Assembly (NCBI GenBank): GCA_944375955.1
Contig: CALWBE010000016.1
Location: forward strand, 9,405-73,404
Origin: an uncultured Clostridia bacterium
Lineage (GTDB): Bacteria > Bacillota > Clostridia > Oscillospirales > CAG-382
Direction of reading: 5' to 3'
Length of the DNA: 64,000 bases
Below the pieces are notes generated by a model. It was not told where the DNA came from, searched no databases, and saw only the letters and a program-made list of their open reading frames with translations. The number at the start of each line of letters is the position of its first letter. Within the stretch, counting starts at the first letter, position 1. Positions 1 to 64,000 of the stretch are shown here, piece by piece. Position numbers and translations under genes: made by a program.

Positions 1-1
1 T

Positions 2-445
2 TTCGCTGCGGCAGAAGCGGCTGATATTCAGAATGAAATTATTAATTATGCTGATATCCCTGAATTCTCAATTCTCGGTGCCGTACCTACCGCCGAAGGT
101 GCCGCAGCAGAAATACCAAAACTAACCGGAAAAACAGTATCCGGTTCGGTTATACTTGTAACCGGCTGCGGCCGTGTCGGAAAACAGCTTTCCATCCTTC
201 TAAAATCCATGAACGCCGACGTATACGTCTCTGCACGCAAAAACGCAGATATTTCATGGATAGACGCTAACGGTATGAAGCCCCTCAGGACTTCTTGCAT
301 ATCTGACTGCAATATCGCTTTTGACATCATATGCAATACCGTTCCCGCCCTGATATTTGACAAAAAGACGCTTGAAAACCTCAAGGGTAATCCATCGATA
401 CTTGAACTCGCTTCAAAGCCCTACGGGGCGGGTTTTAAATTTTGA
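2..445 (+). CDS. dpaA: dipicolinate synthase subunit A (DpaA/SpoVFA), 5'/central part; starts upstream of the window and is interrupted at about 416-439
   Basis: The frame from nt 2 is open: FAAAEAADIQ...IPEFSILGAVPTAEGAAAE...VILVTGCGRVGKQLSILLKS...YVSARK...ICNTVPALIF...ILELASKP, then YGAGFKF-stop. It matches the SpoVFA Rossmann core (IPTAEG, GxGRxG, INTIPA, DLASKPGG) but lacks the last ~50 aa. Confidence 0.85.
   Translation, partial: FAAAEAADIQNEIINYADIPEFSILGAVPTAEGAAAEIPKLTGKTVSGSVILVTGCGRVGKQLSILLKSMNADVYVSARKNADISWIDANGMKPLRTSCISDCNIAFDIICNTVPALIFDKKTLENLKGNPSILELASKPYGAGFKF
415..439 (+). repeat. left junction repeat inside dpaA (candidate attL core)
   Basis: AAG CCC TAC GGG GCG GGT TTT AAA (416-439) aligns codon-for-codon with AAA CCT GCG GGG GTG GAT TTT AAA (18958-18981), 17/24 identical. 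It has an internal dyad AAAGCCC-N8-GGGTTTT (415-436). Confidence 0.6.
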
Positions 446-526
446 TAAAGAAAGTGAAAAACTCATTAAGTCCCGTTTTTCTTCATTGCGGTCAAATAAA
501 ACCGCCGCAAAAACAGCGTCAAGTTA

Positions 527-566
527 AAAGCTCCATCAAAAGGCAGAAGTCCTTTGATGGAGCTTT
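527..566. terminator. strong hairpin, probable bidirectional terminator (symporter 3' end / truncated dpaA ORF)
   Basis: GCTCCATCAAAAGG...CCTTTGATGGAGC, a 13-bp stem flanked by A/T runs on both sides. Confidence 0.6.
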
Positions 567-620
567 TATATAAAAATAATATTAGTATAATTAAATATTA
601 TAGACCAGCACGTGCCAATA

Positions 621-2234
621 TCAGTTCTTACCGAGGCATTCGGTAACATCGACTGTAACTTTTTCTTCGTAGCACTCAAACATTTCTTCTACAGATTTTC
701 TATCAAGCTTCTTTGTAAACAGGCTTACCAAAGGCACAAGAATCATTCCCCCAACCATGGCAAATACTCCGGAATACAGTGAGTTTTTAAATACAAATCC
801 CAGTATCCCGCCATTTACGCTTATTGCACCCAAAGATATCAAAAGCTGTATTATTTCAAGTACCGTGCCGTATGCAAAACATACTGCGACAGCTGCTTTA
901 GTAACTCTTTTCCAATAAAGTCCGTAAAGGAACGGGGCAAGAAATGCACCCGCCAGAGCACCCCATGAGACTCCCATCATCTGGGCTATAAAAGTAAAGT
1001 TAAACGTGTCCTTTACAACAGCTATAACTGCCGATACAACAACAAAAAATACGATAAAAAGTCTAAGGATAAAAATTGTTTTCTTTTCGCTTGTTATATT
1101 TTTGCCTTTTTTCTTTAACGCAGGCATTATGACATCAAGGGTAAGTGTTGAACTTGACGTTAAGACAAGAGAGGAAAGAGTTGACATTGATGCTGCAAGG
1201 ACCAACACTATTACAACTGCTATTATAATACCAGGCAGAGTAGAAAGCATTACGGGAATTATATTGTCATTCATTATTTTTCCGCCGCTGTAAAGTTTAT
1301 CTGCAAATTCAGGTGTGTCATACAGCCTTCCGAATCCTCCAAGAAAATAGCACCCGCCTGCAACTATTATTGCAAATACCGTTGAAATTATCGTTCCTTT
1401 TCGTATTGAGTCTTCATTATTTATAGAATAAAACTTTCCTACCATCTGCGGCAATCCCCATGTGCCGAGTGAAGTAAGCAAAACCACAAACAAGAGAAAT
1501 ACCGGATCAGGACCAAAAAACGATGCAAAGGCTCCCTGCATTCCGGCATCCGGATTTGCCGCGTCTAACGGGATCTCTGATAATCTGGTGTACGCCTCTA
1601 TGAATCCACCGTTTGAATTTAATACTGCTGCAACCACCGCAATTATTCCCAAAAGCATTATTATTCCCTGTATGAAGTCATTTATCGCCGTTGCCATATA
1701 TCCGCCGAAAATCACATATAATCCCGTAAGAGCTGCCATAACCGCTATCACTACCCAGTATGGTATTCCAAATGCCATTCCGAACAGGCTTGATAGACCG
1801 TTGTACAATGATGCCGTATATGGTATAAGAAACACAAAAACAATAACAGATGCCGCTATTTTCAAGGCACCGGAATCGTATCTCTTCTCGAAAAAGTCAG
1901 GCATAGTCTTGCTCTCAAGATGCTGTGTCATAACTCTTGTCCTTCTGCCAAGTATCGTCCATGCAAGAAGCGACCCTATAAACGCATTTCCCAATCCAAT
2001 CCATGTAGACGCCAGTCCGAAATTCCATCCAAATTGACCGGCATACCCTACAAAAATAACTGCAGAAAAATATGATGTTCCGAAAGCAAATGCCGTAAGC
2101 CAAGGCCCTACAGATCTACCTCCAAGCACAAAGCCTTCGACATCCTTTGAATGACGCCTGCAGTAAAATCCGACAGCTATCATCACCGCAAAAAATACTA
2201 TCAGCAGAGCTGCCGTTAAAATTTTTGTTTCCAT
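621..2234 (-). CDS. sodium:solute symporter family (SSF, PutP/PanF-like) transporter
   Basis: 537 aa polytopic membrane protein. The N-terminal GGRSVGPWLTAFAFGTSYFSAVIFVGYAGQ region is typical of SSF. Substrate unknown; the upstream Tyr T-box suggests tyrosine or a related compound. Confidence 0.8.
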   Translation of the reverse strand: METKILTAALLIVFFAVMIAVGFYCRRHSKDVEGFVLGGRSVGPWLTAFAFGTSYFSAVIFVGYAGQFGWNFGLASTWIGLGNAFIGSLLAWTILGRRTRVMTQHLESKTMPDFFEKRYDSGALKIAASVIVFVFLIPYTASLYNGLSSLFGMAFGIPYWVVIAVMAALTGLYVIFGGYMATAINDFIQGIIMLLGIIAVVAAVLNSNGGFIEAYTRLSEIPLDAANPDAGMQGAFASFFGPDPVFLLFVVLLTSLGTWGLPQMVGKFYSINNEDSIRKGTIISTVFAIIVAGGCYFLGGFGRLYDTPEFADKLYSGGKIMNDNIIPVMLSTLPGIIIAVVIVLVLAASMSTLSSLVLTSSSTLTLDVIMPALKKKGKNITSEKKTIFILRLFIVFFVVVSAVIAVVKDTFNFTFIAQMMGVSWGALAGAFLAPFLYGLYWKRVTKAAVAVCFAYGTVLEIIQLLISLGAISVNGGILGFVFKNSLYSGVFAMVGGMILVPLVSLFTKKLDRKSVEEMFECYEEKVTVDVTECLGKN

Positions 2235-2280
2235 TTTTATCCCTTCTTTCTTTTATTTTTTATGGAAGACGGATAAATGG

Positions 2281-2575
2281 AAAAAAATACCGTCCTCCGT
2301 TAAGAGGACGGAAAATAATCCGTGTTACCACCTCAATTTACCGATACGTTACCGCAGCGGCCTCATCAGGCACAAAAATCTCATGCCTTATTGCTATAAC
2401 GGGCAAACCCGGCGCAGTCTACTTTTCAGTACTCCATTAATAAGCCTATGGCAGTATCTGTTTTCGGTGCGCAGCTAACAGGATGTATTCGCTTTTGCCT
2501 CTTTACGCTGCCTTACACCTGCCGGAAGCTCTCTTTAGAAAATCAGCAAAGCTACTTGTTCCCGCTCATCGCTTC
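2281..2575 (-). promoter_or_regulatory. T-box riboswitch leader, specifier UAC (Tyr), controlling the SSF transporter
   Basis: The minus-strand leader contains GCGATGAG...AGTA, an AGAGAG box and a GGTGTAA distal loop. The specifier loop is GAA-TAC-A (codon complement at 2485-2487). The T-box is AAATTGAGGTGGTAACACGG; UGGU fits discriminator A73 of tRNA-Tyr. The terminator is CCGTCCTC-loop-GAGGACGG plus a T7 run. Confidence 0.75.
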
Positions 2576-2588
2576 TATATTGTTATGT

Positions 2589-2617
2589 ATTTTACACTTA
2601 AAAATCATTGTTGTCAA
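2589..2617 (-). promoter_or_regulatory. sigma-A type promoter for the T-box/symporter transcript
   Basis: Minus strand: TTGACA (2612-2617), 17-nt spacer, TAAAAT (2589-2594), about 15 nt upstream of T-box stem I. Confidence 0.55.
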
Positions 2618-2677
2618 GTACTTTTTTTATTTTATATATATTATTTTCTTTTTGAATTATAAAAAAATATTTTTTAC

Positions 2678-3586
2678 TTAATCTGAAAGCCTTAATTTTT
2701 TCATTCTTTTTTCAGCCTTTAAAAACAGTTCGCTTTCTACTAACGGCGCATGAGTTCCACAGACTTTATAATACTGCTCCGGACGGCATTTTCTCCGTTT
2801 ATCTGTTTTATAGTTTATTTTCGTTACAAAACCCTGAGTCAAATCTCCTTTATATGTGGGATTTGCAAGTATCCTCTTTATCATCACGGAATTCCATTTA
2901 TTGCTTTTTTGCCTATTGTCGCTTTTCATTCTCGACGGAGTCTTTATTCCGTCCGCAGTAAGTCCGCATGCTATGGCAAGCATGCTTTTTCCCGAAACAA
3001 ATTCAAGAAATATCCTTCGTACAACTCCCGCACAGCGTTCATCAGGTATCAAAAGATTTTTATCTTCTTCTGACTTTTTATATCCGTACGGTGCAGAGCT
3101 TCCTATAAATTTCCCTGCAGCTCTTTTGGAATCAAGCGCGGTCCTTACCTTTCTGCTTATATCCTTGGCATACAAGTCGTTAAATACAGCGCGGAACGGT
3201 ATCATGTCGTTTCCGTATCCGTCCCTCTCTGTATCTATCCCGTCATTTACCGCTATATACCTGATTCCGTTTACCGGAAAAAAACGCTCAATGTACTCTC
3301 CGGTTGCAATATAATCCCTGCCAAGTCTTGACATATCCTTTGTTAAAATAACTTTGAAATTTCCTTTTAATGCATCATTTACCATTCTCTTAAATTCCGG
3401 TCTTTCAAAATTCGTTCCAGTATACCCGTCGTCTATATATATTTCAGCTATCTCAAAGCCATATTTTCGGCAGTAATCTGTCAAAAACAACTTTTGCGAA
3501 AGAATGCTGTCAGATTCGCCGCCTGCTCCGTCGTCTCTTGAAAGGCGCAAATAAAGTGCGGCTTTATTTCCTTTCAATAAAAACAC
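2678..3586 (-). CDS. serine recombinase, large-serine-recombinase type (resolvase catalytic domain + recombinase domain) that ends before the zinc-ribbon/coiled-coil domain
   Basis: AALYLRLSRDDGAGGESDSILSQ contains the catalytic Ser motif of TnpX/TndX/SpoIVCA-like LSRs. DDGYTGTNFERPEFKRM, LTKDMSRLGRDY, IAVNDGIDT, SAPYGYKK and THAPLVESELF mark the recombinase domain. At 302 aa it is short of the ~450-550 aa typical for LSRs. The likely start is TTG at 3577 (GGGAGG SD 8 nt upstream) rather than GTG at 3586. Confidence 0.8.
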   Translation of the reverse strand: MFLLKGNKAALYLRLSRDDGAGGESDSILSQKLFLTDYCRKYGFEIAEIYIDDGYTGTNFERPEFKRMVNDALKGNFKVILTKDMSRLGRDYIATGEYIERFFPVNGIRYIAVNDGIDTERDGYGNDMIPFRAVFNDLYAKDISRKVRTALDSKRAAGKFIGSSAPYGYKKSEEDKNLLIPDERCAGVVRRIFLEFVSGKSMLAIACGLTADGIKTPSRMKSDNRQKSNKWNSVMIKRILANPTYKGDLTQGFVTKINYKTDKRRKCRPEQYYKVCGTHAPLVESELFLKAEKRMKKLRLSD

Positions 3587-3622
3587 CTCCCGAAAAAGCT
3601 CTTTATATACTTATTCGGGAGG
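3586..3622 (-). terminator. hairpin + T-run after proX; its 3' arm contains the recombinase SD
   Basis: Minus strand: CCTCCCGAA-19 nt-TTCGGGAGG followed by TGTTTTTATTG. The GGGAGG in the 3' arm is the only SD for the recombinase TTG/GTG start. Confidence 0.5.
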
Positions 3623-3653
3623 CTTATTTTTAATTCGCGAAAGTAAAACCTTA

Positions 3654-4202
3654 TCAAAGATCTACTACAGTATATGTATGCTTCATGGCAGGTATTATCT
3701 TTTCAATCATATCAAATGTTCGTATACGCAGGCTTGATGTGTTGACACACGGATGGCAACCTATATATTCGCTATTCAGAACATCTCTGTCAATCAGCAG
3801 TCGTACTTTTCCATTTTTGTCATTCATCAGTCCCATAACACTTACCGACCCGGGCGTTACGCCGAGATATTCCTGCATATGTCCGCTGTCCGCAAACGAC
3901 AGCCTTGATGATGATATCTGTGCTGAAAGATCCTTTGTCTTAAAAATCTTATCCTCAGGTATCATAAGCAAATAAAATGATGTCTGCTGTCTGTTGCATA
4001 AAAACAAATTCTTACATATAACTGCATCTAATACCTCATCTATATCCCTGCACACTTCCATTGTCATTGCCGGATCGTGATCAGCACGCCGGTATGAAAT
4101 TCCGAGAGCGTCTAAAAAATCGTATACCCTCATTTCTGTTTCACTGCGTCCTTTTGAATCTAAAGGCCGTCCCTCACACATTTCTATTTTCATTTTTATC
4201 AT
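3654..4202 (-). CDS. YbaK/ProX-type aminoacyl-tRNA editing (prolyl-tRNA synthetase-associated) domain protein
   Basis: VYDFLDALGISYRRADHDPAMTMEV...CKNLFLCNRQ...LGVTPGSVSVMGL...IGCHPCVNTSSL matches the ProX/YbaK fold family. The best-supported start is ATG 4193 (AAGGA 8 nt upstream). Confidence 0.7.
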   Translation of the reverse strand: MIKMKIEMCEGRPLDSKGRSETEMRVYDFLDALGISYRRADHDPAMTMEVCRDIDEVLDAVICKNLFLCNRQQTSFYLLMIPEDKIFKTKDLSAQISSSRLSFADSGHMQEYLGVTPGSVSVMGLMNDKNGKVRLLIDRDVLNSEYIGCHPCVNTSSLRIRTFDMIEKIIPAMKHTYTVVDL

Positions 4203-4632
4203 CCTTATACTTTTTTGTATTTTTTTCTTTTTTATCTTTTCGTTTTATTTTCCATGCATCTTTTTTTATCTTTGCTCTTTCATGCAATTCATGGAGCAGT
4301 CCCAGCGTTTTTTTATCATCCGGAAATATTTTTTTCATAATCAGTATCGATATTGCAATTGTGATTATCTTCTCCGGTGTCATAGGTATCCATAAAAATG
4401 CAATATATGCTCCGGAAACGGCAATCATCCAATGTATTTGAAAAACCGTTCCAAGACCCATCATCAAATATGACCAGCCATTTGTTATAAACCACGCTAT
4501 TCCGAAACATAATAAAAAACGAGGATTAGCTACTAAATAAAACGCTTTTTTCAATATATTTTCAAGGCTTTGCCATTTTATTCTTTTTTTCGTTTTATTT
4601 TTATATGAATCTGAATTTTTTTTTGTTTTCAA
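4174..4632 (-). CDS. hypothetical small membrane protein with Lys-rich termini
   Basis: 152 aa with 2-3 hydrophobic segments (FLLCFGIAWFITNGWSYLMMGLG, IAVSGAYIAFLWIP). No recognisable family. Confidence 0.45.
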   Translation of the reverse strand: MKTKKNSDSYKNKTKKRIKWQSLENILKKAFYLVANPRFLLCFGIAWFITNGWSYLMMGLGTVFQIHWMIAVSGAYIAFLWIPMTPEKIITIAISILIMKKIFPDDKKTLGLLHELHERAKIKKDAWKIKRKDKKEKNTKKYKDDKNENRNV

Positions 4633-4857
4633 AAAGTATTCTTCCTTTTTCTTCGGTATAATATATATATAATGTATTTATACTGTCTTTTTTATTTTTA
4701 TTATATATTATATACTTTGAAATTTCAACATAAATATTAAGTTTTTTCTATCTTCCGAAGATTTTTAAAATTAAGCTATTATTTGCTCTTCTTTTATTGT
4801 TATATCATTTATGATATTACTCTATACTTTTTTAATTATTCCCAAACTCTTATAAGA

Positions 4858-4875
4858 TTGTTAAAATAATAACAA
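4858..4875. promoter_or_regulatory. candidate Rex (redox-sensing repressor) operator upstream of adhE
   Basis: TTGTTAAAATAATAACAA matches the clostridial Rex consensus TTGTTAA-N4-TTAACAA at 13 of its 14 specified positions, 126 nt upstream of the adhE ATG. No rex gene is present in the window. Confidence 0.55.
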
Positions 4876-5000
4876 AGATAAAGCACATTAGGGCGTAATT
4901 GCATTATTGCATTGGTTATAAAGAATATTAATAAAGCTTTAAATGTACTTTTATCAGAAAAGTCAACAAATATATTATAATAAAATGGAGGAACATCATA

Positions 5001-7709
5001 ATGTCAGCACAGTATGAAATCGTCGACAGCGTTGAAAAACTTGAACAGGCTATTGCGAAAGTTAGAAAAGCACAACAGATTTTCGCTACCTATACGCAGG
5101 AACAGGTAGACAAAATTTTTCTTGCCGCTGCGACAGCTGCAAACAAAGCGCGTATACCGCTTGCAAAATTTGCGGTAGAAGAAACAGGTATGGGAGTAGT
5201 TGAAGATAAGGTCATTAAAAATCATTATGCTTCCGAATATATTTACAACGCCTACAAAAACACTAAAACCTGTGGAGTAATCGAGGAAGACAAAGCATAT
5301 GGAATTAAGAAAATTGCAGAACCCGTCGGTGTTATCTGCGCTGTTATTCCGACTACCAATCCAACTTCCACTGCTATTTTTAAAACGCTTATATCGCTCA
5401 AGACACGCAACGGAATTATTATAAGTCCTCATCCGCGTGCAAAACAGTCTACTATTGCTGCTGCAAAGGTAGTCCTTGAAGCTGCAGTAGCTGCTGGAGC
5501 TCCCGATGGAATAATCAGCTGGATAGATATCCCCTCTCTCGAAATGACTAATCTTCTCATGAAAGAAGCAGATATAATTCTTGCAACAGGCGGACCCGGA
5601 ATGGTAAAAGCCGCTTATTCTAGCGGAAAGCCTGCTGTAGGTGTCGGAGCCGGAAATACTCCCGCTATAATCGACGATACGGCCGATATTCTGCTCGCTG
5701 TAAACTCTATCATACATTCAAAAACATTTGACAACGGTATGATATGCGCTTCCGAGCAGTCTGTTATCGTTCTTGAATCTATTTATGACGCCGTTAAAGA
5801 AGAATTCGCTTCACGCGGATGCTATTTCTTAAATCCCGAAGAAACAGAAAAAGTCCGCAAAACTATTATCATTAACGGCGCTCTCAATGCTAAAATAGTA
5901 GGTCAAAAGGCTGCCACCATTGCCAAACTTGCAGGAGTAACGGTTCCGGAAGGCACTAAAATAATTATCGGAGAAGTAGAAAGCGTCGATCTTTCTGAAG
6001 AATTTGCTCATGAAAAACTCTCCCCCGTTCTTGCAATGTATAAGGCAAAAGATATACACGATGCGTTCGAAAAAGCCGAAAGACTTATAGCGGACGGCGG
6101 TTATGGTCACACATCTTCTATTTATCTAAATGCAGTTACGGAAAAAGAAAAGCTTGATGAATTTGCATCTCGCATGAAAACCTGTCGTATACTTGTCAAT
6201 ACTCCCTCTTCCCAGGGCGGTATCGGAGATCTTTACAACTTTAAACTTGCGCCTTCACTTACCCTCGGATGCGGCTCTTGGGGCGGAAACAGTGTTTCTG
6301 AAAACGTTGGCGTAAAACATCTCATTAACATTAAAACCGTTGCCGAGAGGAGAGAAAATATGCTTTGGTTCCGTGCACCTGAAAAAATATATATCAAAAA
6401 AGGCTGTCTGCCGGTCGCCCTTGAGGAACTCAGATCGGTTATGGGCAAAAAACGTGCTTTTATCGTCACTGACAGCTTCCTTTATAAAAACGGATATACG
6501 AAACCTATTACTGATAAACTCGAAGAAATGGGCATCGCTTATACCACTTTCTCAGACGTCGCTCCAGATCCTACACTCGCTTGCGCTAAGGCCGGTGCCG
6601 AACTCATGAGATCCTTCGCTCCTGACTGCATTATTGCTATCGGAGGCGGTTCAGCTATGGATGCCGGAAAAATTATGTGGGTGCTTTATGAACATCCCGA
6701 AGCTGACTTCATGGATATGGCTATGCGCTTCGTTGATATCCGCAAGAGAATTTATACATTCCCGAAAATGGGTGAAAAAGCTTACTTTATCGCCATTCCT
6801 ACTTCAGCAGGTACCGGCTCTGAAGTTACTCCTTTTGCTGTTATAACAGATGAAAAATCCGGCGTTAAATATCCTCTCGCCGATTATGAGCTTCTTCCTA
6901 AAATGGCTATTATTGATGCCGACTTCCATATGACTGCTCCTAAAGGACTTACTGCAGCCTCCGGTATTGATGCTGTTACTCACGCGCTTGAAGCATATGC
7001 TTCTGTAATGGCGACGGATTATACCGATTCTCTCGCTCTGCGCGCTCTTAAAGTTATTTTCGAATATCTTCCTATTGCTTATGAAAACGGTCCCAACGAT
7101 CCTGTCGCTCGTGAAAAAATGGCGAATGCCGCTACTATGGCAGGTATGGCATTTGCTAATGCTTTCCTCGGTGTATGCCACTCGATGGCTCATAAGCTCG
7201 GTGCATTCCATCACCTGCCTCACGGTGTAGCAAATGCCTTAATGATCGATGAGGTACTGCGTTTCAATGCAGCTGAAACCCCTGTTAAAATGGGAACTTT
7301 CTCTCAGTATGATCATCCTCATACTCTCGCGCGCTATGCAGAAGTAGCCGACTATCTCGGAATTCCCGGAAAAACCGACAGTGAAAAACTTGAAAATCTT
7401 ATTGCAGCAATCGATGAACTGAAAGTTAAGGTTGGTATAAAACCGACAATAAAAGATTATGTCGCAGATGAAAAAGACTTCCTCGATCGTCTTGATGAAA
7501 TGACTGAACAGGCATTTGACGACCAATGCACCGGCGCAAATCCGCGTTATCCGCTTATGAGCGAAATAAAACAAATGTATCTTAATGCTTATTACGGCAA
7601 AAAATTTGTGGAACTTCCTACTCCGGATGAACGTCAACTTGAATCAAATGATGATGCGCATGATATCAAAAAGCCCTACCGCAAAGCAAAAAACGGCATG
7701 AAGAAATAA
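5001..7709 (+). CDS. adhE: bifunctional acetaldehyde-CoA/alcohol dehydrogenase AdhE
   Basis: 902 aa. It has an N-terminal ALDH domain (PTTNPTSTAIFK, MICASEQS) plus a C-terminal Fe-ADH domain (GGGSAMDAGK, HSMAHKLG). RBS GGAGG lies upstream. Confidence 0.95.
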   Translation: MSAQYEIVDSVEKLEQAIAKVRKAQQIFATYTQEQVDKIFLAAATAANKARIPLAKFAVEETGMGVVEDKVIKNHYASEYIYNAYKNTKTCGVIEEDKAYGIKKIAEPVGVICAVIPTTNPTSTAIFKTLISLKTRNGIIISPHPRAKQSTIAAAKVVLEAAVAAGAPDGIISWIDIPSLEMTNLLMKEADIILATGGPGMVKAAYSSGKPAVGVGAGNTPAIIDDTADILLAVNSIIHSKTFDNGMICASEQSVIVLESIYDAVKEEFASRGCYFLNPEETEKVRKTIIINGALNAKIVGQKAATIAKLAGVTVPEGTKIIIGEVESVDLSEEFAHEKLSPVLAMYKAKDIHDAFEKAERLIADGGYGHTSSIYLNAVTEKEKLDEFASRMKTCRILVNTPSSQGGIGDLYNFKLAPSLTLGCGSWGGNSVSENVGVKHLINIKTVAERRENMLWFRAPEKIYIKKGCLPVALEELRSVMGKKRAFIVTDSFLYKNGYTKPITDKLEEMGIAYTTFSDVAPDPTLACAKAGAELMRSFAPDCIIAIGGGSAMDAGKIMWVLYEHPEADFMDMAMRFVDIRKRIYTFPKMGEKAYFIAIPTSAGTGSEVTPFAVITDEKSGVKYPLADYELLPKMAIIDADFHMTAPKGLTAASGIDAVTHALEAYASVMATDYTDSLALRALKVIFEYLPIAYENGPNDPVAREKMANAATMAGMAFANAFLGVCHSMAHKLGAFHHLPHGVANALMIDEVLRFNAAETPVKMGTFSQYDHPHTLARYAEVADYLGIPGKTDSEKLENLIAAIDELKVKVGIKPTIKDYVADEKDFLDRLDEMTEQAFDDQCTGANPRYPLMSEIKQMYLNAYYGKKFVELPTPDERQLESNDDAHDIKKPYRKAKNGMKK

Positions 7710-7716
7710 GATATAA

Positions 7717-8481
7717 GTGAGGAGAACGAACATGAAACTTGACAGAGTTATTGCAGTTAGAAACAACAAAACCGTATACCGCGACGGCGATAAATGTATC
7801 AAAGTGTTTAACGAAGAATATTCAAAAGCTGACGTTCTCAACGAAGCTCTTAATCAGGCTCGTATTGAAGAGACCGGCTTGCTTATTCCGAGAATTCTTG
7901 AAGTTACCATGATAGACGGGAAATGGGCTATTGTATCTGATTATATTAAAGGAAAAACTCTTGCACAGATTATGCAGGAGGATCCTGATAACAAAAACAA
8001 ATATATTGAGCAGCTTGTTGATCTACAGATTTTGATGCATTCAAAAACCTGCCCGCTTCTTAACAAGCTGAAAGATAAAATGAACCGCAAGATAAGTCAG
8101 GCTGAACTTGACGCAACGACACGTTATGATCTTCATACGCGCCTTGAAGGAATGCCTAAACACAACAAAGTTTGTCATGGCGACTTTAACCCCTCAAATA
8201 TTATTGTCGACGAAAACGGCAAAATGTATATTATTGACTGGGCGCATGCGACTCAAGGTAATGCTTCCGCCGATGCTGCAAGAACTTACCTGCTCTTCTG
8301 GCTGGACGGCGACATTGAAAGCGCAAACACATATCTTGATCTTTTCTGCAAAAAGAGCGATACGGCAAAACAATATGTTCAGAAATGGATGCCTATTGTC
8401 GCTGCTTCTCAGTCTGTAAAAGGCAATCAAAAAGAGCGCGAGTTTCTGCTTTCATGGGTAGATGTCGTTGATTATGAATAA
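7717..8481 (+). CDS. APH/choline-kinase-fold phosphotransferase (protein-kinase-like)
   Basis: HGDFNPSNIIVDENGKMYIIDW carries the HxDxxxxN catalytic loop plus the IDW metal-binding motif of the aminoglycoside phosphotransferase/ChoK family. It starts 8 nt after adhE. Confidence 0.7.
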   Translation: MRRTNMKLDRVIAVRNNKTVYRDGDKCIKVFNEEYSKADVLNEALNQARIEETGLLIPRILEVTMIDGKWAIVSDYIKGKTLAQIMQEDPDNKNKYIEQLVDLQILMHSKTCPLLNKLKDKMNRKISQAELDATTRYDLHTRLEGMPKHNKVCHGDFNPSNIIVDENGKMYIIDWAHATQGNASADAARTYLLFWLDGDIESANTYLDLFCKKSDTAKQYVQKWMPIVAASQSVKGNQKEREFLLSWVDVVDYE

Positions 8482-8502
8482 TTATTTTCGGAGGATATAC
8501 AA

Positions 8503-8742
8503 ATGAAAGTTACCATTTGCATAGGAAGCTCATGCCACATAAAAGGTTCGCGTCAGGTCGTTGAGCAACTTCAGTATCTTATACGTCAAAAAAATGTTGA
8601 AGACAAAGTTGAACTCGGCGGAACTTTTTGTATGGGAAAATGTCAAATGGGTGTGTGTGTCGGAATCGATGACGAAGTTTTTTCAGTAACACCCGATACA
8701 GTTGATGATTTCTTTGAAAAACAAATTTTGACAAGGATATAA
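8503..8742 (+). CDS. thioredoxin-like [2Fe-2S] ferredoxin domain protein
   Basis: 79 aa with a Cys pattern C-x4-C...C-x3-C (ICIGSSCHIKG ... FCMGKCQ). Confidence 0.7.
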   Translation: MKVTICIGSSCHIKGSRQVVEQLQYLIRQKNVEDKVELGGTFCMGKCQMGVCVGIDDEVFSVTPDTVDDFFEKQILTRI

Positions 8743-8746
8743 GCTT

Positions 8747-9007
8747 ATGATAATTCAAATCTGCATCGGCAGTTCATGCCATCTTAAAGGCTCAGAAGAA
8801 GTTGTAGAGCTTTTTAAAAAGGCTATTGACAAATACAGTCTTAACGATGATATCACTCTTGCCGGCAGCTTTTGTTTTGGAAAATGCAATCGTACAGGTG
8901 TTACTGTAACGGTAGATGACGAGGTGTTTACCGGTATAACAAAAGAGAACTTTGAAGGCTTTTTTAAAGAAAAAGTTTTAGGAAAAATCAGTCGCGAAAA
9001 GGAGTGA
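8747..9007 (+). CDS. thioredoxin-like [2Fe-2S] ferredoxin domain protein (paralogue of the previous gene)
   Basis: 86 aa with the same pattern (ICIGSSCHLKG ... FCFGKCN). It is clearly similar to 8503-8742. Confidence 0.7.
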   Translation: MIIQICIGSSCHLKGSEEVVELFKKAIDKYSLNDDITLAGSFCFGKCNRTGVTVTVDDEVFTGITKENFEGFFKEKVLGKISREKE

Positions 9008-9013
9008 CCGTAA

Positions 9014-10690
9014 ATGCCTAATTGTCTTACGCTCAAAAAATCCAACTGTAAAAACTGCTATAAATGTATAAGGCACTGCCCCGTAAAATCAATAAGATTT
9101 TCAGGAAATCAGGCTCATATTATCGGTAACGAATGCATTCTTTGCGGACAATGCTTTGTAGTTTGTCCGCAAAACGCAAAAGAAATTGTAAATGAAACTG
9201 AAAAAGCAAAGGTTTTACTCGCTTCCGGAGATCCTGTAGTAGTCAGTCTCGCTCCGTCTTTTATTGCAAATTATGACGGTGTAGGAATAGAATCTATGCG
9301 TGACGCTCTGAAAAAACTCGGATTTTACGACGCTGAAGAGACCGCTGTCGGCGCCACAATGGTAAAAAGAGATTATGAAAGGCTTTTAAGAGAGGAAGGC
9401 AGAGATATTCTTATATCGTCATGCTGTCATTCCGTTAATCTTTTAATTCAAAAATATTTTCCACGCGAGCTTGCTTATCTTGCTGATACCGTTTCTCCTA
9501 TGCAGGCGCATTGTATAGACATAAAAAAGCGCATACCGGGCGCCAAAACAGTATTTATCGGTCCGTGTGTAGCTAAAAAAGACGAGGCAGAACATTATGA
9601 AGGCATTGTCGACGCAGTTTTGACATTTGAAGAGCTCACAGAATGGCTTGCCGAAGAAAATATAGAGCTTGAAAAGAAAATCACCCCTAAAGAAGAAAGC
9701 CTTGCAAGATTTTTCCCCACGTCAGGCGGAATTCTGAAAACAATGACTGAACGGCTTCCCGAATATACATATATGGTAGTTGACGGTGTTGAAAACTGTA
9801 TTGCTGCGCTCCGTGAGATAGAGCAGGGAAAAATACACAAATGCTTTATTGAAATGTCCGCGTGCGTTGGCAGCTGTATAGGTGGTCCGGTTATGGAAAA
9901 ATATCATCGCCATCCTGTCGAAGACTATATGGCAGTATCTAATTTCGCAGGCAAAAAAGATTTTGAAACCCCTCAGCCTGAAATTGCCGTTATGAAAAAA
10001 AGCTTTGAATATATAGAGCGTAAAAGTTCTATGCCAACCGAAACCGAAATTACTGAAATTCTCCGGCAAATGGGCAAGTTTACTCCTGCCCAGGAATTAA
10101 ACTGCGGTTCATGCGGATATGATACCTGCCGCGAAAAAGCTATCGCTATATATCAAGGGAAAGCCGAAATATCCATGTGTCTGCCTTTCCTTAAAGAAAA
10201 AGCTGAAAGCTTTTCTGATACTATAGTTAAAAATACTCCTAACGGACTTATTGTTTTAAATGACAAGCTTGAGGTTCAACAGATAAATTCTGCGGCATGC
10301 AAAATTATGAATATTAGATCGGCTTCAGATGTGCTTGGTGACCAGGTCATAAGAATCCTTGATCCTTCGGTTTTTGTAAAAGTTCTTGAAAGCGGTAGAG
10401 GCATATACGATGATCATGTTTATCTTGCAGAATATGGTAAATATATAGAGCAAACCGTAGTCTACGACAAAGAATCGCATATGCTTATATGCATAATGCG
10501 TGATATAACAAGTGAAGAAAACGAACGCGAAAAGAAAGAAAATATCAGCCGTCAAACAATTGAGGTAGCTGATAAAGTAGTTGACAAGCAAATGAGAATC
10601 GTACAGGAAATCGCTTCTTTGCTCGGTGAAACTGCCGCCGAAACCAAAATAGCGCTTTCTAAGCTTAAGGAGTCAATATCAAATGAATGA
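9014..10690 (+). CDS. hydS: putative sensory [FeFe]-hydrogenase (group C, HydS-like) with a C-terminal PAS domain
   Basis: It has 2x CxxCxxCxxxCP ferredoxin motifs. The H-cluster-like motifs are SSCCHS, GPCVAKKDE and MSACVGSCIGGP. An extra Cys motif CGSCGYDTC-x16-C (Cx2Cx4Cx16C) follows, then a PAS-like segment (TPNGLIVLNDKLEVQQINSAACKIM). Confidence 0.8.
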   Translation: MPNCLTLKKSNCKNCYKCIRHCPVKSIRFSGNQAHIIGNECILCGQCFVVCPQNAKEIVNETEKAKVLLASGDPVVVSLAPSFIANYDGVGIESMRDALKKLGFYDAEETAVGATMVKRDYERLLREEGRDILISSCCHSVNLLIQKYFPRELAYLADTVSPMQAHCIDIKKRIPGAKTVFIGPCVAKKDEAEHYEGIVDAVLTFEELTEWLAEENIELEKKITPKEESLARFFPTSGGILKTMTERLPEYTYMVVDGVENCIAALREIEQGKIHKCFIEMSACVGSCIGGPVMEKYHRHPVEDYMAVSNFAGKKDFETPQPEIAVMKKSFEYIERKSSMPTETEITEILRQMGKFTPAQELNCGSCGYDTCREKAIAIYQGKAEISMCLPFLKEKAESFSDTIVKNTPNGLIVLNDKLEVQQINSAACKIMNIRSASDVLGDQVIRILDPSVFVKVLESGRGIYDDHVYLAEYGKYIEQTVVYDKESHMLICIMRDITSEENEREKKENISRQTIEVADKVVDKQMRIVQEIASLLGETAAETKIALSKLKESISNE

Positions 10691-11855
10691 TTTATGTGCC
10701 GATATAGGATATAAAAGTGTAAATCACTTCGGCGAACAGCTTTGCGGCGATCATGTTGATATAATTGAACAGGAAGACGGTTCGGAAGTCATCGTTCTTG
10801 CCGACGGACTCGGCAGCGGCGTAAAAGCCAGTATACTTTCTACACTTACATCTAAAATTATCTCTACAATGATGGCATCCGGTCTTCCGCTTGAAGAATG
10901 TGTCTCAACAATCGCCGCAACACTGCCTGTATGTTCGGTGCGCGGAGTTGCTTATTCGACTTTTACTATCATAAACCTTATAAATAATGAAACCGCCGAG
11001 TTTATTCAATATGATAACCCACAGATAATTATGATCAGAAATGAAAAATTTACCGATTATCCGAAATCTGAAATAAATATCGACGGCAAAAAAATATATA
11101 AATCCGTAATAAAGCTCCAGGAAAATGATGTATTTGTCGCTATGAGCGACGGATGTCCTCATGCCGGGATAGGTACCGCATACAATTTTGGCTGGAAATA
11201 TGAAGATATTGCATCGTTTGTAGAAACTATTATTCCGGCAGGATACACGTCAAAAACGCTTTCAACCATACTTATTAACGAATGCACCAAACTTTATGAC
11301 GGCAAGCCGGGCGATGATGCTACAGCTTGTGTTATACGCATTAGAAAAAGAGTACCAATGAACCTGCTGTTCGGTCCGCCTTCAAACCGTGATGACTGCG
11401 GAAGAATGATGTCTCTGTTTTTCTCTAAAGAAGGCAAGCACATAATCTGCGGAGGTACAACTTCTTCAATAGCTGCCGACTATCTTAAAAAACCTCTCCG
11501 ACCAACTCTTAATTTTGAACGCTCTGATGTCCCTCCTATCGCTGAACTTGAGGGCGTTGACCTCGTTACTGAAGGAGTTATAACCGTAAACAAGGTTTTA
11601 GAATATGCCAAAGACTATATTCAGGATAACTCAGGTTATGAAAAATGGAGTTGTGGAAGAGATGGAGCTTCACTTATATGTCGGATGCTTTTTGAAGAAG
11701 CTACTGATATAAACTTCTTTGTAGGCAGAGCCGTTAACCCCGCCCATCAAAACCCGGATCTTCCCATAAATTTCAACATAAAAATGAATCTTGTAAAAGA
11801 ACTTTCCGAATGTCTGAAAAAAATGGGTAAAAAAATAAAGGTAAGCTATTTTTAA
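10683..11855 (+). CDS. PP2C/SpoIIE-family serine phosphatase
   Basis: LCGDHVDIIEQEDGSEVIVLADGLGSGVKASILS and AMSDGCPHAG are PP2C-type metal-binding motifs. It overlaps the hydS stop by 8 nt. Confidence 0.75.
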   Translation: MNDLCADIGYKSVNHFGEQLCGDHVDIIEQEDGSEVIVLADGLGSGVKASILSTLTSKIISTMMASGLPLEECVSTIAATLPVCSVRGVAYSTFTIINLINNETAEFIQYDNPQIIMIRNEKFTDYPKSEINIDGKKIYKSVIKLQENDVFVAMSDGCPHAGIGTAYNFGWKYEDIASFVETIIPAGYTSKTLSTILINECTKLYDGKPGDDATACVIRIRKRVPMNLLFGPPSNRDDCGRMMSLFFSKEGKHIICGGTTSSIAADYLKKPLRPTLNFERSDVPPIAELEGVDLVTEGVITVNKVLEYAKDYIQDNSGYEKWSCGRDGASLICRMLFEEATDINFFVGRAVNPAHQNPDLPINFNIKMNLVKELSECLKKMGKKIKVSYF

Positions 11856-11867
11856 GGAGTATAATAA

Positions 11868-13292
11868 ATGAGAAAATTTGATACCAAGGTACAGTATCTT
11901 AAATATAAGGTTCTGCGTGAAGTTGCAAGGCAAGCCTGGAACGACACTCTTCTCGACAATGTTCTTGAAATTCCTAAAAAGATAGTTCCGGGAAAAACGC
12001 CGACTATGCGTTGCTGCGTCTATAAAGAACGTGCAATACTTTCGGAACGAGTACATCTTGCCATGGGCGGAAATAAAGAAAATCCGAATGTTATTGAGGT
12101 AATAGAAATCGCCTGCGATGAATGTCCGGCTGCCGGATATTCTGTTACCGATTCATGCAGAGGCTGTCTTGCTCATAGGTGTGAAGATGTCTGCAAGCGC
12201 GGAGCAATATCGTTTGATCACAACCATGTTGCTCATATCGATAAAACAAAGTGCGTCGAATGCGGTATGTGTGCTAAAGTTTGTCCTTATACCGCCATTA
12301 TAAATCGCAAACGTCCTTGTCAGAATGCATGCAAAATACACGCAATTTCTATCAATGAAGAAAACGCAGCTACAATAGACAATGAAAAGTGCACTTCATG
12401 CGGTGCATGCGTTTATCAATGTCCTTTCGGTGCTATCAGCGATAAATCTTACATCTTGAATGTTATAGATATGCTGAAAAAAAGCTGTGAAGGTAAAAAT
12501 TATAAGATGTATGCAATAGTCGCTCCATCTATTTCAAGCCAGTTCAATTATGCAAAACTCGGTCAGGTAATAACCGGTCTTAAAAAGCTTGGATTCTTTA
12601 CCGTGGTTGAAGCTGCTCTCGGAGCAGATATGGTCGCGCAAGCCGAATCAAAAGAACTTTATGAAAAAGGTTTTCTGACAAGTTCTTGTTGCCCTGCTTT
12701 TGTATCTTATATTAAATCGAATTTTCCTGCTCTTGTTCAATATATTTCTCATAATCTTTCTCCTATGGCTACTATCGCAAAATATATAAAGGAAACAGAC
12801 AAAACTGCAAAAACTGTATTTATTGGTCCTTGTACGGCAAAAAAAGCTGAAATCCAGCTTGATACCGTAAAACCATATATAGATTCGGTAATGACATTTG
12901 AGGAACTTCAGGCTCTTTTTGACAGCCGCGACATAGACATAACTACTCTTGAAGAAAGTATCCTTGACAACGCGTCATATTTCGGAAGAATATTCGCCAG
13001 AAGCGGAGGGCTTTCTGATGCCGTGGCACAAGGTCTTATCGAACAAGGACTTACAGATTTTAAATTAAAGGCATGCGCCTGCGACGGAATAGAAGCCTGC
13101 CGCACCGCTTTACTCAAAAAAAGCAAAAATGTGCTTGACGCAAACTTTATTGAAGGCATGGCATGTGTAGGAGGCTGCATAGGAGGCGCCGGATGTCTGA
13201 CTCACGGCGAAAAAAACAAAGATGAGGTAGACAAATACGGAAAAGAAGCTTATGAAAAAACAATAACAGAAGCTATTTCAGTTCTTAAATAG
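11868..13292 (+). CDS. [FeFe]-hydrogenase, monomeric group-B-like catalytic subunit
   Basis: It has ferredoxin Cys clusters and the H-cluster motifs TSSCCPAF, FIGPCTAKKAE and GMACVGGCIGGAGC. The N-terminus MRKFDTKVQYLKYKVLREV is typical of the B-type family. Confidence 0.85.
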   Translation: MRKFDTKVQYLKYKVLREVARQAWNDTLLDNVLEIPKKIVPGKTPTMRCCVYKERAILSERVHLAMGGNKENPNVIEVIEIACDECPAAGYSVTDSCRGCLAHRCEDVCKRGAISFDHNHVAHIDKTKCVECGMCAKVCPYTAIINRKRPCQNACKIHAISINEENAATIDNEKCTSCGACVYQCPFGAISDKSYILNVIDMLKKSCEGKNYKMYAIVAPSISSQFNYAKLGQVITGLKKLGFFTVVEAALGADMVAQAESKELYEKGFLTSSCCPAFVSYIKSNFPALVQYISHNLSPMATIAKYIKETDKTAKTVFIGPCTAKKAEIQLDTVKPYIDSVMTFEELQALFDSRDIDITTLEESILDNASYFGRIFARSGGLSDAVAQGLIEQGLTDFKLKACACDGIEACRTALLKKSKNVLDANFIEGMACVGGCIGGAGCLTHGEKNKDEVDKYGKEAYEKTITEAISVLK

Positions 13293-13490
13293 TAATCTCC
13301 AAGTTTATTTTCTAAAACCAATGCTTCAAATATTATGGTTTATTTGATTTAAAATATAAAATCCGTGTATACTTTAAAAGCATACACGCATTTATTTTAT
13401 TGAAAAAACAGCATTTAATTTATATTGACTTTTTAAAATATAAAGAATAAAATATATCCGACAGAAATATTTTCGGAGGTTAACTAAGTT

Positions 13491-14777
13491 ATGGTTTATT
13501 CTAAGAATCTGACAGAAAAATATAATGTAGATATATTTGTTGCCGGAGGCGGAGCTGCAGGTGTGGCAGCTGCCATTGCCGCATCTAAGCAAGGTAAATC
13601 TGTATTTCTTGCCGAGGCAACAGGAGCGTTTGGCGGACTTGGAACCTCAGGCTTGGTTCCGTCTTTTGCGCCGTTCGGAGACGGAATTAATATGCTTGCT
13701 TCCGGTATAGGTCTTGATATAAGAAAAAAAGTTTCCAAAGCTTTTCCTATCGATATCTACTGGGCTCCCATAAACGCCGAAGAACTGAAACGTGTATACG
13801 ATGATGAAATGATTTCTGCAGGTGTTGAATTCTCTTTTTTCACGACAGTATGTGATGTCGTGGTATCAGACGGTCATATTGACTATGTAGTATGCACTGC
13901 AAAATCCGGCATGTTTGCGGTGAAGGCTAAAATTTACATAGACTGCACCGGAGACGGAGATCTTTGTTATCTCGGCGGAGGGGACTACACTGTCGGAGAG
14001 GGTGACGGAAAAGTCATGCCCGGAACTTTATGCAGTCTTTGGGCTAATATCGACTGGTCAAATGTAAGCGGACCTCAAAATGCTTTTATTGAAAAGGCAT
14101 ACTCAGATGGTGTGCTTTCATATGAAGATCGTCATCTTCCCGGCATGTTTAAAAGAGATGATCTTCTCGGAGGCGGAAATATAGGTCATCTTTTCAATAT
14201 TGATCCAACTGACGAAAAATCTCTTACCAACTCTATGATATGGGGCAGAAAGTCGATGCTCGAATACGAGCGCTATTACAAAAAATATCTTAAAGGTTTT
14301 GAAAATATGATATTATGCGCTACCGGTTCTGTGCCCGGTGTCAGAGAATCAAGACGTATCACTTGCGACTATGCTCTTTGTGTTGATGATTTTATCAGCC
14401 GTGCCGTTTTTGAAGATGAAATAGGCAGATATTGCTATCCGGTAGATATACACGTTATGAATACTGATAAAAAGGAATATGAGAGATTTAGCAATGAGTA
14501 TGAAAATTTAAGATATAAGCAGGGTGAATCGTATGGTATACCATACAGAAGTCTTATATCAAAATCGTTTTCCAATCTGCTTACCGCCGGTAGATGCATG
14601 GGTACTGACAGAAAAATGCAGGCTTCAATACGCGTAATGCCGGGATGCTTTATTACAGGTCAGGCAGCAGGAGCTGCCGCTGCTCTCGCATCAAACTGCG
14701 GTGACGTCCGAAAAATCAACCATTCTTTGTTAGTTTCAGAGCTTAAAAAATTAGGTGCTTTTCTACCTAATGCATAG
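13491..14777 (+). CDS. FAD-dependent oxidoreductase
   Basis: N-terminal dinucleotide fold DIFVAGGGAAGVAAAIAASKQGKSVFLAE. 428 aa. Confidence 0.7.
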   Translation: MVYSKNLTEKYNVDIFVAGGGAAGVAAAIAASKQGKSVFLAEATGAFGGLGTSGLVPSFAPFGDGINMLASGIGLDIRKKVSKAFPIDIYWAPINAEELKRVYDDEMISAGVEFSFFTTVCDVVVSDGHIDYVVCTAKSGMFAVKAKIYIDCTGDGDLCYLGGGDYTVGEGDGKVMPGTLCSLWANIDWSNVSGPQNAFIEKAYSDGVLSYEDRHLPGMFKRDDLLGGGNIGHLFNIDPTDEKSLTNSMIWGRKSMLEYERYYKKYLKGFENMILCATGSVPGVRESRRITCDYALCVDDFISRAVFEDEIGRYCYPVDIHVMNTDKKEYERFSNEYENLRYKQGESYGIPYRSLISKSFSNLLTAGRCMGTDRKMQASIRVMPGCFITGQAAGAAAALASNCGDVRKINHSLLVSELKKLGAFLPNA

Positions 14778-14813
14778 AATTAAAAATTAGGTGCTTATTC
14801 TACCTATTGCATA
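14743..14813 (+). repeat. tandem ~35-bp duplication of the 3' end of the FAD oxidoreductase gene
   Basis: TTAAAAAATTAGGTGCTTTTCTACCTAATGCATA (14743-14776) is followed by TTAAAAATTAGGTGCTTATTCTACCTATTGCATA (14780-13). Confidence 0.8.
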
Positions 14814-15123
14814 AAATTTAAAACCAAGCAATACAATATTGAACTTTTTTGAGTTCCTTTTCGACGTTTTGTTCTCAATAGAAATCATTGAATGTTTAAA
14901 TGAATAGCCCAATAATTATATTTAATTTGGAAAGGTGATGATATAATAAGAGCAAAAGTAATTGGTATCTTACTCATATTGTGGACATTCTTGGTATTCT
15001 GATGGAACTAATAATGTTTGAGAATATTGGTATTGCTTGCATATTGGAGGCATAAAGGGGTTTGCTGTCTGGCATTGGCTTTGTGTCTTATACATCGAAA
15101 TAAATAATAAAGGAGAAATTAAA

Positions 15124-16041
15124 ATGAAAAGAACATTATCAGTTATCCTGGCAATTATTTTAGCTATGTCATTGTTAGCGTGCAGTAGTTATTCTGATGA
15201 AGACATTAAGGAGCCATCTAATGTTGCTACTGGCAGCAACGCTGGAGAAGGACAGAAGCAAGAGCAAGTAGAGGAAACAGAGGTACCTGAGGAAACAGAA
15301 GTAACTATTAATGAGACCGTTCTTGTTGATGAGGCTGGCATAAAAGTTACTGCTAAAAGCCTTGAAGTTGACGGGATTTTTGGTCCCGAAATCAAACTGC
15401 TTATTGAGAATAATTCTGGTAAAGACCTAACTTTCCAATGTCGCAATGCTTCCGTTAATGGCTACATGGTTGAAACCATGATGTCTGTTGATGTTGTGAA
15501 TGGTAAGAAAGCAAATGATAGTTTAACTTTTATGAAATCCGATTTTGAGGCGTGTGGGATTGAAAAAATTGCTGATATGGAAATTGCATTCCATATTTTT
15601 GATATGGCTGAATGGGAAACTTATTTGGATACTGCCTCAATCCAGATCAAGACTTCTATCGCTGATAACTTTGAGTACACCTATGATGATAGCGGAGATT
15701 TGGCCTATGAAGGAAATGGTATAAAGATTATAATCAAGGGACTTGCAGAAAATGAATCCATATTTGGTCCCAGCATCGTGACTTATATTGAAAACACTGG
15801 AGATAAGGATATAACTGTCCAAACAAGAGATGTATCCATTAATGGATTTATGGCGTCTGCCATATTCTCCTGCGATGTACTTGCAGGCAAACGTGCCGTG
15901 GATACTATTACTTTCATGGAGTCTGACCTTGAGGAAAATGAAATTACTGCGATTGAGGATATAGAACTGTCATTCCATATTTTTGACTCTGATGACTGGA
16001 AAACTATTGTTGATACAGAAATCGTAAAAATTAGCTTCTGA
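15124..16041 (+). CDS. lipoprotein with two tandem copies of an uncharacterised ~110-aa domain
   Basis: AAAGGAG RBS lies before ATG 15124. The signal peptide MKRTLSVILAIILAMSLLA-CSS has a lipobox. An acidic linker is followed by repeat A (15319-15651) and repeat B (15697-16038), which are mutually alignable. Confidence 0.7.
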   Translation: MKRTLSVILAIILAMSLLACSSYSDEDIKEPSNVATGSNAGEGQKQEQVEETEVPEETEVTINETVLVDEAGIKVTAKSLEVDGIFGPEIKLLIENNSGKDLTFQCRNASVNGYMVETMMSVDVVNGKKANDSLTFMKSDFEACGIEKIADMEIAFHIFDMAEWETYLDTASIQIKTSIADNFEYTYDDSGDLAYEGNGIKIIIKGLAENESIFGPSIVTYIENTGDKDITVQTRDVSINGFMASAIFSCDVLAGKRAVDTITFMESDLEENEITAIEDIELSFHIFDSDDWKTIVDTEIVKISF

Positions 16042-16200
16042 TAAGATATAAAACAAAGCTCCACCATTTCGGGTGTAGTCTCGTTTTATATTCAAAGAAT
16101 AAATTTACATTAGATTTTGGATTTTAGTCTAAGGGAACACAAAAGGAAATTGAGTGTTTTGAATTGCTTTTTAAAATAATATTTATGATTTAATATAAAA

Positions 16201-16233
16201 AATCCGCAGCAAAATAAAAATTTGCTGCGGATT
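16201..16233. terminator. bidirectional terminator between the lipoprotein gene and serS
   Basis: AATCCGCAGCAAA-loop-TTTGCTGCGGATT flanked by A-run and T-run. Confidence 0.7.
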
Positions 16234-16241
16234 TTTGTATT

Positions 16242-17528
16242 TTATTTTTTAGGAATTATTTTTTCAGCTCCTCCCATATACGGGCGAAGAGCAACAGGAA
16301 TATTTACGCTTCCGTCTTCATTAAGGTTATTTTCAAGAAATGCTATAAGCATTCTTGGAGGTGCAACAACTGTATTGTTGAGTGTATGAGCAAGATATTT
16401 TGAATTCTTTCCGCTTACACGGATCTTTAATCTTCTTGCCTGCGCATCTCCGAGATTCGAGCAGCTTCCGACCTCAAAATATTTCTTTTGTCTCGGCGAC
16501 CATGCCTCAACATCAAGTGATTTTACTTTAAGATCGGCAAGATCTCCCGAACAGCATTCAAGCGTTCTTACAGGAATATCCATAGAGCGGAAAAGGTCGA
16601 CTGTATTGCGCCACAATTTTTCAAACCACATCGGACTTTCCTCGGGTTTGCATACTACAATCATTTCCTGCTTTTCAAACTGGTGTATGCGGTAAACTCC
16701 GCGCTCTTCTATGCCGTGCGCTCCCTTCTCCTTACGGAAACACGGCGAATAGCTTGTCAGCGTCTGCGGAAGCTGTTCCTCCGGAATTATCTGATCAATA
16801 AACTTTCCTATCATAGAATGCTCTGAAGTACCTATAAGATAAAGGTCTTCTCCTTCTATCTTATACATCATAGCTTCCATTTCGGCAAAACTCATAACTC
16901 CGGTAACAACATCCGAACGAATCATAAACGGAGGTACACAATAGGTAAAACCGCGGTTTATCATAAAATCACGCGCATATGAAATAACTGCCGAATGCAG
17001 TCTTGCTATATCGCCCATAAGATAATAAAACCCGTTGCCGGCAACACGGCGCGCACTGTCAAGATCTATACCGTCAAAGCGTTCCATTATATCAGTATGA
17101 TACGGAATTTCAAAATCGGGCACAACCGGGTCCCCGAACTTCTCTATCTCTACATTCTCGCTGTCGTCTTTTCCTATCGGCACTGACGGATCTATTATCT
17201 GAGGTATTACCATCATTATTTTCTTGATTTTTTCTTCGTATTCCGACTCAAGCGCTTCGCATTCCGCAAGACGCGCCGCCTGCTCGTTAACTTTTTTCTT
17301 CATTTCTTCGGCTTCTTCTTTTTTACCCTGCCCCATAAGCGCGCCGATCATCTTTGAGCATTTGTTACGGTCTGCCCTGAGTCCGTCGGCTTCAAGCTTT
17401 ACAGCACGGGATTTCGCATCAAGCTCAATAACTTCATCTACCAAAGGCAGCTTTGAGTCCTGAAACTTATTTCTGATATTTTGTTTTACAGCGTCCGGAT
17501 TTTCACGCAAAAATTTAATGTCTATCAT
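16242..17528 (-). CDS. serS: seryl-tRNA synthetase
   Basis: 428 aa. MIDIKFLRENPD..., an N-terminal coiled-coil arm and a class II core (TSEHSMIG, FRKEKGAHG, GSCSNLGDAQARR). Confidence 0.95.
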   Translation of the reverse strand: MIDIKFLRENPDAVKQNIRNKFQDSKLPLVDEVIELDAKSRAVKLEADGLRADRNKCSKMIGALMGQGKKEEAEEMKKKVNEQAARLAECEALESEYEEKIKKIMMVIPQIIDPSVPIGKDDSENVEIEKFGDPVVPDFEIPYHTDIMERFDGIDLDSARRVAGNGFYYLMGDIARLHSAVISYARDFMINRGFTYCVPPFMIRSDVVTGVMSFAEMEAMMYKIEGEDLYLIGTSEHSMIGKFIDQIIPEEQLPQTLTSYSPCFRKEKGAHGIEERGVYRIHQFEKQEMIVVCKPEESPMWFEKLWRNTVDLFRSMDIPVRTLECCSGDLADLKVKSLDVEAWSPRQKKYFEVGSCSNLGDAQARRLKIRVSGKNSKYLAHTLNNTVVAPPRMLIAFLENNLNEDGSVNIPVALRPYMGGAEKIIPKK

Positions 17529-17597
17529 TTTTGTTCCTCCAAAAAATATTTTTTATTTTACACTATAACGGCTTGTGAGTTTTACAACGGCATATAT

Positions 17598-17858
17598 AAA
17601 AAATCAGAGTCCTTCCCTATATTGTAATGGGACGAAAGACTCCGTGTTGCCACCCATATTGCCGCACAATATTTCTATTTTAACAAATACTAATGCTAAT
17701 ACTAATAATGCGGCCTCTCATTTTACGCGCTGTAAGGGGCGCCTCCCGAAACTCTTCGCTTCATGCTCCGAAAGTGGAAAAGGTAAACTGTGCCAACTGT
17801 TTGCACCTCACACAGCCTCTCTTAAGACAATAATTTACCGTTTCTTTCATCATAGCTT
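17598..17858 (-). promoter_or_regulatory. T-box riboswitch leader, probable specifier UCC (Ser), controlling serS
   Basis: Minus strand: GCTATGATGAAAG...GGTAAA, AGAGAG and GGTGCAA. The specifier loop is UUUUCCA (codon complement at 17776-17778). The T-box is AATATGGGTGGCAACACGG; UGGC fits discriminator G73 of tRNA-Ser. A terminator hairpin plus T6 follows. Confidence 0.7.
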
Positions 17859-17956
17859 TATTATTATACATTATATGCTTTAAAAATGCAATAGAGTGCA
17901 TTAATTTTATACTAAATGTAACAATTTGTGCCCAATTTTATATATTATTCCTTATT

Positions 17957-18901
17957 TTAGTCCTTTATATACTCCCTTTTTGTCAGACAAAGTTCTGTTA
18001 TAAATCTTCTGTCAAGCTCAGTAAGCTTATAATCATTTCGGTATATAAGCACGTCCTTATATATTTTTTTATTATCCGGAAAGCTCCTTTGTTCCAGTCC
18101 ATATTTATTAAGTACTTTCTCAGGCACCGGTGATACCCACATAAATGCGTCTTTATTATGCGACAGTATCTCAAGTTCGCTCGCCCGTTCAAAAACATAT
18201 ATTCGGCGTATTATATCATCCGGAAGTTCTTCCTTCTTTACCTGAGCCATTGAAAGCGAAGGAACATATGGGTCTCCGTGTGCAATCTCTATATATGGCC
18301 TCAAATCTGAATATCTGATCTCATCCTTTCCTGCTAAAGGGTTTTCTTTATTTATAAGCAAAACATATTGAAATTCTGTAACAAGCTCATAATACAACCC
18401 CTTTTCTTCAAGCATTTCCTTAAAATATCCTTCATGTTTTTCTGCATATCTTATTATACCTAATTTATAATCCATCTGAAGTATATTGTTTAGTGTCCTT
18501 GACGAATTTGTTTCCTTATACATGAGTTCTGCCGGTTCAGCGCTCAATGAAGTCGAAAATCTTGCGAATGCCTCGGAAATATAACAAGCCCGCGGCACTG
18601 AAATCGAAAATCTTTGCTTCAGCGGTCTACCAGCTTTATACATGTTTTCAACATCATCTATCTGACTTAATATCTTTTTTGCATATCCTATAAATTCTTC
18701 ACCTTGAGGAGTTAAAACCATTCCTTTTGCCGATCTGTCAAATATTGTTATTCCAAGATCGCTTTCCAGTTCTTTTATGGAGCGGCTGAGGTTCGGCTGA
18801 GCAATAAGAAGCGTTTCGGAAGCTTTGTTTATTGAGCCGACTCTTGCTACCTCTACGGCATATTTCATATGAAGTATATTCAAAATTTTTCTGCCTTTCA
18901 T
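17957..18901 (-). CDS. LysR-family transcriptional regulator
   Basis: N-terminal wHTH LHMKYAVEVARVGSINKASETLLIAQPNLSRSIKELE plus a substrate-binding domain. An alternative TTG start at 18883 would give the canonical LysR N-terminus. Confidence 0.8.
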   Translation of the reverse strand: MKGRKILNILHMKYAVEVARVGSINKASETLLIAQPNLSRSIKELESDLGITIFDRSAKGMVLTPQGEEFIGYAKKILSQIDDVENMYKAGRPLKQRFSISVPRACYISEAFARFSTSLSAEPAELMYKETNSSRTLNNILQMDYKLGIIRYAEKHEGYFKEMLEEKGLYYELVTEFQYVLLINKENPLAGKDEIRYSDLRPYIEIAHGDPYVPSLSMAQVKKEELPDDIIRRIYVFERASELEILSHNKDAFMWVSPVPEKVLNKYGLEQRSFPDNKKIYKDVLIYRNDYKLTELDRRFITELCLTKREYIKD

Positions 18902-18956
18902 GTTTATTGAAACAAGTATATCATATTATAATTTTTTTTTCAATACCGCAGCATTT

Positions 18957-18981
18957 AAAACCTGCGGGGGTGGATTTTAAA
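18957..18981 (+). repeat. right junction repeat (candidate attR core)
   Basis: AAA CCT GCG GGG GTG GAT TTT AAA is the partner of 416-439. It has the dyad AAAACC-N9-GGATTTT (18957-18978). Confidence 0.6.
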
Positions 18982-19113
18982 ACCGCTGAAAAGCTTTCGA
19001 TTAAAACACATATCGCTTCCGGTCTGCCAGGCAAAATTGCTCCTTACAGTGCCGGCAAAATTATGTACACATGTATAAATAATATTCTCTCAGAAAGGGG
19101 GTTCACTGTATGA
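18958..19113 (+). CDS. dpaA: dipicolinate synthase subunit A, 3' fragment (last ~50 codons) with no start codon of its own
   Basis: KPAGVDFKTAEKLSIKTHIASGLPGKIAPYSAGKIMYTCINNILSERGFTV matches the SpoVFA C-terminus (KPGGTDFxYAEKxGIKALLAPGLPGIVAPKTAGxI). Its stop overlaps the dpaB ATG (ATGA). The upstream part of ORF 18832-19113 has no DpaA similarity. Confidence 0.8.
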   Translation, partial: KPAGVDFKTAEKLSIKTHIASGLPGKIAPYSAGKIMYTCINNILSERGFTV

Positions 19114-19670
19114 TTGGATTTTGTATGACCGGTTCTTTTTGTTCTTTCGAAAAAAGCCTTACTGCTATGGAAAAACTTGCCCAAAAATATGAAATTCTTC
19201 CTATTATGTCCGACAACGCATACAAGCTTGACACAAAATTCGGAAAAGCTTCAGATTTTCGTGAACGAATCAAATCTATCACCGGCAAAAATATAATTCA
19301 CACTATACCCGACGCCGAACCTATCGGTCCTTCTATTAAGTTAGATTGCTTACTTGTATGCCCGTGCACCGGAAATACTCTTTCTAAAATCGCAGCCGGT
19401 ATAACCGATACCCCTGTCGCTATGGCTGTGAAAGCTCATTTGCGCAATGAACGTCCCGTCCTTATCGCGCTTGCTACAAACGACGGACTTTCCGGTTCTG
19501 CTCCGGCAATAGGGAAACTGCTTCAGCGGAGATTTGTATATTTTGTTCCGTTCGCACAGGATTCTCCTTTTAAAAAGCCAAGATCTCTTGTCTGCGAATT
19601 TGATAAAATACCCGAAGCTCTCAGTCTTGCCATAGATTTAAAGCAAATTCAACCTATAATATCAACATAA
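19110..19670 (+). CDS. dpaB: dipicolinate synthase subunit B (DpaB/SpoVFB, flavoprotein)
   Basis: IGFCMTGSFC, AEPIGP, LDCLLVCPCTGNTLSKIAAGITDTPVAMAVKAHLRNERPV, ATNDGL and FVPFAQDSPFKKPRSLV are collinear with B. subtilis SpoVFB. Confidence 0.9.
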   Translation: MIGFCMTGSFCSFEKSLTAMEKLAQKYEILPIMSDNAYKLDTKFGKASDFRERIKSITGKNIIHTIPDAEPIGPSIKLDCLLVCPCTGNTLSKIAAGITDTPVAMAVKAHLRNERPVLIALATNDGLSGSAPAIGKLLQRRFVYFVPFAQDSPFKKPRSLVCEFDKIPEALSLAIDLKQIQPIIST

Positions 19671-19675
19671 AAAAT

Positions 19676-19720
19676 GCCTGTCATTACTTTTTACATAAAG
19701 AAATGACAGGCGTTTTTTTT
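19676..19720 (+). terminator. intrinsic terminator after dpaB
   Basis: GCCTGTCATT-loop-AATGACAGGC followed by T8. Confidence 0.8.
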
Positions 19721-19731
19721 CATTTATATTT

Positions 19732-21129
19732 TTATTCGCCGAATTTTGAAATATTATCAGAACAATCTATCGATGTCCCCCAGTTATATCCGCTTCCGGT
19801 CATCTTTTTCATCATACTGCGGTATTTATCTTCATATCTCATGTTAAATTCTTTTGAATTTTTTGCATCGGCATCATAAAAAATTTTTATCTCTCCGTTT
19901 TCAGGATACCATGCCATAAACTGTTCTCCCGGCAGTCCAAACCATCTTCCTATAAGCAAAAGCTGTCCTTTCGAATCGAAAACTTCATGTCCCTCGCTGT
20001 CCGCAACTCTTGAAGTTCTGCTTTCGCCTCCATTGAAAATATATTCGTGATACCCGTCTCCGTTTATGTCGATCGGGCGCCAGTTACGCATATTAAACGG
20101 CATCTCAAGCTTTTCTCCTGTCACCGCGTCATAATAATAATCTTCCCATTTATCCTTTTTCACACGGTGACGCAATGCGTACGCCACCCTTCGGAAATTC
20201 GGCCTTACAGTCGCTATAAATCCATAATGCATATGTCCATCCTCAACAAGATCTCCCCATTCGTCACTGTAAACGTCTTTCCAAATGATATTGCCTTTAT
20301 AATCATATGTTACGATCCGCGGACATCCTTCATATTCGCCTCCCTCGCGGCAGGTATATATATAGCTTTTTCCGCTGCCGTAATCATAAAAAGGCAAAAC
20401 CACGTCTGAATGTCCGTTATAATTTTTATGGTCAAGACTTATTATCTCATGCCCGTCATCCAAGCTTATTATATGTTCTCCGAAAATCACTTCATCTATA
20501 CCGTCTTTATTGATATCCATAACAGGCGTCGTATGCGATGCACGCGAGCCTTCAAATTCTCCTATAACCTTTTTCCAGCGCAGCGTCATATCCTTATTAT
20601 AACATTGAAAATATATATCTCCATATGTTCCCTGCTGCGTTACTATAACCGGCTCTCCTTTTACATATCCGGCAAAGATCATAAACCGGTAAGCATGCGA
20701 CAGTCTTTCCGATATTGTGTTTTCAGCTCCGAAATGATATTCTCCTATCGTTTCTCCAGTCATTCCGTCTACTCTTTCTAATACCATTGAAGCTGAATTT
20801 AACGGCAGATTGTCTTTTTTATTATTTAAAAACCAGATTTCGTCATATCCGTCTCCGTTAAGATCAAAGGATATAAACGGCATTAGCCATACTCCGGGTA
20901 TTACGCCCATCCCCAGCTCTCTATGCCACAATCGCCTTCCGTCTTCATCAAACATCGCCATTTGCAAAGGATATTTGTGAAAGAAAAAATATCTTTCGCA
21001 CGGATCTACATTAGGGCTTTCAGAATAAACAAAAAATATGCCCTTTTTTTCTCCGAGATCAGCCTCACATGTTCTTACCTGCCCTATCTTTGTGTCAAGC
21101 TCAAAAATCTTATAAGTTTCTATTTTCAT
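19732..21129 (-). CDS. FG-GAP/VCBS-like repeat beta-propeller protein, function unknown (no signal peptide)
   Basis: It has repeated Ca-binding-like motifs DLNGDGYDEI, DINKDGIDEV and DINGDGYHEY. 465 aa. Confidence 0.55.
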   Translation of the reverse strand: MKIETYKIFELDTKIGQVRTCEADLGEKKGIFFVYSESPNVDPCERYFFFHKYPLQMAMFDEDGRRLWHRELGMGVIPGVWLMPFISFDLNGDGYDEIWFLNNKKDNLPLNSASMVLERVDGMTGETIGEYHFGAENTISERLSHAYRFMIFAGYVKGEPVIVTQQGTYGDIYFQCYNKDMTLRWKKVIGEFEGSRASHTTPVMDINKDGIDEVIFGEHIISLDDGHEIISLDHKNYNGHSDVVLPFYDYGSGKSYIYTCREGGEYEGCPRIVTYDYKGNIIWKDVYSDEWGDLVEDGHMHYGFIATVRPNFRRVAYALRHRVKKDKWEDYYYDAVTGEKLEMPFNMRNWRPIDINGDGYHEYIFNGGESRTSRVADSEGHEVFDSKGQLLLIGRWFGLPGEQFMAWYPENGEIKIFYDADAKNSKEFNMRYEDKYRSMMKKMTGSGYNWGTSIDCSDNISKFGE

Positions 21130-21182
21130 AAAAAACTCCTCCTGAAATATTTTATAAATCTTCGGAATTTATTTTCAGCAAT

Positions 21183-22205
21183 TTATTTATCCCAAATCTT
21201 ATTTTCATATGCCCGTATCACAACCCTTAACGGATGAAGTTCTGTTTCGCTGTCAAAAGGCATCGGACTTCCAAATAAAAGATGTTCCGCAAGAATTTCA
21301 AAAAACGGCTTACATTTTGCATCTCTTTCGCAAAATGCTCCGTAATCTTTTTCTTTCGTCCACAAATGAGTATTTCTTCCTCCGTCAGTTATTTCTGCAA
21401 CACCTTTTGTACCAAAAGCTCTAAGGCTCTCATTTCCCCATAAGCCAAATGTTTCCGGATTACAGTAATTCAAACATACTGAAGCTACTCCTCCTTTTTC
21501 AAGTTTCATTATGAGTGATGATGCCGTAATAAGCTTTCTTCCTTCAGGCGCACCTATATTTGTTTCTGCCGTAATTATTTCAGAAACCCTCTCTCCGCAC
21601 ACATGTTCGATAAATCGCACGGCATGTATTCCTACCTGACGCGTTATCCCTCCGTCTATGTTTTCATCGTCCGGACGATTATCATAATTATTCGGATACG
21701 ACTTCTGCGCATATATCTGCACTATTTCACCAATAACTCCTTCCGCTATGATATGCCGCATTGTCATATACGGCTCAAAAAAAGCCGTGTCCGCTATCTC
21801 ATGAAATTCTACTGACGGATATATCTTTTTTGCTTCCCGCTCCTCCAAAAGTATTCTGTCTAATTCATCTTCATTTAAAGCTGCCGGCTTTTCGGCATAC
21901 ACACTTATCCCTCTGCGCAGACATTTTACAGCGTCTTCCCACTGCTTTGCACGCACCGGAGAACAAAGACAAACAAGATCAAGCTTTTCTCCAACTCTTT
22001 CAAGCATCTCCTCAAGAGTATCACAGCATATAAGTTCCCCGCTTTTATAGGCACTGTACACTATTAGCTTCTCTTTTGGCACTGCTGCTACAGCTATAAA
22101 TTCTACCAGCCGATATCCCTCAAGATAATCCCATATTTGATGAACATTTATACCATATATCCCTACTTTAAGCTTATTTTCTTTCATTTTTATCCTCTTT
22201 TTCAA
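21183..22205 (-). CDS. Gfo/Idh/MocA-family oxidoreductase
   Basis: N-terminal Rossmann fold (KVGIYGINVHQI), YAEKPAALNEDE and the C-terminal alpha/beta domain. The start is possibly ATG 22187. Confidence 0.7.
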   Translation of the reverse strand: MKKRIKMKENKLKVGIYGINVHQIWDYLEGYRLVEFIAVAAVPKEKLIVYSAYKSGELICCDTLEEMLERVGEKLDLVCLCSPVRAKQWEDAVKCLRRGISVYAEKPAALNEDELDRILLEEREAKKIYPSVEFHEIADTAFFEPYMTMRHIIAEGVIGEIVQIYAQKSYPNNYDNRPDDENIDGGITRQVGIHAVRFIEHVCGERVSEIITAETNIGAPEGRKLITASSLIMKLEKGGVASVCLNYCNPETFGLWGNESLRAFGTKGVAEITDGGRNTHLWTKEKDYGAFCERDAKCKPFFEILAEHLLFGSPMPFDSETELHPLRVVIRAYENKIWDK

Positions 22206-23376
22206 TAAAATTTATAAGCTCTCCTTTTTTAGGCTCAGAATAAAGCTTACACAGAACAGCTCCCATTCCTTCCGCTACTTTAAACCCATCCGTCTTTTTT
22301 ACCCGGTGCACCTGCATTATATCAAAATTCTTTTGTATATAATTTATTACCCTTGTCTGCACCGATGCTCCTTCCGTTCCGCAAAAGTAAGATTTTTCCC
22401 CCATTATCCTCTTGGCACACAATGCGAGCTTTCGGCAATTTCCTCCGTTATCTGGTATGCCATACCTTATTACTCTTCCATCGTTTAAAATACCTATTAT
22501 CTCCCCGTTAATATATGAATCCATATGATTCTCTTCAGGCGCGCCGATTGAATTATTTACAAGCAGTATCTTTCCTTTTTCGAATTCATACAGTAAAACA
22601 GGATCTACTGTCTCCGCTGTGGCATGCGACGTAATAAACCATGCATCGGCACCTGCCGGAAAACCGCATTTTATAACTGCAGTATCAAAATTTTCTATAT
22701 TGTTTACTCTTGCAAGTTCAGCATATACCGAATCCGGCATAAGCGATGTATTCATGCTTTTTCCAAGCATGAAAAACAAATTGTGAAGATAATGCGCGCA
22801 CGCATTATTTGCGATACTGTCATATACCGGTCTTCCGTCTTTATCATATATTTTTCCTGCCCATCCCGTAGAGCGGCTAAAATATTTTTCATCTCTCGGC
22901 CAAAGTGTCAAAGTTTTTAACAACTTAGGTTTTCCGTAAATTCCGCTTATGATATCTTTTTTTGCGTCAAGAATAGCTTTGCTTGTCGACCATTGATATC
23001 CTACAGTAAGCGTCTTCCCTGTTTTTTTCTCGGTTTCGGCAATCTTTTGTATATCAGCTTCATCCGCGCACAGCGGCTTTTCGCACAATACATCAGAACC
23101 ATGCTGCATACAATATATTATCTGTTCAGTATGAAAACCTATCGGGGTCGCTATTGCGGCAAGACGAGCCTCATTATCACGGTAAAACTCTTCAAGATTG
23201 CTATACACCGGTATTTTTCTTTCGATTATTTCCTGCATTCTCGGACAGGATTCTGGATATGGTTCCACTACGCCCACAACATTCACAAGCTCGCGCGATT
23301 CTCCGTCAAAACACTCGTCTACATAAAACTTTCCAAATCCGCCTGCTCCTACAATAACTATATCTATTTTTTTCAT
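22174..23376 (-). CDS. Gfo/Idh/MocA-family oxidoreductase
   Basis: MKKIDIVIVGAGGFGKFY and VLCEKPLCADEADI are family motifs. 400 aa. Confidence 0.7.
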   Translation of the reverse strand: MKKIDIVIVGAGGFGKFYVDECFDGESRELVNVVGVVEPYPESCPRMQEIIERKIPVYSNLEEFYRDNEARLAAIATPIGFHTEQIIYCMQHGSDVLCEKPLCADEADIQKIAETEKKTGKTLTVGYQWSTSKAILDAKKDIISGIYGKPKLLKTLTLWPRDEKYFSRSTGWAGKIYDKDGRPVYDSIANNACAHYLHNLFFMLGKSMNTSLMPDSVYAELARVNNIENFDTAVIKCGFPAGADAWFITSHATAETVDPVLLYEFEKGKILLVNNSIGAPEENHMDSYINGEIIGILNDGRVIRYGIPDNGGNCRKLALCAKRIMGEKSYFCGTEGASVQTRVINYIQKNFDIMQVHRVKKTDGFKVAEGMGAVLCKLYSEPKKGELINFIEKEDKNERK

Positions 23377-23520
23377 TTACTTTTACCGCCTTGACATTTC
23401 TGCATTATTGTTTATAATAGTAGCATATTATTTTTTATATTTCTATAAATTTTATTATGTAAAATATAGATTTTATAATTTTACGGAGTAAAATGTGCTT
23501 TAAGCCATAAATGTGTTTTT

Positions 23521-24375
23521 ATGAAAGAAACAATAATATATAATGCGGATATAAGCGCCGAAAACGGAAAGTCAATTCTTTTCAGCCATATTTGCTCATT
23601 TGAAAAAAGCTTCAAACCAGAACTGCATCTGCATGATTATCTTGAAATACATATTTACATTTCAGGAAACGCTGATTTTATTATCAATAATACTTTTATA
23701 AAACAAAAAAGCGGCAATGTTTTGTTTATGTTTCCTAATGAGCTTCACTGTCCTGTTATTAACTGTGACACCGAATATGAAAGGTACTATATCGGAATAT
23801 CAAACGCGGCATGTCTCGCATATTTGAAACTTCGTGGAAACCCTTTGGCTTGCTTTTTTGATCAAAAATCCCCTCAGAACCGTCTAATTTCTCTTGACGA
23901 GAATGCTTTTTCCGAGCTATTGAAATTATTAAAAAATATCGATTTATGCATTGAGGAAAAAGCTCCTGAATATTTGGCAAGCGCGTATTTCATGCGCGCG
24001 CTTTATATACTATCAAGCGGGAATATTTCAAATAAGCTTCAGGAGAACGGCTGCAAGCCGAAAATAATAAGCGATGTACTTGACTATATTGGTAAAAATT
24101 TTTCTTCTTTAACAACTGTTGAGGAAATCGCTTCTCATTTTTATATAAGCCAGCCTTATCTTTCAACAATATTTTCAAAAACCATGAATATTGGTTTAAA
24201 ACAATATCTCTTATATACCAAAATTGCTCATTCAAAACTGCTTCTTCAACAAGGAAGATCTGTCTCCTCCACAAGCCTTGAATGCGGATTTGGAAGCTGC
24301 TCTTATTTCATATATGTTTTTAAAAAAGTTACTGGCATGACTCCTAATCAATATAGAAAAAATCAAGACGTTTGA
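23521..24375 (+). CDS. AraC-family transcriptional regulator (cupin sensor + HTH)
   Basis: The C-terminus VEEIASHFYISQPYLSTIFSKTMNIGLKQYL...ECGFGSCSYFIYVFKKVTGMTPNQYR is an AraC HTH pair. It is divergent from the oxidoreductase operon. Confidence 0.85.
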   Translation: MKETIIYNADISAENGKSILFSHICSFEKSFKPELHLHDYLEIHIYISGNADFIINNTFIKQKSGNVLFMFPNELHCPVINCDTEYERYYIGISNAACLAYLKLRGNPLACFFDQKSPQNRLISLDENAFSELLKLLKNIDLCIEEKAPEYLASAYFMRALYILSSGNISNKLQENGCKPKIISDVLDYIGKNFSSLTTVEEIASHFYISQPYLSTIFSKTMNIGLKQYLLYTKIAHSKLLLQQGRSVSSTSLECGFGSCSYFIYVFKKVTGMTPNQYRKNQDV

Positions 24376-24501
24376 CATCAAAATAATTAACAATTTATAG
24401 TATAAAAAAATATATGTGTAATGTATAATTTATAATTATAAATAGGATTGTCTTTAACGTTATTTAATTTATTAAATTATTTAAAATCAGGAGAGTTCAA
24501 T

Positions 24502-25029
24502 ATGGAAGATAAAAAAATAAAAAAGCTTGTATTATGTGCTTTATTTGCCGCTGTATGCTTTGCGGTGACTCGCCTGATAATGTTCCCCACTTTTTTTACG
24601 AGAGGATATGTTAATATCGGCGACAGTATTGTTTTGCTGTCTGCATACATATTGGGAGGTCCGTGGGCTGCTGTCGCTTCAGGTATTGGTTCCGCTCTTT
24701 CTGATTTATCATCAGGTTACTTGATTTACGCTCCGGCTACTTTTGTAATCAAAGCGGCGATGGCTCTTGTCGCTTATGTTTTTTACAAAAGATCTTTCTC
24801 AGCAAAATCTAAAACGTTATCTTTTTTATACATCCTTTTAGGCTCGGTTTCAGCAGAAATAATAATGACTGCTGGTTATTTAATATATGAAATTCCTCTT
24901 TATGGTGCCGCCGCATTCGCTTCTGTTATCGGTAATCTTATTCAGGGTGCCGTAAGTCTTATTATTTCCGTAATATTAATTTACATTTTTTCGCAAAATG
25001 ACGATTTGAAAAAATATATTAAAAAATAA
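24502..25029 (+). CDS. ECF-transporter S-component-like membrane protein
   Basis: About 175 aa with 5-6 TM segments. NIGDSIVLLSAYILGGPWAAVASGIGSALSDL resembles ECF substrate-capture subunits. The GGAGAG RBS lies before ATG 24502. Confidence 0.55.
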   Translation: MEDKKIKKLVLCALFAAVCFAVTRLIMFPTFFTRGYVNIGDSIVLLSAYILGGPWAAVASGIGSALSDLSSGYLIYAPATFVIKAAMALVAYVFYKRSFSAKSKTLSFLYILLGSVSAEIIMTAGYLIYEIPLYGAAAFASVIGNLIQGAVSLIISVILIYIFSQNDDLKKYIKK

Positions 25030-25154
25030 CCATCTTTACATATAGTAAAATAAAAAATAAAAATTAAAAGAAGTACCGAAGGGAGGCACTTCGTGAGGAA
25101 GTGTCTCCCTTTATACTTTCGTCAGCAATATGAACGTCTGGTAAGTGCTGAAAT

Positions 25155-25928
25155 TTATGCGCGAAGGCCACACCAGCTCTCCTTGAAATCAGATAGTTTT
25201 TCAGCAAGTGAAAGAATCGGATAAATCAGCATCGGGAGTTTGTGATCACCAAAATGGCTGTATATATCTATTCTTTCGCCGGTATCCATTTCAACCGTCT
25301 GTTTTCTCGACAATGAATAATTTATCATTGATTCAAGCGCTTGTTTGGCATCTTCTTCCTTTATCCCGCATTTAAGGCTCACGGAAGAAACCGTATAAGA
25401 TGCTCCGCCATTTTCAAGCTGATATTTCAAAATTTTCCGAACATTGGGGTTTGCAAGACATTGCAAAAAAACAGCTACATTTTCATTACTGAATAATTTT
25501 GCTGAAGTCACATTATCAGCAATATATGTTAGCGCTATATTTTTGTCGGCATATACGCCGCCGCATTTTATAGAAACAAAACCGGTATGTAATTCAGAAC
25601 TATTGGAAAGATTATTTTTTATATGATCGATACTTGGATTTGTTTCATCCCACGCCCACATGGTATCAAGGATTGCATCATATACTGCAAACGGCGTTTC
25701 TTCTATCGCTGTAAAAGTTCTAGACCTTCTTTCTATTGAAAACAGTTCATCAAGCGTTATCTCAAAAAAACTGGCAATGACCGGAAGAAGCAGGATATCC
25801 GGCATTGTGACATTGTTTTCCCATTTTGAAATCGATTGAGAAGACACGCCAATTATGTCGGCAAGTTCTTCTTGCGTCATATTCTTGCCTTTTCGTAATT
25901 TTGCAATTTTTTCTCCGATATTATACAT
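25155..25928 (-). CDS. XRE-family HTH transcriptional regulator with a C-terminal domain of unknown function
   Basis: IAKLRKGKNMTQEELADIIGVSSQSISKWENNVTMPDILLLPVIASFFEITLDELF is a Cro/C1 HTH. Confidence 0.8.
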   Translation of the reverse strand: MYNIGEKIAKLRKGKNMTQEELADIIGVSSQSISKWENNVTMPDILLLPVIASFFEITLDELFSIERRSRTFTAIEETPFAVYDAILDTMWAWDETNPSIDHIKNNLSNSSELHTGFVSIKCGGVYADKNIALTYIADNVTSAKLFSNENVAVFLQCLANPNVRKILKYQLENGGASYTVSSVSLKCGIKEEDAKQALESMINYSLSRKQTVEMDTGERIDIYSHFGDHKLPMLIYPILSLAEKLSDFKESWCGLRA

Positions 25929-26154
25929 CGTAAAATCCTCCTTTTGATGATTAACAAAATGGTTCGATCATGTCTGATCATGTCTTTATTATAATATATT
26001 ACAATGAAATAAACTATAGCAAATTTGGCGAACAATCCATCTAAATAGACATAAAATTACTTTTTAGTAATAGAAGAAACAATGCAGATAATTTGGTGGT
26101 CCTATTGCGTAACGAGCATCGGATTATGATACCCGTAATCCGAAAAGAAAATAA

Positions 26155-26193
26155 AGAAAAAACTCGGGGCACCTTCCTTACGGAGGGTGCCCC
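26155..26193 (-). terminator. intrinsic terminator after asnB
   Basis: Minus strand: GGGGCACCCTCCGTAAGGAAGGTGCCCC followed by GAGTTTTTT. Confidence 0.8.
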
Positions 26194-26224
26194 AATACGA
26201 TACTTCTTTTTTTATTTTTATATA

Positions 26225-27802
26225 TTATTTACCACTGTCTCCGTAGTTTGACAGCACGCGCGCAGATGGATCGTCGACAGCACAGCCTTCCCATGCTTTG
26301 TTCGGCATCCAGAAATCAGGTATCATTTCTGCCTGTCCCGGATAATACTTCTCAAATATCTCCCTATAAAGCAGAGATTCTTTTGTAAATGGAGTGCAGT
26401 ACCCATACATTTGTGCCTTTTCTTTAAATTCAGAATCGGTATAAGCATGTTCGGCATATTCCTTTAAGTGATCTACCATGGAATGCCCCACAGCATCAGA
26501 AAACGCTGCTTTCTCTCTATACAGTATATCATGCGGCAAATAATCGCCTTCAAATGCATGTCTTAAAAGATATTTGCCTTTTTTGTATTTATTCATTTTT
26601 TTCTCAGGATCAATAGACATAACATATTTTACAAAATCAAGATCACCAAACGGTACTCTCGCCTCGAGTGAATTTACCGAAATGCATCTGTCTGCACGCA
26701 AAACGTCATATGTATGAAGTTCACGCAGACGTTTCTGCGCTTCCTTTTGAAATTCCTCCGCAGAAGGAGCGAAATCAGTATACTTATATCCAAACAGTTC
26801 ATCTGAAATTTCTCCCGTAAGCAACACGCGTATATCTGTCGTTTCATGTATAGCTTTGCATACAAGATACATACCTATACTTGCGCGTATCGTAGTAATA
26901 TCAAATGTCCCCAGAATAGAAATAACTGTCTCGAGCGATGATATTACATCATCTTTTGATATAATAACCTCCGTATGTTCGCTTCCTATATATTCGGCAA
27001 CCTCTTTTGCATATTTTAAATCTATTGCGTCCTCGCTCATTCCTATCGCAAAGGTTCTGATAGGGGATTCGCTTTTTTTTGCGGCAACCGAACATACAAG
27101 CGATGAATCAAGTCCTCCGCTAAGCAAAAATCCCACTTTAGCATCCGCTATAAGCCGCTTTTCTATTCCTGCTATAAGCTTTTCTCTAATATTTTTGCAC
27201 ACGGTATCTATGTCGTCATATACATATTTTTCAACTGCAGCTATATCTCTGTAACATTTAAATTCGCCGTCTTTATAATAATATCCCGGAGGAAATGGTT
27301 TAATCTTTTTGCACAGACCTACAAGGTTTTTTGCCTCGCTTGCAAATACAATTGCATTTTTCGAATCATATCCGTAATACAGCGGTCTTATTCCTATTGG
27401 ATCTCTTGCCGCTATCCAGCTGCAGCTTTCGCTGTCATATAATATACACGCAAATTCCGCATCAAGCATCTTAAACATTTCCACACCGTATTCTTTATAA
27501 AGCGGCAAAAGAACCTCACAGTCGGAATCACTGTGAAATGTATATTTTCCTTCAAGCTCATTTCTGAACTTCTTGAATCCATATATTTCTCCATTGCATA
27601 CAAGATAACTTCCGTCAAGCTCGAACGGCTGCATACCTGAATCAGTAAGTCCCATTATTGCAAGACGGTGAAATCCTATAAGTCCGTCTCCCGTATATAT
27701 TATTCTTGTATCATCAGGTCCCCTTGAGATAGTACGGTCAAAATATTTCTTAAATTCATCAAATGAAACACCGCTTGTGCAGTAACCCATTATTGAACAC
27801 AT
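26225..27802 (-). CDS. asnB: asparagine synthase (glutamine-hydrolysing)
   Basis: The start is chosen at ATG 27802 so the N-terminus is M-C (MCSIMGYC), as the Ntn amidotransferase nucleophile Cys2 requires. SGGLDSS is the PP-loop. The ORF track extends to 27859. Confidence 0.9.
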   Translation of the reverse strand: MCSIMGYCTSGVSFDEFKKYFDRTISRGPDDTRIIYTGDGLIGFHRLAIMGLTDSGMQPFELDGSYLVCNGEIYGFKKFRNELEGKYTFHSDSDCEVLLPLYKEYGVEMFKMLDAEFACILYDSESCSWIAARDPIGIRPLYYGYDSKNAIVFASEAKNLVGLCKKIKPFPPGYYYKDGEFKCYRDIAAVEKYVYDDIDTVCKNIREKLIAGIEKRLIADAKVGFLLSGGLDSSLVCSVAAKKSESPIRTFAIGMSEDAIDLKYAKEVAEYIGSEHTEVIISKDDVISSLETVISILGTFDITTIRASIGMYLVCKAIHETTDIRVLLTGEISDELFGYKYTDFAPSAEEFQKEAQKRLRELHTYDVLRADRCISVNSLEARVPFGDLDFVKYVMSIDPEKKMNKYKKGKYLLRHAFEGDYLPHDILYREKAAFSDAVGHSMVDHLKEYAEHAYTDSEFKEKAQMYGYCTPFTKESLLYREIFEKYYPGQAEMIPDFWMPNKAWEGCAVDDPSARVLSNYGDSGK

Positions 27803-27844
27803 AAAAACACCTTCCTTGTAAAAATGTAGATATGTCAGTGTCAG

Positions 27845-28058
27845 CATTACATAGGGCAAGTGCTGCTTCTCGCGGTGCCACCTATGTTTTTATCTCATTT
27901 TGCCAGATAACGCATGGCTACGGCTCGCCTATTTAGAGATTTTAACTCTGTTCAGCTCGCGGCTCAAAAAGTGTTATTCGCGTGCGGAGCGTATGCGGAG
28001 CTCTCACTGTCCCCCGCTCGCTTTTGCCGTTTCCCGCACGCTACTTCTCTTTTTTCCA
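27845..28058 (-). promoter_or_regulatory. T-box leader, probable specifier AAC (Asn), upstream of asnB
   Basis: Minus strand: AGTA-GCGTGCGG...CCGCACGC-GAAU-AAC-A (codon complement at 27973-27975). The T-box is ACATAGGTGGCACCGCG (complement at 27871-27882); UGGC fits discriminator G73 of tRNA-Asn. I could not find a convincing terminator downstream. Confidence 0.55.
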
Positions 28059-28076
28059 ACGCCTTTTCTTTTTATA

Positions 28077-29795
28077 TTATTCCTCAGGATCTTGAAGCGC
28101 TGCATATCCTTCTTCACCGGTGCGGACTTTTATGACGTTTTCTACATCATATACGAAAATCTTTCCGTCTCCTATATGTCCGGTATAAAGAACTTTTTTC
28201 GCTGTATCTATAACACTGCTTACAGGTACCTTGCTGACAACAATATCTATCTGTACTTTAGGCAGCAAATTCGTTTCCACCGGCACGCCGCGGTAATATT
28301 CAGGTTTTCCTTTTTGTACGCCGCAGCCTAAAACATGCGAAACTGTCATGCCCGTAATACCTATATCCATCATAGCGGCTTTAAGCGTCTCAAGTTTTGA
28401 TTCCTTGCATATAATTTCTACTTTTGTCAACTTCGGAGTTCCATCGTTAAACGACGGCATTTTCTTAACCGGAATAGCTTCCGCTGCAGGGACATCACCT
28501 GAAACCACAGCTGCTCCTTCATAACCATAATCCAAATTTTCAATAGCTGTTACAAAGTCAGGATATGCATGGTTTCCATGCTCGCCTATATCCAAACCTG
28601 CTATCTCCTCTTCCGGAGAAACACGTATTCCCATTGTTTTTTTCAGAATCAGCCATACTATACCCGAAGCAATAAACACAAAAGCTCCTACTGATATAAC
28701 GCCAAGCAGTTCTACACCTAAAAGTCTGAAGCCGCCTCCATAAAACAAACCGTTTACTTTTGAAAGGGTCGTTACACCCTCTTTTGCAAACAAGCCTATG
28801 CAAATAGTTCCTAACACGCCGCATCCAAGATGAACAGATGTAGCTCCCACCGGATCATCTATACCAACACGGTCGAAAAACATAACTGCAAAAACAACAA
28901 ATACTCCTGCAATTGCTCCTATTAACAGCGACATTTCAATGCTTATATAAGCACAGCCTCCTGTTATTGCAACAAGTCCTGCAAGACAGCCGTTAACAGT
29001 CATGCCAAGATCAGGCTTTCCTATAAAGATCCATGCAGTTATTGTCGATGTTAAAACTGCCGCTACAGCGGAAGTGTTAGTTGTCATAAGAATATGAATT
29101 ACATCCGCCGGATTTTGGAAACTCATTGTTGAACCGGGATTGAATCCAAACCAACCAAGCCAGAGCACAAACAGTCCTATAACCGCTAATGACATATTGT
29201 GACCCGGAATAGCCCTCGGTTTCCCGTCTTTACCGTATTTTCCAATACGCGGTCCTAATATTATCGCTCCGGCAAGAGCCGCCCATCCTCCTACAGAATG
29301 AACTGCAGTATCTCCTGCAAAATCAAGGAATCCGAGGTCAGCAAGCCATCCGCCGCCCCATATCCAATGTCCGACAATCGGATAAATCACAAGTGTGAGA
29401 ATAAATGAAAACACAATAAAAGATATGTACTTGACTCTTTCTGCCACCGCTCCGGAAACTATTGTCGCCGCAGTTCCGCAGAAAACGAGCTGGAAGAAAA
29501 ATTTTCCCCAAAACGGCACGTTTTCAGTCAAGGTAGAATCATAAAATGATAAATCGGCATTTCCTAATATCCATAAATTTTCTGTACCTAAAAATGGATT
29601 GTCTCCGCCAAACATCAAGCCCCAGCCTAAAAGCAAAAATCCTATAGACGATACGGCAAATACTATAAAGTTTTTTGATAAAATATTTACCGTATTTTTA
29701 GATCTTGCAAAACCTGACTCCACAGATGCAAATCCGAGATTCATAAAAAATACCAAAATCGATGCCAAAAACACCCATAATGTATCTATCAACAT
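28077..29795 (-). CDS. amtB: ammonium transporter (Amt) fused to a C-terminal PII (GlnK-like) domain
   Basis: Residues 1-~420 are Amt/MEP (DFAGDTAVHSVGGWAALAGAIILGPRIGKY, 11 TM segments). The last ~112 aa are PII (KVEIICKESKLETLKAAMMDIGITGMTVSHVLGCGVQKG..YRG...GDGKIFVYDVENVIKVRTGEEG). Confidence 0.85.
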   Translation of the reverse strand: MLIDTLWVFLASILVFFMNLGFASVESGFARSKNTVNILSKNFIVFAVSSIGFLLLGWGLMFGGDNPFLGTENLWILGNADLSFYDSTLTENVPFWGKFFFQLVFCGTAATIVSGAVAERVKYISFIVFSFILTLVIYPIVGHWIWGGGWLADLGFLDFAGDTAVHSVGGWAALAGAIILGPRIGKYGKDGKPRAIPGHNMSLAVIGLFVLWLGWFGFNPGSTMSFQNPADVIHILMTTNTSAVAAVLTSTITAWIFIGKPDLGMTVNGCLAGLVAITGGCAYISIEMSLLIGAIAGVFVVFAVMFFDRVGIDDPVGATSVHLGCGVLGTICIGLFAKEGVTTLSKVNGLFYGGGFRLLGVELLGVISVGAFVFIASGIVWLILKKTMGIRVSPEEEIAGLDIGEHGNHAYPDFVTAIENLDYGYEGAAVVSGDVPAAEAIPVKKMPSFNDGTPKLTKVEIICKESKLETLKAAMMDIGITGMTVSHVLGCGVQKGKPEYYRGVPVETNLLPKVQIDIVVSKVPVSSVIDTAKKVLYTGHIGDGKIFVYDVENVIKVRTGEEGYAALQDPEE

Positions 29796-29828
29796 TTCAT
29801 TTCCCCCCTAATATGTTGTCTAATATTG

Positions 29829-31925
29829 TTATCTAACACCGAAAAGAAGTTCTCCGTATGTCGGGAACGGCCAGTATTTTGCCGATGTAATTGTCTCCGC
29901 CTCATCACATGGGATGCGAAGCTCTGACATCCTTGGAAGTATCTCATCTCTGATATAACAGGATTCCTCCGCAATATCCGATATCGACGCTGACTTCGCT
30001 ATAGCTTCATCAAGCTCCGCAGCTTTTTCGGCTATCCTGTCAGTAAGTATTGAAAGCTGCTTTACAAGTCCCTTTTCATATCCGCAGGTAAGTGTCGGAT
30101 CTACGGCAAGCTTTTTTGCCGCTGCCGCTGAAACATCCGCAGCATAATTTTCTATCGCAGGCAGTATTTCTTTCTTAGCAATATCTGTCATTGTCCTTGC
30201 TTCAATACCTACTGTTTTAGTATAATTTTCAAGCATAATCTCAAATCTGCTCTTTAATTCTGTTTCGGTAAATACCTTATGACGTGTAAGCATATCAACA
30301 TTCTTCTTTGAAAGCAGATACGGCATGCAATCCGGTGTAGTTCTTAAATTGAGAAGCCCTCTCTTCTCTGTCGCTTCTTTAATCCATTCGTCGTCATAAC
30401 CGTTACCGTTGAATATTATTCTCTTGTGTTCATGTATAGTTTCTTTTATGATCCTATGAAGCTCAGCATCAAAGTCTGCAGCTGTTTCAAGCCTATCAGC
30501 AAATATCTTTAAACTCTCCGCTACCGCACTGTTGAGCATTATATTTGCACATGAAATACTGTTTGAAGAGCCAAGCATGCGAAATTCAAATTTGTTTCCG
30601 GTAAATGCAAATGGACTTGTTCTGTTGCGGTCTGTTGTGTCCCGTATAAATTTCGGAAGTACATGTACTCCAAGTTTCATCTCGGTTTTTTCCGCCGCAC
30701 TGTATGGCGTATTGTTTTCTATTGCTTCAAGGACCCCTTCAAGTTCATCTCCCAGGAAAATCGAAACAACCGCCGGTGGAGCTTCATTTGCTCCCAGCCT
30801 ATGGTCATTTCCCGCTGTTGCAACCGAGAGTCTTAAAAGATCCTGATAATCATCTACCGCCTTGATAACCGCTACAAGAAACAGCAAAAACTGAGCATTT
30901 TCATACGGCGTCTCGCCCGGTGTTAACAAATTTATACCTGTATCTGTAGCAATCGACCAGTTGTTATGCTTTCCCGAACCATTGACTCCAGCAAACGGCT
31001 TTTCATGAAGCAAACATACAAGACCATGCTTTTCTGCTACTTTCTGCATTATTTCCATTGTCAGCTGGTTATGGTCGGTTGCTATATTAGTTGTTGAATA
31101 GATAGGTGCAAGTTCATGCTGTGCAGGCGCAACCTCGTTGTGTTCCGTTTTTGCAAGCACTCCAAGCTTCCAAAGTTCTTCGTTAAGTTCTGCCATGTAT
31201 GCTGCAACTCTAGGCTTTATTATGCCGAAATAATGATCGTCCATTTCCTGACCTTTCGGCGGCTTAGCTCCGAAAAGAGTTCTGCCTGTGAAAATCAGAT
31301 CACGGCGCTTATTATATATCTCCCTGTCTACAAGAAAATATTCCTGCTCAGGTCCGACTGATGTCCTTACACATTTTACGCTGTCATTTCCGAACAAACG
31401 CAGTATACGAAGCGCCTGCTTATTGAGCGCCTGCATTGAACGAAGCAAAGGTGTTTTTTTATCGAGAGCTTCGCCTCCGTACGAGCAGAATGCTGTCGGT
31501 ATACAAAGCGTCTTACCCTTGATAAAAGCATACGATGTCGGATCCCATGCCGTGTATCCTCTTGCCTCAAATGTTGCCCTCAACCCTCCTGAAGGGAATG
31601 ATGAAGCATCCGGTTCGCCTTTTATAAGTTCCTTACCCGAAAACTCCATTATTACTCCTCCGTCAGGTGACGGAGAAATAAAACTATCATGCTTTTCCGC
31701 TGTGATTCCTGTCATCGGCTGAAACCAGTGAGTAAAATGTGTGGCTCCTAAGGATATCGCCCAATCTTTCATGGCTTCCGCTACGGCATTGGCAACCGAA
31801 ATATCAAGCTTCGCTCCTTCGTCGATAGTCTTTCTCAGCGAATTATATATTTTGCCGGAAAGCCTTGCTTTCATTATTCTGTCATCAAAGACCATACATC
31901 CAAAATATTCTGGTACTGTTTTCAT
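29829..31925 (-). CDS. glnN: type III glutamine synthetase
   Basis: About 698 aa. [15 protein letters not shown]...[13 protein letters not shown]...[14 protein letters not shown] is typical of GSIII. The start at ATG 31925 has AAAGGA upstream; the ORF track extends to 31985. Confidence 0.9.
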
Positions 31926-31957
31926 AATCGGGGTCATCCTTTCAAAGAATTTTAAAA

Positions 31958-32012
31958 TAAAAAAAGGCAAGGACACTGCGAGCACTTATATGCTCAAGGC
32001 GTCCTTGCCTTT
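31958..32012 (-). promoter_or_regulatory. glnN-amtB leader: intrinsic terminator with two mutually exclusive small hairpins (candidate ANTAR-type antitermination site)
   Basis: Minus strand: the terminator GGCAAGGAC...GTCCTTGCC + T7. The alternative structures are AAGGC-AAGGAC-GCCTT (31996-32011) and the directly adjacent GAGCA-TATAAG-TGCTC (31980-31995). The first hexaloop has A1/G4. Confidence 0.45.
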
Positions 32013-32022
32013 CATGTGTGTT

Positions 32023-32051
32023 ATTATATTACATTTTTTTTCATTTGTCAA
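32023..32051 (-). promoter_or_regulatory. sigma-A type promoter of the glnN operon
   Basis: Minus strand: TTGACA (32046-32051), 17 nt, TATAAT (32023-32028). Confidence 0.6.
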
Positions 32052-32225
32052 TAGCTTTTTTAAATTTTTTTATTTTTATTTTTATGTCTAAAATATATCC
32101 TTTAAAAATATAACATATTTTTGTACACTAAACAAAATATTTTTTTATTATTGATTTTTTACACAATTTATAGGATAATAATATTATATAAATTATATGA
32201 ACATTAATGATTTTCGGAGGCAAAA

Positions 32226-32915
32226 ATGGAAGAAACAACAAATAAGAATTTCAGTTCAGACAATATTCTTCGGGAAAATCTGATATTCGCAGGGCTGGAC
32301 GACAGAGATCTTAATAAAGCTAAAGATTTTTTTTCAATGTATCAAAAGGATTACAAAAAGGACGAAATAATTAAAAAGCCCGGTGAATATATGCAATCTT
32401 TCGGAATCGTTATCCGCGGAAATGTCATTGCATATATGGATGATATAGACGGAAACCACATGATAGTGACTAACGTTTTCCCATCGGAAGCTTTTGGAGA
32501 AGCACTTTGCTTTCTTGAGGTACGTGAAGTACCTATTTATATAAAAGCTTTCACCGACTGCCGAATAGCATGGCTGTCACCTGAAAAAATCAAATCTCCT
32601 TCATCGGAAATTTCCGGCAGCTTATATACATCTCTGACAACACGTTATATTTCAATGCTGTCTGACAGAATGCTGGCTATGAACGACAGGATCCAAGTCT
32701 TGTCTAAGAATTCTCTTAGAAGAAAACTTACAACGTTTTTCTCCCAGTGCGAACACAGATACGGGCAAAATACATTTGATATATCAATGTCGCGGTATGA
32801 CCTTGCAGTTTATCTCGGCGTAGACAGAAGCGCTTTGTCGAGAGAACTTTCCGCAATGAAAAATGAAGGAATTATTGAATTTTACAAAAACTCTTTTCGT
32901 CTTTTAAATAAATAA
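32226..32915 (+). CDS. Crp/Fnr-family transcriptional regulator
   Basis: It has a cNMP-binding-like beta-barrel plus the C-terminal HTH MSRYDLAVYLGVDRSALSRELSAMKNEGII. Confidence 0.8.
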   Translation: MEETTNKNFSSDNILRENLIFAGLDDRDLNKAKDFFSMYQKDYKKDEIIKKPGEYMQSFGIVIRGNVIAYMDDIDGNHMIVTNVFPSEAFGEALCFLEVREVPIYIKAFTDCRIAWLSPEKIKSPSSEISGSLYTSLTTRYISMLSDRMLAMNDRIQVLSKNSLRRKLTTFFSQCEHRYGQNTFDISMSRYDLAVYLGVDRSALSRELSAMKNEGIIEFYKNSFRLLNK

Positions 32916-33117
32916 CTTGTTTTTTAGCTTTATTGCGTTGCAATTGCAACGCACGAAATCTGAAGTATATGTATAATATATTTGTGCGTTAAATATTTGT
33001 CAAAATTTGTATTTGACGTCATAATTTATATTTTTTATTTTTAATGCTTATGGTTTATTAAATAGTTCTCTTTACAAAAATCATATGCGTCAATACTTTG
33101 AAAGGACTGAAATAATC

Positions 33118-34200
33118 ATGAAAAAACTTCTTGCAGCGCTTCTTGTATTTGCTGTTGCCTCAGTATCCTTTGCCGCATGTTCAACCTCAAACGAACCCGG
33201 CAATGATTCCGATATCAACAGTCAGGAAAACAATCAGGAGAATAATTCGGAAACAGACGATAAAAATTCCGATGGAAACACTGAAGAAATACCAGAACAA
33301 ACCGAAGATACTGTCGTACGCCTTGCCGGTCTTAAAGGTCCTACTTCTATGGGACTTGTAAATCTGCTCGCTTCCGACGAAGCCGGAACTTCCAAGAATG
33401 ATTATGAGTTCACAATCGCGGCTACAGCAGACGAAATAAATCCGCTTCTTATAAAAGGCGAACTTGATGTCGCCGCTATTCCGGCAAATCTTGCTTCTGT
33501 TCTTTACAACAACACTGACGGAAACATTCAGATACTTGCCGTCAATACTCTCGGAGTCATTTATATAGTTGAAAAAGGCGTTGACATCTCTGATATATCT
33601 GATCTCGCAGGCAAAACTATTTATGCTACGGGAAAAGGCTCCACCCCTGAATATGCTTTAAGATATATCCTTGAACAAAATGGCATTGACCCTGACAATG
33701 ATGTTACTATAGAATTTAAAAGCGAACCTGCTGAAATCGTCGCTCTTCTAAGCGAAAATGGCAGCGGAGTCGCTATGCTTCCCCAGCCTTATGTAACCGT
33801 TGCTGAAACTACAGTTGAAGGTCTTAAAACTGTTATCGATCTCAACAGCGAATGGGATAAGCTTGATACAGGTTCAAAACTCGTAACCGGCGTTGTTGTG
33901 GCGCGCAAAGAATTTGTAGAAAATTACCCGCAGACAATTAAAAATTTCCTTGACGAATATGAACAATCAGCAGAGCTTGCTCTTACTGATGTCGACGGAA
34001 CAGCTGAACTCGTTGAAAAATACGGTATTGTAAAAGCTGCCGTTGCAAAAAAAGCTCTTCCTTACTGCAACATCAAATTTATGCGCGGTGAAGAAATGAA
34101 AAAAGCTGTATCCGGCTATCTTACAATCTTGTCAAATCAGGATATAAAAGCTATCGGCGGAAAGCTTCCTGAAGATGACTTCTATTATATAGCTGAATAA
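33118..34200 (+). CDS. ABC transporter substrate-binding lipoprotein (NMT1/SsuA/NitT-TauT-like)
   Basis: The signal peptide MKKLLAALLVFAVASVSFAA-CS has a lipobox. An N/E/D-rich linker is followed by a periplasmic-binding fold. Confidence 0.75.
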   Translation: MKKLLAALLVFAVASVSFAACSTSNEPGNDSDINSQENNQENNSETDDKNSDGNTEEIPEQTEDTVVRLAGLKGPTSMGLVNLLASDEAGTSKNDYEFTIAATADEINPLLIKGELDVAAIPANLASVLYNNTDGNIQILAVNTLGVIYIVEKGVDISDISDLAGKTIYATGKGSTPEYALRYILEQNGIDPDNDVTIEFKSEPAEIVALLSENGSGVAMLPQPYVTVAETTVEGLKTVIDLNSEWDKLDTGSKLVTGVVVARKEFVENYPQTIKNFLDEYEQSAELALTDVDGTAELVEKYGIVKAAVAKKALPYCNIKFMRGEEMKKAVSGYLTILSNQDIKAIGGKLPEDDFYYIAE

Positions 34201-34216
34201 TATTCTCCCTCAAATA

Positions 34217-34975
34217 ATGATGAGAGTAAAAAATATATTTGTACGTGTCTTTGCGGTCGTTTTGGCTCTCGGCACGTGGCAAGCTGCGTCAGCTGCGTTT
34301 AAATCGGATTTGATACTTGTTTCTCCTGTAAACGTTCTGATGCGCCTTACAACAATATGGACTGAAGAAGGGTTTTTTTCCACCCTTCTTTCAAGTTTTT
34401 CTCATATTACCACAGGTTTCTTCGCCGGGCTTTTATCCGGTGCAGTTCTCGCTGTTGCCGCGGGACGTTTTAAAGCAATTGAGATATTATTAAGGCCTTA
34501 TATGACTGTAATAAAATCTGTTCCCGTTGCTTCTTTCATTATAGTCGCTATTATGGTATTCTCATCGGTATATCTTTCGATATTTATTTCTTTTCTTATG
34601 TCTTTGCCGGTAGTATACACAAATCTGCTTGCCGGAATAAAAAATACCGATAAAAAAATGACTGAAATGGCTGATATCTTCGGACTATCCTGGCAAAAAA
34701 GATTTTTATACATAATCCTTCCAGGACTTCGGCCTTATATACTTTCTGCCTGCAGTCTTTCCGTAGGTCTTGCCTGGAAATCAGGTGTTGCAGCCGAGCT
34801 TATTGGCATTCCTGCCGGTTCTGTAGGCGAAGCGTTATATTATACCAAAGTTTATTTCGATTCTGTGGATCTTTTCGCATGGACTGTAATTATAGTCGCA
34901 GTAAGTCTTATTTTTGAAAAACTTATAACACTGCTCATAAAAATGGCTTTTGCCGCATTGGAGAGAAAAAAATGA
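34217..34975 (+). CDS. ABC transporter permease (NitT/TauT-type)
   Basis: 252 aa with 6 TM segments and an EAA-like loop region. It overlaps the next gene by 4 nt. Confidence 0.75.
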   Translation: MMRVKNIFVRVFAVVLALGTWQAASAAFKSDLILVSPVNVLMRLTTIWTEEGFFSTLLSSFSHITTGFFAGLLSGAVLAVAAGRFKAIEILLRPYMTVIKSVPVASFIIVAIMVFSSVYLSIFISFLMSLPVVYTNLLAGIKNTDKKMTEMADIFGLSWQKRFLYIILPGLRPYILSACSLSVGLAWKSGVAAELIGIPAGSVGEALYYTKVYFDSVDLFAWTVIIVAVSLIFEKLITLLIKMAFAALERKK

Positions 34976-35535
34976 GCATATTACTTCAAAATATCTATAA
35001 AAGTTTTGACGGATTAAAAGTTCTTGAAAACTTTTCTCTTGAACTTGAAGACGGCAGCATAACATGTATTATGGGAGAATCCGGCATAGGCAAAACTACG
35101 CTTGCACGAATAATTCTCGGACTTGAAATTCCTGACAGTGGAATTGTATCCGGTGTTCCGAAAAAAACTGCCGCTGTTTTTCAGGAAGACAGACTGTGCG
35201 ATAGCTTTTCCGCAATTGTTAACGTCAGGATCGCAACTCAAAAAAGCAACAGTGAAATACTTGAATGTCTTAATGCTTTAGGTATAGGTAAATTTGCAGG
35301 AAAGCCGGTTTACAAGCTGTCAGGCGGTATGAAACGGCGCGTGGCTATTGCACGGGCGCTGCTTTTTGACGCTGAGTTTATTGTCTTTGACGAGCCTTTT
35401 AAAGGGCTCGATTCAGATACCAGAAAAACCGTTATCGATTATATACTTGAAAAAGCTAAAGGAAAAACTTTGCTTTTTATTACCCACAGTAAAGAAGAAG
35501 CAGAACTTCTCGGTGCTGAAATTATAAATATTTAA
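34972..35535 (+). CDS. ABC transporter ATP-binding protein (short, 187 aa)
   Basis: Walker A GESGIGKTT, signature LSGGMKRRVAIARAL and Walker B FIVFDEPF. Confidence 0.85.
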   Translation: MSILLQNIYKSFDGLKVLENFSLELEDGSITCIMGESGIGKTTLARIILGLEIPDSGIVSGVPKKTAAVFQEDRLCDSFSAIVNVRIATQKSNSEILECLNALGIGKFAGKPVYKLSGGMKRRVAIARALLFDAEFIVFDEPFKGLDSDTRKTVIDYILEKAKGKTLLFITHSKEEAELLGAEIINI

Positions 35536-35550
35536 AAGTATAAACTAAAA

Positions 35551-35591
35551 AGCCTTTAAATTTACACTTATGTAAATTTAAAGGCTTTTTT
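35551..35591. terminator. bidirectional terminator between the ABC operon and the GH13 gene
   Basis: AGCCTTTAAATTTACA-loop-TGTAAATTTAAAGGCT, with A-run and T-run flanks. Confidence 0.75.
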
Positions 35592-35594
35592 GCA

Positions 35595-37541
35595 TTAAGC
35601 CTGATTTTTATCGTCTTTTATTATAGCAAAAGAAAAACGTTCCATTATAATAGTGTTTTTTTCAGAATGGCTGCAACGCATATCATAGATTATTTTTGCT
35701 TTTTCTGGCAAAGGCATTAAAGTGCATTCCGTGCCTGAATTTACCGCAACAGTTATACTACCCTCTTCCCCGCTTCTTGTAAATGCAAACAATCCATTTT
35801 TATGACAAATTATATCCAGATCGCCATGACACAGCAACTTTTCGCTTCTGCGTATTCTTCCTAATTTTCTGTAGTGACTTAAAATTTCTTTATCTTCTCT
35901 TCCCCAGGGATACGTTTTTCGGCAAAACGGATCCCTTCCGCCGGATACGCCTGCCTCATCTCCGTAAAATACTGACGGTACTCCGGGAAGCGTATACTGC
36001 AGCACAGATGCGCATTTCAGCTTTATTTTTCCTATTTCATATTCAGAATTGTTAAGCAAAAAGTGCACCAGTTCATCTCCGTCTTTAGGGATCTCTCTTT
36101 CAGCCGCAAGCACCGTCATGATACGCTCGGTATCATGGGTTCCGAGAATATTCATAAGAGCTTCAGAAGCCTGTGTAGGATAGCTTGAATATATATCGCA
36201 TACAACATCCCAAAGCTTATTAGAATCCCCTTTGTTTATAAACGAGATTATGCCGTCCTTTAAAGGATAGTTCATTACACCGTCAAGCTGTTTTCCCTGA
36301 AAATACTTTCTGCGTCTGCCGTATGCGCATTTATCAGCCGCATTCTCCCATACCTCGCCGATTATTACCGCTTCAGGATCTTCCCCCTTTACCGTTTTTC
36401 TCAAACGCTCAAGAAATTTCTCCGGCAGTTCATCAGCAACATCAAGACGATATCCTGATATTCCGCGCTTTAAATATTTCGCGGCAATGCCGTTTTCACC
36501 GGCAAGAAAATCCTCAACCTTTGGATTTGACGTGTTTAACTTAGGAAGTATGGTTATTCCCCACCAGCTTTCATAATGATCCGGATATTCAGTAAAAAAA
36601 TACCAGTCATGATATACGGAATCATATTTCCTGTACGCTCCGTCTTCTCCATATCTGCCGTACTTATTAAAATACACGCTGTCATCACCGGTATGATTAA
36701 AAACTCCGTCAAGTATTATGTGAATGTTTCGCTTTTTGCACTCACTTATCAATACATCAAGAGCTTCGTCTCCACCAAACATCAAATCTACTTTTTCATA
36801 ATCGCCTGTATCATATTTATGATTCGAATAAGCTTCAAAAACCGGACTTAAATATATAGTTCCTATTCCCAGAGACTCTAAATAATCGAGCTTTTCACAG
36901 ACACCGTACAGCGTTCCTCCGAAAAACATATTATTTTTACAGAAATCCCCCTGCTTTTTGCCGTACTGCGGAATTCCTTCGTACCAGTCGTCATTAATTT
37001 CGGCATCTCTTCTTATCGGTATTTCTTTTTTATACTTTTCCTTAATAGCATCGCCCTTACAGAATCTATCAACAAAAATATGATACATTATACTTTCTCG
37101 AAACCATAAAGGAGTCCTGAAAGATCCGTCATATACAAGCATTTTAAATTCACCTAATCCGTCAGGCGAATATGTTAGCCTTCCCGAAACATTATTTCTG
37201 CTTATAAAATATATTGTGTTGTCTCCTATTGAAAACGATATTTTATAAAAAAGCAGTCCGGGCTCTTTGCATATGCTTTTAATATCTATATACAGCTCAT
37301 ATATATCATAAGTTTCATCAGAACATATATACCGAAAATCCTCACAGAACAAAAATCCTGTTCCGTCGCCCCTTAAAAAAAATTTAGGAAGATAAACTCC
37401 CAATTGCCTTTCCACACAAAGTTCAAAACATATATTATCATTAAGCGAACATGCCTTGCTAAATGTATACTTTCCGTTTATCTTATTCTTTAATAATATA
37501 CTTTCTTCGTTAAAAATATCTTTTGGATTAAGAGCCAACAT
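35595..37541 (-). CDS. glycoside hydrolase family 13 (neopullulanase/cyclomaltodextrinase/alpha-amylase-like), intracellular
   Basis: GH13 conserved regions DGVFNHTG, GYRLDVADE, EVWEN and ILGTHDTER. No signal peptide. Confidence 0.8.
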   Translation of the reverse strand: MLALNPKDIFNEESILLKNKINGKYTFSKACSLNDNICFELCVERQLGVYLPKFFLRGDGTGFLFCEDFRYICSDETYDIYELYIDIKSICKEPGLLFYKISFSIGDNTIYFISRNNVSGRLTYSPDGLGEFKMLVYDGSFRTPLWFRESIMYHIFVDRFCKGDAIKEKYKKEIPIRRDAEINDDWYEGIPQYGKKQGDFCKNNMFFGGTLYGVCEKLDYLESLGIGTIYLSPVFEAYSNHKYDTGDYEKVDLMFGGDEALDVLISECKKRNIHIILDGVFNHTGDDSVYFNKYGRYGEDGAYRKYDSVYHDWYFFTEYPDHYESWWGITILPKLNTSNPKVEDFLAGENGIAAKYLKRGISGYRLDVADELPEKFLERLRKTVKGEDPEAVIIGEVWENAADKCAYGRRRKYFQGKQLDGVMNYPLKDGIISFINKGDSNKLWDVVCDIYSSYPTQASEALMNILGTHDTERIMTVLAAEREIPKDGDELVHFLLNNSEYEIGKIKLKCASVLQYTLPGVPSVFYGDEAGVSGGRDPFCRKTYPWGREDKEILSHYRKLGRIRRSEKLLCHGDLDIICHKNGLFAFTRSGEEGSITVAVNSGTECTLMPLPEKAKIIYDMRCSHSEKNTIIMERFSFAIIKDDKNQA

Positions 37542-37647
37542 CCTGCTTTTCTCCGTTTAAAATTTAATACTTTATTTTTTAACCCGGCTGATAACAGCTC
37601 AGCCGGGTTTACTTATACTTATACAACTTATACTTTTATTATATTAT

Positions 37648-40077
37648 TCACTTATTCTCCGGCAGACGGATTTTCTTTAAATGCCAAATTTCAGACGCGT
37701 ATTCTTCTATACTGCGGTCTGCGGCAAAATATCCTGATCCTGCTATATTTTCAAGCGACATTCGGTTCCAGTTTTTGCTGTCTTTATACTCATCAACGAT
37801 CTGATCGTGTACTTTAGTATATGAATCGAAATCGGCAAGGCACATATACGGATCGGCTACTCCATGACCCGCAAGCAGATAGTTTGCTATATCAGCAAAA
37901 TTTTGTCCGGCAAATCCATTATTTAATGAATTTATTGCTCCGTTCAGCCGCTTATTATTTACGCAGTAAAGCGCCGAATTATATCCGGAAAGCCATTGCT
38001 TTTCAACCTCATCCGCACTCAAGCCGAAAATAAACATGTTTTCTCTTCCCACAGCATCAAGCATCTCAACGTTTGCTCCGTCAAGCGTACCTATTGTTAT
38101 AGCACCGTTCATCATCAACTTCATACATCCTGTACCGCTGGCTTCTTTACCTGCAAGAGAAATTTGTTCGGATATTTCCGCCGCCGGAATAAGTGCTTCC
38201 GCCATACTTACACAATAGTTTTCAAGAAATACTACCTTTAATTTTTTATTTATTTTAGGATTGTTGTCTATATCTTTAGCTATATAACAAATAAGTTTTA
38301 TTATTTGTTTCGCCATATAATATCCGGGCGCTGCTTTAGCTCCAAACAAATAAGTCTGAGGCTGTATATCTGCGTCAGGATTTTCTTTAAGCATATTATA
38401 TACGCTTATTATATTCAGCGCGTTAAGCAGCTGACGCTTATACTCATGCAATCTCTTTATATGAACGTCAAATATAGAATCAGGATCTATTCTTATTCCC
38501 GATATTTTATACAGCTTTTCTGCAAAAAGCTTTTTATTATTATGCTTTATTTCTCCGAGTCGGGCTAGTATCGTACTGTCAAAACTGAATTTCTTAAAAT
38601 CAGCAAGTTTCTCAGGTGATTTATGGTACCCGGTACCTATACAGTCGTCAAGCAACGACGCAAGCTCGGGATTTGAACAGTTGAGCCACCTCCTGTGAGC
38701 TATTCCATTTGTTACACTGTGAAATTTATAAGGATAAATTTTATAAAAGTCCTTAAATGTCGAGTTCATTAAAATATCAGAATGAAGCTTTGATACTCCG
38801 TTTACAGAATCAGATCCTATAATGCTGAGATTTGCCATTTTTACTCGAGAACCTGACAAAACTGCAAGGTTTGATATCTTATCCCAATTTCCCGTAAATG
38901 CATCCCAGGCATAATGACAAAACCGTTCGTTTATTTCATGAATAATTGAATAGATACGCGGCAATTTTATCTTAAAAAGATCTTCATCCCAGCATTCCAG
39001 CGCCTCAGGCATAACTGTATGATTTGTATAAGATACTGTTTTTGTTACAATACTCCATGCACTGTCCCAGTCCATAAAATATTCGTCAAGGAAAATTCTC
39101 ATAAGCTCCGGTATACACAAGGCTGGATGTGTATCATTTATGTGTATGGCAACTTTATCCGGAAAATTATCGAGTGTTCCGTATACAGCCATATGATCCC
39201 TTATAATGCTCTGACACGACGCAGATACAAGAAAATACTGCTGTGTCAAACGAAGAAGTTTTCCTTCATTGTGATTATCTGAAGGATAAAGCACCTTTGA
39301 TATAACCTCGGCTTTTGTACTTTCTTCAAGAGCCTGCGTATACTGCCCTTGAGTAAAAAGCTTCATATTGAAATTCACAATATCACGCGCTTTCCAGAGT
39401 CTAAGCTGGCTTACTGCGTCAGACTTATATCCGGATATCATCATGTCATACGGAACTGCCTCTAATTCATCATAATTTTCATATTGTATCTCAAGCCGCC
39501 CGTTGTTCCAATTTTCTCTTATATGCCCTCCGAATCTTACTTTAAAAATCCGGTCGGTTCTCGGTATAAGCCAGCTTTCTCCTCCGGGAAGCCATATGTC
39601 GGGAAGTTCTACCTGCATTCCATCTACTATTTTCTGTCTGAACAAGCCATATTCATAGCATATAGAAAAGCCTGTAGCGGGATAATCAAGCGATGACAAC
39701 GAATCCATGAAACATGCCGCCAAACGGCCAAGTCCTCCGTTGCCGAGTCCGGCATCCGGTTCAAGTTCATAAAGCTCGTCGATTGAATATCCCAATTCTG
39801 ACAGTGCTTCGGAAAACACCTTTGTAAGTCCGAGATTAAAAAGATTTATTTTAAGGCTTCTGCCAAGCAGAAACTCCATACACATATAATAAACGCGCTT
39901 CCCGCCGCGTCTGTTTACTTCTTTTTTATAATTATTCCGCTTCGCTGCAAGAATGTCTCTTACTGTAACTGCCACCGCTTTGTATATCTGCTCAAGCGAA
40001 GCTTCCTGAGGTGTTGTTCCGAAATATCGCGAAAGCTTACTGCCGAGCAATTCTTTTATCTCTTCATTTGTGTACAT
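37648..40077 (-). CDS. glgP: glycogen/maltodextrin phosphorylase
   Basis: 809 aa. GLGNGGLGRLAACF and the PLP-site region EASGTGCMKLMMNGA. Confidence 0.95.
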   Translation of the reverse strand: MYTNEEIKELLGSKLSRYFGTTPQEASLEQIYKAVAVTVRDILAAKRNNYKKEVNRRGGKRVYYMCMEFLLGRSLKINLFNLGLTKVFSEALSELGYSIDELYELEPDAGLGNGGLGRLAACFMDSLSSLDYPATGFSICYEYGLFRQKIVDGMQVELPDIWLPGGESWLIPRTDRIFKVRFGGHIRENWNNGRLEIQYENYDELEAVPYDMMISGYKSDAVSQLRLWKARDIVNFNMKLFTQGQYTQALEESTKAEVISKVLYPSDNHNEGKLLRLTQQYFLVSASCQSIIRDHMAVYGTLDNFPDKVAIHINDTHPALCIPELMRIFLDEYFMDWDSAWSIVTKTVSYTNHTVMPEALECWDEDLFKIKLPRIYSIIHEINERFCHYAWDAFTGNWDKISNLAVLSGSRVKMANLSIIGSDSVNGVSKLHSDILMNSTFKDFYKIYPYKFHSVTNGIAHRRWLNCSNPELASLLDDCIGTGYHKSPEKLADFKKFSFDSTILARLGEIKHNNKKLFAEKLYKISGIRIDPDSIFDVHIKRLHEYKRQLLNALNIISVYNMLKENPDADIQPQTYLFGAKAAPGYYMAKQIIKLICYIAKDIDNNPKINKKLKVVFLENYCVSMAEALIPAAEISEQISLAGKEASGTGCMKLMMNGAITIGTLDGANVEMLDAVGRENMFIFGLSADEVEKQWLSGYNSALYCVNNKRLNGAINSLNNGFAGQNFADIANYLLAGHGVADPYMCLADFDSYTKVHDQIVDEYKDSKNWNRMSLENIAGSGYFAADRSIEEYASEIWHLKKIRLPENK

Positions 40078-40144
40078 TTTTTATTGCTTTTCCTTTCAGG
40101 TATTCCTTTTATATTATTATAGTTATTTACAAAAAAAATCAATT

Positions 40145-41584
40145 TCAAACAAGTTCTTTATATAGCTGCATATACTCACCGGCTGATTTTTCCCATGAAA
40201 AATCTTCACGCATTACTTTGCGTACAAGTTTCAGCCATTCTTCCTTATTGTGATATAGAGAAAGTGCTGCGTACATTCTGTCTGACAGCTCATGCGCATT
40301 ATAATTTGCAAATGTGAATCCATTTCCGCACACATTCCCCTTTTCATCTACATAATAGCCCTTTATGGAATCATAAAGTCCTCCGGTCTCACGCGTTATC
40401 GGAACCGCTCCGTAACGCGAAGCTATCATCTGCGATAATCCGCAAGGTTCGCTCTTTGACGGCATTAAAAAGATATCGGCAGCAGCATATATTTTTTTTG
40501 AAAGCTGGCGATCATATACCAAAAGTGCAGAAACTTTATCTCTGTATTTTCCGGCAAGATATCGGAAATAGCACTCATAATCATACTCGCCTTTTCCTAA
40601 TACTATAAGCTGAATATCGTTTGATGCAACAAAATCTTCCATAATATATTTTATTAAATCAAGTCCTTTATGTGAAGCAAGCCTTGATATTATTGCAAAT
40701 ACCAGTACTTCTTCTCTTCTCGGAAGATTGCAGTATTCCTGAATCGCGGATTTATTTGCCGCTTTTTTATTTACACTGCGCCATGTGTAGTTCATTAATA
40801 TGTCAGGATCAGTTTGAGGATTATAATATTCATAATCTATACCGTTCAATATTCCGCGCAGTTTTCCTGCACACCGAGAAAGCATGCTGTCAAGCCCCTG
40901 CGAATACTGAGGGCTCATTATTTCTTTCGCATAAGTCGGTGACACCGTAGTTACAAAATCGGAAAATTCAATCGCACCTTTCATAAGATTTATGCAGCCA
41001 CCATATTCTACATATCGCTTGTCCCTTGTATCAAGATCAAAAACATCTCCGAGAATTGCAAAATCATATTGTCCCTGATACTGTATATTATGTATCGTGA
41101 ACACTGTGCGTATATTTTTATATTCTTCAATCTGTCGGTATTTTAAATTAAGATATATAACCGAAAGCGCACTTTGCCAATCATGCGCGTGAAGCATATC
41201 AGGATAAAAATTAACCTCATACATCATTCTTAGAACTGCAGCGCAGAAAAAGGCATATCTTTCCCCGTCATCAAAACAGCCGTAAAGTGAATCGCGTTTA
41301 AAATAATACTCATTGTCAAGAAAATAATATATAACGCCGTTCTTTTCAAAGGTAAATACTCCGCAATACAGCTTTCTCCACGAAAGTTTTACTTCAAATG
41401 ACTTTAAAAATGTCATTCCTTCTCTGTATATTTTCCCTATCGTTCCGTATAGCGGCATTACTACCCTTATATCATTATCGTTATATGCCTTGCTCAGAGC
41501 ATTCGGAAGCGATCCTAATACGTCTCCCAAACCACCGGTCGCTGCAAACGGCATTACCTCCGAACCAACAAATAGGATCTTCAT
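40145..41584 (-). CDS. glgA: glycogen synthase (ADP-glucose type)
   Basis: [22 protein letters not shown] and SEPCGLSQM. 479 aa. Confidence 0.95.
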   Translation of the reverse strand: MKILFVGSEVMPFAATGGLGDVLGSLPNALSKAYNDNDIRVVMPLYGTIGKIYREGMTFLKSFEVKLSWRKLYCGVFTFEKNGVIYYFLDNEYYFKRDSLYGCFDDGERYAFFCAAVLRMMYEVNFYPDMLHAHDWQSALSVIYLNLKYRQIEEYKNIRTVFTIHNIQYQGQYDFAILGDVFDLDTRDKRYVEYGGCINLMKGAIEFSDFVTTVSPTYAKEIMSPQYSQGLDSMLSRCAGKLRGILNGIDYEYYNPQTDPDILMNYTWRSVNKKAANKSAIQEYCNLPRREEVLVFAIISRLASHKGLDLIKYIMEDFVASNDIQLIVLGKGEYDYECYFRYLAGKYRDKVSALLVYDRQLSKKIYAAADIFLMPSKSEPCGLSQMIASRYGAVPITRETGGLYDSIKGYYVDEKGNVCGNGFTFANYNAHELSDRMYAALSLYHNKEEWLKLVRKVMREDFSWEKSAGEYMQLYKELV

Positions 41585-42717
41585 TATATTGTTACTCCTT
41601 TATTTATATAAAACGGTATTGACGGATGTCCTGAAAGCTCTCTGTCATCCTTTATCAAAACATTTTTATCTGATATTACACAATTTAAATGAACATTTTT
41701 ACCTATATACGTGCCCTGCATTATTATGCAGTTTCTCACTACGGAATTTCTGTTTATCTTTGCTCCTCGGAATATTATGCAGTTTTCTACAGTTCCTTCT
41801 ATTTCACATCCGTCTGCTATCAGCGAATTTTTTACACATGCATCGGAAGAATACAGCGTTGGCGGTGAATTCTTTATCTTCGTATATACCGACCTCTCAG
41901 GAATATCAAAAAGAGCTCTTCTGACATCTTTTTCAAGCAGTCTCATATTGCATTCGAAGTATTCCTCCATTGACCCTATGGCAGCATAAAATCCGTCGAA
42001 TTCGTATATATAAAATTCCATTTCTCCAAGTCTTTTTGCTACAATATCTGTATCAAAACTTTTTAGATCCCTTGCCATAGCGTCTGTCAGTAAAAGATAT
42101 AAAAGCTTTGTTTTCATTACCATTATATTGAGACTCACGTCAAATTCACCTGATATATGCTTCGGTTTTGAATATATCTGCCTTATCCGGCCTTTTTCGT
42201 CACTTTCAAAAAATGTCCGCGATGATGCTTTAAAATCGCTTAAATATTCTTTCTTTGTCACAAAAGTAATGTCTGCTTCACTTTCCTCATGTTTCTTTAT
42301 TACATCCGATATATCAATATTGCATATGCAGTCGCAGTCGGACAGCACTACATACTCCTCTTCCGAATGCTCAATAAAGCTCATCACTCCCATAAGCGCC
42401 TGTAGCTTTGATGTGTAAAGCTGTGAAGCAGCTTGGCTGTCATATGCAGTTATAAACGGCGGAAGTATTTTTATTCCTCCGCTTCTGCGTGCAAGATCCC
42501 AGTCTTTACCATTTCCCAAATGATCAAGCAAAGACTGATAATTATTATGAACTATTACGCCTACTTTGCTTATTCCCGCGTTCACCATGTTTGAAAGTGC
42601 AAAATCTATAAGCCTGTAACGACATCCAAACGGAACTGACGCCATTGTCCTTCTACGTGTAAGTTCGGGGATACTATTATCATGAATATTTGAAAAAATC
42701 AATCCGAATGCACTCAT
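41584..42717 (-). CDS. glgD: glucose-1-phosphate adenylyltransferase subunit GlgD
   Basis: It is a paralogue of GlgC that lacks the GGxGxRL motif (starts [10 protein letters not shown]...[18 protein letters not shown]). It sits between glgC and glgA as in other Firmicutes. Confidence 0.85.
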
Positions 42718-43934
42718 ACAGTCATGTCCCCCTTTAGCTTCTCCTCATAATACGCATCATTTACCATTTCTCCGTCAGCTATAACCTTTCCGTCATCTAT
42801 AGCTATGCCGGATCCGATCACCGTTATTCCTTTTGCATTTTCTTTATCCGCTCCTATCGAGGCGCCAGATCCTATGACTACTCCGGAATCAATTATCGTA
42901 TATTCGACTTTTGCATTCTTTTTTATTGTCACTCCGTTCATGATAACTGAATCCCGCACTGTTGCTCCCTCTTCCACTATTACACCTTCAGACAGTACAG
43001 AATTTTCTACTGTTCCGTTTATTTCACATCCCTCTGTAATTATGGAATCTTTTATTTGAGCATCTTTTCCTATATATTGCGGCGGTTCTGCATTTGTTCG
43101 TGAAAATACACGGCGCTCCTTTCCTTCAAATTTTAAAAGGCTATTTTCTTTCATTAAATCCATATTTGCTTCCCAATAGCTTTCTATCGTACCTACATCC
43201 TTCCAGTACCCGGAAAACGGATATGCAAACATTCGCTCGCCTCCGGCAAGCATTGCCGGAATAACATCTTTTCCGAAATCTTTTGAAGAGTTCGGATTTT
43301 TTTCATCTTCCTCGAGATATTTTGCAAGCTTGTCTTTACTGAAAATATATATTCCCATTGATGCAAGGGTGCTGTCCGGCTTTTTAGGCTTTTCTGAAAA
43401 CTTATATATCCTTCCGTTTTCATCAGCACTCATTATTCCGAAACGGCTTGCCTCTTTTATAGGCACGTTTATTACCGCTATCGTACAATCTGCATTCATC
43501 ACTTTATGAAATGCAAGCATTGTGTCATATCTCATCTGATATATGTGATCGCCTGATAATATCAAAACAAATTCAGGATTATAACGGTCTATAAAATTCA
43601 TGTTCTGATATATTGCGTTTGCTGTCCCGCTGTACCAATCCGCTTTCTTTTTTCCTTGATACGGCGGCAATATTTTTACTCCGCCGTATGTTCTGTCAAG
43701 ATCCCACGGCTGACCGTTTCCTATATATTCATTTAAAACAAGCGGCTGATACTGTGTAAGTACCCCTACTGTATCGATCCCTGAATTTACACAGTTTGAA
43801 AGGGTGAAATCTATTATTCTATATTTCCCGCCAAAGCTTACCGCCGGTTTTGCAGTTTTTTCCGTAAGAGCATAAAGCCTGCTGCCTTGTCCTCCCGCGA
43901 GAAGCATGGCTATGCATTCTTTTTTTCTAAACAC
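42714..43934 (-). CDS. glgC: glucose-1-phosphate adenylyltransferase
   Basis: [42 protein letters not shown] plus a left-handed beta-helix C-terminus. Confidence 0.95.
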
Positions 43935-44018
43935 TTATTTTTACCCCCTTATTATATGCTATTTTTCTTTGTTTTTTCCGCTCCGTTAAACTTATATTTT
44001 ATATTTTTAAATTCTTAT

Positions 44019-46082
44019 TTACTTTATCTTTTCCTTTATACTTTTCTTTTCCCTATTCATCTGTTTTTCTATGCCTTTTTTTTCGGCTGCCTCTTTCTTA
44101 ATGCGCATCTCTTTCTCTTCCATTGCTTTTCTGTACTTTTTTTCCGCTTGTTCTTTACTGTCCGCTTCTTTAATCTCAAAAACAGCAGCAGCAAGAGGGG
44201 GCAGCTTGATTTTTATAAGATCGTTGCCATATTCGCTCTTATACGAGTCTATTTCCCTTTCGTTTATACATCCCGATCCGCCGTAAATTTCATTATCACT
44301 TGAAAATACTTCTTTATATTTCCCGCTGTACGGAACATCTATAATAAAATCTTCTTTGGCAGAATAATTGTAATTTAAAACAACTATCAATTCTTTATAT
44401 GCTGTAAGCGCGCTGTTTATTCTCATAAAAGATGATACAATATTTTCTCGGTCATCTGGACGAAGCCAGTGAAATCCCTCCCAGCTATGATCATCATGCC
44501 ATAACTGAGAATGAGTATAATAAAATTTATTAAGGTCGCGCACAAAAAGCTGATGCTTTTTATGCATGTCATAATCCAATAAAAACCATTCTATGCTTTT
44601 GGTATAGTCCCATTCCGAAAACTGCCCTATTTCTGTTCCCATAAACGTAAGCTTTTTACCCGGATGAAACATCATATACGACAAAAACAGACGTGATCCT
44701 GCAAATTTTCTCCAATAATCACCTGGCATACGGTCAAGAAAAGATTTTTTGCCATGCACGACTTCATCGTGCGATACAGGCAGCACATACCTTTCCGAAT
44801 ATGCATACATCATTGAAAAATTAGTCTTATTATGAAACTGTGCACGATAGTCAAACTCTGTCTGGGCATAACTCAGTGTATCGTTCATCCATCCCATATT
44901 CCACTTATAACTGAAACCAAGTCCACCGTGCTCTACAGGCTTTGTAACACCGGCAAATGCTGTTGATTCTTCAGCCATAATCAGGACATCCGGGTATTTC
45001 CCAGAAATATGCGAATTTAATTTCTTGAAAAACGATATAGCTTCCAACGACTCGTTTCCGCCGTATATATTCGGATTCCATTCCCCGGGTTTTTTATCAT
45101 AATCAAGATAAAGCATCGAAGCTACAGCGTCAACGCGTAATCCGTCCGCATGAAATTCCTCCAACCAATATACCGCATTGGATATCAGAAAGCATTCTAC
45201 TTCATTCCGGGCTACATCAAATCTTCTTGTACCCCAGCCTGCATGCTCCATGCGGTCTGCGCCCTGGTATTCGTAAAGCGGCTTGCCGTCAAATTCGCAA
45301 AGACCGTGCTCATCTTTCGGAAAATGAGCAGGCACCCAGTCAAAAATAACTCCTATGCCGGCATTATGAAAATCATTTATAAATCTTTTAAAGTCATCCG
45401 GCTTACCAAAACGTGAGGTGGGCGCATAATATCCCGTTATCTGGTATCCCCAAGAACCGTCATAAGGATGTTCCATTACAGGCATAAGCTCTATATGTGT
45501 ATAACCCATCTGCTTTACATAAGGAATAAGTTCTGATGCTATTTCGTTATATGACAAATATGAGCCGTCTTCATGTCTTTTCCATGACGCAAGGTGCACT
45601 TCATAAATATTCATCGGTATTCTGTAATCCGGAGCTGTAACGTTTTTCCTGCGAGACTGCATATATCCACCGTCTGTCCATTCGAATTCATGCGGAATTA
45701 TTATCTTTGACGCTGTCAGTGGAGGCCTTTCGGCATAAAACGCGTATGGATCCGCCTTATAAAGTTCTCTGCCGTCACATGTCAGTATTTTAAACTTATA
45801 ATTGTCGCCTTCGTTTACCTTATCCGCAGAAAATTTTACTTCATACACCCCTCCGTCAGTAATTTTTTCCATTTCGAGTGTGTTGTCCCAGCAGTTAAAA
45901 TCTCCCGTTAAATATACTTTTTTAGCATTAGGAGCCCATGTGCGGAATACCGCCCATTTTTTTTCATTGAAAGATTCTATATGAAAACCGAGATATCTAT
46001 ATGTGTAATAATTCGTACCCTGATGAAATAAATACGGCGCCATTTCACTTTTTTCAATATTTTTCAATGTCTTTCCCCACAT
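44019..46082 (-). CDS. glgB: 1,4-alpha-glucan branching enzyme with a ~49-aa Lys/Glu-rich C-terminal tail
   Basis: GH13_9 core (DWVPAHF, GLRVDAVASMLY, MAEESTA, SHDEVVHGK). The tail EADSKEQAEKKYRK...KKSIKEKIK follows the usual end at ...PPLAAAVFEIK. The start is uncertain (46082 or 46043). Confidence 0.9.
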   Translation of the reverse strand: MWGKTLKNIEKSEMAPYLFHQGTNYYTYRYLGFHIESFNEKKWAVFRTWAPNAKKVYLTGDFNCWDNTLEMEKITDGGVYEVKFSADKVNEGDNYKFKILTCDGRELYKADPYAFYAERPPLTASKIIIPHEFEWTDGGYMQSRRKNVTAPDYRIPMNIYEVHLASWKRHEDGSYLSYNEIASELIPYVKQMGYTHIELMPVMEHPYDGSWGYQITGYYAPTSRFGKPDDFKRFINDFHNAGIGVIFDWVPAHFPKDEHGLCEFDGKPLYEYQGADRMEHAGWGTRRFDVARNEVECFLISNAVYWLEEFHADGLRVDAVASMLYLDYDKKPGEWNPNIYGGNESLEAISFFKKLNSHISGKYPDVLIMAEESTAFAGVTKPVEHGGLGFSYKWNMGWMNDTLSYAQTEFDYRAQFHNKTNFSMMYAYSERYVLPVSHDEVVHGKKSFLDRMPGDYWRKFAGSRLFLSYMMFHPGKKLTFMGTEIGQFSEWDYTKSIEWFLLDYDMHKKHQLFVRDLNKFYYTHSQLWHDDHSWEGFHWLRPDDRENIVSSFMRINSALTAYKELIVVLNYNYSAKEDFIIDVPYSGKYKEVFSSDNEIYGGSGCINEREIDSYKSEYGNDLIKIKLPPLAAAVFEIKEADSKEQAEKKYRKAMEEKEMRIKKEAAEKKGIEKQMNREKKSIKEKIK

Positions 46083-46112
46083 TTCGATATTTTATACAAA
46101 GATTTCGCTTAT

Positions 46113-46141
46113 ATTATAACGCTTTTTGAGCAAAAAAGCAA
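46113..46141 (-). promoter_or_regulatory. promoter of the glg operon with a palindromic spacer
   Basis: Minus strand: TTGCTT (46136-46141), 17 nt, TATAAT (46113-46118). The palindrome CTTTTT-GAGC-AAAAAAG (46122-46138, plus strand) spans the spacer and overlaps the -35 by 3 nt. Confidence 0.5.
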
Positions 46142-46260
46142 TAGGTTTCTGTAATGTGTTAATTTATTTTACTGCTTTATTATATTTATATCCGATGTAA
46201 ATTATATTAATTTTTCAAATTAAAACTAAAATATATAATAGTTTTTTGCCTATTAAAAAT

Positions 46261-46297
46261 TTAAGGAGCTTTTTACATAAAGTAAAAAGCTCCTTAA
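46261..46297 (-). terminator. intrinsic terminator after pfkA
   Basis: TTAAGGAGCTTTTTA-loop-TAAAAAGCTCCTTAA with a T-run on the minus strand. Confidence 0.75.
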
Positions 46298-46302
46298 CAT
46301 AA

Positions 46303-47373
46303 TTATATTGATATTTTTTCAGCTATCTCATATACAGAAAGCATCCTCTGGCGCTTTATTTCCGAATCTGCTACCATTTTTGCTATCTGCTCGTCAGAAA
46401 ATCCGGTTATATCTTCCGGCTTGATCTTACCTTTACATAACTTATCGTATGTAAGTGCGTATTCTATATCTATTCCGCATATTACTTCGTCATGAATACA
46501 TACGACCATATTTGACTTGCCGTCAAGTAAAAGTTCGACAGCCTTATATCCCATAAGACTTGCAAGCTCTCTATCCCTCAGTGTCGGAGTTCCGCCTCTC
46601 TGTACATGGGCAAGCCTTGCAAATTTCGTTTCTATTCCGGTTTCATCCTGGATTCTTTTGGCAAGATTTTCAGAAAAATCCGGTCCGAACGCTTCCGAAA
46701 CAATTATTATAAAGTTTCTTTTCTTCGCTTTTTTAAGCGCTATCATTTTCTCTATCGTCTCATCTATATCAAACGGAAATTCCTCAATCGCTATTCCGAC
46801 CGCGCCTGTTGCAAGCCCCGTATTTATAGCAATATATCCGGCATTTCTGCCCATTACCTCAACAACATTGCATCTTGCATGCGATTCGCATGTGTCACGA
46901 AGCTTATCCACAAGCTCTACTACAGTATTCATCGCCGTATCATAACCTATGGTATAGTCAGTCGCCGAAATGTCATTGTCAATAGTTCCCGGAAGCCCTA
47001 TACACGGTATGCCACGCCTTGTAAGATCCTGAGCTCCTCTGAATGTGCCATCTCCTCCTATCGTTACAAGGCCGTCTATCTTATTGTCTCGACAGGTCTT
47101 TATAGCCTTCTGCAAACCGCTCTCTTCTTTGAATTCAAGGCAACGATCAGTAAAAAGCATTGTACCGCCATGATTTATTATATTCGCAACATCGCGAGCA
47201 TCAAGAAGCTTCATGTCGTTTTCGACAAGTCCTCTATATCCGCCGAATATACCCATGACTTCAACGCCGTTTTGTACAGCCGTCCTTACTACACTGCGTA
47301 TAGCAGCATTCATGCCCGGAGCATCTCCTCCGGAAGTAAGAACTCCTATTCTTCTAAACTTTTTATCAGCCAT
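46303..47373 (-). CDS. pfkA: ATP-dependent 6-phosphofructokinase
   Basis: IGVLTSGGDAPGMNAAIRSVV, GGDGTFRGA, PGTIDNDI and MGRNAGYIA. Confidence 0.9.
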   Translation of the reverse strand: MADKKFRRIGVLTSGGDAPGMNAAIRSVVRTAVQNGVEVMGIFGGYRGLVENDMKLLDARDVANIINHGGTMLFTDRCLEFKEESGLQKAIKTCRDNKIDGLVTIGGDGTFRGAQDLTRRGIPCIGLPGTIDNDISATDYTIGYDTAMNTVVELVDKLRDTCESHARCNVVEVMGRNAGYIAINTGLATGAVGIAIEEFPFDIDETIEKMIALKKAKKRNFIIIVSEAFGPDFSENLAKRIQDETGIETKFARLAHVQRGGTPTLRDRELASLMGYKAVELLLDGKSNMVVCIHDEVICGIDIEYALTYDKLCKGKIKPEDITGFSDEQIAKMVADSEIKRQRMLSVYEIAEKISI

Positions 47374-47435
47374 TTATAATTACCTCGCAGAAAATCGTAT
47401 TTTTTATCTTTTTTGTATAATATCAAATCATAGAT

Positions 47436-47464
47436 ATTTTAATACTTTTTTCAGCAAAAAGCAA
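47436..47464 (-). promoter_or_regulatory. pfkA promoter, near-duplicate of the glg promoter
   Basis: Minus strand: TTGCTT (47459-47464), 17 nt, TAAAAT (47436-47441). The palindrome CTTTTTT-CAGC-AAAAAG lies at 47445-47461. Confidence 0.5.
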
Positions 47465-47532
47465 TAGATTTTTAGTTTTGTTTTTTAATATTTTGTAAAC
47501 AACAATATTTTTGTTTTTTTATAAATATTCTG

Positions 47533-48273
47533 TTATTTATTCTCTTTGTCTGAAAAAACACGGCTCATCATTTCCTCATATGCCTGCTCTGTTCCACCTA
47601 AATCACGGCGGAATCTGTCTTTGTCAAGCTTTTCGTTTGTCTCTGCATCCCAAAAGCGGCAGGTGTCAGGCGATATTTCATCGGCAAGAACTATTGTGCC
47701 GTCCGGAAGTTTGCCAAACTCAAGCTTGAAATCAACAAGCTTTACTCCGATATCAGCAAAAAATTTCTTTAATATCTCATTTATTTTGAACGCTGTTTCC
47801 TTTATCTCAGCAATTTCTTCTTTTGTAGCCAATTTTAACGCAATAGCATGGTATTGGTTAAGCATCGGATCATGCAGTGCGTCGTTTTTATATGAAAATT
47901 CTATAGTCGGCTCATCAAAAACGATTCCTTCCTCTACGCCGTATTTCTTTGAAAATGATCCAGCCGATATATTCCTTATTATAACTTCAAGCGGCACGAT
48001 ACTAACTTTTTTTACTACGGTCTCTCTATCTGACAGCTCACGTACATAATGGGTTCGTATTCCATGTTCTTCAAGCTTCTGCATTAAGTAATTTGACATT
48101 CGGTTATTTATAGACCCTTTTCCCGTTATTGTGCCTTTTTTCAACCCGTCAAGCGCCGTAGCATCGTCTTTATATGAAACGATCACGTAGTCTGCGCAGT
48201 CTGTAGAATATACTTTTTTTGCTTTTCCTTCATAAAGAAGTTCACATTTTTTCACTTCGTCTTTGATACTCAT
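47533..48273 (-). CDS. purC: phosphoribosylaminoimidazole-succinocarboxamide synthase
   Basis: LLYEGKAKKVYSTD...DDATALDG...KGSINNRMS...LEVIIRN...DEISPDTCRFWD. Confidence 0.95.
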   Translation of the reverse strand: MSIKDEVKKCELLYEGKAKKVYSTDCADYVIVSYKDDATALDGLKKGTITGKGSINNRMSNYLMQKLEEHGIRTHYVRELSDRETVVKKVSIVPLEVIIRNISAGSFSKKYGVEEGIVFDEPTIEFSYKNDALHDPMLNQYHAIALKLATKEEIAEIKETAFKINEILKKFFADIGVKLVDFKLEFGKLPDGTIVLADEISPDTCRFWDAETNEKLDKDRFRRDLGGTEQAYEEMMSRVFSDKENK

Positions 48274-48295
48274 AATTTTTGCCTTTCTTTTTTAT

Positions 48296-49723
48296 TTATT
48301 TTTTTCTGTCAGACAACTTTTTCTCAAATCGGTGCTTTCCTGTGTCCTTTGGTATATCTGTCGGATACACCCCATCAAAGCACGCTTTGCATATGCATTT
48401 TGTCCCAGCAAGTTCACACAGTCTCTCAGCAGGGAAATATCCGAGGCTGTCAGCTCCTATAATTTTCGCCGTTTCTTTCACGGAATGACTGCACGCAATA
48501 AGATTATCCCTTGAATCGACATCAGTGCCGTAATAGCACGGATTAAGAAAAGGTGGAGATGATATTCTCACATGAATCTTCTCTGCCCCAGCATCGCGCA
48601 GAAGTTTTATTATACGCGCCATCGTATTCCCTCTTACTATTGAATCATCAACAAGCACTATACTTTTTCCGTAAACCGTAGATTTTACTACATTTAGCTT
48701 TATCTTTAATCCGTCTATGCGTTCATTTTGCTCAGGAGATATAAAAGTCCTGCCTATATACTTATTCTTTATAAAGCCTATGCTGTATGGTATACCTGAG
48801 GATTCGGAAAAACCCAGAGCTGCATCAAGCCCGGAATCCGGTATTCCTATTACCACATCCGCTTCAGCAGGGCTCTCTGCTGCAAGTATTTTTCCTGCAA
48901 GTCTTCTTGATTCATGAACGGTTACACCACCTATCACAGAGTCGGGACGTGCAAAATAAATATACTCAAATATACATGACGTAACTGTTTTTGTTCCACA
49001 GTGACCTTTATCCGAATGTACACCGTCTTTATCAAAAATCAATATTTCTCCCGGACAAATATCCCTTATAAATCTCGCTCCTATGCTTTGTAACGCGCAG
49101 CTTTCGGAAGCAACTACATATATCCCGTCATCTGTCTTCCCATAACACAGCGGTCTGAATCCGTGAGGATCCCTTGCAGCTATAAGTTTTGCCGGCGACA
49201 TAAGCACAAACGAATATGCACCGTCTGTAATATCCATAGCACGACTCACTGCAGTTTCTATTGACGGAGATGTGAGCCTTTCTTTAGTTATTATGTAGCA
49301 TATTGTCTCAGTATCGCTTGTAGTATGAAATATTGCGCCGCCATTTTCAAGGCTGTCTCGGAGTTCTGATGAATTAACAAGGTTTCCGTTATGAGCAAGC
49401 GCCATATGACCTTTTTTATGATTTACTTCAATCGGCTGGCAGTTATTTCTGTCTGCAGACCCGGTAGTAGCATACCTTACGTGACCTATTGCCATACCGC
49501 CCCTTGGCAGAGACGAAAGTACATTTTTAGTAAAAACCTCATTTACAAGCCCTATATCTTTATGTGAACTGAATACGCCGTCATCATTTACCACTATTCC
49601 GCACGATTCCTGGCCGCGGTGCTGAAGTGCATACAGACCGTAATAAACCATATGTGCGGCATCAAACGAAGCTGTCGGAGAAAATACTCCAAAAACTCCG
49701 CATTCTTCATGCATACCGCTCAT
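48296..49723 (-). CDS. purF: amidophosphoribosyltransferase
   Basis: The propeptide is followed by CGVFGVF (Ntn Cys). It also has [27 protein letters not shown] and a C-terminal Cys cluster. It overlaps pyrG by 4 nt. Confidence 0.95.
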
Positions 49724-51342
49724 ATTCCGCTTCCATTCTCTCTCTTAAGTGCCGCTTCTATAAATCCGGCAAACAAAGGATGAGGTCTATTGGGTCTGCT
49801 CTTAAATTCCGGATGATACTGCACTCCTACAAAAAAGTCGTATCCTTCGTCATTAAGTTCTACTGTCTCTACAAGTCTGCCGTCCGGAGAAAGGCCGCTC
49901 AGAACAAGTCCGTTTTCCTCAAGTATGCTTCTATATTCATTATTGAATTCATAACGGTGACGGTGTCTTTCACTTATCGACAACTTCCCATAACAGCGTT
50001 CCATTGTCGTCCCCCGCTTTATTTCACATGGATAACTGCCAAGCCTTAGAGTACCGCCTTTATCTATCTCGTCGTTTTGGCCCGGCATAAAGTCTATTAC
50101 CTTTGCCTTTGACTCTGGATCAAACTCTCCTGAAGTCGCTTCATTTATACCCGCTTTATTCCTTGCAAATTCTATTACCGCAATCTGCATTCCTAAACAT
50201 ATCCCAAAATAAGGTATCTTATTTTCTCTCGCATAACCTGCGGCAACTATCATTCCTTCAATTCCGCGGTCTCCAAAACCGCCCGGCACTATTATTCCGT
50301 CAATATTGCTTAACTTTTCTTTACAATTTTCTTTTGTGACTGTTTCTGAATCTATCCATTCAATATCAATCTTCGCTTCATGATAATATCCAGCGTGCCT
50401 TAAAGCTTCAGCTACTGAAAGATATGCGTCATGCAATGCGACATATTTCCCAACAAGCCCTATCTTAACTGACCTGCTTCTGTTTTTTATGCTTTCTACC
50501 ATCTTCTCCCATTCATACAGCTGCGGTTCGGGAGCTTCTATTCCCAATTCGCGGCATACAATAGAAGAAAATCCGGCCTTTTCAAGCATTAGAGGTGCTT
50601 CATACAATATAGGAAGCGTTACATTCTCTATTACGCAGTCGTCTTTTACATTGCAGAATCCGGCTATTTTCTCAAAGACTGTTCTGTCCGTTATCGGCTC
50701 GTCTGTTCTCAAAACAATGATATCCGGCATTATTCCGAGTCCTTGAAGTTCTTTTACCGAATGCTGAGTCGGTTTTGTCTTATGTTCTCCCGAAGCTTTC
50801 AGATATGGCACCAGTGTTACATGGATATAAAGAGCGTTTTCTTTGCCTGCCTCATATCCTATCTGTCTTATCGCTTCTATAAAAGGCTGACTCTCTATAT
50901 CACCTATAGTTCCGCCTATCTCTGTTATAACTATATCCGCATCTGTCTTCTTTCCCACACGATATATGAACTTTTTTATTTCATCAGTTATGTGGGGAAT
51001 CGTCTGTACTGTTTTACCCAAATATTCTCCGCGTCTTTCTTTATAAATTACATTAGAGTATACTTTGCCGGTTGTCAGATTTGAATATTTATTAAGATCT
51101 TCATCTATAAATCTCTCATAATGTCCGAGATCCAAGTCCGTTTCAGCTCCGTCTTCCGTGACAAATACCTCGCCGTGCTGATACGGACTCATTGTTCCCG
51201 GATCTACATTTATATACGGATCAAGTTTCTGGGCCGCAACCTTTAATCCTCTTGATTTCAAAAGTCTGCCTAGCGACGCTGCGGTAATGCCTTTTCCAAG
51301 GCCTGAAACTACTCCGCCGGTGACAAATATATATTTCGTCAT
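49720..51342 (-). CDS. pyrG: CTP synthase
   Basis: [23 protein letters not shown], the GATase domain GICLGMQ and QYHPEF. Confidence 0.95.
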
Positions 51343-51406
51343 AAATCAAATTTACCCCTATCGTCTAACTTTTTATAAACGTTAATGTTATCTCTGCGCA
51401 GCCTCG

Positions 51407-51991
51407 TTATCTGTATGTTCTTATGATCCTCTCAGCTATCTGCTTTTTGGAACAGCGCTCATTCATTGCCTGTTTTTCTATGTATCTGTGCGCTTCTTCT
51501 TCTGACATCTTCAGAAACTCGATAAGCAGCCACTTTGCGTGGTTTACTGTTCTTATTTCTTCCATTTTGTCTTTAAGAGATGCGCTTTCTTTGCGCACAC
51601 ATTTTATTTTCTCGTGCACAGCACACAAAAGATGTATCGACTGCAAGATAAATGACGGTGATGTTGGTTTTGAAAGCGTCAATATCCCTAATTCCATAAC
51701 TTTTGCCGTTACTCCTTCATATATGTCATTTTTTACAAACAGCAAAACTCCCGTCTCTGAATTTTCGGATACCTCTGTTGCAAATATTATACCCTGATCA
51801 TCAGGCAATGGCGAATTTATTACAATGATATCGTAAGTTCTTTCAAGTACTTTTCTTTTTGCTTCTGATATATTACCAACTGTATCAACCGGATAAAAAT
51901 CACATTCGGGCAGTATCGATGACATATAGGAATTGAACTTCCCGGATGCTGAAACTATCAGAACACTGTACACACATTCCTTAAATGTCAA
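51407..51991 (-). CDS. ANTAR-domain RNA-binding antiterminator with a receiver-like N-terminal domain (NitR/AmiR-like)
   Basis: The C-terminal ANTAR helices are VNHAKWLLIEFLKMSEEEAHRYIEKQAMNERCSKKQIAERIIRTY. The N-terminus has a CheY-like fold (VLIVSASG...DIIVINSPLPD). Confidence 0.75.
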   Translation of the reverse strand: MTFKECVYSVLIVSASGKFNSYMSSILPECDFYPVDTVGNISEAKRKVLERTYDIIVINSPLPDDQGIIFATEVSENSETGVLLFVKNDIYEGVTAKVMELGILTLSKPTSPSFILQSIHLLCAVHEKIKCVRKESASLKDKMEEIRTVNHAKWLLIEFLKMSEEEAHRYIEKQAMNERCSKKQIAERIIRTYR

Positions 51992-52036
51992 AAAACACTG
52001 CCTCCTTTCATTTCCCGCAGTTTTACTGCAGATCTA

Positions 52037-53251
52037 TTACATTGTATATTCCTTAATTATCTTCTCAGTAAGACAACTACGCAGAAAAACGCTCTCTGAA
52101 GCTGCTTTTTTAGCCTGCTCCAAAGTAAGCGGCAAAGTTTTGTATTTCTTTGTTATTTCCTCGCTGATATTTGCGCCAAACAAATTTATATCTGCCGCTA
52201 CCGGAGGAAGTATCTCATTTTTAAGTCCCTCAAGACCGGCATATATTATAAGCGCAAATGCAAGATACGGATTTGCTCCGGGATCTGGAGAACGAAGTTC
52301 TACACGCCTATAATCTCCTCCTGCAGCGGGAATTCTTATAAGCTGCGAACGGTTTTCAGACGACCATGTTATATATTTCGGAGCTTTTTGCTTTCCAAGC
52401 CTGTCATATGAATTTTCGTTAGGATTCAAAAACAGTGTCATATCGTTTATGTTTTTTAATATCCCGGATATAACATACGGCAAAAGATCATGTTTTTTTC
52501 CGCTTTTTACGGATACGTTTATATGAAATCCGTTGCCCGGAAAATCACTTAGCGGCTTTGCAGAAAAATCTGCAAAAAGACCGTTTCTCGCCGCTACCGT
52601 CCGTACTACAGATTTAAAAGTTACGGCATTATCAGCCGCCGTCAGCGGATCTGAAAATTTAAAATCTATTTCATTTTGTCCCGGTCCCTCTTCATGATGA
52701 GAGCTTTCCGGATATATCCCCATCTTTTCCAATGTAAGACAAATCTCTCGCCTTACGTTCTCTCCCTTGTCATCAGGCGCAATATCCATATATCCGGCTT
52801 TATCATACGGAATATTTGTGGGCTCACCATTTTCATCAAGCTTAAAAAGATAAAACTCCATCTCCGAGCCAAACGAAAACAAATATCCAGCATTTGCTGC
52901 TTCTGACACCGCTTTTTTTAAAACTGCTCTTGTATCTGCACTGAAAGTTCGACCGTAAAAATCAGTTATGTCGCAAAACATGCGCACAACTCTGCCGTGT
53001 TCTGGACGCCATGGCAGAACTGAAATGGTTGACGGATCGGGATGAAGAAAAAGATCCGAATGCACTTCCCCGCCGAACCCCTTAATTGCCAATGAATCAA
53101 ATGCTATCCCGGTATCAAATGCCCGTATAAGCTCGTCCGGCATAACAGAAATATTTTTCTGATTACCAAAAATATCGCAAAAAGCCAAGCGTATGAACTT
53201 TACATCTTCTTCACTCACATACTGCATAATCTCTTTTGCTGAATAATTCAT
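52037..53251 (-). CDS. glnA: glutamine synthetase family protein (short type I-like, 404 aa)
   Basis: It has a beta-grasp N-terminus (VKFIRLAFCDIFGNQKN) and the catalytic region (HHEEGPGQNEIDF, NGFHINVS, ELRSPDPGANPYLA). Confidence 0.85.
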   Translation of the reverse strand: MNYSAKEIMQYVSEEDVKFIRLAFCDIFGNQKNISVMPDELIRAFDTGIAFDSLAIKGFGGEVHSDLFLHPDPSTISVLPWRPEHGRVVRMFCDITDFYGRTFSADTRAVLKKAVSEAANAGYLFSFGSEMEFYLFKLDENGEPTNIPYDKAGYMDIAPDDKGENVRREICLTLEKMGIYPESSHHEEGPGQNEIDFKFSDPLTAADNAVTFKSVVRTVAARNGLFADFSAKPLSDFPGNGFHINVSVKSGKKHDLLPYVISGILKNINDMTLFLNPNENSYDRLGKQKAPKYITWSSENRSQLIRIPAAGGDYRRVELRSPDPGANPYLAFALIIYAGLEGLKNEILPPVAADINLFGANISEEITKKYKTLPLTLEQAKKAASESVFLRSCLTEKIIKEYTM

Positions 53252-53286
53252 GTCGCACCCTCTTTTAAATTTGCTGAATCATCTTT

Positions 53287-54009
53287 TTAATTTGCTACAT
53301 ACATTTGCTTATATGGATTTTTGCTATCCGGAGTAACTACGGTAAAATATGAATTAAATATCTCATCTTTACCATATCCGAATATTTCACAAAACTCACT
53401 TATATAGCCTTCTATCTCTTGCATATCCTCATATGAAGCTTTTCTGGCATGTACCTGCCCAGGAAACTTTATTTTTTTGCAATCCGAACGAAGATACATT
53501 TTCCCGCCGTGCATTCCGGTACACGGAAATGCTCCTACAATATTCTTCTCGCCTATATCTATTCCTATAACTATTATAATTCCGCCTGCTTGATATTCCC
53601 CTAAAAAACTTCCCGCCGTGCCTCCTATGACCATTACGGGCAGCTTTTCTTTATATGCCTTCATATGTATACCTGCACGGTAGCCTGCATTTCCTTTCAC
53701 AAATATTCTTCCTCCGCGCATCGCGTATCCGGCAGCATCTCCTACGCTTCCCCTGACGATAATCTCTCCGCCGTCCATAGTATCTCCCACTGCATCCTGC
53801 GCGTTTCCAAAAACTTCTACCTTTGCTCCGTCAAGATATGCTCCGAGCGCATTTCCCGGTACTCCGTTTATAATTACGTTCTTTCCCTTAAGTCCGGCGG
53901 CAATAAATCTCTGTCCGAGACATCCGTTTATCACACAGTCATCAGCTGAGCTGCGCACCGCTTCATTAAGTTTTAAAAAATCAAGCTGACCTGCTTCTAT
54001 CGTTAACAT
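53287..54009 (-). CDS. glutamate synthase GXGXG (GltB C-terminal) domain protein
   Basis: It has repeated beta-helix G-x-G motifs (INGVPGNALGAYLDG, VRGSVGDAAGYAMRGG, VKGNAGYRAG). Confidence 0.8.
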   Translation of the reverse strand: MLTIEAGQLDFLKLNEAVRSSADDCVINGCLGQRFIAAGLKGKNVIINGVPGNALGAYLDGAKVEVFGNAQDAVGDTMDGGEIIVRGSVGDAAGYAMRGGRIFVKGNAGYRAGIHMKAYKEKLPVMVIGGTAGSFLGEYQAGGIIIVIGIDIGEKNIVGAFPCTGMHGGKMYLRSDCKKIKFPGQVHARKASYEDMQEIEGYISEFCEIFGYGKDEIFNSYFTVVTPDSKNPYKQMYVAN

Positions 54010-54113
54010 AAATTATACCACACTCCAAGACATTTTTGTTGATTTTTAAACACTAAAATTTTAATTTTTTTCCATTCTTTTGTATTCCATTTATTTTTTC
54101 AATAATTCTTTTT

Positions 54114-55619
54114 TTATTCTCCAGCATGAGCTATTCCGAGTATGCTGAGTTCTTTTTCATTCAGCCCTATTCCACGAAGCATAGATCTGTTGCCGCAAAG
54201 GCTTTCTATTGAATTTATACCCATGCCTCCCATAAGTTCTTTTATTTCATGACGCCATGCAGTCATAAGATTTACAAGCCGTTCGCTTCCGACATCCGGA
54301 TCAAGACGCTTTACAAGTTCGGGACGCTGAGTAGCTATTCCCCAGTTGCATTTTCCTGTCTGGCATGAACGGCAAAGATGGCATCCTAAAGCCAAAAGTG
54401 CCGCAGTTGCTACATAACATGCATCTGCTCCCAACGCTATCGCTTTTACAACGTCGGCTGCACTTCTTATGCTTCCTCCGGCAACAAGCGATATCTGATT
54501 TCTTATTCCTTCATCGCGAAGTCTCTGATCCACCGCTGCAAGTGCAAGTTCTACCGGTATACCAACATTGTCCCTTATTCTTGTAGGCGCAGCTCCGGTT
54601 CCTCCGCGGAAACCATCGATTGCTATAATATCTGCACCACTGCGTGCTATCCCGCTTGCTATCGCCGCTATATTATGTACCGCTGCAACTTTTACTATTA
54701 TCGGTTTTTTATATTCAGTCGCTTCTTTCAGCGAATAAACAAGCTGACGCAGATCTTCTATTGAATATATATCATGATGCGGTGCCGGTGATATCGCGTC
54801 AGAACCCTCTGGTATCATTCTCGTTCGTGATACATCTCCTACAATTTTCGTGCCCGGCAAATGACCTCCTATACCCGGTTTTGCTCCCTGTCCCATCTTT
54901 ATCTCAACTGCCGCTCCCGCTTCAAGATAATCTTTATGCACTCCGAATCTTCCTGACGCTACCTGTACTATCGTATTCGCGCTGTAACAATAAAAATCTT
55001 CATGCAAACCTCCTTCACCTGTATTATAGCAGATACCAAGCCGCTCCGCAGCTCTTGCAAGGCTCGCATGAGCATTATAGCTTATAGATCCATAACTCAT
55101 CGCCGAAAACATTACCGGCATAGAAAGCTCAAGCTGAGGAGATGTGTCACATATAAGTTCCCCTTGCGCATCTCTCTTTATATTATCATTCTTTTTCCCA
55201 AGAAAAACCCTTGTTTCCATCGGCTCGCGCAACGGATCAATGGACGGATTTGTAACCTGAGATGCATTAATTAAAATTCTGTCCCAATATACAGGCAAAG
55301 GTTTGGGATTACCCATTGATGAAAGCAATACGCCAGCGCTGTTTGCCTGTTTATATATCTCATTTATCGTGTCGTGCTGCCAGTTTGAATTTTCTTTCAG
55401 AACACATCTGCTCTTTACTGTTTTAAGCGCCCTCGTCGGACACATGGAAACACAACGCTGACAATTTACACATTTTGTATCATCTATTAAAATTGTTTTT
55501 CTTGTTTCATCATACGAATATACTTCATTTGCACACTGTTTTTCACACATCCTGCATTTTGTACAGCGTGAATCATTCCGCTCAACCTCAAATTCGGGAT
55601 AAATAAACTCGATACCCAT
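54114..55619 (-). CDS. glutamate synthase FMN-binding (GltB central) domain protein with an N-terminal 2x[4Fe-4S] ferredoxin
   Basis: CTKCRMCEKQC and CVNCQRCVSMCP, then the FMN/TIM-barrel motifs (KMGQGAKPGIGGHLPG, ISPAPHHDIYSIEDL, IAIDGFRGGTGAAP). Confidence 0.85.
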   Translation of the reverse strand: MGIEFIYPEFEVERNDSRCTKCRMCEKQCANEVYSYDETRKTILIDDTKCVNCQRCVSMCPTRALKTVKSRCVLKENSNWQHDTINEIYKQANSAGVLLSSMGNPKPLPVYWDRILINASQVTNPSIDPLREPMETRVFLGKKNDNIKRDAQGELICDTSPQLELSMPVMFSAMSYGSISYNAHASLARAAERLGICYNTGEGGLHEDFYCYSANTIVQVASGRFGVHKDYLEAGAAVEIKMGQGAKPGIGGHLPGTKIVGDVSRTRMIPEGSDAISPAPHHDIYSIEDLRQLVYSLKEATEYKKPIIVKVAAVHNIAAIASGIARSGADIIAIDGFRGGTGAAPTRIRDNVGIPVELALAAVDQRLRDEGIRNQISLVAGGSIRSAADVVKAIALGADACYVATAALLALGCHLCRSCQTGKCNWGIATQRPELVKRLDPDVGSERLVNLMTAWRHEIKELMGGMGINSIESLCGNRSMLRGIGLNEKELSILGIAHAGE

Positions 55620-55620
55620 A

Positions 55621-56715
55621 TCAATAACACCCCTCTTTTACCTTTACGATTACCGCTTCGCCGCCTTCCGGCGCATAAATGTTTTCCGCCTCAGGTTCCA
55701 TTGTGCGTATCGCCGCTTCTTCGCTCGCTATATAAACTTTGTCTTCCTTTTCTCCTACCACCATTGAGCGCAGCTTGAGCCTGTCATTTAACGCCATAAG
55801 ACCTCCCTCAAATCCCAATATTATTGAAAAAGGTCCTGTAACAAGCAAGCCGGAAAATGTTTTTCTAAGATATGTCAGTTTTTCTTTTTCCTTTTCTTCC
55901 ATATCCTCTATCGTGCTCCAGAACGGTGCAGCTATAACCGATGCGGCTTCTTTAAGCGTTAATCCTTTTTTCCTCAAAAGATAATCCATTATATATGTTA
56001 TAACCTCGGTGTCAGTCTTGAGCGTGCATCTGTATCCGAACATTTCTATATATCTTCGGTTTGCATCGTATGACGATATCTCTCCGTTATGAACTATAGA
56101 ATAATCAAGCAGTGCAAACGGATGCGCGCCTCCCCACCAGCCCGGCGTGTTTGTAGGATATCTTCCATGAGCGGTCCATGAATAGCCCTCATATTCATCA
56201 AGACAGTAGAATACACCGACGTCCTCCGGAAATCCAACCGCCTTGAAAGCTCCCATATTTTTACCGCTTGAAAAGCAATAACATCCGTCGATAAGTGAAT
56301 TTATCTTTATGACCGAACGTGCGACAAATTCCTTTTCATCAAGTTGCTTTGCCGAAAGCACCGATTTTAACGGCGATACAAAATATCTCATTATTACCGG
56401 AACATCCGTTATATTCGGATGCTTTCTTGTCGGAATAGGTTCACTCTTTACTATCTCAAATCCCTCTTTAAGAAAATTTTCACAATCAGTGCGCCTTGAC
56501 ATATCGTCAAAAAACATATGCATTGCGTAAAATTCCCTATATTCAGGATAAATGCCGTATCCTGCAAATCCTCCTCCTAATCCGTTGGAACGATCATGCA
56601 TAGGTATCATGCTTTTTATTATATTTTCTCCTGTCATTCTTTTGCCTTCTTTTGATATGACCGCCGAAATAGCACAGCCTGACGGAATTCTGACCTGACC
56701 TTCCAAATACTTCAT
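55621..56715 (-). CDS. class II glutamine amidotransferase (GltB N-terminal domain homologue)
   Basis: An Ntn-type GATase fold (IPSGCAISAV..., HGRYPTNTPGWWGGAHPF, VHNGEISSY). It is the first gene of the split glutamate synthase set. Confidence 0.75.
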   Translation of the reverse strand: MKYLEGQVRIPSGCAISAVISKEGKRMTGENIIKSMIPMHDRSNGLGGGFAGYGIYPEYREFYAMHMFFDDMSRRTDCENFLKEGFEIVKSEPIPTRKHPNITDVPVIMRYFVSPLKSVLSAKQLDEKEFVARSVIKINSLIDGCYCFSSGKNMGAFKAVGFPEDVGVFYCLDEYEGYSWTAHGRYPTNTPGWWGGAHPFALLDYSIVHNGEISSYDANRRYIEMFGYRCTLKTDTEVITYIMDYLLRKKGLTLKEAASVIAAPFWSTIEDMEEKEKEKLTYLRKTFSGLLVTGPFSIILGFEGGLMALNDRLKLRSMVVGEKEDKVYIASEEAAIRTMEPEAENIYAPEGGEAVIVKVKEGCY

Positions 56716-56740
56716 AAATTTTATCGACCTTTCAGAAAAA

Positions 56741-56795
56741 TAAAAAAAGATGCCCGTTTGAAGGCAAATATACCCTCAAATGAACATCTTTGTTC
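56741..56795 (-). promoter_or_regulatory. leader of the glt-glnA operon: long intrinsic terminator overlapped by a small hexaloop hairpin
   Basis: Minus strand: the terminator AAGATGTTCATTTGAGGG-loop-CCTTCAAACGGGCATCTT + T7. The competing hairpin GAAC-AAAGAT-GTTC (56782-56795) has a loop with A1/G4. Confidence 0.45.
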
Positions 56796-56807
56796 TTTAC
56801 TTTTGTT

Positions 56808-56836
56808 ATTCTAACATAAAAGTTTTTTAATGTCAA
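56808..56836 (-). promoter_or_regulatory. sigma-A type promoter of the glt-glnA operon
   Basis: Minus strand: TTGACA (56831-56836), 17 nt, TAGAAT (56808-56813). Confidence 0.6.
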
Positions 56837-56989
56837 TACTTTTTTATATTTTATTTACATTTCTTTTATAAAAACTTTTTTCTTCATATTATATAATAAG
56901 TTTTATTTTTTTATACTATTATATTGATTTTATCTTTTAATAATGTTAAAATAACTCTGTAAAATAAATATAATGATAGGATGCTATAT

Positions 56990-58501
56990 ATGAAAAATAT
57001 ATCAGATACAGTAAAAGAACTTGTTATTTATGCCGCAGAAAAAGGTCTTATTGGAAAATATGACGAGATCTGGGCTAAAAATAAGTTGTTGGAAATTCTT
57101 CAGCTTGATGAAATTTCGGATGATCCAGTAACACGCCGCAGAGATCTTGAAAAAATACTTTCGGATATGTGCGACTTTGCCGCGGAAAAAGGTCTTATCG
57201 AAAGCAGCACAATAGTATACCGCGATCTGTTTGATACAAAACTTATGGGCGCTATTACTCCGACTCCGGGCTGTGTTATTGAAAAATTTTATTCACTCTA
57301 TTCGGAATCCCCTGAAAAAGCTACTGATTATTATTATGCTTTTTCGAAATCCACAAATTACATAAGAGAATACCGAGTTGAAAAAGATCTGAAATGGAAA
57401 ACTCCCAGTAAATATGGGGATATTGACATAACAATAAATCTTTCAAAGCCGGAAAAAGATCCTAAAGCGATCGCCGCCGCAAAGCTGCTGCCGCAAAGCG
57501 GATATCCAAAATGTCTTTTATGCCGCGAAAATGAAGGATATGCCGGCAGAGTAAATTCTCCCGCAAGACAAAATCACCGAATTATACCGATAAATCTCGG
57601 AGGCGATGAATGGTATCTTCAATATTCCCCTTATGTCTATTATAACGAACACTGCATTGCATTTTCAAAAGAACATGTACCTATGAAAATTGACTTTTCT
57701 ACTTTTGAGAAATTGCTTGATTTTATTGAAGTGTTTCCTCACTATTTTATAGGTTCAAATGCCGATCTCCCCATAGTCGGAGGATCTATACTTTCACATA
57801 ATCATATGCAGGGCGGAAGATATACCTTCGCTATGGAAAATGCAAAGGATGAAATAAAACTCGCATTTTACAATTATCCTGATATTAGCGCTTCCATTGT
57901 CGATTGGCCGCTCTCTGTTATCCGCATTTCCGGAGAAGACAAGAAAACTCTTTCTGTGCTGGCGGATGAAATTCTTAATAAATGGCGTGATTATTCTGAT
58001 GAAAATGCTTTTATTTTCGCAAATACTGACGGTGAACCTCACAACACTATAACCCCCATTGCAAGACGCCGAGGTAAAAAATATGAGCTGGATCTTGTTC
58101 TGCGCAACAATATAACTACAAAAGAACATCCTTTAGGCGTTTTTCATCCTCATGCAAACCTTCACAATATTAAAAAGGAAAACATCGGACTTATTGAAGT
58201 TATGGGACTTGCCGTTCTGCCCTCACGTTTAAAGGATGAAATGGCTTCTATGAAAACCGCTATCCTTAACGGCGTGGATTTTAGATCAGTTAAGGAAATA
58301 GAAAAACACGCCGATTGGTTTGATTCCTTCCGCGGTTCTTATAATTTTACTGAGGAAAATACCGAAAATATATTAAAAGCTGAAATAGGAAAAACTTTTG
58401 TTAAAGTGCTTGAGGATGCAGGGGTTTACAAATGCACCCCCGACGGTAGAAAAGCTTTTATGAGATTTGTTGAAAGCATAAAAGGTAAAAAAATAAATTG
58501 A
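56990..58501 (+). CDS. galT: UDP-glucose--hexose-1-phosphate uridylyltransferase (type 2 GalT)
   Basis: About 503 aa, the long Firmicutes GalT form. It has the CLLCRENEGY Zn site and the HNHMQGG active-site His motif. The start at 56990 has AGGA 8 nt upstream. Confidence 0.9.
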   Translation: MKNISDTVKELVIYAAEKGLIGKYDEIWAKNKLLEILQLDEISDDPVTRRRDLEKILSDMCDFAAEKGLIESSTIVYRDLFDTKLMGAITPTPGCVIEKFYSLYSESPEKATDYYYAFSKSTNYIREYRVEKDLKWKTPSKYGDIDITINLSKPEKDPKAIAAAKLLPQSGYPKCLLCRENEGYAGRVNSPARQNHRIIPINLGGDEWYLQYSPYVYYNEHCIAFSKEHVPMKIDFSTFEKLLDFIEVFPHYFIGSNADLPIVGGSILSHNHMQGGRYTFAMENAKDEIKLAFYNYPDISASIVDWPLSVIRISGEDKKTLSVLADEILNKWRDYSDENAFIFANTDGEPHNTITPIARRRGKKYELDLVLRNNITTKEHPLGVFHPHANLHNIKKENIGLIEVMGLAVLPSRLKDEMASMKTAILNGVDFRSVKEIEKHADWFDSFRGSYNFTEENTENILKAEIGKTFVKVLEDAGVYKCTPDGRKAFMRFVESIKGKKIN

Positions 58502-58526
58502 TCTGTCTTAGATCAATTTTATAAAA

Positions 58527-58554
58527 AGTTCTCCGATTTCTTGGAGAACTTTTT
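58527..58554 (+). terminator. intrinsic terminator after galT
   Basis: AGTTCTCC-loop-GGAGAACT + TTTT. Confidence 0.75.
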
Positions 58555-58595
58555 ATTTATTAATTAAGTCTGTACGGTAAAAATTTAGTTTTGTA

Positions 58596-58630
58596 TAAAA
58601 AACCGTCCGAAACAAAAACATTTCGGACGG
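58596..58630 (-). terminator. intrinsic terminator after rplA
   Basis: Minus strand: CCGTCCGAAA-loop-TTTCGGACGG + T6. Confidence 0.8.
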
Positions 58631-58679
58631 CGAAAACACTTAATTATATTTATTTTATAGCTTACAGCAAAACTCGTGA

Positions 58680-59372
58680 TCAGGCAAGCTTTGCGCTGTT
58701 AACCTTTACACCGGGACCCATTGTAGATGCAAGAGCACAGGTTTTAATGTACTGTCCTTTTGCTGCGGCAGGTTTTGCTTTTATAATTGCACCCATAAGT
58801 GCATTGAAATTGTCGGCAAGTTTTTCAGGGCCGAAAGAAGCTTTTCCTATTGCGCAGTGAATTATATTCTGCTTGTCAAGACGGTATTCTATCTTACCGG
58901 CTTTTGCTTCCTTTACAGCCTTTGCAACATCAGTAGTAACTGTTCCGGCTTTCGGGTTAGGCATAAGTCCCTTAGGTCCGAGAACTTTACCGAGACGTCC
59001 TATAACACCCATCATGTCCGGAGTTGCAATTATAACATCATAATCAAACCAGTTTTCATTCTGTATTTTTGCTACAAGATCTTCTGCTCCGACAAAATCA
59101 GAGCCGGCTTCTTCAGCAGCCTTTGCATTGTCTCCCTTTGCAAAAACAAGTGTACGTGTAGTTTTTCCCGTACCGTGAGGAAGAACGATAGCTCCTCTTA
59201 CCTGCTGATCGGCATGACGTGAGTCAACACCCAGCTTTACATGAAGTTCAACCGTTTCATCAAATTTTGCAGATGCTGTCTTGCATACAAGCTCAAGAGC
59301 TTCTTCTGCGTCATAAAGCTTTGTTCTGTCTATAAGCTTCTGGCTTTCAATATATTTCTTTCCTTTTTTCAT
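58680..59372 (-). CDS. rplA: 50S ribosomal protein L1
   Basis: [16 protein letters not shown]...[24 protein letters not shown]... Confidence 0.97.
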
Positions 59373-59388
59373 TTATACGCCCCTCCTG

Positions 59389-59814
59389 TCAGTCAGCAAC
59401 GGTAACGCCCATGCTGCGCGCCGTACCGGCGATCATGCTCATTGCCGCTTCAAGTGAAGCTGCATTAAGGTCGGGCATTTTCTGTTCTGCTATTTTCTGG
59501 ATCTGCTCCTTTGTTATGGTAGCTACCTTATTCTTATTAGGAGTACCTGAAGCTGTTTCAATTCCGCAAGCCTTCTTAATAAGAACCGCTGCAGGCGGAG
59601 TTTTTGTTATGAAGGTAAAGGATCTGTCAGCATAAATAGTGATGACAACAGGAATTATAAGTCCCATGTCACCCTTTGTCCTTTCGTTAAACTCTTTGCA
59701 GAAGCCTGCAATGTTAACGCCGTGCTGACCGAGTGCCGGTCCTACTGGAGGAGCAGGAAGAGCCTTTCCTCCGGGTATCTGCAATTTTACTAAGGCAACA
59801 ATTTTCTTTGCCAT
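59389..59814 (-). CDS. rplK: 50S ribosomal protein L11
   Basis: [35 protein letters not shown]. It starts at ATG 59814 with a GGAGGTG RBS. The ORF-track extension to 59901 is not supported. Confidence 0.97.
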
Positions 59815-59956
59815 TTTTAACACCTCCGAATGTGGTAATATAATTTTTCGGGAAAGTTTTCTTTTTTTCCCTCCCACAGCGCCGCAAATCTCTTGCAGCA
59901 CCGGAAAAACGATTGTGTTTTTCTTCTTTTTCTTTGATTTTTCTATCGGGATATCA

Positions 59957-60556
59957 TCAGTCTTTTATTGCTTCGACATCCTTCGCATCCATCTCAACAA
60001 CCGACTCTTTTCCGCCGAATATGATAGATGCCTTGATTCTTCTTTTTTCTTTGTCGATTTCCTTTACGGTCACTATGGAACCTGCAAAAGGTCCTGCGAC
60101 AACATATACGCTTTCACCGACATCAAATTTTATGTCGGCTATATGCAGATCTACTCCAAGTGCCTCGACTTCTGCTTCTGTCAGCGGCACCGGCTTTGAC
60201 CCGGGTCCGACAAATCCTGTCACACCTGTTATATTGCGAACAATGTGCCAGCTTTCGTCGTTCATGATCATTTTAATAAGAACATAGCTTGGAAACAGCT
60301 TGTGAGTCTCTGTCTTCGGACCTTTCCGCGGCTTTTCGTTTCCATCGTCGTCATATTCAACTATACGCTGACCTTCTACATAGTCATCATACATATCGCC
60401 GTCACTGACTACCGTTTCAACTGGAATGCGCGTTTCAAATATTAAGTCGTGAAGTCCGCGGTTTTCGACAATCTTTTCAATATTGGCAGCCACCTTATTC
60501 TCATAGCCAGAATAAGTATGGAGCACAAACCATTCCGCTTTTGCTTCGTTTGACAT
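59957..60556 (-). CDS. nusG: transcription termination/antitermination factor NusG (with a ~20-aa acidic insertion in the NGN domain)
   Basis: [23 protein letters not shown] and [14 protein letters not shown], plus a KOW domain ([13 protein letters not shown]). Confidence 0.95.
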
Positions 60557-60604
60557 AAATGGTCTCCTTTACAGGATTTTTAAAGTATAGCGAAACTGCC
60601 GCAA

Positions 60605-60823
60605 TCAGAAAATCTGCGCGAGCCACCCGTTGAAACTTGTAAATAACAGGTCTACGACAAATATGCACACGCTGATTACTACAATAGCCGCTATGACCAT
60701 AATTGTTCTTTTTGTAGTTTCTTTTCTGTTAGGCCATGAAATTTTCTTAAATTCGCTTTTGTAATCTCTGAAAAATTTCTTGATTCTTTCTTTGAAAGAT
60801 ATCTTCTCTTTCTCTTCTGCCAT
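60605..60823 (-). CDS. secE: preprotein translocase subunit SecE
   Basis: 72 aa. FFRDYKSEFKKISWPNRKET plus a single TM segment. Conserved position between rpmG and nusG. Confidence 0.9.
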   Translation of the reverse strand: MAEEKEKISFKERIKKFFRDYKSEFKKISWPNRKETTKRTIMVIAAIVVISVCIFVVDLLFTSFNGWLAQIF

Positions 60824-60864
60824 GTTTTTTTACCTCCATTTGAATAGTTTAGCAAACACGTTGC

Positions 60865-61014
60865 TTACTTTGTTTCCTTGTGAAGGGTATGCTTGCGGCA
60901 GAAACGACAGTACTTATTCAGTTCAAGACGATCCGGATTATTCTTTTTGTTTTTGGTACTGTCATAATTTCTTTGTTTGCATTCGCTGCAAACGAGCGTG
61001 ATCTTTACTCTCAT
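60865..61014 (-). CDS. rpmG: 50S ribosomal protein L33 (49 aa, below the ORF-track cutoff)
   Basis: Manual translation of the minus strand gives [60 protein letters not shown] lies upstream. It has the 4-Cys Zn-ribbon form. Confidence 0.9.
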
Positions 61015-61178
61015 TTTAAGCACCTCCCGGTAAATTATAAGTGTTTTTCTTTACCTCCCTCGTTTGAAAAGCACTTTTCTTCCTATTTATAGTAGTAATC
61101 ACTATCTGTAAATATTATGGCTTCATATCACTTAAAAATAGGCATAACAAAAAAAGCACCTTCAGAAGAGGTGATAAG

Positions 61179-61207
61179 ATTATACCATGCTTTTATATAT
61201 TTGTCAA
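61179..61207 (-). promoter_or_regulatory. consensus sigma-A promoter facing rpmG-secE-nusG
   Basis: Minus strand: TTGACA (61202-61207), 17 nt, TATAAT (61179-61184). Confidence 0.55.
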
Positions 61208-61245
61208 CAATATTTTAAAAATTATCCTTTTTTTCATAAAATCTA

Positions 61246-61275
61246 TTGACAAGAGCAAACTATTTATGATAAAAT
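61246..61275 (+). promoter_or_regulatory. sigma-A promoter of the rplU-prp-rpmA operon
   Basis: TTGACA (61246-61251), 18 nt with a TGA extended -10, TAAAAT (61270-61275). It is followed by a ~105-nt leader that could be an L21-type ribosomal leader. Confidence 0.55.
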
Positions 61276-61386
61276 AAATAGCCGCTTGAAAAAGGTTTGG
61301 GCTCTTTGCTCATGAATTTGGCTCTATTTATATGTGTGCTAAAACCTTGTTTCAGCGAGACTTATATTGAAAGTGAGGTGCTTTTC

Positions 61387-61698
61387 GTGTTCGCAATTTT
61401 TGTTACAGGCGGAAAGCAGTACAAAGTTCAGGAGGGCGATGTCATTTTCGTCGAAAAACTCGATGTTAATGACGGTGATACTGTTACGTTTGACACAGTT
61501 CTCGCTGCCGATTCAGATTCTGGTTTCTCAGCCGGTACTCCTTATATTGCCGGCGCGTCAATCGAAGCTTCCGTAATCAAAAACGGCAAAGGCAAAAAGA
61601 TTCATATTCTTAAATATAAATCTAAGAAAAACGAAAAGAAAAAAATCGGTCACAGACAGCCTTATACTAAGCTTCAGATACGCAAAATTTCTATCTGA
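61387..61698 (+). CDS. rplU: 50S ribosomal protein L21
   Basis: GTG start 61387 (GAGGTG 6 nt upstream) gives (M)[24 protein letters not shown]...[13 protein letters not shown]. The ORF-track extension from 61297 is not supported. Confidence 0.92.
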
Positions 61699-61714
61699 CT
61701 TTATAGCTTTTGCT

Positions 61715-62056
61715 ATGACAAACATTGTTTTTTTCAGGGATTCTTCCCAGCGTTTTTCCGGCTTTTCCGTAAAAGGTCATTCTGGATACGCTGCCGAAGG
61801 CTGTGATATCGTCTGCGCTGCTGTTTCTTCATGCTGTGAGCTTATACTCAATCAGCTGTGCGACAGCTTCGGTTTTGACATATCTGCGGAAATAGATCCC
61901 GCTATTGCCGCCGTCGGGTGCGATTCCCGAAATGCGGCTGTCTCAGAAGAATCGCGCGTTATAATTTCCCGAATTATCGACGGTTTTTACCGTACCGCCG
62001 CAGATCTTGAAAAACAATATCCGCGATTTATAAAATGCAGTATAACGGAGGTGTAA
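61715..62056 (+). CDS. ribosomal-processing cysteine protease Prp (YsxB family)
   Basis: [24 protein letters not shown] carries the His/Cys dyad. It lies between rplU and rpmA. Confidence 0.85.
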
Positions 62057-62058
62057 CT

Positions 62059-62334
62059 ATGAGATTAGGTTTGCAATTTTTTGCTCATAAAAAAGGTGTT
62101 GGTTCAACAAAAAACGGCAGAGATTCCGAATCAAAGCGTCTCGGTGTTAAAAAGGCCGACGGTCAGTCAGTAATCGCCGGAAATATTATCGTGAGACAGA
62201 GAGGAACTAAAATCCACGCCGGAAAAGGTGTCGGCATCGGCACAGACTACACCATTTATGCTCTCATCCCCGGTAAAGTTAAATTTGAACATATGGCCGG
62301 CGGAAAAAAACGCGTAAGTGTTTATGAAGCGTAA
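62059..62334 (+). CDS. rpmA: 50S ribosomal protein L27 with an N-terminal propeptide
   Basis: [31 protein letters not shown]... The GGAGGTG RBS lies before ATG 62059. The propeptide is of the kind removed by Prp. Confidence 0.95.
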
Positions 62335-62353
62335 TTACTTTTTATGATGATCT

Positions 62354-62380
62354 GGCTGTCCGTACAGGACAGCCATTTTG
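62354..62380 (+). terminator. hairpin + T-rich tract between rpmA and obg (terminator/attenuator)
   Basis: GGCTGTCC-GTACA-GGACAGCC followed by ATTTTGTTCTTTTT. Confidence 0.6.
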
Positions 62381-62438
62381 TTCTTTTTATCAGGCTTTTA
62401 ATATTCATCCTTCGAAATTTGCCGAAAGGAATAAATAT

Positions 62439-63722
62439 ATGATTTTTGACAGAGTTACAATTTATGTAAAGGCCGGCAACGGCGGAAACGGGTGCGTTTC
62501 TTTCCGCAGAGAAAAATATGTTTCGCACGGCGGTCCGGACGGCGGTGACGGCGGCCGCGGCGGTGATATAATTTTTAGAGTCGATGAAGGTAAAAATACT
62601 CTCCTCGATTTTAAATACCGCCGTAAATTTATCGCTTCAAACGGAGAAGACGGTAAAAATTCAAGATTCCACGGCAAAAATGCCGAAAACCTTATTATAC
62701 CTCTTCCCCCTGGAACACTTATCAAAGATCCAAAAACCGGCAAAATTATTAAAGATATGTCTGACAGCGATGTTGCGTCTTCAGGTTCCTTTACGCTTCT
62801 CAAGGGCGGGAAAGGCGGCTTTGGCAACACTCATTTCGCCACCCCCACAAGGCAGACTCCGAATTTTGCCAAAGCCGGCATAAAAGGTCAGGAAATGGAA
62901 ATAGCCTTAGAGCTTAAAATGCTGGCGGATGTCGGTCTCGTCGGTATGCCAAGTGCCGGGAAATCTACAATACTATCTGTTCTAAGCTCTGCAAAGCCCA
63001 AAATTGCCGACTATCATTTTACTACCCTGTCCCCTATACTTGGCGTTGTTGAAGCAAAAGCCGGTGGATATGTGCTTGCTGACATTCCCGGTCTTATCGA
63101 AGGCGCTCATGAAGGACTTGGGCTCGGGCATGAGTTTTTAAGACATATCGACCGCTGCAGAATACTTGTAAATGTAGTTGACGCTTCCGGTTCTGAAGGC
63201 AGAGATCCTCTTGATGACATAGCCACTATAAACAACGAACTTTTTCAGTACAATCCTGAACTTTTAAAAAGGCCGATGATTATTGCAGCTAACAAAATAG
63301 ATATGATGTCTGATGAAAATAAAAAACGGCTGCAGAAATACGCAGACGAAAAGAATCTTGAAATTTTCTTTATGTGCGCCGGAATAGGCGAAGGCGTACG
63401 AGAGCTATCTGAAGCAATAGCGGCTCGCCTGAAAACGCTCCCGCCTCTTAAAGTCTTTGAGCCTGAACTTGACATAAGCGATATCAAAGATGAATTGCAG
63501 GATGACGAAATAACAATCACCGTCAGTAACGGTGTATTTGATGTAAAAGCTGAGCGTCTTGTGAACGTTGTAAACTCAATAAACTTCAGCGACCGTGAAT
63601 CTACCGCATATTTTCAAAAAGTTCTGCGACGCGCCGGTATTTTTGACGCTCTTGAAAAAAAAGGTATAAAAGAAGGCGATACCGTGAATATTTACGGCGC
63701 GGAATTTGAATATTATAAGTAA
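62439..63722 (+). CDS. obg: GTPase Obg/CgtA
   Basis: It has the Obg fold (VKAGNGGNGCVSFRREKY, Gly-rich), the G domain (GMPSAGKST, DIPGLIEGA, NKID) and a C-terminal TGS-like domain. Confidence 0.95.
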   Translation: MIFDRVTIYVKAGNGGNGCVSFRREKYVSHGGPDGGDGGRGGDIIFRVDEGKNTLLDFKYRRKFIASNGEDGKNSRFHGKNAENLIIPLPPGTLIKDPKTGKIIKDMSDSDVASSGSFTLLKGGKGGFGNTHFATPTRQTPNFAKAGIKGQEMEIALELKMLADVGLVGMPSAGKSTILSVLSSAKPKIADYHFTTLSPILGVVEAKAGGYVLADIPGLIEGAHEGLGLGHEFLRHIDRCRILVNVVDASGSEGRDPLDDIATINNELFQYNPELLKRPMIIAANKIDMMSDENKKRLQKYADEKNLEIFFMCAGIGEGVRELSEAIAARLKTLPPLKVFEPELDISDIKDELQDDEITITVSNGVFDVKAERLVNVVNSINFSDRESTAYFQKVLRRAGIFDALEKKGIKEGDTVNIYGAEFEYYK

Positions 63723-63820
63723 AATCTCACTATTTTTATGATAAAAGGCAATTTTTGCTCATTCTACTGTTTAAAAAAGCAATTATAAAGTTAATAAATT
63801 GTAAATTATTTCATTTTTTC

Positions 63821-63849
63821 TTTACAAGTTATCAGTACTTTGATATAAT
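63821..63849 (+). promoter_or_regulatory. sigma-A promoter for the gene starting at 63989
   Basis: TTTACA (63821-63826), 17 nt, TATAAT (63844-63849). Confidence 0.5.
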
Positions 63850-63988
63850 TATGCGGTAAATGTTTTTTTACATTTGCAAATAAAATTAATACACACATAC
63901 GCACGGTCGAGGCAGGGTGTCGCTGTATTGCGATTTTGCCGCTGACAAACCGCGTATGGAGGGTAAAACCCAAGGAGGAAAAACAATC

Positions 63989-64000
63989 ATGTCAGTAGTA
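63989..64000 (+). CDS. start of an unidentified CDS (MSVV...), truncated by the window end
   Basis: ATG lies 9 nt after AAGGAGG. Only 4 codons are visible. Confidence 0.4.

Follow-up and report, generated by a model that had tools for sequence, protein, structure and literature searches.

The window, that is, the whole stretch of 64,000 nucleotides analyzed here, begins at codon 107 of dpaA (spoVFA). The 5' part of the gene (2..427, plus strand), native through ...ELASKPYG, was recognized from its translation, from the DpaA models NF006162 and TIGR02853, and by alignment to intact relatives. In the translation of the window, the frame starting at nt 2 reads ...NPSILELASKPYGAGFKF*, with the stop codon at 443–445. 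The 3' part is found on the same strand at 18970..19113 and consists of 47 codons (VDFKTAEK...GLPGK...TV) and a stop, the frame up to 19113 being translated as ...KPAGVDFKTAEKLSIKTHIASGLPGKIAPYSAGKI...TV*. Its stop codon overlaps the start of dpaB (spoVFB; 19110..19670, plus strand; NF006161, 240.8 bits against a cut-off of 156) in an ATGA at 19110–19113. Both the splitting of dpaA into same-strand pieces by 18,542 bp and the coupling of the 3' piece to dpaB had been claimed in an initial annotation of this DNA, and both were found where it had placed them.

Removal of the 18,542-bp insert puts dpaA back in one frame, as had also been proposed. The break point, however, had been set immediately after Lys-Pro. 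Since relatives with an intact dpaA read ELASKPYG(V/I)DF at the junction, Tyr-Gly still belongs to the native sequence, which ends at nt 427, and the two parts meet as ...KPYG|VDF.... The following nucleotides (428..445, plus strand) encode AGFKF and a stop, an element-derived tail specified by the P' half-site described below, and a YG(A/E)GF(K/N) tail is common to the truncated DpaA of many lineages. An in-frame core, GGGG, is common to both ends (425–428 and 18967–18970). The junction expected after joining dpaA is ...AAGCCCTACGGGGTGGATTTTAAAAC..., and that expected on the excised circle is ...AAAACCTGCGGGGGCGGGTTTTAAAT.... The joined partial protein matches positions 115–291 of the 297 of NF006162 in a single stretch. 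When the N-terminus was taken from L011, which is of the same species, the full join had 295 aa and matched positions 4–291 of 297, again in a single stretch, as the initial annotation had anticipated, with a score of 226.5 bits versus 169.7 bits for the truncated form. All seven DpaA variants in the species cluster of the window are the 253-aa truncated form.

The serine recombinase gene reported 2.2 kb inside the left end of the insert is indeed present (2678..3577, minus strand, TTG start; 2.25 kb in). The analogy with large serine recombinases did not hold for the enzyme itself, a protein of 299 aa with only PF00239 and PF07508, that is, the catalytic N-terminal domain and the recombinase domain, and with neither zinc ribbon nor coiled coil. 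It matches the first 282 of the 542 positions of the CcrB model and aligns with residues 35–295 of the 545 of SprA. Its stop is clean, a promoter and the T-box come next, and no zinc-ribbon remnant is left in the short recombinases, among which the catalytic residues are invariant. In a Foldseek search with its AF2 model (pLDDT 83.9), the top places were taken by SPbeta integrase complexes, this integrase being SprA by sequence match, and by the phiC31 catalytic-plus-recombinase fragment.

Between the stop of the ybaK-like gene and the recombinase start lies a terminator-like hairpin (3581..3637, minus strand; −23.5 kcal/mol, z −5.5). Its 3' arm holds the GGAGG ribosome-binding site of the recombinase, so the site is masked, and equivalent hairpins with differing stem sequences occur in 7/7 related species. 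A candidate sigmaE-like promoter is composed of GAATTAA (3636–3630), a 14-nt spacer, and AATAAGTA (3615–3608) within the hairpin loop, and the motif recurs with the exact 14-nt spacer in 6/8. Upstream of dpaA, by 37–46 nt, a sigmaK-like CATAnnnTA box was found in all six lineages (6/6). Both are tentative promoter assignments, made from short motifs by comparison with the consensus sequences of the two sigma factors.

The insert is bounded by attL (412..439, plus strand; TTCAAAGCCCTACGGGGCGGGTTTTAAA) and attR (18954..18981, plus strand; TTTAAAACCTGCGGGGGTGGATTTTAAA), 28-bp imperfect palindromes identical at 20 of 28 positions, with the central GG at 425–426 and 18967–18968, respectively. From left to right, attL consists of a dpaA (B) arm and an element (P') arm, and attR of an element (P) arm and a dpaA (B') arm. 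The two sites are directly oriented, all four half-sites are alike, and reconstruction of attP yields a 13-GG-13 palindrome. With three mismatches permitted, attL and attR were the sole matches to the att consensus in the 64 kb, and no match was obtained in 100 shuffles. The element-side half-sites of short-recombinase elements are kept to about 13 nt out from the center and not further; the distal TTATCCAAA motif, present in both arms of long-recombinase elements, is gone from the clade of the window. No accessory sites were found.

Toward the left end of the insert, a gene encodes an SSF family sodium:solute symporter (621..2234, minus strand; PF00474), with a T-box leader upstream (2301..2578, minus strand; Rfam RF00230, 104 bits). 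This symporter is present in 8/8 core-clade (Group 1) loci and is cargo of nearly every short-recombinase element examined; in the deeper-branching L181, the recombinase directly adjoins dpaA'. Beyond the recombinase is the gene of a protein with a YbaK/aminoacyl-tRNA editing domain (3654..4202, minus strand; PF04073), found in six of the eight Group 1 loci and missing from L027 and L032, the latter being a minimal element that, by gene matches, apparently holds only the recombinase and the symporter. The plus-strand segment 5001..16041 is lineage-specific, with no counterpart in those Group 1 relatives that were examined, whose elements measure 3–6 kb, and includes adhE, an APH-type kinase, two small 2Fe-2S proteins, a sensory [FeFe]-hydrogenase-like protein, a PP2C phosphatase, a group B [FeFe] hydrogenase, an FAD oxidoreductase, and a lipoprotein. 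It is followed by serS (seryl-tRNA synthetase; 16242..17528, minus strand; TIGR00414, 407 bits), 93–94% identical throughout the clade, and by a LysR-family regulator (17957..18901, minus strand; PF00126), which is the final gene before attR and lies upstream of dpaB on eight independent contigs. The G+C content of the insert equals that of its flanks. The insert is a vertically inherited chromosomal segment with housekeeping and metabolic genes, not a prophage-like mobile element. Among the clade loci compared, the element has no conserved directionality factor or partner gene.

In dozens of lineages, elements with related serine recombinases interrupt dpaA at this same codon. The hosts, from gut and rumen, include many uncultured Oscillospiraceae, other Clostridia, and Anaerotruncus massiliensis, whose isolate AT3 is one carrier of a full-length recombinase at dpaA. 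Relatives with 50–54% identical recombinases have full-length enzymes (498–540 aa) at the edge of dpaA elements of 2.6–7 kb, one group of dpaA elements combines a recombinase of about 500 aa with attP arms carrying the distal motif, and some loci hold several recombinase paralogues. The short recombinases (294–306 aa; about 26 protein clusters, 57–99% identity), all lacking PF13408, form one deep clade nested within the dpaA-associated clade, inside the large serine recombinases. For the recombinase, pN was about 0.27 versus a pS of about 0.77, and the least diverged pair had dN 0.107 and dS 0.909; for the orphan 3' dpaA piece, pN was about 0.26 versus a pS of about 0.70, and the motif GLPGK..P.TAG is retained in 8/8 Group 1 fragments. 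Although synonymous sites are saturated, the recombinase, the orphan 3' piece, and the element-side half-sites are conserved. These substitution patterns point to purifying selection, the narrow length range and invariant catalytic residues to a short recombinase that has been kept as such, and the overall conservation indicates that the segment would still be excised to rebuild dpaA, probably in the sporulating mother cell.

The excised junction was also looked for directly. Joined dpaA was not found among 5.8 billion protein clusters, and neither joined dpaA nor the circular junction was found in JGI metagenome contigs or in the fetched related loci. The skin-like dpaA switch suggested in the initial annotation is partly supported, by the recurrence of the split, its conservation, the sigmaK-like promoter, and the spoVFB-splitting precedent vfbin, but its joined or circular form appears in no sequence searched. 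The reading we favor, and hold to be somewhat probable, is that the locus is a domesticated, vertically inherited skin-like switch with a minimal one-way excisase, excision being deduced from the sequence. An ancestral element with a full-length large serine recombinase would have entered a natural palindrome in dpaA, at the codons ASKP(Y/G)GVDF. In the clade of the window, the recombinase would then have lost the half that holds the zinc ribbon and the coiled coil, and the distal motif, the presumed target of that domain, would have disappeared from the element-side att arms. The putative remnant unit is an enzyme of about 297 aa, made up of the catalytic and recombinase domains, plus a pair of near-symmetric 28-bp sites in direct orientation. 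The recombinase would be made early in the mother cell, from the promoter that lies within the terminator hairpin ahead of its gene, and would recombine both sites at the central GG dinucleotides, releasing an 18,542-bp circle and joining dpaA. The sigmaK-like promoter would subsequently transcribe the rebuilt dpaA and the translationally coupled dpaB, leading to dipicolinate (DPA) synthesis, while the element would stay in the forespore chromosome. Without a coiled coil, the enzyme may act as an intramolecular deletase, independent of a recombination directionality factor (RDF) and unable to re-integrate, which fits an immobile element now filled with host genes. A precedent is given by a coiled-coil deletion of the Listeria LI integrase, described as an "unregulated resolvase," which brings about excision with all site pairs but no integration (PMC3783163).

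Several other explanations were weighed. An assembly error, whether chimera or mis-join, was a possibility raised in the initial annotation and has next to no probability as the cause of the split: the source is a metagenome-type assembly and some related scaffolds have N gaps, but six independent contigs contain the attL 28-mer without a mismatch and eight contain that of attR, from differing projects and assemblers, and other species show the same architecture. In addition, identical DpaB is found on 22 contigs and identical recombinase on 14. It is also very improbable that DpaA works as two pieces without rearrangement, a 253-aa N-terminal product associating non-covalently with a 47-aa peptide started at the in-frame GTG 18970. 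Purifying selection on both dpaA pieces would suit such an arrangement, as would the first post-junction codon, which is GTG in 8/8 short-recombinase loci; that codon, however, is GTA or ATA in several long-recombinase loci, and no Shine-Dalgarno sequence lies at a usable distance from GTG 18970. Moreover, dpaB and the 3' piece would be severed from the sigmaK-like dpaA promoter, and the conservation of the recombinase and the element-side half-sites would be left unexplained.

Less improbable, but still unlikely, is a frozen relic in which losing the C-terminal half has inactivated the recombinase, the element is stuck in place, and dpaA is permanently broken, the organism either not sporulating or making DPA via another route, e.g., EtfA; DPA is made without DpaAB in some clostridia (10.1101/2022.02.25.481979). 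Consistent with a relic, the recombinase is without a domain regarded as necessary, ordinary host genes at the G+C of the flanks fill the insert, and the joined form is absent from all sequences searched. A dead system would nevertheless have decayed, whereas at saturated synonymous divergence, over no fewer than eight species and some 26 protein clusters, four features are intact: the 900-nt recombinase ORF; the 47-codon 3' fragment, which has no start codon, along with its ATGA coupling to dpaB; dpaB; and the 13-nt non-coding half-sites. Finally, we give a modest chance to excision being real but catalyzed otherwise, by a full-length large serine recombinase encoded elsewhere or by the short protein with a DNA-binding partner, as subunit or regulator. 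Firmicute genomes often have many recombinases of the same family (Galperin preprint), and some loci here have several paralogues. In the LI integrase, the one large serine recombinase tested in this respect, removal of the zinc-ribbon domain lowered att binding about 25-fold, such truncations being described as deficient (PMC3783163), so the natural enzyme may need compensation or a partner. Against another catalyst, a full-length enzyme would miss its outer contacts on element-side arms lacking the distal motif, purifying selection acts on the short protein, whose catalytic residues are invariant, and no partner gene is clade-wide, as the gene content of L032 also illustrates.

The proposed one-way switch resembles skin in sigK in that a mother-cell gene is split in frame, the serine recombinase is insert-encoded, the sites are direct, and excision restores the ORF. 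The skin recombinase is SpoIVCA in Bacillus subtilis and CD1231, with its RDF, in Clostridioides difficile. Skin elements measure 2.6–48 kb, and the recombinase is all that they have in common. Here, by contrast, the target is dpaA, the enzyme is without the zinc-ribbon and coiled-coil domain of the SpoIVCA type, there is no evident directionality factor, housekeeping and metabolic genes, including serS, make up the cargo instead of prophage remnants, and excision is deduced from the sequence. The gin element in gerE of Bacillus cereus ATCC 10987 is likewise non-prophage, interrupts a mother-cell gene, and has a serine recombinase and an imperfect inverted-repeat att site, but its GirC is a full-size 58-kDa enzyme that requires the directionality factor GirX for excision and can integrate in vitro, whereas the enzyme here has 299 aa. 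SprA of SPbeta, with 9dxh as the closest solved structure to our model (Foldseek E 1e-16), reconstitutes spsM, likewise a sporulation gene, in the mother cell; unlike the enzyme here, it has 545 aa with a zinc-ribbon and coiled-coil part, cannot excise without SprB, and comes from a phage that is still active.

Small serine recombinases (resolvases, Hin, Gin) resemble the short enzyme in having one DNA-binding domain next to the catalytic domain, and their crossover sites have about 26–28 bp with a 2-bp center; in place of their short helix-turn-helix, however, the enzyme here binds DNA with the PF07508 of large serine recombinases. What is described for the LI integrase coiled-coil deletion, intramolecular excision with whichever site pair and no integration, is the behavior proposed here, but the LI deletions are engineered mutants, and it is the full zinc-ribbon deletion (residues 1–264) that shows the weaker DNA binding. 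Also interrupting the two-gene dipicolinate synthase operon is vfbin in spoVFB (dpaB) of Bacillus weihenstephanensis KBAB4, the spoVFB-splitting element that the initial annotation had mentioned correctly, for which rearrangement during sporulation has been reported. It differs in splitting the other subunit gene, in a member of the class Bacilli, and later papers describe it as intervening and prophage-like. If the reading favored here is true, DPA synthesis in this organism would hinge on DNA excision.

The initial annotation had described dpaA (spoVFA) as two same-strand pieces held apart by a recombinase-bearing insert, and this organization was recovered. The frame entering the window at nt 2 ends in NPSILELASKPYGAGFKF and reaches its stop codon at 443–445; the frame ending at 19113 of the same strand closes with KPAGVDFKTAEKLSIKTHIASGLPGKIAPYSAGKIMYTCINNILSERGFTV, and its stop overlaps the dpaB start as ATGA. 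A serine recombinase gene was found inside the insert at 2678–3577 (minus strand), and in silico removal of 18,542 bp between the break points restored the reading frame. The gene is thus split as claimed, but the exact break point had to be moved: it had been placed after ELASKP, and since intact relatives carry ELASKPYG(V/I)DF, the native sequence extends through Tyr-Gly and the exact join lies between KPYG and VDF. With its N-terminus taken from L011, a locus of the same species, the 295-aa joined protein spans positions 4–291 of the 297 of NF006162 in one stretch, the continuous alignment that had been anticipated. Its score is 226.5 bits and that of the truncated protein 169.7, both below the curated cut-off (261). 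The joined fragment built from the window only covers positions 115–291 of 297, also in a single stretch. PF16924 (DpaA_N) was detected in DpaA, and the adjoining dpaB passes its curated model (240.8 bits, cut-off 156).

The boundaries between the element and dpaA are two 28-bp sites, attL (412–439) and attR (18954–18981), which are identical at 20 of 28 positions and have a GGGG core in common. Allowing up to three mismatches, these two were the only matches to the att consensus in the 64 kb, and none occurred in shuffled sequences. Excision between them would create the junction GCTTCAAAGCCCTACGGGGTGGATTTTAAAACCGC in dpaA and the junction GCATTTAAAACCTGCGGGGGCGGGTTTTAAATTTTG in a circle. The truncated DpaA is of 253 aa in all seven variants of the species' protein cluster; among 5.8 billion protein clusters there was no intact DpaA of this species, the nearest full-length proteins being at most 61% identical. 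Neither a joined nor a circular junction was present in any searchable assembly. The exact 35–36-nt patterns of both gave no matches in JGI metagenome contigs, a result that is uninformative for this species because it is found mostly in ENA/Logan data and because a mother-cell variant would rarely assemble.

Most of the closest homologues of the joined DpaA (44–98% identity) end at the same place, with the tail ELASKPYG(A/E)GF(K/N), and a few are intact. A scan with the recombinase, using one genome per species, returned 71 loci, nearly all from uncultured Oscillospiraceae, Clostridia or Bacilli-labelled MAGs of rumen and gut samples, the isolate among them being Anaerotruncus massiliensis AT3, whose element is of the full-length version. 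Mapping the dpaA pieces, dpaB and cargo genes onto these 71 loci defined three groups. Group 1, the window's clade (recombinase 57–65% identical), has elements of about 5–6 kb in the order 5' dpaA piece, symporter, short recombinase, ybaK-like gene (not in L027), serS, 3' dpaA piece and dpaB. Its minimal element (L032) is of about 3 kb and, by gene matches, holds the recombinase and symporter only; the element of the window is an expanded 18.5-kb version, and the deeper-branching loci L180 and L181 are of the same type. Group 2 recombinases (50–54% identical) are mostly full-length, with 498–540 aa, some having 397–450 aa, and are situated at the edge of elements, of 2.6–7 kb, inserted at that same site of dpaA; these likewise carry non-phage cargo, such as the sulfate permease and NAD synthetase of L035. 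Group 3 enzymes (41–47% identical) are mostly full-length, of about 520–535 aa with a few shorter ORFs, and have no dpaA nearby.

In a neighbor-joining tree of dpaA, the relatives with an intact gene are placed among the split lineages. That they lost the element secondarily is suggestive only, because bootstrap support was weak: all split lineages were monophyletic in 3.8% of replicates and the intact lineages in 32%. At two empty sites in intact dpaA (L098 and L099), reading CGGAGTGG or TGGAATAG, the crossover glycine codon is GGA instead of GGG, so that the GGGG core of all split loci is missing there. In L048 (MAG HGM11521, 4575–17711), dpaA is in three pieces, separated by two different elements. 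One is in the usual site, between KPGG and VDF; the other, of about 4.5 kb, lies between NAIPTA and EGA, encodes a recombinase of its own, of 509 aa (31% identical), and is bounded on both sides by a near-perfect direct repeat of 20 bp, AATGCA(A/G)TCCCTACTGCA, with one base differing.

The insert is not a prophage. It carries, from left to right, genes for a sodium:solute symporter behind a T-box leader, the serine recombinase, a YbaK-type editing protein, a small membrane ORF, adhE, an APH-type kinase, two small 2Fe-2S proteins, a sensory hydrogenase-like protein, a PP2C phosphatase, a group B [FeFe] hydrogenase, an FAD oxidoreductase, a lipoprotein (15037–16041), serS and a LysR regulator. 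A phage origin was rejected, as the insert contains no phage genes and the IMG/VR relatives of its recombinase are at most 49% identical, none being beside dpaA pieces. A compositional island was likewise rejected, the G+C content being 0.37–0.44 in the insert versus 0.33–0.43 in the flanks, with one AT-rich intergenic kilobase of 0.28 in the insert. Outside it, the window has the genes of an ordinary chromosome, among them those for nitrogen assimilation, a glycogen operon, pfk, purC, purF, pyrG, galT and obg.

The cargo varies within the species, since the window, L001, L003 and L004 have the lipoprotein gene that follows the FAD oxidoreductase and precedes serS, and L002 and L007 lack it. 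On visual inspection, the specifier context in the T-box leader of the symporter (2301–2578, minus strand) is GAA-UAC-A, which would point to tyrosine; upstream of serS no T-box above threshold was detected in the window, and a T-box-like sequence is found there in L025. At 9014–13292, the gene for the sensory [FeFe]-hydrogenase-like protein (weak PAS match) overlaps that of the PP2C phosphatase (SpoIIE domain), after which comes the group B [FeFe] hydrogenase gene; this cargo looks like a hydrogen-sensing regulatory module.

The 299-aa recombinase contains only PF00239 (80 bits) and PF07508 (72 bits, residues 186–297), covers the first 282 of the 542 positions of the CcrB model and matches the TnpX catalytic domain with an E value of 2.5e-31. 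The catalytic Ser13 is kept, and the catalytic motifs YLRLSRDD and SRLGRD are largely invariant. Its alignment to the 545-aa SprA covers SprA residues 35–295, its end (residue 299) corresponding approximately to residue 295. The AF2 model (pLDDT 83.9) superposes best on the SPbeta integrase complexes (9dxh), identified as SprA by sequence match, on Bxb1 and on the catalytic-plus-recombinase crystal fragment of phiC31. PF13408, the zinc ribbon with embedded coiled coil, was not detected in the protein, and a search of all frames found no zinc-ribbon remnant in the window or in the other short-recombinase loci; 58 long-form loci have the zinc ribbon. Directly after the recombinase stop are an AT-rich promoter and the T-box. 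The short recombinase is a maintained form. In a large protein collection, the best 26 clusters, at least 57% identical, are all of 294–306 aa and lack PF13408, and clusters at or below 55% identity are mostly of about 500 aa and have it. In a neighbor-joining tree, the dpaA-associated enzymes form one clade, inside which the Group 1 short forms are monophyletic, with long internal branches. A frameshifted or decayed gene was rejected on account of the clean stop, the lack of a remnant and the length conserved across clusters; the TTG-start form is the one on record, there being no record of a GTG-start version.

Intermediate dpaA-associated recombinases of 397–450 aa occur in L035, L042, L043, L047 and L049. 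All four of those examined (L035, L042, L043 and L049) keep the start of the zinc ribbon and seem to have a shortened coiled coil, and the intermediate lengths suggest a stepwise reduction of the C-terminal half. Further short recombinases, in L033 (297 aa) and L052 (284 aa), belong to other branches of the clade and may be recent truncations or pseudogenes; the P arm (an element-side half-site) of L052 still has a distal TTATCACCAAA-like motif. Four tandem serine recombinase genes are present in L056 and L086 (about 5050–11400), three of 516–564 aa (35–39% identity) followed by a dpaA-associated one; those of L086 adjoin a dpaA 5' piece. Just after the recombinase stop of L011, at 2536–2615 and 2660–2760, there are an N gap, a duplication and some 60 additional bases, with repeats of TTAAGTGAAAAT, that are missing from the window, the region being variable or hard to assemble.

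When the first two G of the GGGG core are taken as the att center, attP reconstructs to a 13-GG-13 palindrome (TTTAAAACCTGCG-GG-GGCGGGTTTTAAA in the window), and attB is a natural palindrome within the dpaA coding sequence. All four Group 1 half-sites are alike (TT[CT]AAA[AG]YCC...), and conservation of the P' arms extends only about 13 nt outward from the center (ATTTAAAAYCCGCC). The P arms of one Group 1 subclade are similar further upstream, possibly through common descent or because of the serS promoter. Both element-side arms of Group 2 have an inner ATCCRCC and a distal TTATCCAAA about 14–22 nt from the center; on the dpaA arms, a related TCAAA lies nearer to it by about 6 nt, a geometry of attP and attB as described for the zinc-ribbon domain in PMC3783163. 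The distal TTATCCAAA motif is missing from the Group 1 arms. The att sites appear to have changed together with the enzyme.

All six lineages compared, including the window's species and one intact relative, have a CATAnnnTA box 37–46 nt upstream of the dpaA start, with AC about 17 nt above it in three of the six. This short motif is sigmaK-like; in B. subtilis, dpaAB is under sigmaK. Between the upstream gene and the recombinase start, a strong hairpin with a U-run after it was found in all seven Group 1 species (z −4.1 to −8.5), each upstream sequence being folded singly on account of indels between species. The stem sequences vary between species, the 3' arm contains the GGAGG of the recombinase, and six of the seven recombinase genes begin with TTG or GTG. 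Upstream of the recombinase, six of eight species also have [GT]AAT[TC]AA, a spacer of exactly 14 nt and [CA]ATA, the second box being in the hairpin loop; this short motif resembles the sigmaE consensus. Read-through transcripts would terminate and mask the ribosome-binding site of the recombinase; a transcript from the loop promoter would lack the 5' arm, and the site would therefore be exposed. The implied order would be recombinase first and dpaA later, the same as that in which spoIVCA precedes sigK.

No candidate for a directionality factor was found in the short-recombinase clade. Directly upstream of the long recombinase genes of L034, L036–L041, L044, L045 and L047 is a conserved micro-ORF of 27–46 codons (27–38 in the closest set) with the motif M..VKV(I/V)F..NGK.L.DILKQILI.K.R, which is missing from the short-recombinase clade and could encode either a directionality factor or a leader peptide; on reading the sequence of L034, its stop overlaps the recombinase start.

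Synonymous sites have reached saturation among the Group 1 species (pS about 0.7–0.8), and non-synonymous change was far smaller. The pN was about 0.27 for the recombinase, 0.26 for the 3' dpaA fragment (47 codons), 0.19 for dpaB and 0.34 for 5' dpaA, and the least diverged recombinase pair gave a dN of 0.107 versus a dS of 0.909. Every 3' fragment has kept the GLPGK..P.TAG motif and the overlap with dpaB. That a start-less fragment, a recombinase and non-coding half-sites are intact at saturated depth argues that the dpaA pieces are still joined and used.

The locus is best read as an intervening element that has been domesticated and whose minimal recombinase would act on two direct 28-bp sites in the mother cell and delete 18,542 bp, rebuilding dpaA and placing dpaB under the dpaA promoter. 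For LI integrase, PMC3783163 reports that the coiled-coil deletion excised intramolecularly whichever of the four site pairings was used and did not integrate intermolecularly, a variant named "an unregulated resolvase". Because of this precedent, a natural enzyme without the zinc-ribbon/coiled-coil region should need no directionality factor for excision and should never re-integrate, and such one-way excision fits an immobile, vertically inherited element gathering host genes. The same source (PMC3783163) gives an about 25-fold weaker att binding for the zinc-ribbon deletion (residues 1–264), which is the main argument against the sufficiency of the short enzyme. We propose only tentatively, with somewhat less than even confidence, that this catalytic and recombinase-domain derivative is a long-kept, self-sufficient, one-way developmental excisase, acting without a directionality factor on 28-bp symmetric sites. 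Its expression would be gated by the promoter buried in the terminator hairpin, and the element would be locked into the germ line, as proposed here, because it carries host genes such as serS.

That a helper or second recombinase acts in trans is unlikely, if still worth considering. The conservation data count against the locus being a dead relic, which we regard as rather improbable. A two-piece DpaA, its second piece started at the junction GTG, is very hard to credit, since this GTG lacks a usable ribosome-binding site and the conservation of recombinase and sites would be left unexplained. The assembly chimera against which the initial annotation had cautioned can be set aside with near certainty, the exact attL 28-mer being present in six independent contigs and the exact attR in eight; identical DpaB was found on 22 contigs and identical recombinase on 14.

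Like the intervening elements of sporulation genes (skin, SPbeta, vfbin, vrin, gin and yin), the dpaA element carries its own site-specific recombinase, and recombination at the shared att core restores the ORF exactly, here by in silico join. Its logic is that of skin, from which it differs in its target, its recombinase without a zinc-ribbon domain, its symmetric 28-bp sites, the lack of a directionality-factor candidate and its housekeeping cargo. The short recombinase has the N-terminal catalytic domain with nucleophilic serine and the PF07508 after helix E of large serine recombinases, but not their zinc ribbon with embedded coiled coil (PF13408); and whereas these act on asymmetric attP and attB of about 40–50 bp with shifted outer motifs, the Group 1 half-sites are alike and conserved over only about 13 nt. 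Small serine recombinases (resolvase, invertase) have about 180–200 aa and a short C-terminal helix-turn-helix; unlike them, the short recombinase has 299 aa with PF07508 and is nested in a clade of enzymes of about 500 aa. The split sporulation genes listed as of 2023 are sigK, spsM, spoVFB, spoVR, gerE and yabG, and dpaA/spoVFA is unmentioned in the literature examined on split sporulation genes.

If excision holds, dpaA would join the few sporulation genes that are rebuilt through programmed excision of DNA. Far from being a single case, its split is common among uncultured Oscillospiraceae-type Clostridia of gut and rumen. Sporulation in such Clostridia is commonly considered important for host-to-host transmission, and genome surveys scoring sporulation or DPA capacity from dpaA will miscall these lineages because gene callers report a 253-aa truncated DpaA. 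Group 1 is also a natural experiment on the role of the C-terminal half of the recombinase: a 297-aa form without the zinc-ribbon/coiled-coil part is conserved together with shortened symmetric sites and, by analogy, would match the "unregulated resolvase" behavior of engineered coiled-coil deletions. Were the short enzyme active, it would offer a compact deletion tool for which a directionality factor is unnecessary. The locus shows how a mobile element may pass into a fixed chromosomal compartment that accumulates host genes.

Follow-up and report, generated by a model that had tools for sequence, protein, structure and literature searches.

In the 64,000-nucleotide stretch of DNA analysed here (the window), two look-alike sequences very probably represent the recombination sites of an insert in the sporulation gene dpaA (spoVFA), an insert that is old and has been inherited vertically. 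The insert occupies the 18,542 bp between the sites and splits dpaA into two parts. We consider it probable that the repeats act as attL and attR, and that the element's own short serine recombinase excises the insert through them, thereby rejoining dpaA. In its organization the segment resembles known intervening elements of sporulation genes (skin, vfbin, vrin, SPbeta, gin, yin): a mother-cell sporulation gene is split, a recombinase gene is carried within the insert, and the att sites share a core that restores the open reading frame.

Both sites follow the same layout, in which a 13-nt arm, a central GG and a second 13-nt arm make up 28 bp. On the forward strand, attL lies at 412..439 and reads TTCAAAGCCCTAC-GG-GGCGGGTTTTAAA (B arm 412-424, centre 425-426, P' arm 427-439), and attR lies at 18954..18981 and reads TTTAAAACCTGCG-GG-GGTGGATTTTAAA (P arm 18954-18966, centre 18967-18968, B' arm 18969-18981). 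A preliminary description of this DNA had reported a 24-bp imperfect direct repeat. The repeat itself, its two positions and its 17/24 identity in the codon-aligned register were reproduced, as was the end of similarity at the block edges, outside which identity is at chance level. Its size required revision, each copy being slightly wider than 24-25 bp, and positions 440-445 are merely where the truncated dpaA reading frame reads through to its stop codon. Each copy was also found to be the imperfect palindrome that had been claimed, with 9/13 arm positions complementary against a background mean of 3.3/13 (P(>=9) = 0.002). The B, B', P and P' half-sites are versions of one motif in a single register (consensus of the 13-nt arms, TTYAAAAYCCNMC, inverted around the central GG), and this explains why attL and attR resemble a direct repeat when each is also a palindrome.

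On its own, the raw 17/24 match is modest evidence; random pairs of 60-nt stretches from the same window gave an ungapped 24-mer match of at least 17 in ~1% of trials. Both positions, however, had been fixed beforehand by the dpaA break. A scan of the 64-kb window with a 28-nt consensus made from several loci, the window included, matched only 412-439 and 18954-18981, both on the forward strand, where 0.01 matches were expected and two matches occurred in 0/100 shuffles. That chance probability of ~1% for the raw match is one reason to consider that the dyad symmetry might represent coincidence or transcription terminator hairpins as opposed to protein-binding sites. A simple terminator scan does pick out 415-436, where a weak hairpin precedes T-rich sequence, and the attP-like pattern in viral contigs matched only terminator hairpins: a search for free attP there returned 21 matches, all of them unrelated AAAACCCGCC-GG-GGCGGGTTTT terminator hairpins of high-GC phages. 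The stem at attL is nevertheless poor (7 pairs with an 8-nt loop), a separate, strong and bidirectional-looking hairpin is present at ~520-565, and at attR, where what follows is a gene fragment, a terminator would be pointless. Nor would terminators or chance explain four half-sites in one register, restoration of the reading frame and conservation over 12 loci. The comparative data thus leave this explanation highly improbable and close to refuted.

The two halves of dpaA provide the functional context for the sites. The 5' part (2..426, forward strand) starts beyond the window edge; its frame enters the element, and the translation ends ...LELASKPYGAGFKF at a stop codon at 443-445. PF16924 (DpaA_N) is found in relatives of this part. 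The 3' part (18967..19113, forward strand; GVDFKTAEKL...ERGFTV) retains an open frame that is conserved in 6 lineages, and its stop codon overlaps the start codon of dpaB (spoVFB; 19110..19670, forward strand; NF006161, TIGR02852, PF02441). Thus dpaA stops after KPYG and picks up again at VDF. An in-silico join at GG is in frame and reads ...ELASKPYG/VDFKTAEK..., and uninterrupted relatives read ELASKPYG[V/I]DF, the same as the joined sequence, so that intact homologues correspond to a left-half/right-half hybrid of the two repeats. Since the intact relatives carry KPYG[V/I]DF, the alternative product KPAGVDF is excluded and the exchange is placed within the shared G run, although the crossover had been thought impossible to deduce. 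The predicted crossover dinucleotides are the GG at 425..426 in attL and the GG at 18967..18968 in attR (both forward strand), each of which marks the dyad axis shared by the four half-sites and gives a frame-keeping join; cleavage would therefore most simply be placed at this central GG. The non-palindromic GG has the same orientation in both sites, which fits the idea, raised earlier, of a dimer-binding recombinase site with a central crossover.

The arrangement is not peculiar to one organism. The same break after KPYG was present in 11/15 of the closest DpaA clusters and in at least 11 divergent lineages, among which DpaA identity is 47-69%; the closest database DpaA, 97% identical, is likewise split. 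We recovered junction DNA for 12 attL and 8 attR sites, all from uncultured Oscillospiraceae/Ruminococcaceae hosts represented by metagenome-assembled genomes or metagenome contigs and known from sequence alone. An att-like nature had been proposed for the repeats, and this reading gains from the conservation of the junctions in register in these other lineages and from the position of the sites on either side of a dpaA insert that encodes a serine recombinase. Across 9 lineages the non-coding P' arm of attL is conserved as far as +14, with a mean pairwise identity on the element side of 0.73 at +4..+15 and 0.29 further inward. The P arm of attR, also non-coding, is conserved from -13 to -1 in the 5 profiled junctions, with the same arm in a sixth (L011), and mean pairwise identity is 0.75 at -13..-1 and 0.42 further inward. 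In the consensus, all mirror positions from -1/+2 through -13/+14 are complementary, and in 7/8 loci the reconstructed attP has 9-12/13 complementary arm positions. At L114 both outer arm ends have changed together, from TTT...AAA to TGC...GCA, to give an attP with 12/13 complementarity. The exception is L117, where attP is 6/13 palindromic and the P arm instead resembles B'.

Constraint is also apparent on the gene side. The B-arm codons TCA (Ser) and GGG (Gly) are fixed in 9/9 split lineages, whereas in the rest of DpaA-N the same nine lineages keep one codon in 0/24 four- or six-fold degenerate columns. Likewise, GGG-GTG-GAT is fixed in 5/5 split lineages compared. The same codons vary freely in 54 intact dpaA genes, comprising 52 metagenome loci together with L001 and L008. 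To judge from these alignments, the gene-side arms are under constraint beyond coding needs in split lineages only. As for the sources of intact genes, a DpaA-alignment scan of metagenomes kept 80 loci with 34-42% identity to the intact query and no split site, and a genome-contig scan with the reconstructed DpaA returned only L001, which is intact, 41% identical and was used as the empty-site control.

It is conceivable that the repeat is a fossil, a functionless junction inherited from an ancestor in which dpaA was inactivated, with no excision today and dipicolinate either made otherwise or absent. Some clostridia indeed lack dpaAB and use EtfA instead, and no excised attB/attP junction from the same species was present in the databases searched. 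Furthermore, the recombinase of L006/L007 is 5'-truncated, having lost its first ~50 codons with the catalytic serine, which indicates that the system can decay. Set against this, both dpaA halves remain open and conserved at 47-69% identity, the 3' part still overlaps the dpaB start, non-coding arms persist amid scrambled neighbouring DNA, synonymous sites beneath the arms are frozen, P and P' arms co-vary at L114, and the recombinase has kept all its catalytic residues. Open halves, conserved arms, frozen codons, arm co-change and catalytic residues would be unexpected without selection for rejoining, and we judge the fossil explanation to be quite improbable.

If the sites are active attL and attR, as we favour, the following route can be envisaged. 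Each 28-bp site would be bound by a dimer of the element's ~300-aa serine recombinase; two dimers would synapse, cut with a 2-nt stagger at GG (425-426 and 18967-18968), rotate and religate. Because both GG centres point in the same direction, the outcome would be deletion. One product would be an 18,542-bp circle carrying attP, TTTAAAACCTGCG-GG-GGCGGGTTTTAAA (predicted junction TTTAAAACCTGCGGGGGCGGGTTTTAAATTTTG); the other would be attB within an intact dpaA, ...ELASKPYGVDFKTAEK... (predicted junction TTCAAAGCCCTACGGGGTGGATTTTAAAACC), translationally coupled to dpaB. If the element behaves like skin, vfbin, SPbeta and gin, it should be excised in the terminally differentiated mother cell, the site of dpaAB expression, and retained in the forespore. 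The dpaAB genes are described as mother-cell genes under sigmaK control (bioRxiv 10.1101/2022.02.25.481979). Timing would be set by expression of the recombinase.

The recombinase gene lies on the reverse strand at 2678..3577, with a TTG start, and encodes 299 aa with a catalytic domain (PF00239, E 2e-22) and a recombinase domain (PF07508, E 4e-20), and no PF13408. The protein finishes 10-20 residues past the recombinase domain. Its sequence alignment to SprA extends only to residue ~295 of 545, and an AF2 model searched with Foldseek matched the N-terminal and recombinase domains of SprA and a phiC31 NTD+RD fragment. A zinc-ribbon/coiled-coil profile, which detected large serine recombinases (LSRs) used as positive controls at E 2e-36 and 8e-31, found nothing in any frame of the window or of 10 other short-recombinase loci (E >= 0.6). 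At 299 aa, and with an LSR-type recombinase domain, the protein also falls outside the small serine recombinases (180-200 aa, C-terminal helix-turn-helix), and no further copy of the site was present in the window that could represent a res-like accessory site, although an enhancer of different sequence may be present.

The short form is conserved. Its ~25 relatives, 58-99% identical, are all 294-306 aa in length, and Y9, R11, S13 and S83-R84-L85-G86-R87-D88 are invariant among 31 sequences; conserved length, conserved catalytic residues and the lack of a C-terminal remnant led us to reject the idea of a truncated pseudogene. A recombinase gene occurs in every recovered element, in the full ~300-aa form in all but L006/L007, and 10/10 short-recombinase contexts retrieved were within a split dpaA. 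In a simple tree the more distant short forms do not stand cleanly apart from full-length relatives, and a representative-library search gave tandem-fused full-length LSR calls as top matches, with the short clade a small offshoot. Viral relatives are all at most 48% identical, and the best 23, whose lengths were examined, are full-length proteins of 507-540 aa. None of 80 loci with viral recombinase relatives had a dpaA fragment, and a scan with one full-length relative (P0145) returned nothing. These results speak neither for nor against a phage that carries a full-length relative and uses the same dpaA site.

The loss of the C-terminal module raises the question of whether the short enzyme can act alone. 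In characterised LSRs, DNA binding relies to a large extent on the zinc-ribbon domain and synapsis is stabilised by the coiled coil, so that both are central to recognition and pairing of sites (PMC3783163). An engineered Listeria integrase without the coiled coil, Int-deltaCC, performs intramolecular attL x attR deletion without a directionality factor (RDF) and integrates poorly, but in vitro its deletion product is only a small fraction (PMC5499577). A natural enzyme lacking zinc ribbon and coiled coil might, then, be weak or dependent on a partner. Accordingly, the att sites could be real and excision could occur with the short recombinase joined or replaced by a full-length LSR encoded elsewhere, a host DNA-bending protein or a small partner; many LSR paralogues are often present in Firmicute genomes, and core elements contain a small conserved ORF without a family match. 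That ORF is missing, however, from L116 and L117, the latter being the smallest element (1.85 kb) and comprising just BacA and the recombinase, and no second recombinase is encoded within the 64-kb window. Site conservation ends 13 nt from the centre, leaving no outer motif for a zinc-ribbon domain, and on the attL side there is no conserved DNA past the 28 bp. The conserved arm, half-site positions 1-14, matches the recombinase-domain footprint of 1-12 in a solved LSR-DNA complex, whose zinc-ribbon motif occupies positions 16-24 of attP and 11-19 of attB (PMC3783163). Together with the conservation of the short form, its intact catalytic residues and its co-divergence with dpaA, these observations make dependence on a helper unlikely, though clearly more credible than a fossil junction.

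With the short enzyme acting on its own, the absence of zinc ribbon and coiled coil means that no directionality factor should be needed and that intramolecular excision should be favoured over re-integration. No RDF candidate is common to all elements, but RDFs lack a shared signature and one may have escaped notice. More broadly, and with slightly more doubt than confidence, we suggest that the ~300-aa proteins may form a third natural class of serine recombinase, built from catalytic and recombinase domains without zinc ribbon or coiled coil. They would by themselves recombine symmetric 28-bp sites precisely, without an RDF and with a bias towards excision, and would serve as a domesticated dpaA switch in an Oscillospiraceae-like clade, timed by a promoter within a hairpin that hides the Shine-Dalgarno sequence when transcription reads through. 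The hairpin in question lies upstream of the recombinase (3586..3623, reverse strand); its 3' strand is the recombinase Shine-Dalgarno sequence, after which come a U-run and the start codon, and its single-sequence fold has a free energy of -23.5 kcal/mol (z -5.5). Two conserved boxes flank the hairpin and are also enclosed by it. Equivalent hairpins with differing stem sequences occur in L002, L009, L010, L011 and L117; RNAalifold yielded a weak consensus, owing to loops that could not be aligned, and single-sequence folds were used. By-eye matches of the conserved boxes to a sigmaE/sigmaK promoter were partial and inconsistent between loci, and we claim no sigma factor.

Excision of a gene insert by a serine recombinase in a terminally differentiated cell has a precedent in XisF and the fdxN element of Anabaena heterocysts. 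That system differs from the dpaA element in its cyanobacterial host, its target and its sites, and the NCBIfam XisF model gives our recombinase a weak partial match (positions 26-277 of 465), far under the cut-off. Closer to hand is the skin element in sigK of Bacillus subtilis and Clostridioides difficile, likewise an insert in a mother-cell sporulation gene with a serine recombinase of its own, SpoIVCA. At about 500 aa, SpoIVCA is a large serine recombinase of full length, and it depends on a directionality factor (Skr; in C. difficile, CD1234). The skin element is prophage-derived and spans 14-48 kb, whereas the dpaA element has a ~300-aa enzyme without zinc ribbon or coiled coil, no evident RDF candidate and housekeeping-like cargo. 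The att sites of skin share a short common core, precise excision restores the frame and inheritance is vertical via the spore (PMC6957869; bioRxiv 10.1101/2022.02.25.481979).

Two further elements deserve comparison. According to the accounts of Abe et al. 2013 in later papers, vfbin interrupts spoVFB (dpaB) in Bacillus weihenstephanensis KBAB4 (PMC4191935, PMC6957869), and so affects the same dipicolinate synthase operon; as described there, it is rejoined during sporulation, and it differs in splitting subunit B and not A, in its occurrence in Bacilli and in its phage-related genes (PMC4191935). The gin element in gerE of Bacillus cereus is, like the dpaA element, a non-prophage insert in a sporulation gene, with a serine recombinase and inverted repeats around a short core, but its 58-kDa GirC strictly needs the 6.5-kDa RDF GirX for excision (PMC5595907). 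Moreover, three recombinase genes are present in gin, which is confined to some strains of two Bacillus species and has been suggested to be horizontally transferable (PMC5595907), whereas the dpaA element has diverged in step with the gene that it splits.

The closest relatives of the catalytic and recombinase domains, in sequence and fold, are the LSRs (SprA of SPbeta, LI/A118, phiC31, Bxb1), which likewise use pseudo-palindromic sites with a central non-palindromic dinucleotide. They differ in possessing a zinc ribbon with an embedded coiled coil, 40-50-bp sites, unequal motif spacing in attP and attB and an RDF-controlled direction (PMC3783163). Int-deltaCC, derived from the LI integrase, shows the behaviour predicted for the short enzyme, RDF-independent deletion with poor intermolecular integration, but it is an inefficient laboratory construct that retains the zinc ribbon and long sites (PMC5499577); in the natural short family the whole C-terminal module is gone and the sites are compact. 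We found neither a natural serine recombinase confined to the recombinase-domain form nor a dpaA/spoVFA intervening element in the literature searched, in which subscription coverage was partial. The dpaA target, the truncated recombinase and the compact sites therefore look new, while the class to which the element belongs (skin, vfbin, gin) is already known.

Should our interpretation hold, dpaA would be one more of the few sporulation genes that programmed DNA excision is known to rejoin, and the phenomenon would extend to uncultured gut and rumen-type Oscillospiraceae. An LSR-derived enzyme appears to have been long kept without the module credited with site identity, synapsis and directionality. 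This invites testable questions regarding the minimal machinery for serine-integrase-type recombination, the mechanism of synapsis without coiled coils, and whether module loss alone makes an integrase a one-way excisionase. It is also tempting to consider a 300-aa enzyme with 28-bp sites as a compact genome-engineering tool.

The element appears to have been inherited with its host. Distances of DpaA-N, recombinase and symporter are correlated (r 0.72-0.75; exact Mantel 2/5040), recombinase and DpaA co-diverge, and the GC content of the element equals that of the host. Correlated distances and equal GC content together indicate long vertical inheritance under selection. Neither this history of a non-phage element nor the conserved short architecture of its recombinase had been foreseen in the preliminary description. 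A mobile-element remnant would have turned into fixed host gene regulation, with the housekeeping gene serS trapped in an excisable segment.

The cargo is housekeeping-like and not phage in character, as illustrated by its seryl-tRNA synthetase and T-box-preceded symporter. Elements range from 1.85 to 18.5 kb, compact ones being 5.0-5.95 kb. The sodium:solute symporter (SSF; 621..2234, reverse strand; PF00474) is conserved cargo, present also in L002, L003, L006, L009-L012 and L114, and is preceded by a T-box leader (2301..2578, reverse strand; Rfam RF00230, 104 bits) that is found also in L002, L010 and L114. The specifier of this T-box looks like UAC (Tyr) and not a serine codon, and the idea of a serine-themed cargo was dropped. 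A YbaK-like aminoacyl-tRNA editing-domain protein (3654..4202, reverse strand; PF04073), in the same place in L002 and L009-L011, is conserved cargo of the core clade, and the small lysine-rich ORF without a family match (4174..4632, reverse strand) has counterparts of 102-139 aa in the same place in L009-L012. Lineage-specific additions lacking in compact elements are a LysR-type regulator adjoining attR (17957..18901, reverse strand; PF00126) and a block at 5001..16041 (forward strand) that encodes AdhE, a kinase, two 2Fe-2S ferredoxins, a PAS-containing [FeFe]-hydrogenase-like protein, a SpoIIE-type phosphatase, an [FeFe] hydrogenase, an FAD oxidoreductase and a putative lipoprotein. Between these lies serS, encoding the seryl-tRNA synthetase (16242..17528, reverse strand; TIGR00414 equivalog, 407 bits), which is 93-96% identical across lineages in which DpaA is 47-69% identical.

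At the start of the window, the dipicolinate synthase gene dpaA (spoVFA) is split in two. The 5' part (dpaA-N; 2-445, + strand) has a frame for the C-terminal two thirds of the DpaA N-part and ends ...LELASKPYGAGFKF; the 3' part (dpaA-C) resumes on the + strand at 18967 with GVDFKTAEKL...ERGFTV, its stop codon overlapping the start of dpaB. In a protein search with the reconstructed DpaA as query, the 15 closest clusters were 50-97% identical to it, and 11 of them stop at the identical codon, each with KPYG followed by an unrelated tail starting A/E-G/E/D-F/L; the other four are uninterrupted and read ELASKPYG[V/I]DF. Across the contigs of the split clusters and of the recombinase relatives, the order was dpaA-N, element, dpaA-C, dpaB every time, and all ten short-recombinase contexts retrieved were split dpaA genes. 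All split loci derive from MAGs or metagenome contigs annotated at most to Oscillospiraceae/Ruminococcaceae. No excised junction was found; the closest DpaA in the databases, at 97% identity, is split too.

A preliminary description had proposed an imperfect direct repeat at the two break points of dpaA, and both junction sequences are indeed found there. They are identical at 17 of 24 positions in the codon register, with likeness at chance level outside this block. A best 24-mer match of at least 17 arises in ~1% of random pairs of 60-nt stretches drawn from the window, which is modest by itself, but the gene break had fixed both positions in advance. Furthermore, a 28-nt consensus from several loci has its only matches in the window at 412-439 (attL) and 18954-18981 (attR), where 0.01 matches are expected. 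The observation is confirmed, and its interpretation as att sites is supported.

The architecture of the sites became apparent when nine attL and five attR junctions were aligned at the first G of the GGGG that they share; comparison locus L011 supplied one more attR, which was kept outside the five-junction profile and included among the tabulated half-sites. Mean pairwise identity in the non-coding, element-side arms is 0.73 (attL, +4 to +15) and 0.75 (attR, -13 to -1), falling deeper in the element to 0.29 and 0.42, respectively. Consensus mirror positions from -1/+2 to -13/+14 are all complementary, thus placing the dyad axis on the first two Gs, 425-426 and 18967-18968. One consensus, TTYAAAAYCCNMC, describes in one register all four half-sites, namely B, P and the reverse complements of B' and P'. 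Since every arm is a version of one half-site, attL (B-GG-P') resembles attR (P-GG-B'), and this accounts for the direct repeat. In reconstructed attP, 9-12 of 13 arm positions are complementary in seven of eight loci, and in reconstructed attB 6-9 of 13, relative to a background mean of 3.3 (P(>=9) = 0.002). In locus L114 the outer ends of both arms have switched in concert, from TTT...AAA to TGC...GCA, and the palindrome stays at 12/13.

The smallest and most divergent element, that of locus L117 (1.85 kb, carrying BacA and the recombinase), has junction centres at ~10005 (attL) and ~11851 (attR) in dpaA orientation, the reverse complement of the stored locus, with G-L-D-V as the DpaA sequence at the site. 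The P arm there, TTCGTCATCACGG, departs from the consensus, matching the reverse complement of its own B' at 9/13 positions and that of P' at 6/13; being nearer to B' than to P', it renders attR and attL each more palindromic than attP. In the window, a simple terminator scan flagged the attL dyad (415-436, + strand) as a weak hairpin with T-rich sequence after it; a far clearer hairpin, at ~520-565, separates the truncated dpaA ORF from the convergent symporter gene.

Exchange anywhere in the shared G run gives one product, ...AAG CCC TAC GGG GTG GAT TTT AAA... (KPYGVDFK), so that the rejoined dpaA is in frame and matches the ELASKPYG[V/I]DF of intact relatives. The alternative product first entertained, KPAGVDF, is excluded because intact relatives read KPYG[V/I]DF, and the crossover, previously considered impossible to deduce, can be assigned to the G run. 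Dyad symmetry and the general serine-recombinase mechanism make the GG at 425-426 and 18967-18968 the most likely 2-nt overlap. Because both GG centres have equal polarity, attL x attR recombination there would delete the element, releasing an 18,542-bp circle and rejoining dpaA.

The codons beneath the gene-side arms bear on the same question. All nine split lineages use TCA for the Ser and GGG for the Gly beneath the B arm, whereas elsewhere in DpaA-N, of 24 columns in which the amino acid is invariant and its codon four- or six-fold degenerate, not one keeps a single codon (Fisher ~0.009, our own calculation). Likewise, GGG-GTG-GAT under B' is fixed in 5/5 lineages compared while other such columns vary, and the same codons are free to vary in 54 uninterrupted dpaA genes. 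This codon usage is evidence that the gene-side arms are constrained as sites in addition to coding.

Only one serine recombinase ORF is present in any frame of the 64-kb window, encoding the 299-aa protein of the element. According to Pfam it possesses Resolvase and Recombinase domains, the zinc ribbon being absent. The ~25 relatives sharing 58-99% identity with it measure 294-306 aa without exception; relatives under ~55% identity are mostly ~500 aa with PF13408. Alignment places the end of the short forms 10-20 residues past the recombinase domain, just ahead of the long forms' zinc-ribbon start, with the catalytic Ser, the Arg residues and the SRLGRD motif invariant. Sequence alignment to the SPbeta recombinase SprA reaches residue ~295 of 545 and no further, and an AlphaFold model (mean pLDDT 84.6) best matches SprA DNA complexes over ~304 columns, with a further match to the phiC31 'N-terminal and recombinase domains' fragment. 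A zinc-ribbon/coiled-coil profile built from five long relatives, which recovered control phage large serine recombinases (LSRs) at E 2e-36 and 8e-31, detected no remnant (E >= 0.6) in any frame, either in the window or at ten other short-recombinase loci. Uniform length, invariant catalytic residues and this lack of a C-terminal remnant argue that the short length is a conserved state, and a fresh truncation was rejected. Monophyly of the core short clade was recovered in 270 of 300 bootstraps; short forms further out did not separate cleanly from long ones. No recombinase relative from viral contigs exceeded 48% identity; those checked for length were full length, and none adjoined a dpaA fragment.

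In loci L006 (8847-9659) and L007 (8036-8797), ~50 codons are missing from the start of the recombinase gene, that of the catalytic serine among them; the shortened gene borders on unrelated DNA containing a DUF6017 gene, and dpaA-N and attL are intact. The switch in this lineage may be decaying or may have been struck by a second insertion. The top hits of the short-recombinase profile in the representative library (P0253-P0257; 620-810 aa) have two Resolvase domains, mostly two Recombinase domains and in most cases one zinc ribbon; they probably represent tandem LSR genes merged in gene calling and lie outside the short clade.

In the solved Listeria integrase-attP complex, the recombinase domain lies over half-site positions 1-12; a different motif (16-24 in attP, 11-19 in attB) is read by the zinc-ribbon domain, whose coiled coil sets site identity and direction (PMC3783163). 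Conservation of the dpaA-element sites stops at half-site position 14 and the four half-sites are equivalent; judged from sequence, these would be exactly what an enzyme with only catalytic and recombinase domains needs. The Listeria enzyme lacking only its coiled coil performs intramolecular attL x attR deletion independently of a recombination directionality factor (RDF), with poor intermolecular integration and loss of site discrimination (PMC5499577). Taken together, the two-domain enzyme, the compact sites and this coiled-coil-deletion behaviour lead us to propose that the short enzyme is a natural RDF-independent, excision-biased recombinase, with timing set by its own expression. It is also possible that a helper protein assists the short recombinase.

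Serine-recombinase excision from mother-cell sporulation genes is established for sigK (skin), spoVFB (vfbin), spoVR, spsM (SPbeta), gerE (gin) and yabG, and as a system the dpaA element would work like skin or gin. A literature search, with much subscription literature outside its coverage, found no report of dpaA/spoVFA as an excision target or of a natural serine recombinase ending after the recombinase domain. Unlike LSRs, the enzyme is without two defining features, the zinc-ribbon/coiled-coil module and long asymmetric att sites, yet it does not belong with the small resolvases or invertases either. It is the conserved truncated recombinase and its compact symmetric sites that extend the interest of the element beyond its initial description.

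Immediately before the recombinase start codon is a strong hairpin (3578-3640, - strand), also present in L002, L009, L010, L011 and, in a weaker form, L117 (otherwise -23 to -28 kcal/mol, z -4.2 to -5.7). The Shine-Dalgarno sequence makes up its 3' strand, a U-run comes next, and its stem sequences vary between loci with compensatory changes. A [G/T]AAT[C/T]AA box just 5' of the stem and an [A/C]ATA[A/G]GTA-like box in the loop are exactly 14 nt apart in five loci; no sigma factor was assignable to the two. One possible design is a promoter starting in the hairpin loop, which would leave the ribosome-binding site free only on its own transcripts.

The 18.5 kb between the repeats is not phage-like. 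Besides the recombinase, it contains genes for an SSF symporter preceded by a T-box leader, a protein with a YbaK-type editing domain, a seryl-tRNA synthetase (SerRS; serS, 16242-17528, - strand) and, next to attR, a LysR regulator, as well as a small ORF rich in lysine; a block of 11 kb adds AdhE, two [FeFe]-hydrogenase-like proteins and a SpoIIE-type phosphatase, among others. The other large ORFs of the window are ordinary metabolic genes. The compact core-clade element (5.0-5.95 kb) comprises symporter, T-box, recombinase, editing protein (not called in L012), small ORF and SerRS. More distant recombinases (55-61% identical) likewise lie in a split dpaA, with different cargo; the 4.45-kb L114 element carries recombinase, symporter and GH39, and in L116 the recombinase abuts dpaA-N. 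Relative to L002 and L009-L012, the window element has gained ~11.6 kb between the small ORF and serS (4633-16241), including AdhE, a PAS-containing hydrogenase-like sensor with SpoIIE-type phosphatase, a second [FeFe] hydrogenase, an FAD oxidoreductase and a lipoprotein, and also the LysR gene beside attR (17529-18953). Ordinary chromosomal genes have thus accumulated in the element.

SerRS, with a serS equivalog score, is 93-96% identical between lineages with DpaA only 47-69% identical, and in GC content the element (0.390) equals the remainder of the window (0.391). Across seven loci, DpaA-N, recombinase and symporter show correlated pairwise identities (r 0.72-0.75; exact Mantel, 2/5040 permutations). 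Correlated divergence, the SerRS equivalog and host-like GC indicate an old, vertically inherited element that has not been recently mobile. With equivalents in L002 and L009-L012, serS is a housekeeping-like gene within an excisable element; were it the sole copy, germ-line loss of the element would be lethal.

The T-box leader before the symporter is kept in the element across lineages (window 2301-2578, - strand; L002 10023-10272; L010 10958-11211; L114 2412-2672). In the window its specifier position appears to read UAC (Tyr), which suggests that the symporter is an amino-acid transporter under tRNA-charging control. Outside the element, a PFK-GlgB-GlgC-GlgD-GlgA cluster directly follows dpaB in L002 (14137-18407) and L009-L012; in the window it lies at 40145-47373 (- strand), ~27 kb from dpaB and in the opposite orientation to the other loci. 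This displaced and flipped cluster suggests an inversion or rearrangement in the window, with one end just past dpaB (~19.7 kb).

What the first reader, a model, noticed from the sequence alone, without database searches (positions are those of the whole stretch)
446..18957. Cargo of the dpaA-interrupting DNA is housekeeping/metabolic, not prophage-like, and includes serS
Seen: the two dpaA halves enclose no capsid, tail, portal, terminase, lysis or replication genes. They enclose an SSF transporter, ProX, adhE, a hydrogenase signalling cluster, an FAD oxidoreductase, a lipoprotein, a T-box-regulated seryl-tRNA synthetase and a LysR regulator.

Established: known sporulation-gene intervening elements are prophages or prophage remnants.

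Inference, two alternatives:
- A small recombinase element in dpaA may have captured, or been expanded by, a chromosomal rearrangement. Excision in the mother cell would then remove (as a circle) serS and the H2/ethanol module.
- The interruption may be a fixed rearrangement.

Either case is unusual.
Basis: partly seen in the sequence, partly recalled or inferred. Interest (0 to 1): 0.6.

Follow-up and report, generated by a model that had tools for sequence, protein, structure and literature searches.

The report
Housekeeping genes inside a dpaA-splitting element
The spore gene dpaA of this chicken-gut bacterium is split by an old, non-viral DNA element that carries ordinary host genes, including the standard seryl-tRNA synthetase gene, plus a shortened recombinase that probably cuts the element out in the sporulating mother cell.

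Summary
dpaA is split at codon KPYG|VDF (window 428 / 18970), and 18.5 kb with no phage genes lies between the halves. Both junctions recur in over 20 independent metagenome contigs, so this is not a misassembly.

Comparison with relatives changes the reading. At least six other Oscillospiraceae-like species carry a 5-6 kb core at the same codon: Tyr-T-box symporter, a ~300-aa serine recombinase, ProX, orf152 and Ser-T-box serS. Here that core has gained an 11.5-kb adhE/hydrogenase block and a LysR gene.

Synonymous sites are saturated, while the recombinase, serS and both dpaA halves stay under purifying selection. The rebuilt attP is a near-perfect palindrome, and the rebuilt attB reads like intact relatives.

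The recombinase belongs to a dpaA-dedicated clade of large serine recombinases. Its full-length members split dpaA in other Clostridia, including Clostridium viride DSM 6836. Their cargo is also host-type (glmS, adhE, sugar-acid genes, transporters).

Best reading: an anciently fixed sporulation intervening element that has accumulated host genes.

Not shown or not tested:
- Excision itself is not shown.

The parts
2..428 (+). dpaA (spoVFA) 5' part, up to codons KPYG. The full 248 genuine codons are seen on L012.
   Evidence: Pfam DpaA_N/2-Hacid_dh_C on L012. Translation. Alignment with intact and split DpaA.
411..443 (+). attL: B arm 411-424, G-run core 425-428, P' arm 429-443 (GGTTTTAAAT at 431-440). 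The foreign tail AGFKF* ends at 445.
   Evidence: Sequence. The same junction is seen in 6 other species.
525..568 (.). Perfect 16-nt inverted repeat with T/A runs: a bidirectional terminator between the dpaA 5' part and the symporter gene.
   Evidence: Inverted repeat I25; sequence.
621..2234 (-). Sodium:solute symporter (SSF; PutP/PanF-like, below the equivalog cut-offs).
   Evidence: Pfam SSF 181 bits. NCBIfam. 72-82% identical in the core of relatives.
2301..2578 (-). T-box leader of the symporter gene. The specifier reads UAC (Tyr) in GAAUACA, conserved in 7 species.
   Evidence: Rfam RF00230, 104.1 bits. Leader sequences. The specifier reading is my inference from the alignment.
2678..3586 (-). 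Short serine recombinase of 302 aa: catalytic Resolvase domain plus Recombinase domain, with no zinc ribbon or coiled coil. R14, S16, R87 and R90 are conserved.
   Evidence: Pfam. CcrB profile matched to 282 of 542 positions. SprA 9dxh matched at 35-295 of 545. 296-306 aa in six relatives. dN 0.29-0.32 with saturated dS.
3575..3640 (-). Terminator-like hairpin after proX. Its 3' arm holds the recombinase Shine-Dalgarno (GGGAGG), followed by a U-run and a TTG start. The loop motif (C)ATAAGTAT(T/A)TAA is conserved.
   Evidence: Fold of -23.5 kcal/mol, z -5.4. Conserved in 7 species.
3654..4202 (-). YbaK/ProX-type aminoacyl-tRNA trans-editing domain protein.
   Evidence: Pfam tRNA_edit 76.6 bits. 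63-66% identical in relatives.
4174..4632 (-). orf152: hydrophobic N-terminus, Lys-rich tail, no family match. Core gene in most relatives.
5001..16041 (+). Lineage-specific 11.5-kb block: adhE, APH-like kinase, two [2Fe-2S] proteins, HydS-like sensor, PP2C, group-B [FeFe] hydrogenase, FAD oxidoreductase and a lipoprotein. The lipoprotein is absent in some strains.
   Evidence: The block is absent from the cores of L020, L021 and L023-L026. The orf334 indel is seen in L003, L007 and L008.
16242..17528 (-). serS, the canonical seryl-tRNA synthetase.
   Evidence: TIGR00414, 407 bits. 92.5-93.9% identical within the clade, dN 0.04-0.05, dS saturated. 82-88% identical to serS of Blautia, Roseburia, Lachnospira and others.
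17625..17862 (-). T-box leader of serS, specifier UCC (Ser).
   Evidence: Rfam RF00230, 85.7 bits, E 9e-19, below the gathering score of 93. Conserved leaders.
17957..18901 (-). LysR-type regulator, specific to this species. It occupies the place next to attR that the serS promoter holds in relatives.
   Evidence: Pfam HTH_1. Absent from relatives' cores.
18953..18984 (+). attR: P arm ATTTAAAACC at 18953-18962, G-run core at 18966-18970, B' arm TGGATTTTAAAACC at 18971-18984.
   Evidence: Sequence; comparison.
18970..19113 (+). dpaA 3' part: 47 codons, VDFKTAEK...GLPGK...GFTV*, with no start codon or ribosome-binding site of its own.
   Evidence: 55-62% identical and free of stops in six split relatives.
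19110..19670 (+). dpaB (spoVFB), start overlapping the dpaA stop (ATGA).
   Evidence: Pfam Flavoprotein 93 bits.

Best explanation
Window 429-18970 is a sporulation-gene intervening element of the skin/gin kind, fixed long ago in dpaA of an Oscillospiraceae lineage.

**Proposed mechanism (inferred).**
- In the mother cell the element's own ~300-aa serine recombinase pairs attL with attR.
- It exchanges strands at a GG dinucleotide in the shared G-run and releases the 18.5-kb segment as a non-replicating circle.
- This joins ...KPYG to VDF..., so a full-length DpaA can be made and dpaA-dpaB becomes one operon again.
- The forespore keeps the element.

**Why the cargo is host-type (inferred).**
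- Excision happens only in a terminal cell, so anything may lie between the att sites. Over long times ordinary host genes have accumulated there.
- The conserved core holds a Tyr-T-box symporter, ProX, orf152 and the canonical Ser-T-box serS. This species added adhE, a putative H2-sensing hydrogenase module and LysR.
- An essential gene inside makes loss of the element, or vegetative excision, lethal. That would lock the element in and select for tight repression of the recombinase. The terminator hairpin that sequesters its Shine-Dalgarno fits this.

**Recombinase (inferred).** It lacks the zinc ribbon and coiled coil that block attL x attR in full-length enzymes, so it may need no directionality factor.

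**Shown here:** the anatomy, the conservation, the att symmetry and the selection pattern.

**Inferred:** excision itself, its timing, independence from a directionality factor, and essentiality of serS.
For: 1. **Same codon, same core in other species.** The arrangement recurs in at least 6 other species (L020, L021, L023-L026). About 18 DpaA clusters are truncated at KPYG with unrelated tails.
2. **Empty site.** A relative with intact dpaA-dpaB shares the upstream synteny ACPS-SpoU-LUD (L048).
3. **Age and selection.** dS is saturated for all genes. dN is 0.29-0.32 for the recombinase, 0.04-0.05 for serS and 0.21-0.25 for dpaB. The 47-codon 3' fragment is 55-62% identical with no stop in any species, although it has no start codon.
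4. **att sites.**
   - Rebuilt attP is palindromic. Window: ATTTAAAACC-N10-GGTTTTAAAT. L023: TTTAAAACCCG-N6-CGGGTTTTAAA.
   - Rebuilt attB gives KPYGVDF, as in intact relatives (KPYG[VI]DF).
5. **Recombinase integrity.** Catalytic residues are intact and the length is kept at 296-306 aa.
6. **Recombinase lineage.** It sits in a supported clade (SH-aLRT 96) of 26 recombinases. Of these, 23 lie next to split dpaA, including full-length 497-539-aa members.
7. **Cargo elsewhere.** Those elements also carry host-type cargo: glmS, adhE plus kinase, uxaA/uxaB, MatE, SulP.
8. **Published support.** Removing the coiled coil from LI integrase lifts the block on attL x attR. Full-length Int gives no product, while Int-deltaCC gives some deletion product (PMC5499577).
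9. **Composition.** Identical to the host. No phage genes.
Against: - No excised form was seen.
  - No intact DpaA above 72% identity exists among 5.8 billion proteins.
  - No joined attB was found in JGI metagenome contigs.
  - Logan contigs at 3-10x depth show only the integrated form.
  - These data cannot detect a rare mother-cell product, so they carry little weight.
- No serine recombinase lacking the zinc-ribbon domain is known to me to be active on att-type sites. In the cited work the deltaCC enzyme was inefficient.
- A sporulation-specific promoter for the recombinase was not identified with confidence.
- In the sister species (L131/L132) the recombinase has lost its catalytic N-terminus to a second insertion, so decay does occur.
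Confidence: 0.65

Rival explanations
1. Dead split. The insertion is a fixed rearrangement that never excises. dpaA would be a pseudogene, or the 248-aa N-part would work alone, and the recombinase would be a decaying remnant.
For: - The recombinase lacks half of a normal large serine recombinase.
- No excised form was found in public data.
- The sister species has a disrupted recombinase.
- Some clostridia make DPA without DpaAB (bioRxiv 10.1101/2022.02.25.481979).
Against: - With dS saturated, a dead 47-codon fragment without a start codon would not stay 55-62% identical and free of stops in seven species.
- The recombinase keeps its length, its catalytic residues and a low dN relative to dS.
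- The attP arms stay palindromic in each species.
- The tail after KPYG diverges at once, while the sequence before it is conserved.
Confidence: 0.12
2. Excision occurs, but the short protein is not sufficient. A full-length serine recombinase, or a separate DNA-binding partner encoded elsewhere in the genome, would supply the missing zinc-ribbon/coiled-coil function. Alternatively a directionality factor is still needed.
For: - All characterised sporulation elements use full-length enzymes plus a directionality factor: GirC/GirX (PMC5595907) and SprA/SprB (PMC5499854).
- Clostridial genomes hold many COG1961 paralogues (bioRxiv 10.1101/2022.02.25.481979).
- The deltaCC integrase is a poor enzyme.
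Against: - No zinc-ribbon/coiled-coil remnant or separate gene lies in the 64-kb window.
- No conserved small ORF beside the recombinase is shared by all seven cores. orf152 is missing in L020.
- The conserved att half-sites extend only about 14 bp from the centre, which fits binding by the recombinase domain alone (inference).
Confidence: 0.13
3. Still-mobile island. The segment would be an integrative element that moves horizontally with its cargo, and its presence in several species would reflect recent transfer.
For: - Related full-length enzymes sit in dpaA of distant Clostridia with different cargo.
- The split state maps to more than one place on a poorly resolved DpaA tree.
Against: - Within the short-recombinase clade, every gene of the core is as diverged as the flanking dpaB, and dS is saturated.
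- Upstream host synteny is shared.
- Composition equals that of the host.
- There are no transfer or replication genes.
- A single origin is not excluded by the well-supported branches.
Confidence: 0.05
4. Assembly or binning artefact.
For: The window comes from metagenome-type data, and depth in public runs is low.
Against: Both junctions recur in over 20 independent contigs from different studies and assemblers. The same architecture is seen in other species.
Confidence: 0.01

Closest known systems
gin element in gerE of Bacillus cereus ATCC 10987 (GirC + GirX; PMC5595907)
   Same: - It is a non-phage DNA element inside a mother-cell sporulation gene.
- It is bounded by att sites with inverted-repeat arms around a short core.
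- It is excised by its own serine recombinase to rebuild the reading frame.
   Different: - GirC is a full-length 58-kDa enzyme that needs the 6.5-kDa factor GirX. Here the enzyme is about 300 aa, has no zinc ribbon or coiled coil, and no directionality-factor candidate was found.
- gin carries further recombinases and looks like a composite mobile element of limited strain distribution. This core is conserved with the host over saturated synonymous divergence and carries host housekeeping genes.
- The target is dpaA, not gerE.
- Excision is shown experimentally for gin and not here.
vfbin in spoVFB (dpaB) of Bacillus weihenstephanensis KBAB4 (Abe et al. 2013, cited in PMC4191935 and PMC6957869)
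   Same: It interrupts the dipicolinate synthase operon, so DPA synthesis depends on a mother-cell DNA rearrangement.
   Different: - vfbin splits the B subunit gene, is described as carrying phage-related genes, and occurs in a Bacillus.
- Here the A subunit gene is split, at a site used by a dedicated recombinase clade in Clostridia, and the cargo is non-phage.
skin elements in sigK (B. subtilis SpoIVCA/Skr; C. difficile CD1231/CD1234; PMC5025042, bioRxiv 10.1101/2022.02.25.481979)
   Same: - It is a long-standing, vertically kept intervening element.
- One recombinase lineage is tied to one target gene.
- The cargo varies between hosts.
- The element is retained in the spore genome.
   Different: [quoted passage not shown]
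- Here the recombinase lies 2.2 kb inside the element, behind a T-box-regulated transporter gene, and is truncated.
- An aminoacyl-tRNA synthetase gene is part of the conserved core.
Large serine recombinases (A118/LI Int, phiC31 Int, SprA; PMC5499577, PDB 9dxh)
   Same: - The catalytic domain, the alpha-E region and the recombinase domain are shared.
- The att sites have dyad symmetry around a 2-bp crossover.
- The nearest relatives are full-length enzymes (55% identity, 497 aa).
   Different: It ends at the border between the recombinase domain and the zinc-ribbon domain. It therefore lacks the domain that reads the outer att positions and the coiled coil that sets directionality.

Membership tests
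Sporulation-gene intervening element (skin / SPbeta / vfbin / vrin / gin / yin type) | It interrupts the coding sequence of a mother-cell-expressed sporulation gene. | tested here: met
   dpaA is split at KPYG|VDF. Mother-cell, sigma-K-dependent expression of dpaAB is taken from the literature and was not tested in this organism.
Sporulation-gene intervening element (skin / SPbeta / vfbin / vrin / gin / yin type) | The element encodes its own site-specific recombinase. | tested here: met
   Resolvase plus Recombinase domains at 2678-3586. The gene is conserved in all cores.
Sporulation-gene intervening element (skin / SPbeta / vfbin / vrin / gin / yin type) | Flanking att sites allow precise, in-frame reconstitution. 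| tested here: met
   There is a shared G-run core. Rebuilt attB reads KPYGVDF as in intact relatives, and rebuilt attP is palindromic.
Sporulation-gene intervening element (skin / SPbeta / vfbin / vrin / gin / yin type) | The element is excised during sporulation, in the mother cell only. | not testable with these tools
   Only low-depth assembled contigs were available. No joint was seen.
Sporulation-gene intervening element (skin / SPbeta / vfbin / vrin / gin / yin type) | A recombination directionality factor is encoded beside the recombinase. | tested here: inconclusive
   No small ORF is conserved in all seven cores, and orf152 is absent from L020. No dedicated search for a directionality factor was possible.
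Sporulation-gene intervening element (skin / SPbeta / vfbin / vrin / gin / yin type) | Prophage or prophage-remnant content. This is typical but not universal; gin lacks it. | tested here: not met
   PHROGs gives only the integrase profile. Pfam and NCBIfam show metabolic and housekeeping genes.
Large serine recombinase | N-terminal catalytic domain with the nucleophilic Ser and conserved Arg residues. | tested here: met
   YLRLSRDD and SRLGRD are invariant. Pfam Resolvase 80 bits. TnpX catalytic domain 2mhc at E 2.5e-31.
Large serine recombinase | Recombinase domain (PF07508). | tested here: met
   72 bits, residues 186-297.
Large serine recombinase | Zinc-ribbon domain with an embedded coiled coil (PF13408). 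| tested here: not met
   - The ORF ends at residue 302, and no Pfam hit covers this domain.
- Matches stop at 282/542 (CcrB) and 295/545 (SprA).
- There is no remnant in the window.
- Relatives such as P0125 do have PF13408.
T-box leader (RF00230) | The covariance-model score is at or above Rfam's gathering threshold. | tested here: met
   - Symporter leader: 104.1 bits against a threshold of 93, so the test is met.
- serS leader: 85.7 bits, E 9e-19. This is below the threshold, but it is a full-length match with the GGGUGG antiterminator box.
Canonical bacterial seryl-tRNA synthetase (TIGR00414 equivalog) | The whole-protein score is above the curated cut-off. | tested here: met
   407.1 bits against a cut-off of 301.65. 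82-88% identical to serS in 80 other Clostridia genomes.
Canonical bacterial seryl-tRNA synthetase (TIGR00414 equivalog) | It is the only serS copy in the genome, and hence essential. | not testable with these tools

The most novel reading that the evidence does not exclude
A whole clade of large serine recombinases is dedicated to one codon of dpaA in Clostridia. The DNA between its att sites behaves as soma-eliminated but germline-retained chromosome, and any host gene can settle there, including essential ones (serS here, glmS in L238).

In the window's lineage the enzyme has been pared down to catalytic plus recombinase domains. It may work as a natural excision-only recombinase that needs no directionality factor and recognises about 30-bp sites. 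The captured essential gene would make the element impossible to lose and would make vegetative excision lethal.
Probability: 0.4. Interest if true: 0.85.

Novelty: new variant of a known kind. Interest (0 to 1): 0.7.

Why it matters
1. **New target, apparently common.**
   - dpaA (spoVFA) would join the genes known to be rebuilt by programmed DNA excision during sporulation.
   - It appears to be a common target in gut Clostridia. I found no paper describing it.
   - One carrier, Clostridium viride DSM 6836, is cultured, so the idea can be tested at the bench.
2. **Cargo.** Such elements need not be phage remnants or recent arrivals. Once fixed, they can hold canonical housekeeping genes for very long periods. 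This bears on how mobile elements become permanent chromosome parts, and on annotation, since dpaA is used as a sporulation marker and is scored absent or pseudogenised when split.
3. **Enzyme.** A conserved natural serine recombinase without the zinc-ribbon/coiled-coil module bears on how directionality arises. If it is active, it would be a compact excision tool.

Tried and rejected
- **Excision products.**
  - No joint 428<->18971 in Logan contigs of X1-X4.
  - Contigs from runs labelled RNA-Seq (X25, X27) cross attR in the integrated form at 2-3x depth.
  - A degenerate attB pattern found nothing in JGI metagenome contigs. A looser one found 102 stretches, none of them dpaA.
  - No raw-read runs were served.
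- **Recent transfer of serS.** I rejected this as the reason for its 93% identity. Third-codon positions are only 46-53% identical and dS is saturated. The protein is 82-88% identical across Clostridia families anyway.
- **Foreign composition.** None was found.
- **Repeats or IS ends around the 11.5-kb block.** None were convincing.
- **Displaced zinc-ribbon/coiled-coil coding remnant, or a split recombinase gene.** None in the 64 kb. The best hit, E 0.02, falls in Cys-rich Fe-S proteins.
- **Separate translation of the dpaA 3' part.**
  - The V codon is GTG in every species.
  - But the G-run abuts it with no spacing for a Shine-Dalgarno, and no upstream promoter is evident.
  - I kept this only inside the 'dead split' rival.
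- **Sigma-E/sigma-K promoter in the recombinase hairpin loop.** The conserved motif CATAAGTATTTAA resembles a CATA-type -10 element but does not fit either consensus cleanly. I left it as a lead.
- **Contig L009.** It starts exactly at the attR G-run. Its first bases are those of the integrated form, so this is not evidence of a mixed population.

Full report
**1. What is in the window**

The frame open from base 2 to 445 is the 5' part of dpaA. Its full form, read from an identical contig, is 253 aa and carries DpaA_N. It ends ...ELASKPYG and then runs five foreign codons (AGFKF) into a stop.

At 18970-19113 lies the missing 3' part, VDFKTAEK...GLPGK...GFTV*. It has no start codon of its own, and its stop overlaps the ATG of dpaB (Flavoprotein, 19110-19670).

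The two junctions share an in-frame, imperfect repeat around a run of G: TACGGGGCGGGTTTTAAA on the left and CTGCGGGGGTGGATTTTAAA on the right.

Pfam, NCBIfam and Rfam give the following content between the halves:
- an SSF symporter behind a T-box;
- a 302-aa serine recombinase;
- a YbaK/ProX-type editing protein;
- a small hydrophobic ORF (orf152);
- adhE and an APH-like kinase;
- two [2Fe-2S] proteins;
- a HydS-like protein, a PP2C and a group-B [FeFe] hydrogenase;
- an FAD oxidoreductase;
- a lipoprotein;
- serS behind a T-box;
- a LysR regulator.

PHROGs finds nothing of a phage except the integrase profile.

**2. Not an artefact**

Look-ups by exact protein found the right junction (LysR, dpaA 3' part, dpaB) and the left junction (dpaA 5' part, SSF, recombinase) in more than 20 contigs. 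These come from different studies and assemblers, mostly chicken gut. Logan contigs of four runs cross the left junction without a break.

**3. Relatives change the picture**

A search with the rebuilt DpaA found about 18 protein clusters at 48-72% identity. All stop being DpaA at the same KPYG and continue with unrelated tails. They sit beside intact relatives that read KPYG[VI]DF.

Their loci, and loci found with the recombinase, show one conserved core of 5.0-6.0 kb at the same codon. It is present in at least six other species-level genomes (L020, L021, L023-L026; Oscillospiraceae/Eubacteriales MAGs). The order is:

dpaA-5' | SSF | T-box | recombinase | proX | orf152 | serS | T-box | dpaA-3' dpaB

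More distant members (L133, L131) keep at least dpaA-5' | SSF.

A relative with intact dpaA-dpaB (L048) has the same upstream genes (ACPS, SpoU methylase, LUD domain, small ORF). It represents the empty site.

Compared with the core, the window has two additions:
- about 11.5 kb (adhE to the lipoprotein gene) inserted between orf152 and serS;
- LysR inserted between the serS promoter and attR.

The lipoprotein gene is itself present or absent among strains. So serS belongs to the old core, and the adhE/hydrogenase module is the recent addition.

**4. Age and selection**

Pairwise codon comparisons between the window and six relatives give saturated synonymous divergence for every gene. Third-position identity is 0.32-0.54. 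Non-synonymous divergence differs by gene:

| Gene | dN |
|---|---|
| serS | 0.04-0.05 |
| SSF | 0.18-0.21 |
| dpaB | 0.21-0.25 |
| proX | 0.27-0.35 |
| recombinase | 0.29-0.33 |

The core has therefore diverged about as much as the flanking host gene. The recombinase is under purifying selection.

The 93% identity of SerS is not a sign of transfer. The same protein is 82-88% identical in Blautia, Roseburia, Lachnospira, Ruminococcus and others, and in none of 80 such loci is it near dpaA or a recombinase. It is the canonical enzyme (TIGR00414, 407 bits).

GC content (0.390 against 0.391) and codon usage inside the element match the rest of the window.

The 47-codon 3' fragment is 55-62% identical, without stop or frameshift, in all split species. 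At this divergence that is not expected of untranslated DNA.

**5. The sites**

In all seven species attL reads TA[CT]GGGG|[CA]GG..TTTAA and attR reads TTTAAAA.C...CGGGG|TGGAT.

Joining the outer halves gives ...AAGCCCTACGGGGTGGATTTTAAA..., that is KPYGVDFK. This matches the intact relatives, for example L048 with TACGGAGTGGAT.

Joining the inner halves gives an attP with near-perfect dyad symmetry:
- window: ATTTAAAACC-TGCGGGGGCG-GGTTTTAAAT;
- L023: TTTAAAACCCG-GCGGGG-CGGGTTTTAAA.

The central GG is asymmetric, so two sites in direct orientation give deletion. All four half-sites resemble TT(T/C)AAA(A/G)CC within about 14 bp of the centre.

**6. The recombinase**

It has the catalytic and recombinase domains and ends where the zinc-ribbon domain of large serine recombinases starts:
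- matches stop at 282 of 542 positions in CcrB and at 295 of 545 in SprA;
- it is 296-306 aa in all six relatives, with R14, S16, R87 and R90 invariant;
- no remnant of the missing half lies in the 64 kb;
- among the best 150 representatives in 1.8 billion proteins nearly all are 480-550 aa, and only three are about 300 aa.

The nearest full-length relative (P0125; 497 aa, with PF13408, 55% identical) also sits in a split dpaA, in a distant Clostridia genome. It lies at the same KPGG|VDF site with the same G-run. The only cargo there is adhE and the APH-like kinase.

A scan with P0125 found many more split dpaA loci, including Clostridium viride DSM 6836.

In a tree of 98 recombinase N-terminal regions, 23 dpaA-associated enzymes form one clade with SH-aLRT support of 96. 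Three further enzymes on contigs where no dpaA was detected in the flanks (two of them very short) fall in the same clade. The seven short enzymes are a sub-clade with support of 100. Another short one (L270, 284 aa) arose separately (this was the quick tree, because the careful search did not finish).

**7. Cargo elsewhere**

Cargo of the other dpaA elements is again host-type and differs by lineage:
- GlmS (L238);
- MatE and SulP (L270);
- altronate dehydratase, a mannitol-dehydrogenase-family enzyme, a GDSL lipase and AraC (L240);
- SfsA, an N-acetyltransferase and glycerate kinase (C. viride, L249);
- an aldo/keto reductase (L260).

Non-phage, metabolic or housekeeping cargo is thus the rule for this family, not an oddity of this window.

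**8. Regulation (partly inferred)**

*Leaders and promoters.*
- The symporter leader is a T-box (104 bits). Its specifier loop reads GAAUACA in all seven species, which I read as a Tyr (UAC) specifier.
- The serS leader reads UUUUCC(A/G)C, which I read as Ser (UCC).
- In relatives the serS promoter (TTGCAA-N17-TATAAT) abuts attR. In the window a LysR promoter takes that place.

*Hairpin before the recombinase.*
- A strong hairpin stands just upstream of the recombinase gene (-23.5 kcal/mol, z -5.4).
- A U-run follows the hairpin.
- The 3' arm contains the Shine-Dalgarno, and the loop carries a conserved AT-rich motif.
- I infer that read-through from proX is terminated and the ribosome site is masked. 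A transcript starting inside the loop would be translatable.
- The motif does not fit the sigma-E or sigma-K consensus cleanly, so this remains a lead.

**9. Mechanism**

Shown: the anatomy, the conservation, the att symmetry and the selection pattern.

Inferred:
- The short recombinase excises the element in the mother cell, which rebuilds dpaA and the dpaAB operon.
- The circle, with serS and the rest, stays in a cell that will lyse. The spore keeps the element.
- The coiled coil is what blocks attL x attR in full-length enzymes. In the cited work, LI Int gave no product and Int-deltaCC gave some (PMC5499577). An enzyme without it may therefore need no directionality factor.
- An essential gene inside would make loss of the element or vegetative excision lethal. 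That fits both the element's persistence and the tight insulation of the recombinase gene.

**10. Limits**
- No excised form was seen. The public data served here are low-depth assembled contigs, which cannot show a rare product.
- In the sister species the recombinase has lost its catalytic N-terminus to a second insertion, so the system can decay.

**11. Literature**
- Known intervening elements split sigK, spsM, spoVFB, spoVR, gerE and yabG.
- gin in gerE is the published non-phage case.
- I found no report of a split dpaA/spoVFA.
- Earlier notes of this scan describe small serine-recombinase elements in cotD-like, pdaB and cotJB genes of gut Clostridia. Compact non-phage elements may therefore be common.
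- What stands out here is the new target with its dedicated recombinase clade, the conserved housekeeping core and the truncated enzyme.

Noticed in passing
window 19700-47400: This segment looks inverted relative to relatives. In L020 and L021, dpaB is followed directly by PFK, glgB and glgC on the same strand. Here PFK (46303-47373), glgB, glgC/D, glgA and glgP lie 27 kb away on the opposite strand.
   Followed up: partly
L131 8844-9900 and L132 8033-8797: In the sister species (DpaA 73%, SSF 82% identical) the short recombinase lacks its first ~54 codons, including the catalytic Ser, and abuts a DUF6017 gene. This is a second insertion that probably killed the system there.
   Followed up: partly
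L249 (Clostridium viride DSM 6836) 5056-10518; L240 3575-16200: dpaA is in three pieces. A second, unrelated serine recombinase element sits inside the 5' part, in addition to the element at the KPGG|VDF site. C. viride is a cultured strain and could serve for experiments.
   Followed up: partly
L238 6667-8493: A 4.2-kb dpaA element carries only a full-length recombinase and a GlmS-type gene (GATase plus two SIS domains, 608 aa). This is a second case of a usually essential gene inside such an element.
   Followed up: no
L236 4038-7468; window 5001-8481; L118 12053-15500: The pair adhE plus APH-like kinase recurs three times. It is the sole cargo of a distant dpaA element (77% and 60% identical to the window's genes). 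It is the head of the window's 11.5-kb block. It also lies next to serS in Lachnospira multipara, which has no element there.
   Followed up: no
L031 3208-5323; L032: Another 286-aa short serine recombinase, truncated at the same domain border, overlaps the end of a 430-aa FeoB_N-only ORF. It is not in dpaA.
   Followed up: partly
L027 5302-5778; L029 9654-9965; L030 9642-9956: Full-length recombinase relatives outside the dpaA clade lie directly beside a C-terminal fragment of a polysaccharide deacetylase, or beside a 103-aa PG_binding_1 ORF. These may be further split cortex genes.
   Followed up: no
window 2301-2578 (-): The symporter's T-box appears to carry a Tyr (UAC) specifier in all seven species, although the protein scores best, below cut-off, against proline and pantothenate symporters. 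It may be a tyrosine-responsive transporter.
   Followed up: partly
L020 13189-13300: In this species serS has no T-box leader, only a 112-nt promoter region abutting attR.
   Followed up: no
window 15037-16041: The lipoprotein gene (an internally duplicated two-domain protein; direct repeat D4 at 15568 and 15952) is missing in strains L003, L007 and L008.
   Followed up: no
L009 1-20: A JGI contig begins exactly at the CGGGGG of attR. Its first bases are those of the integrated form, so this may be chance, or an assembly break at the nearby CCGCAG/CTGCGG inverted repeat.
   Followed up: partly
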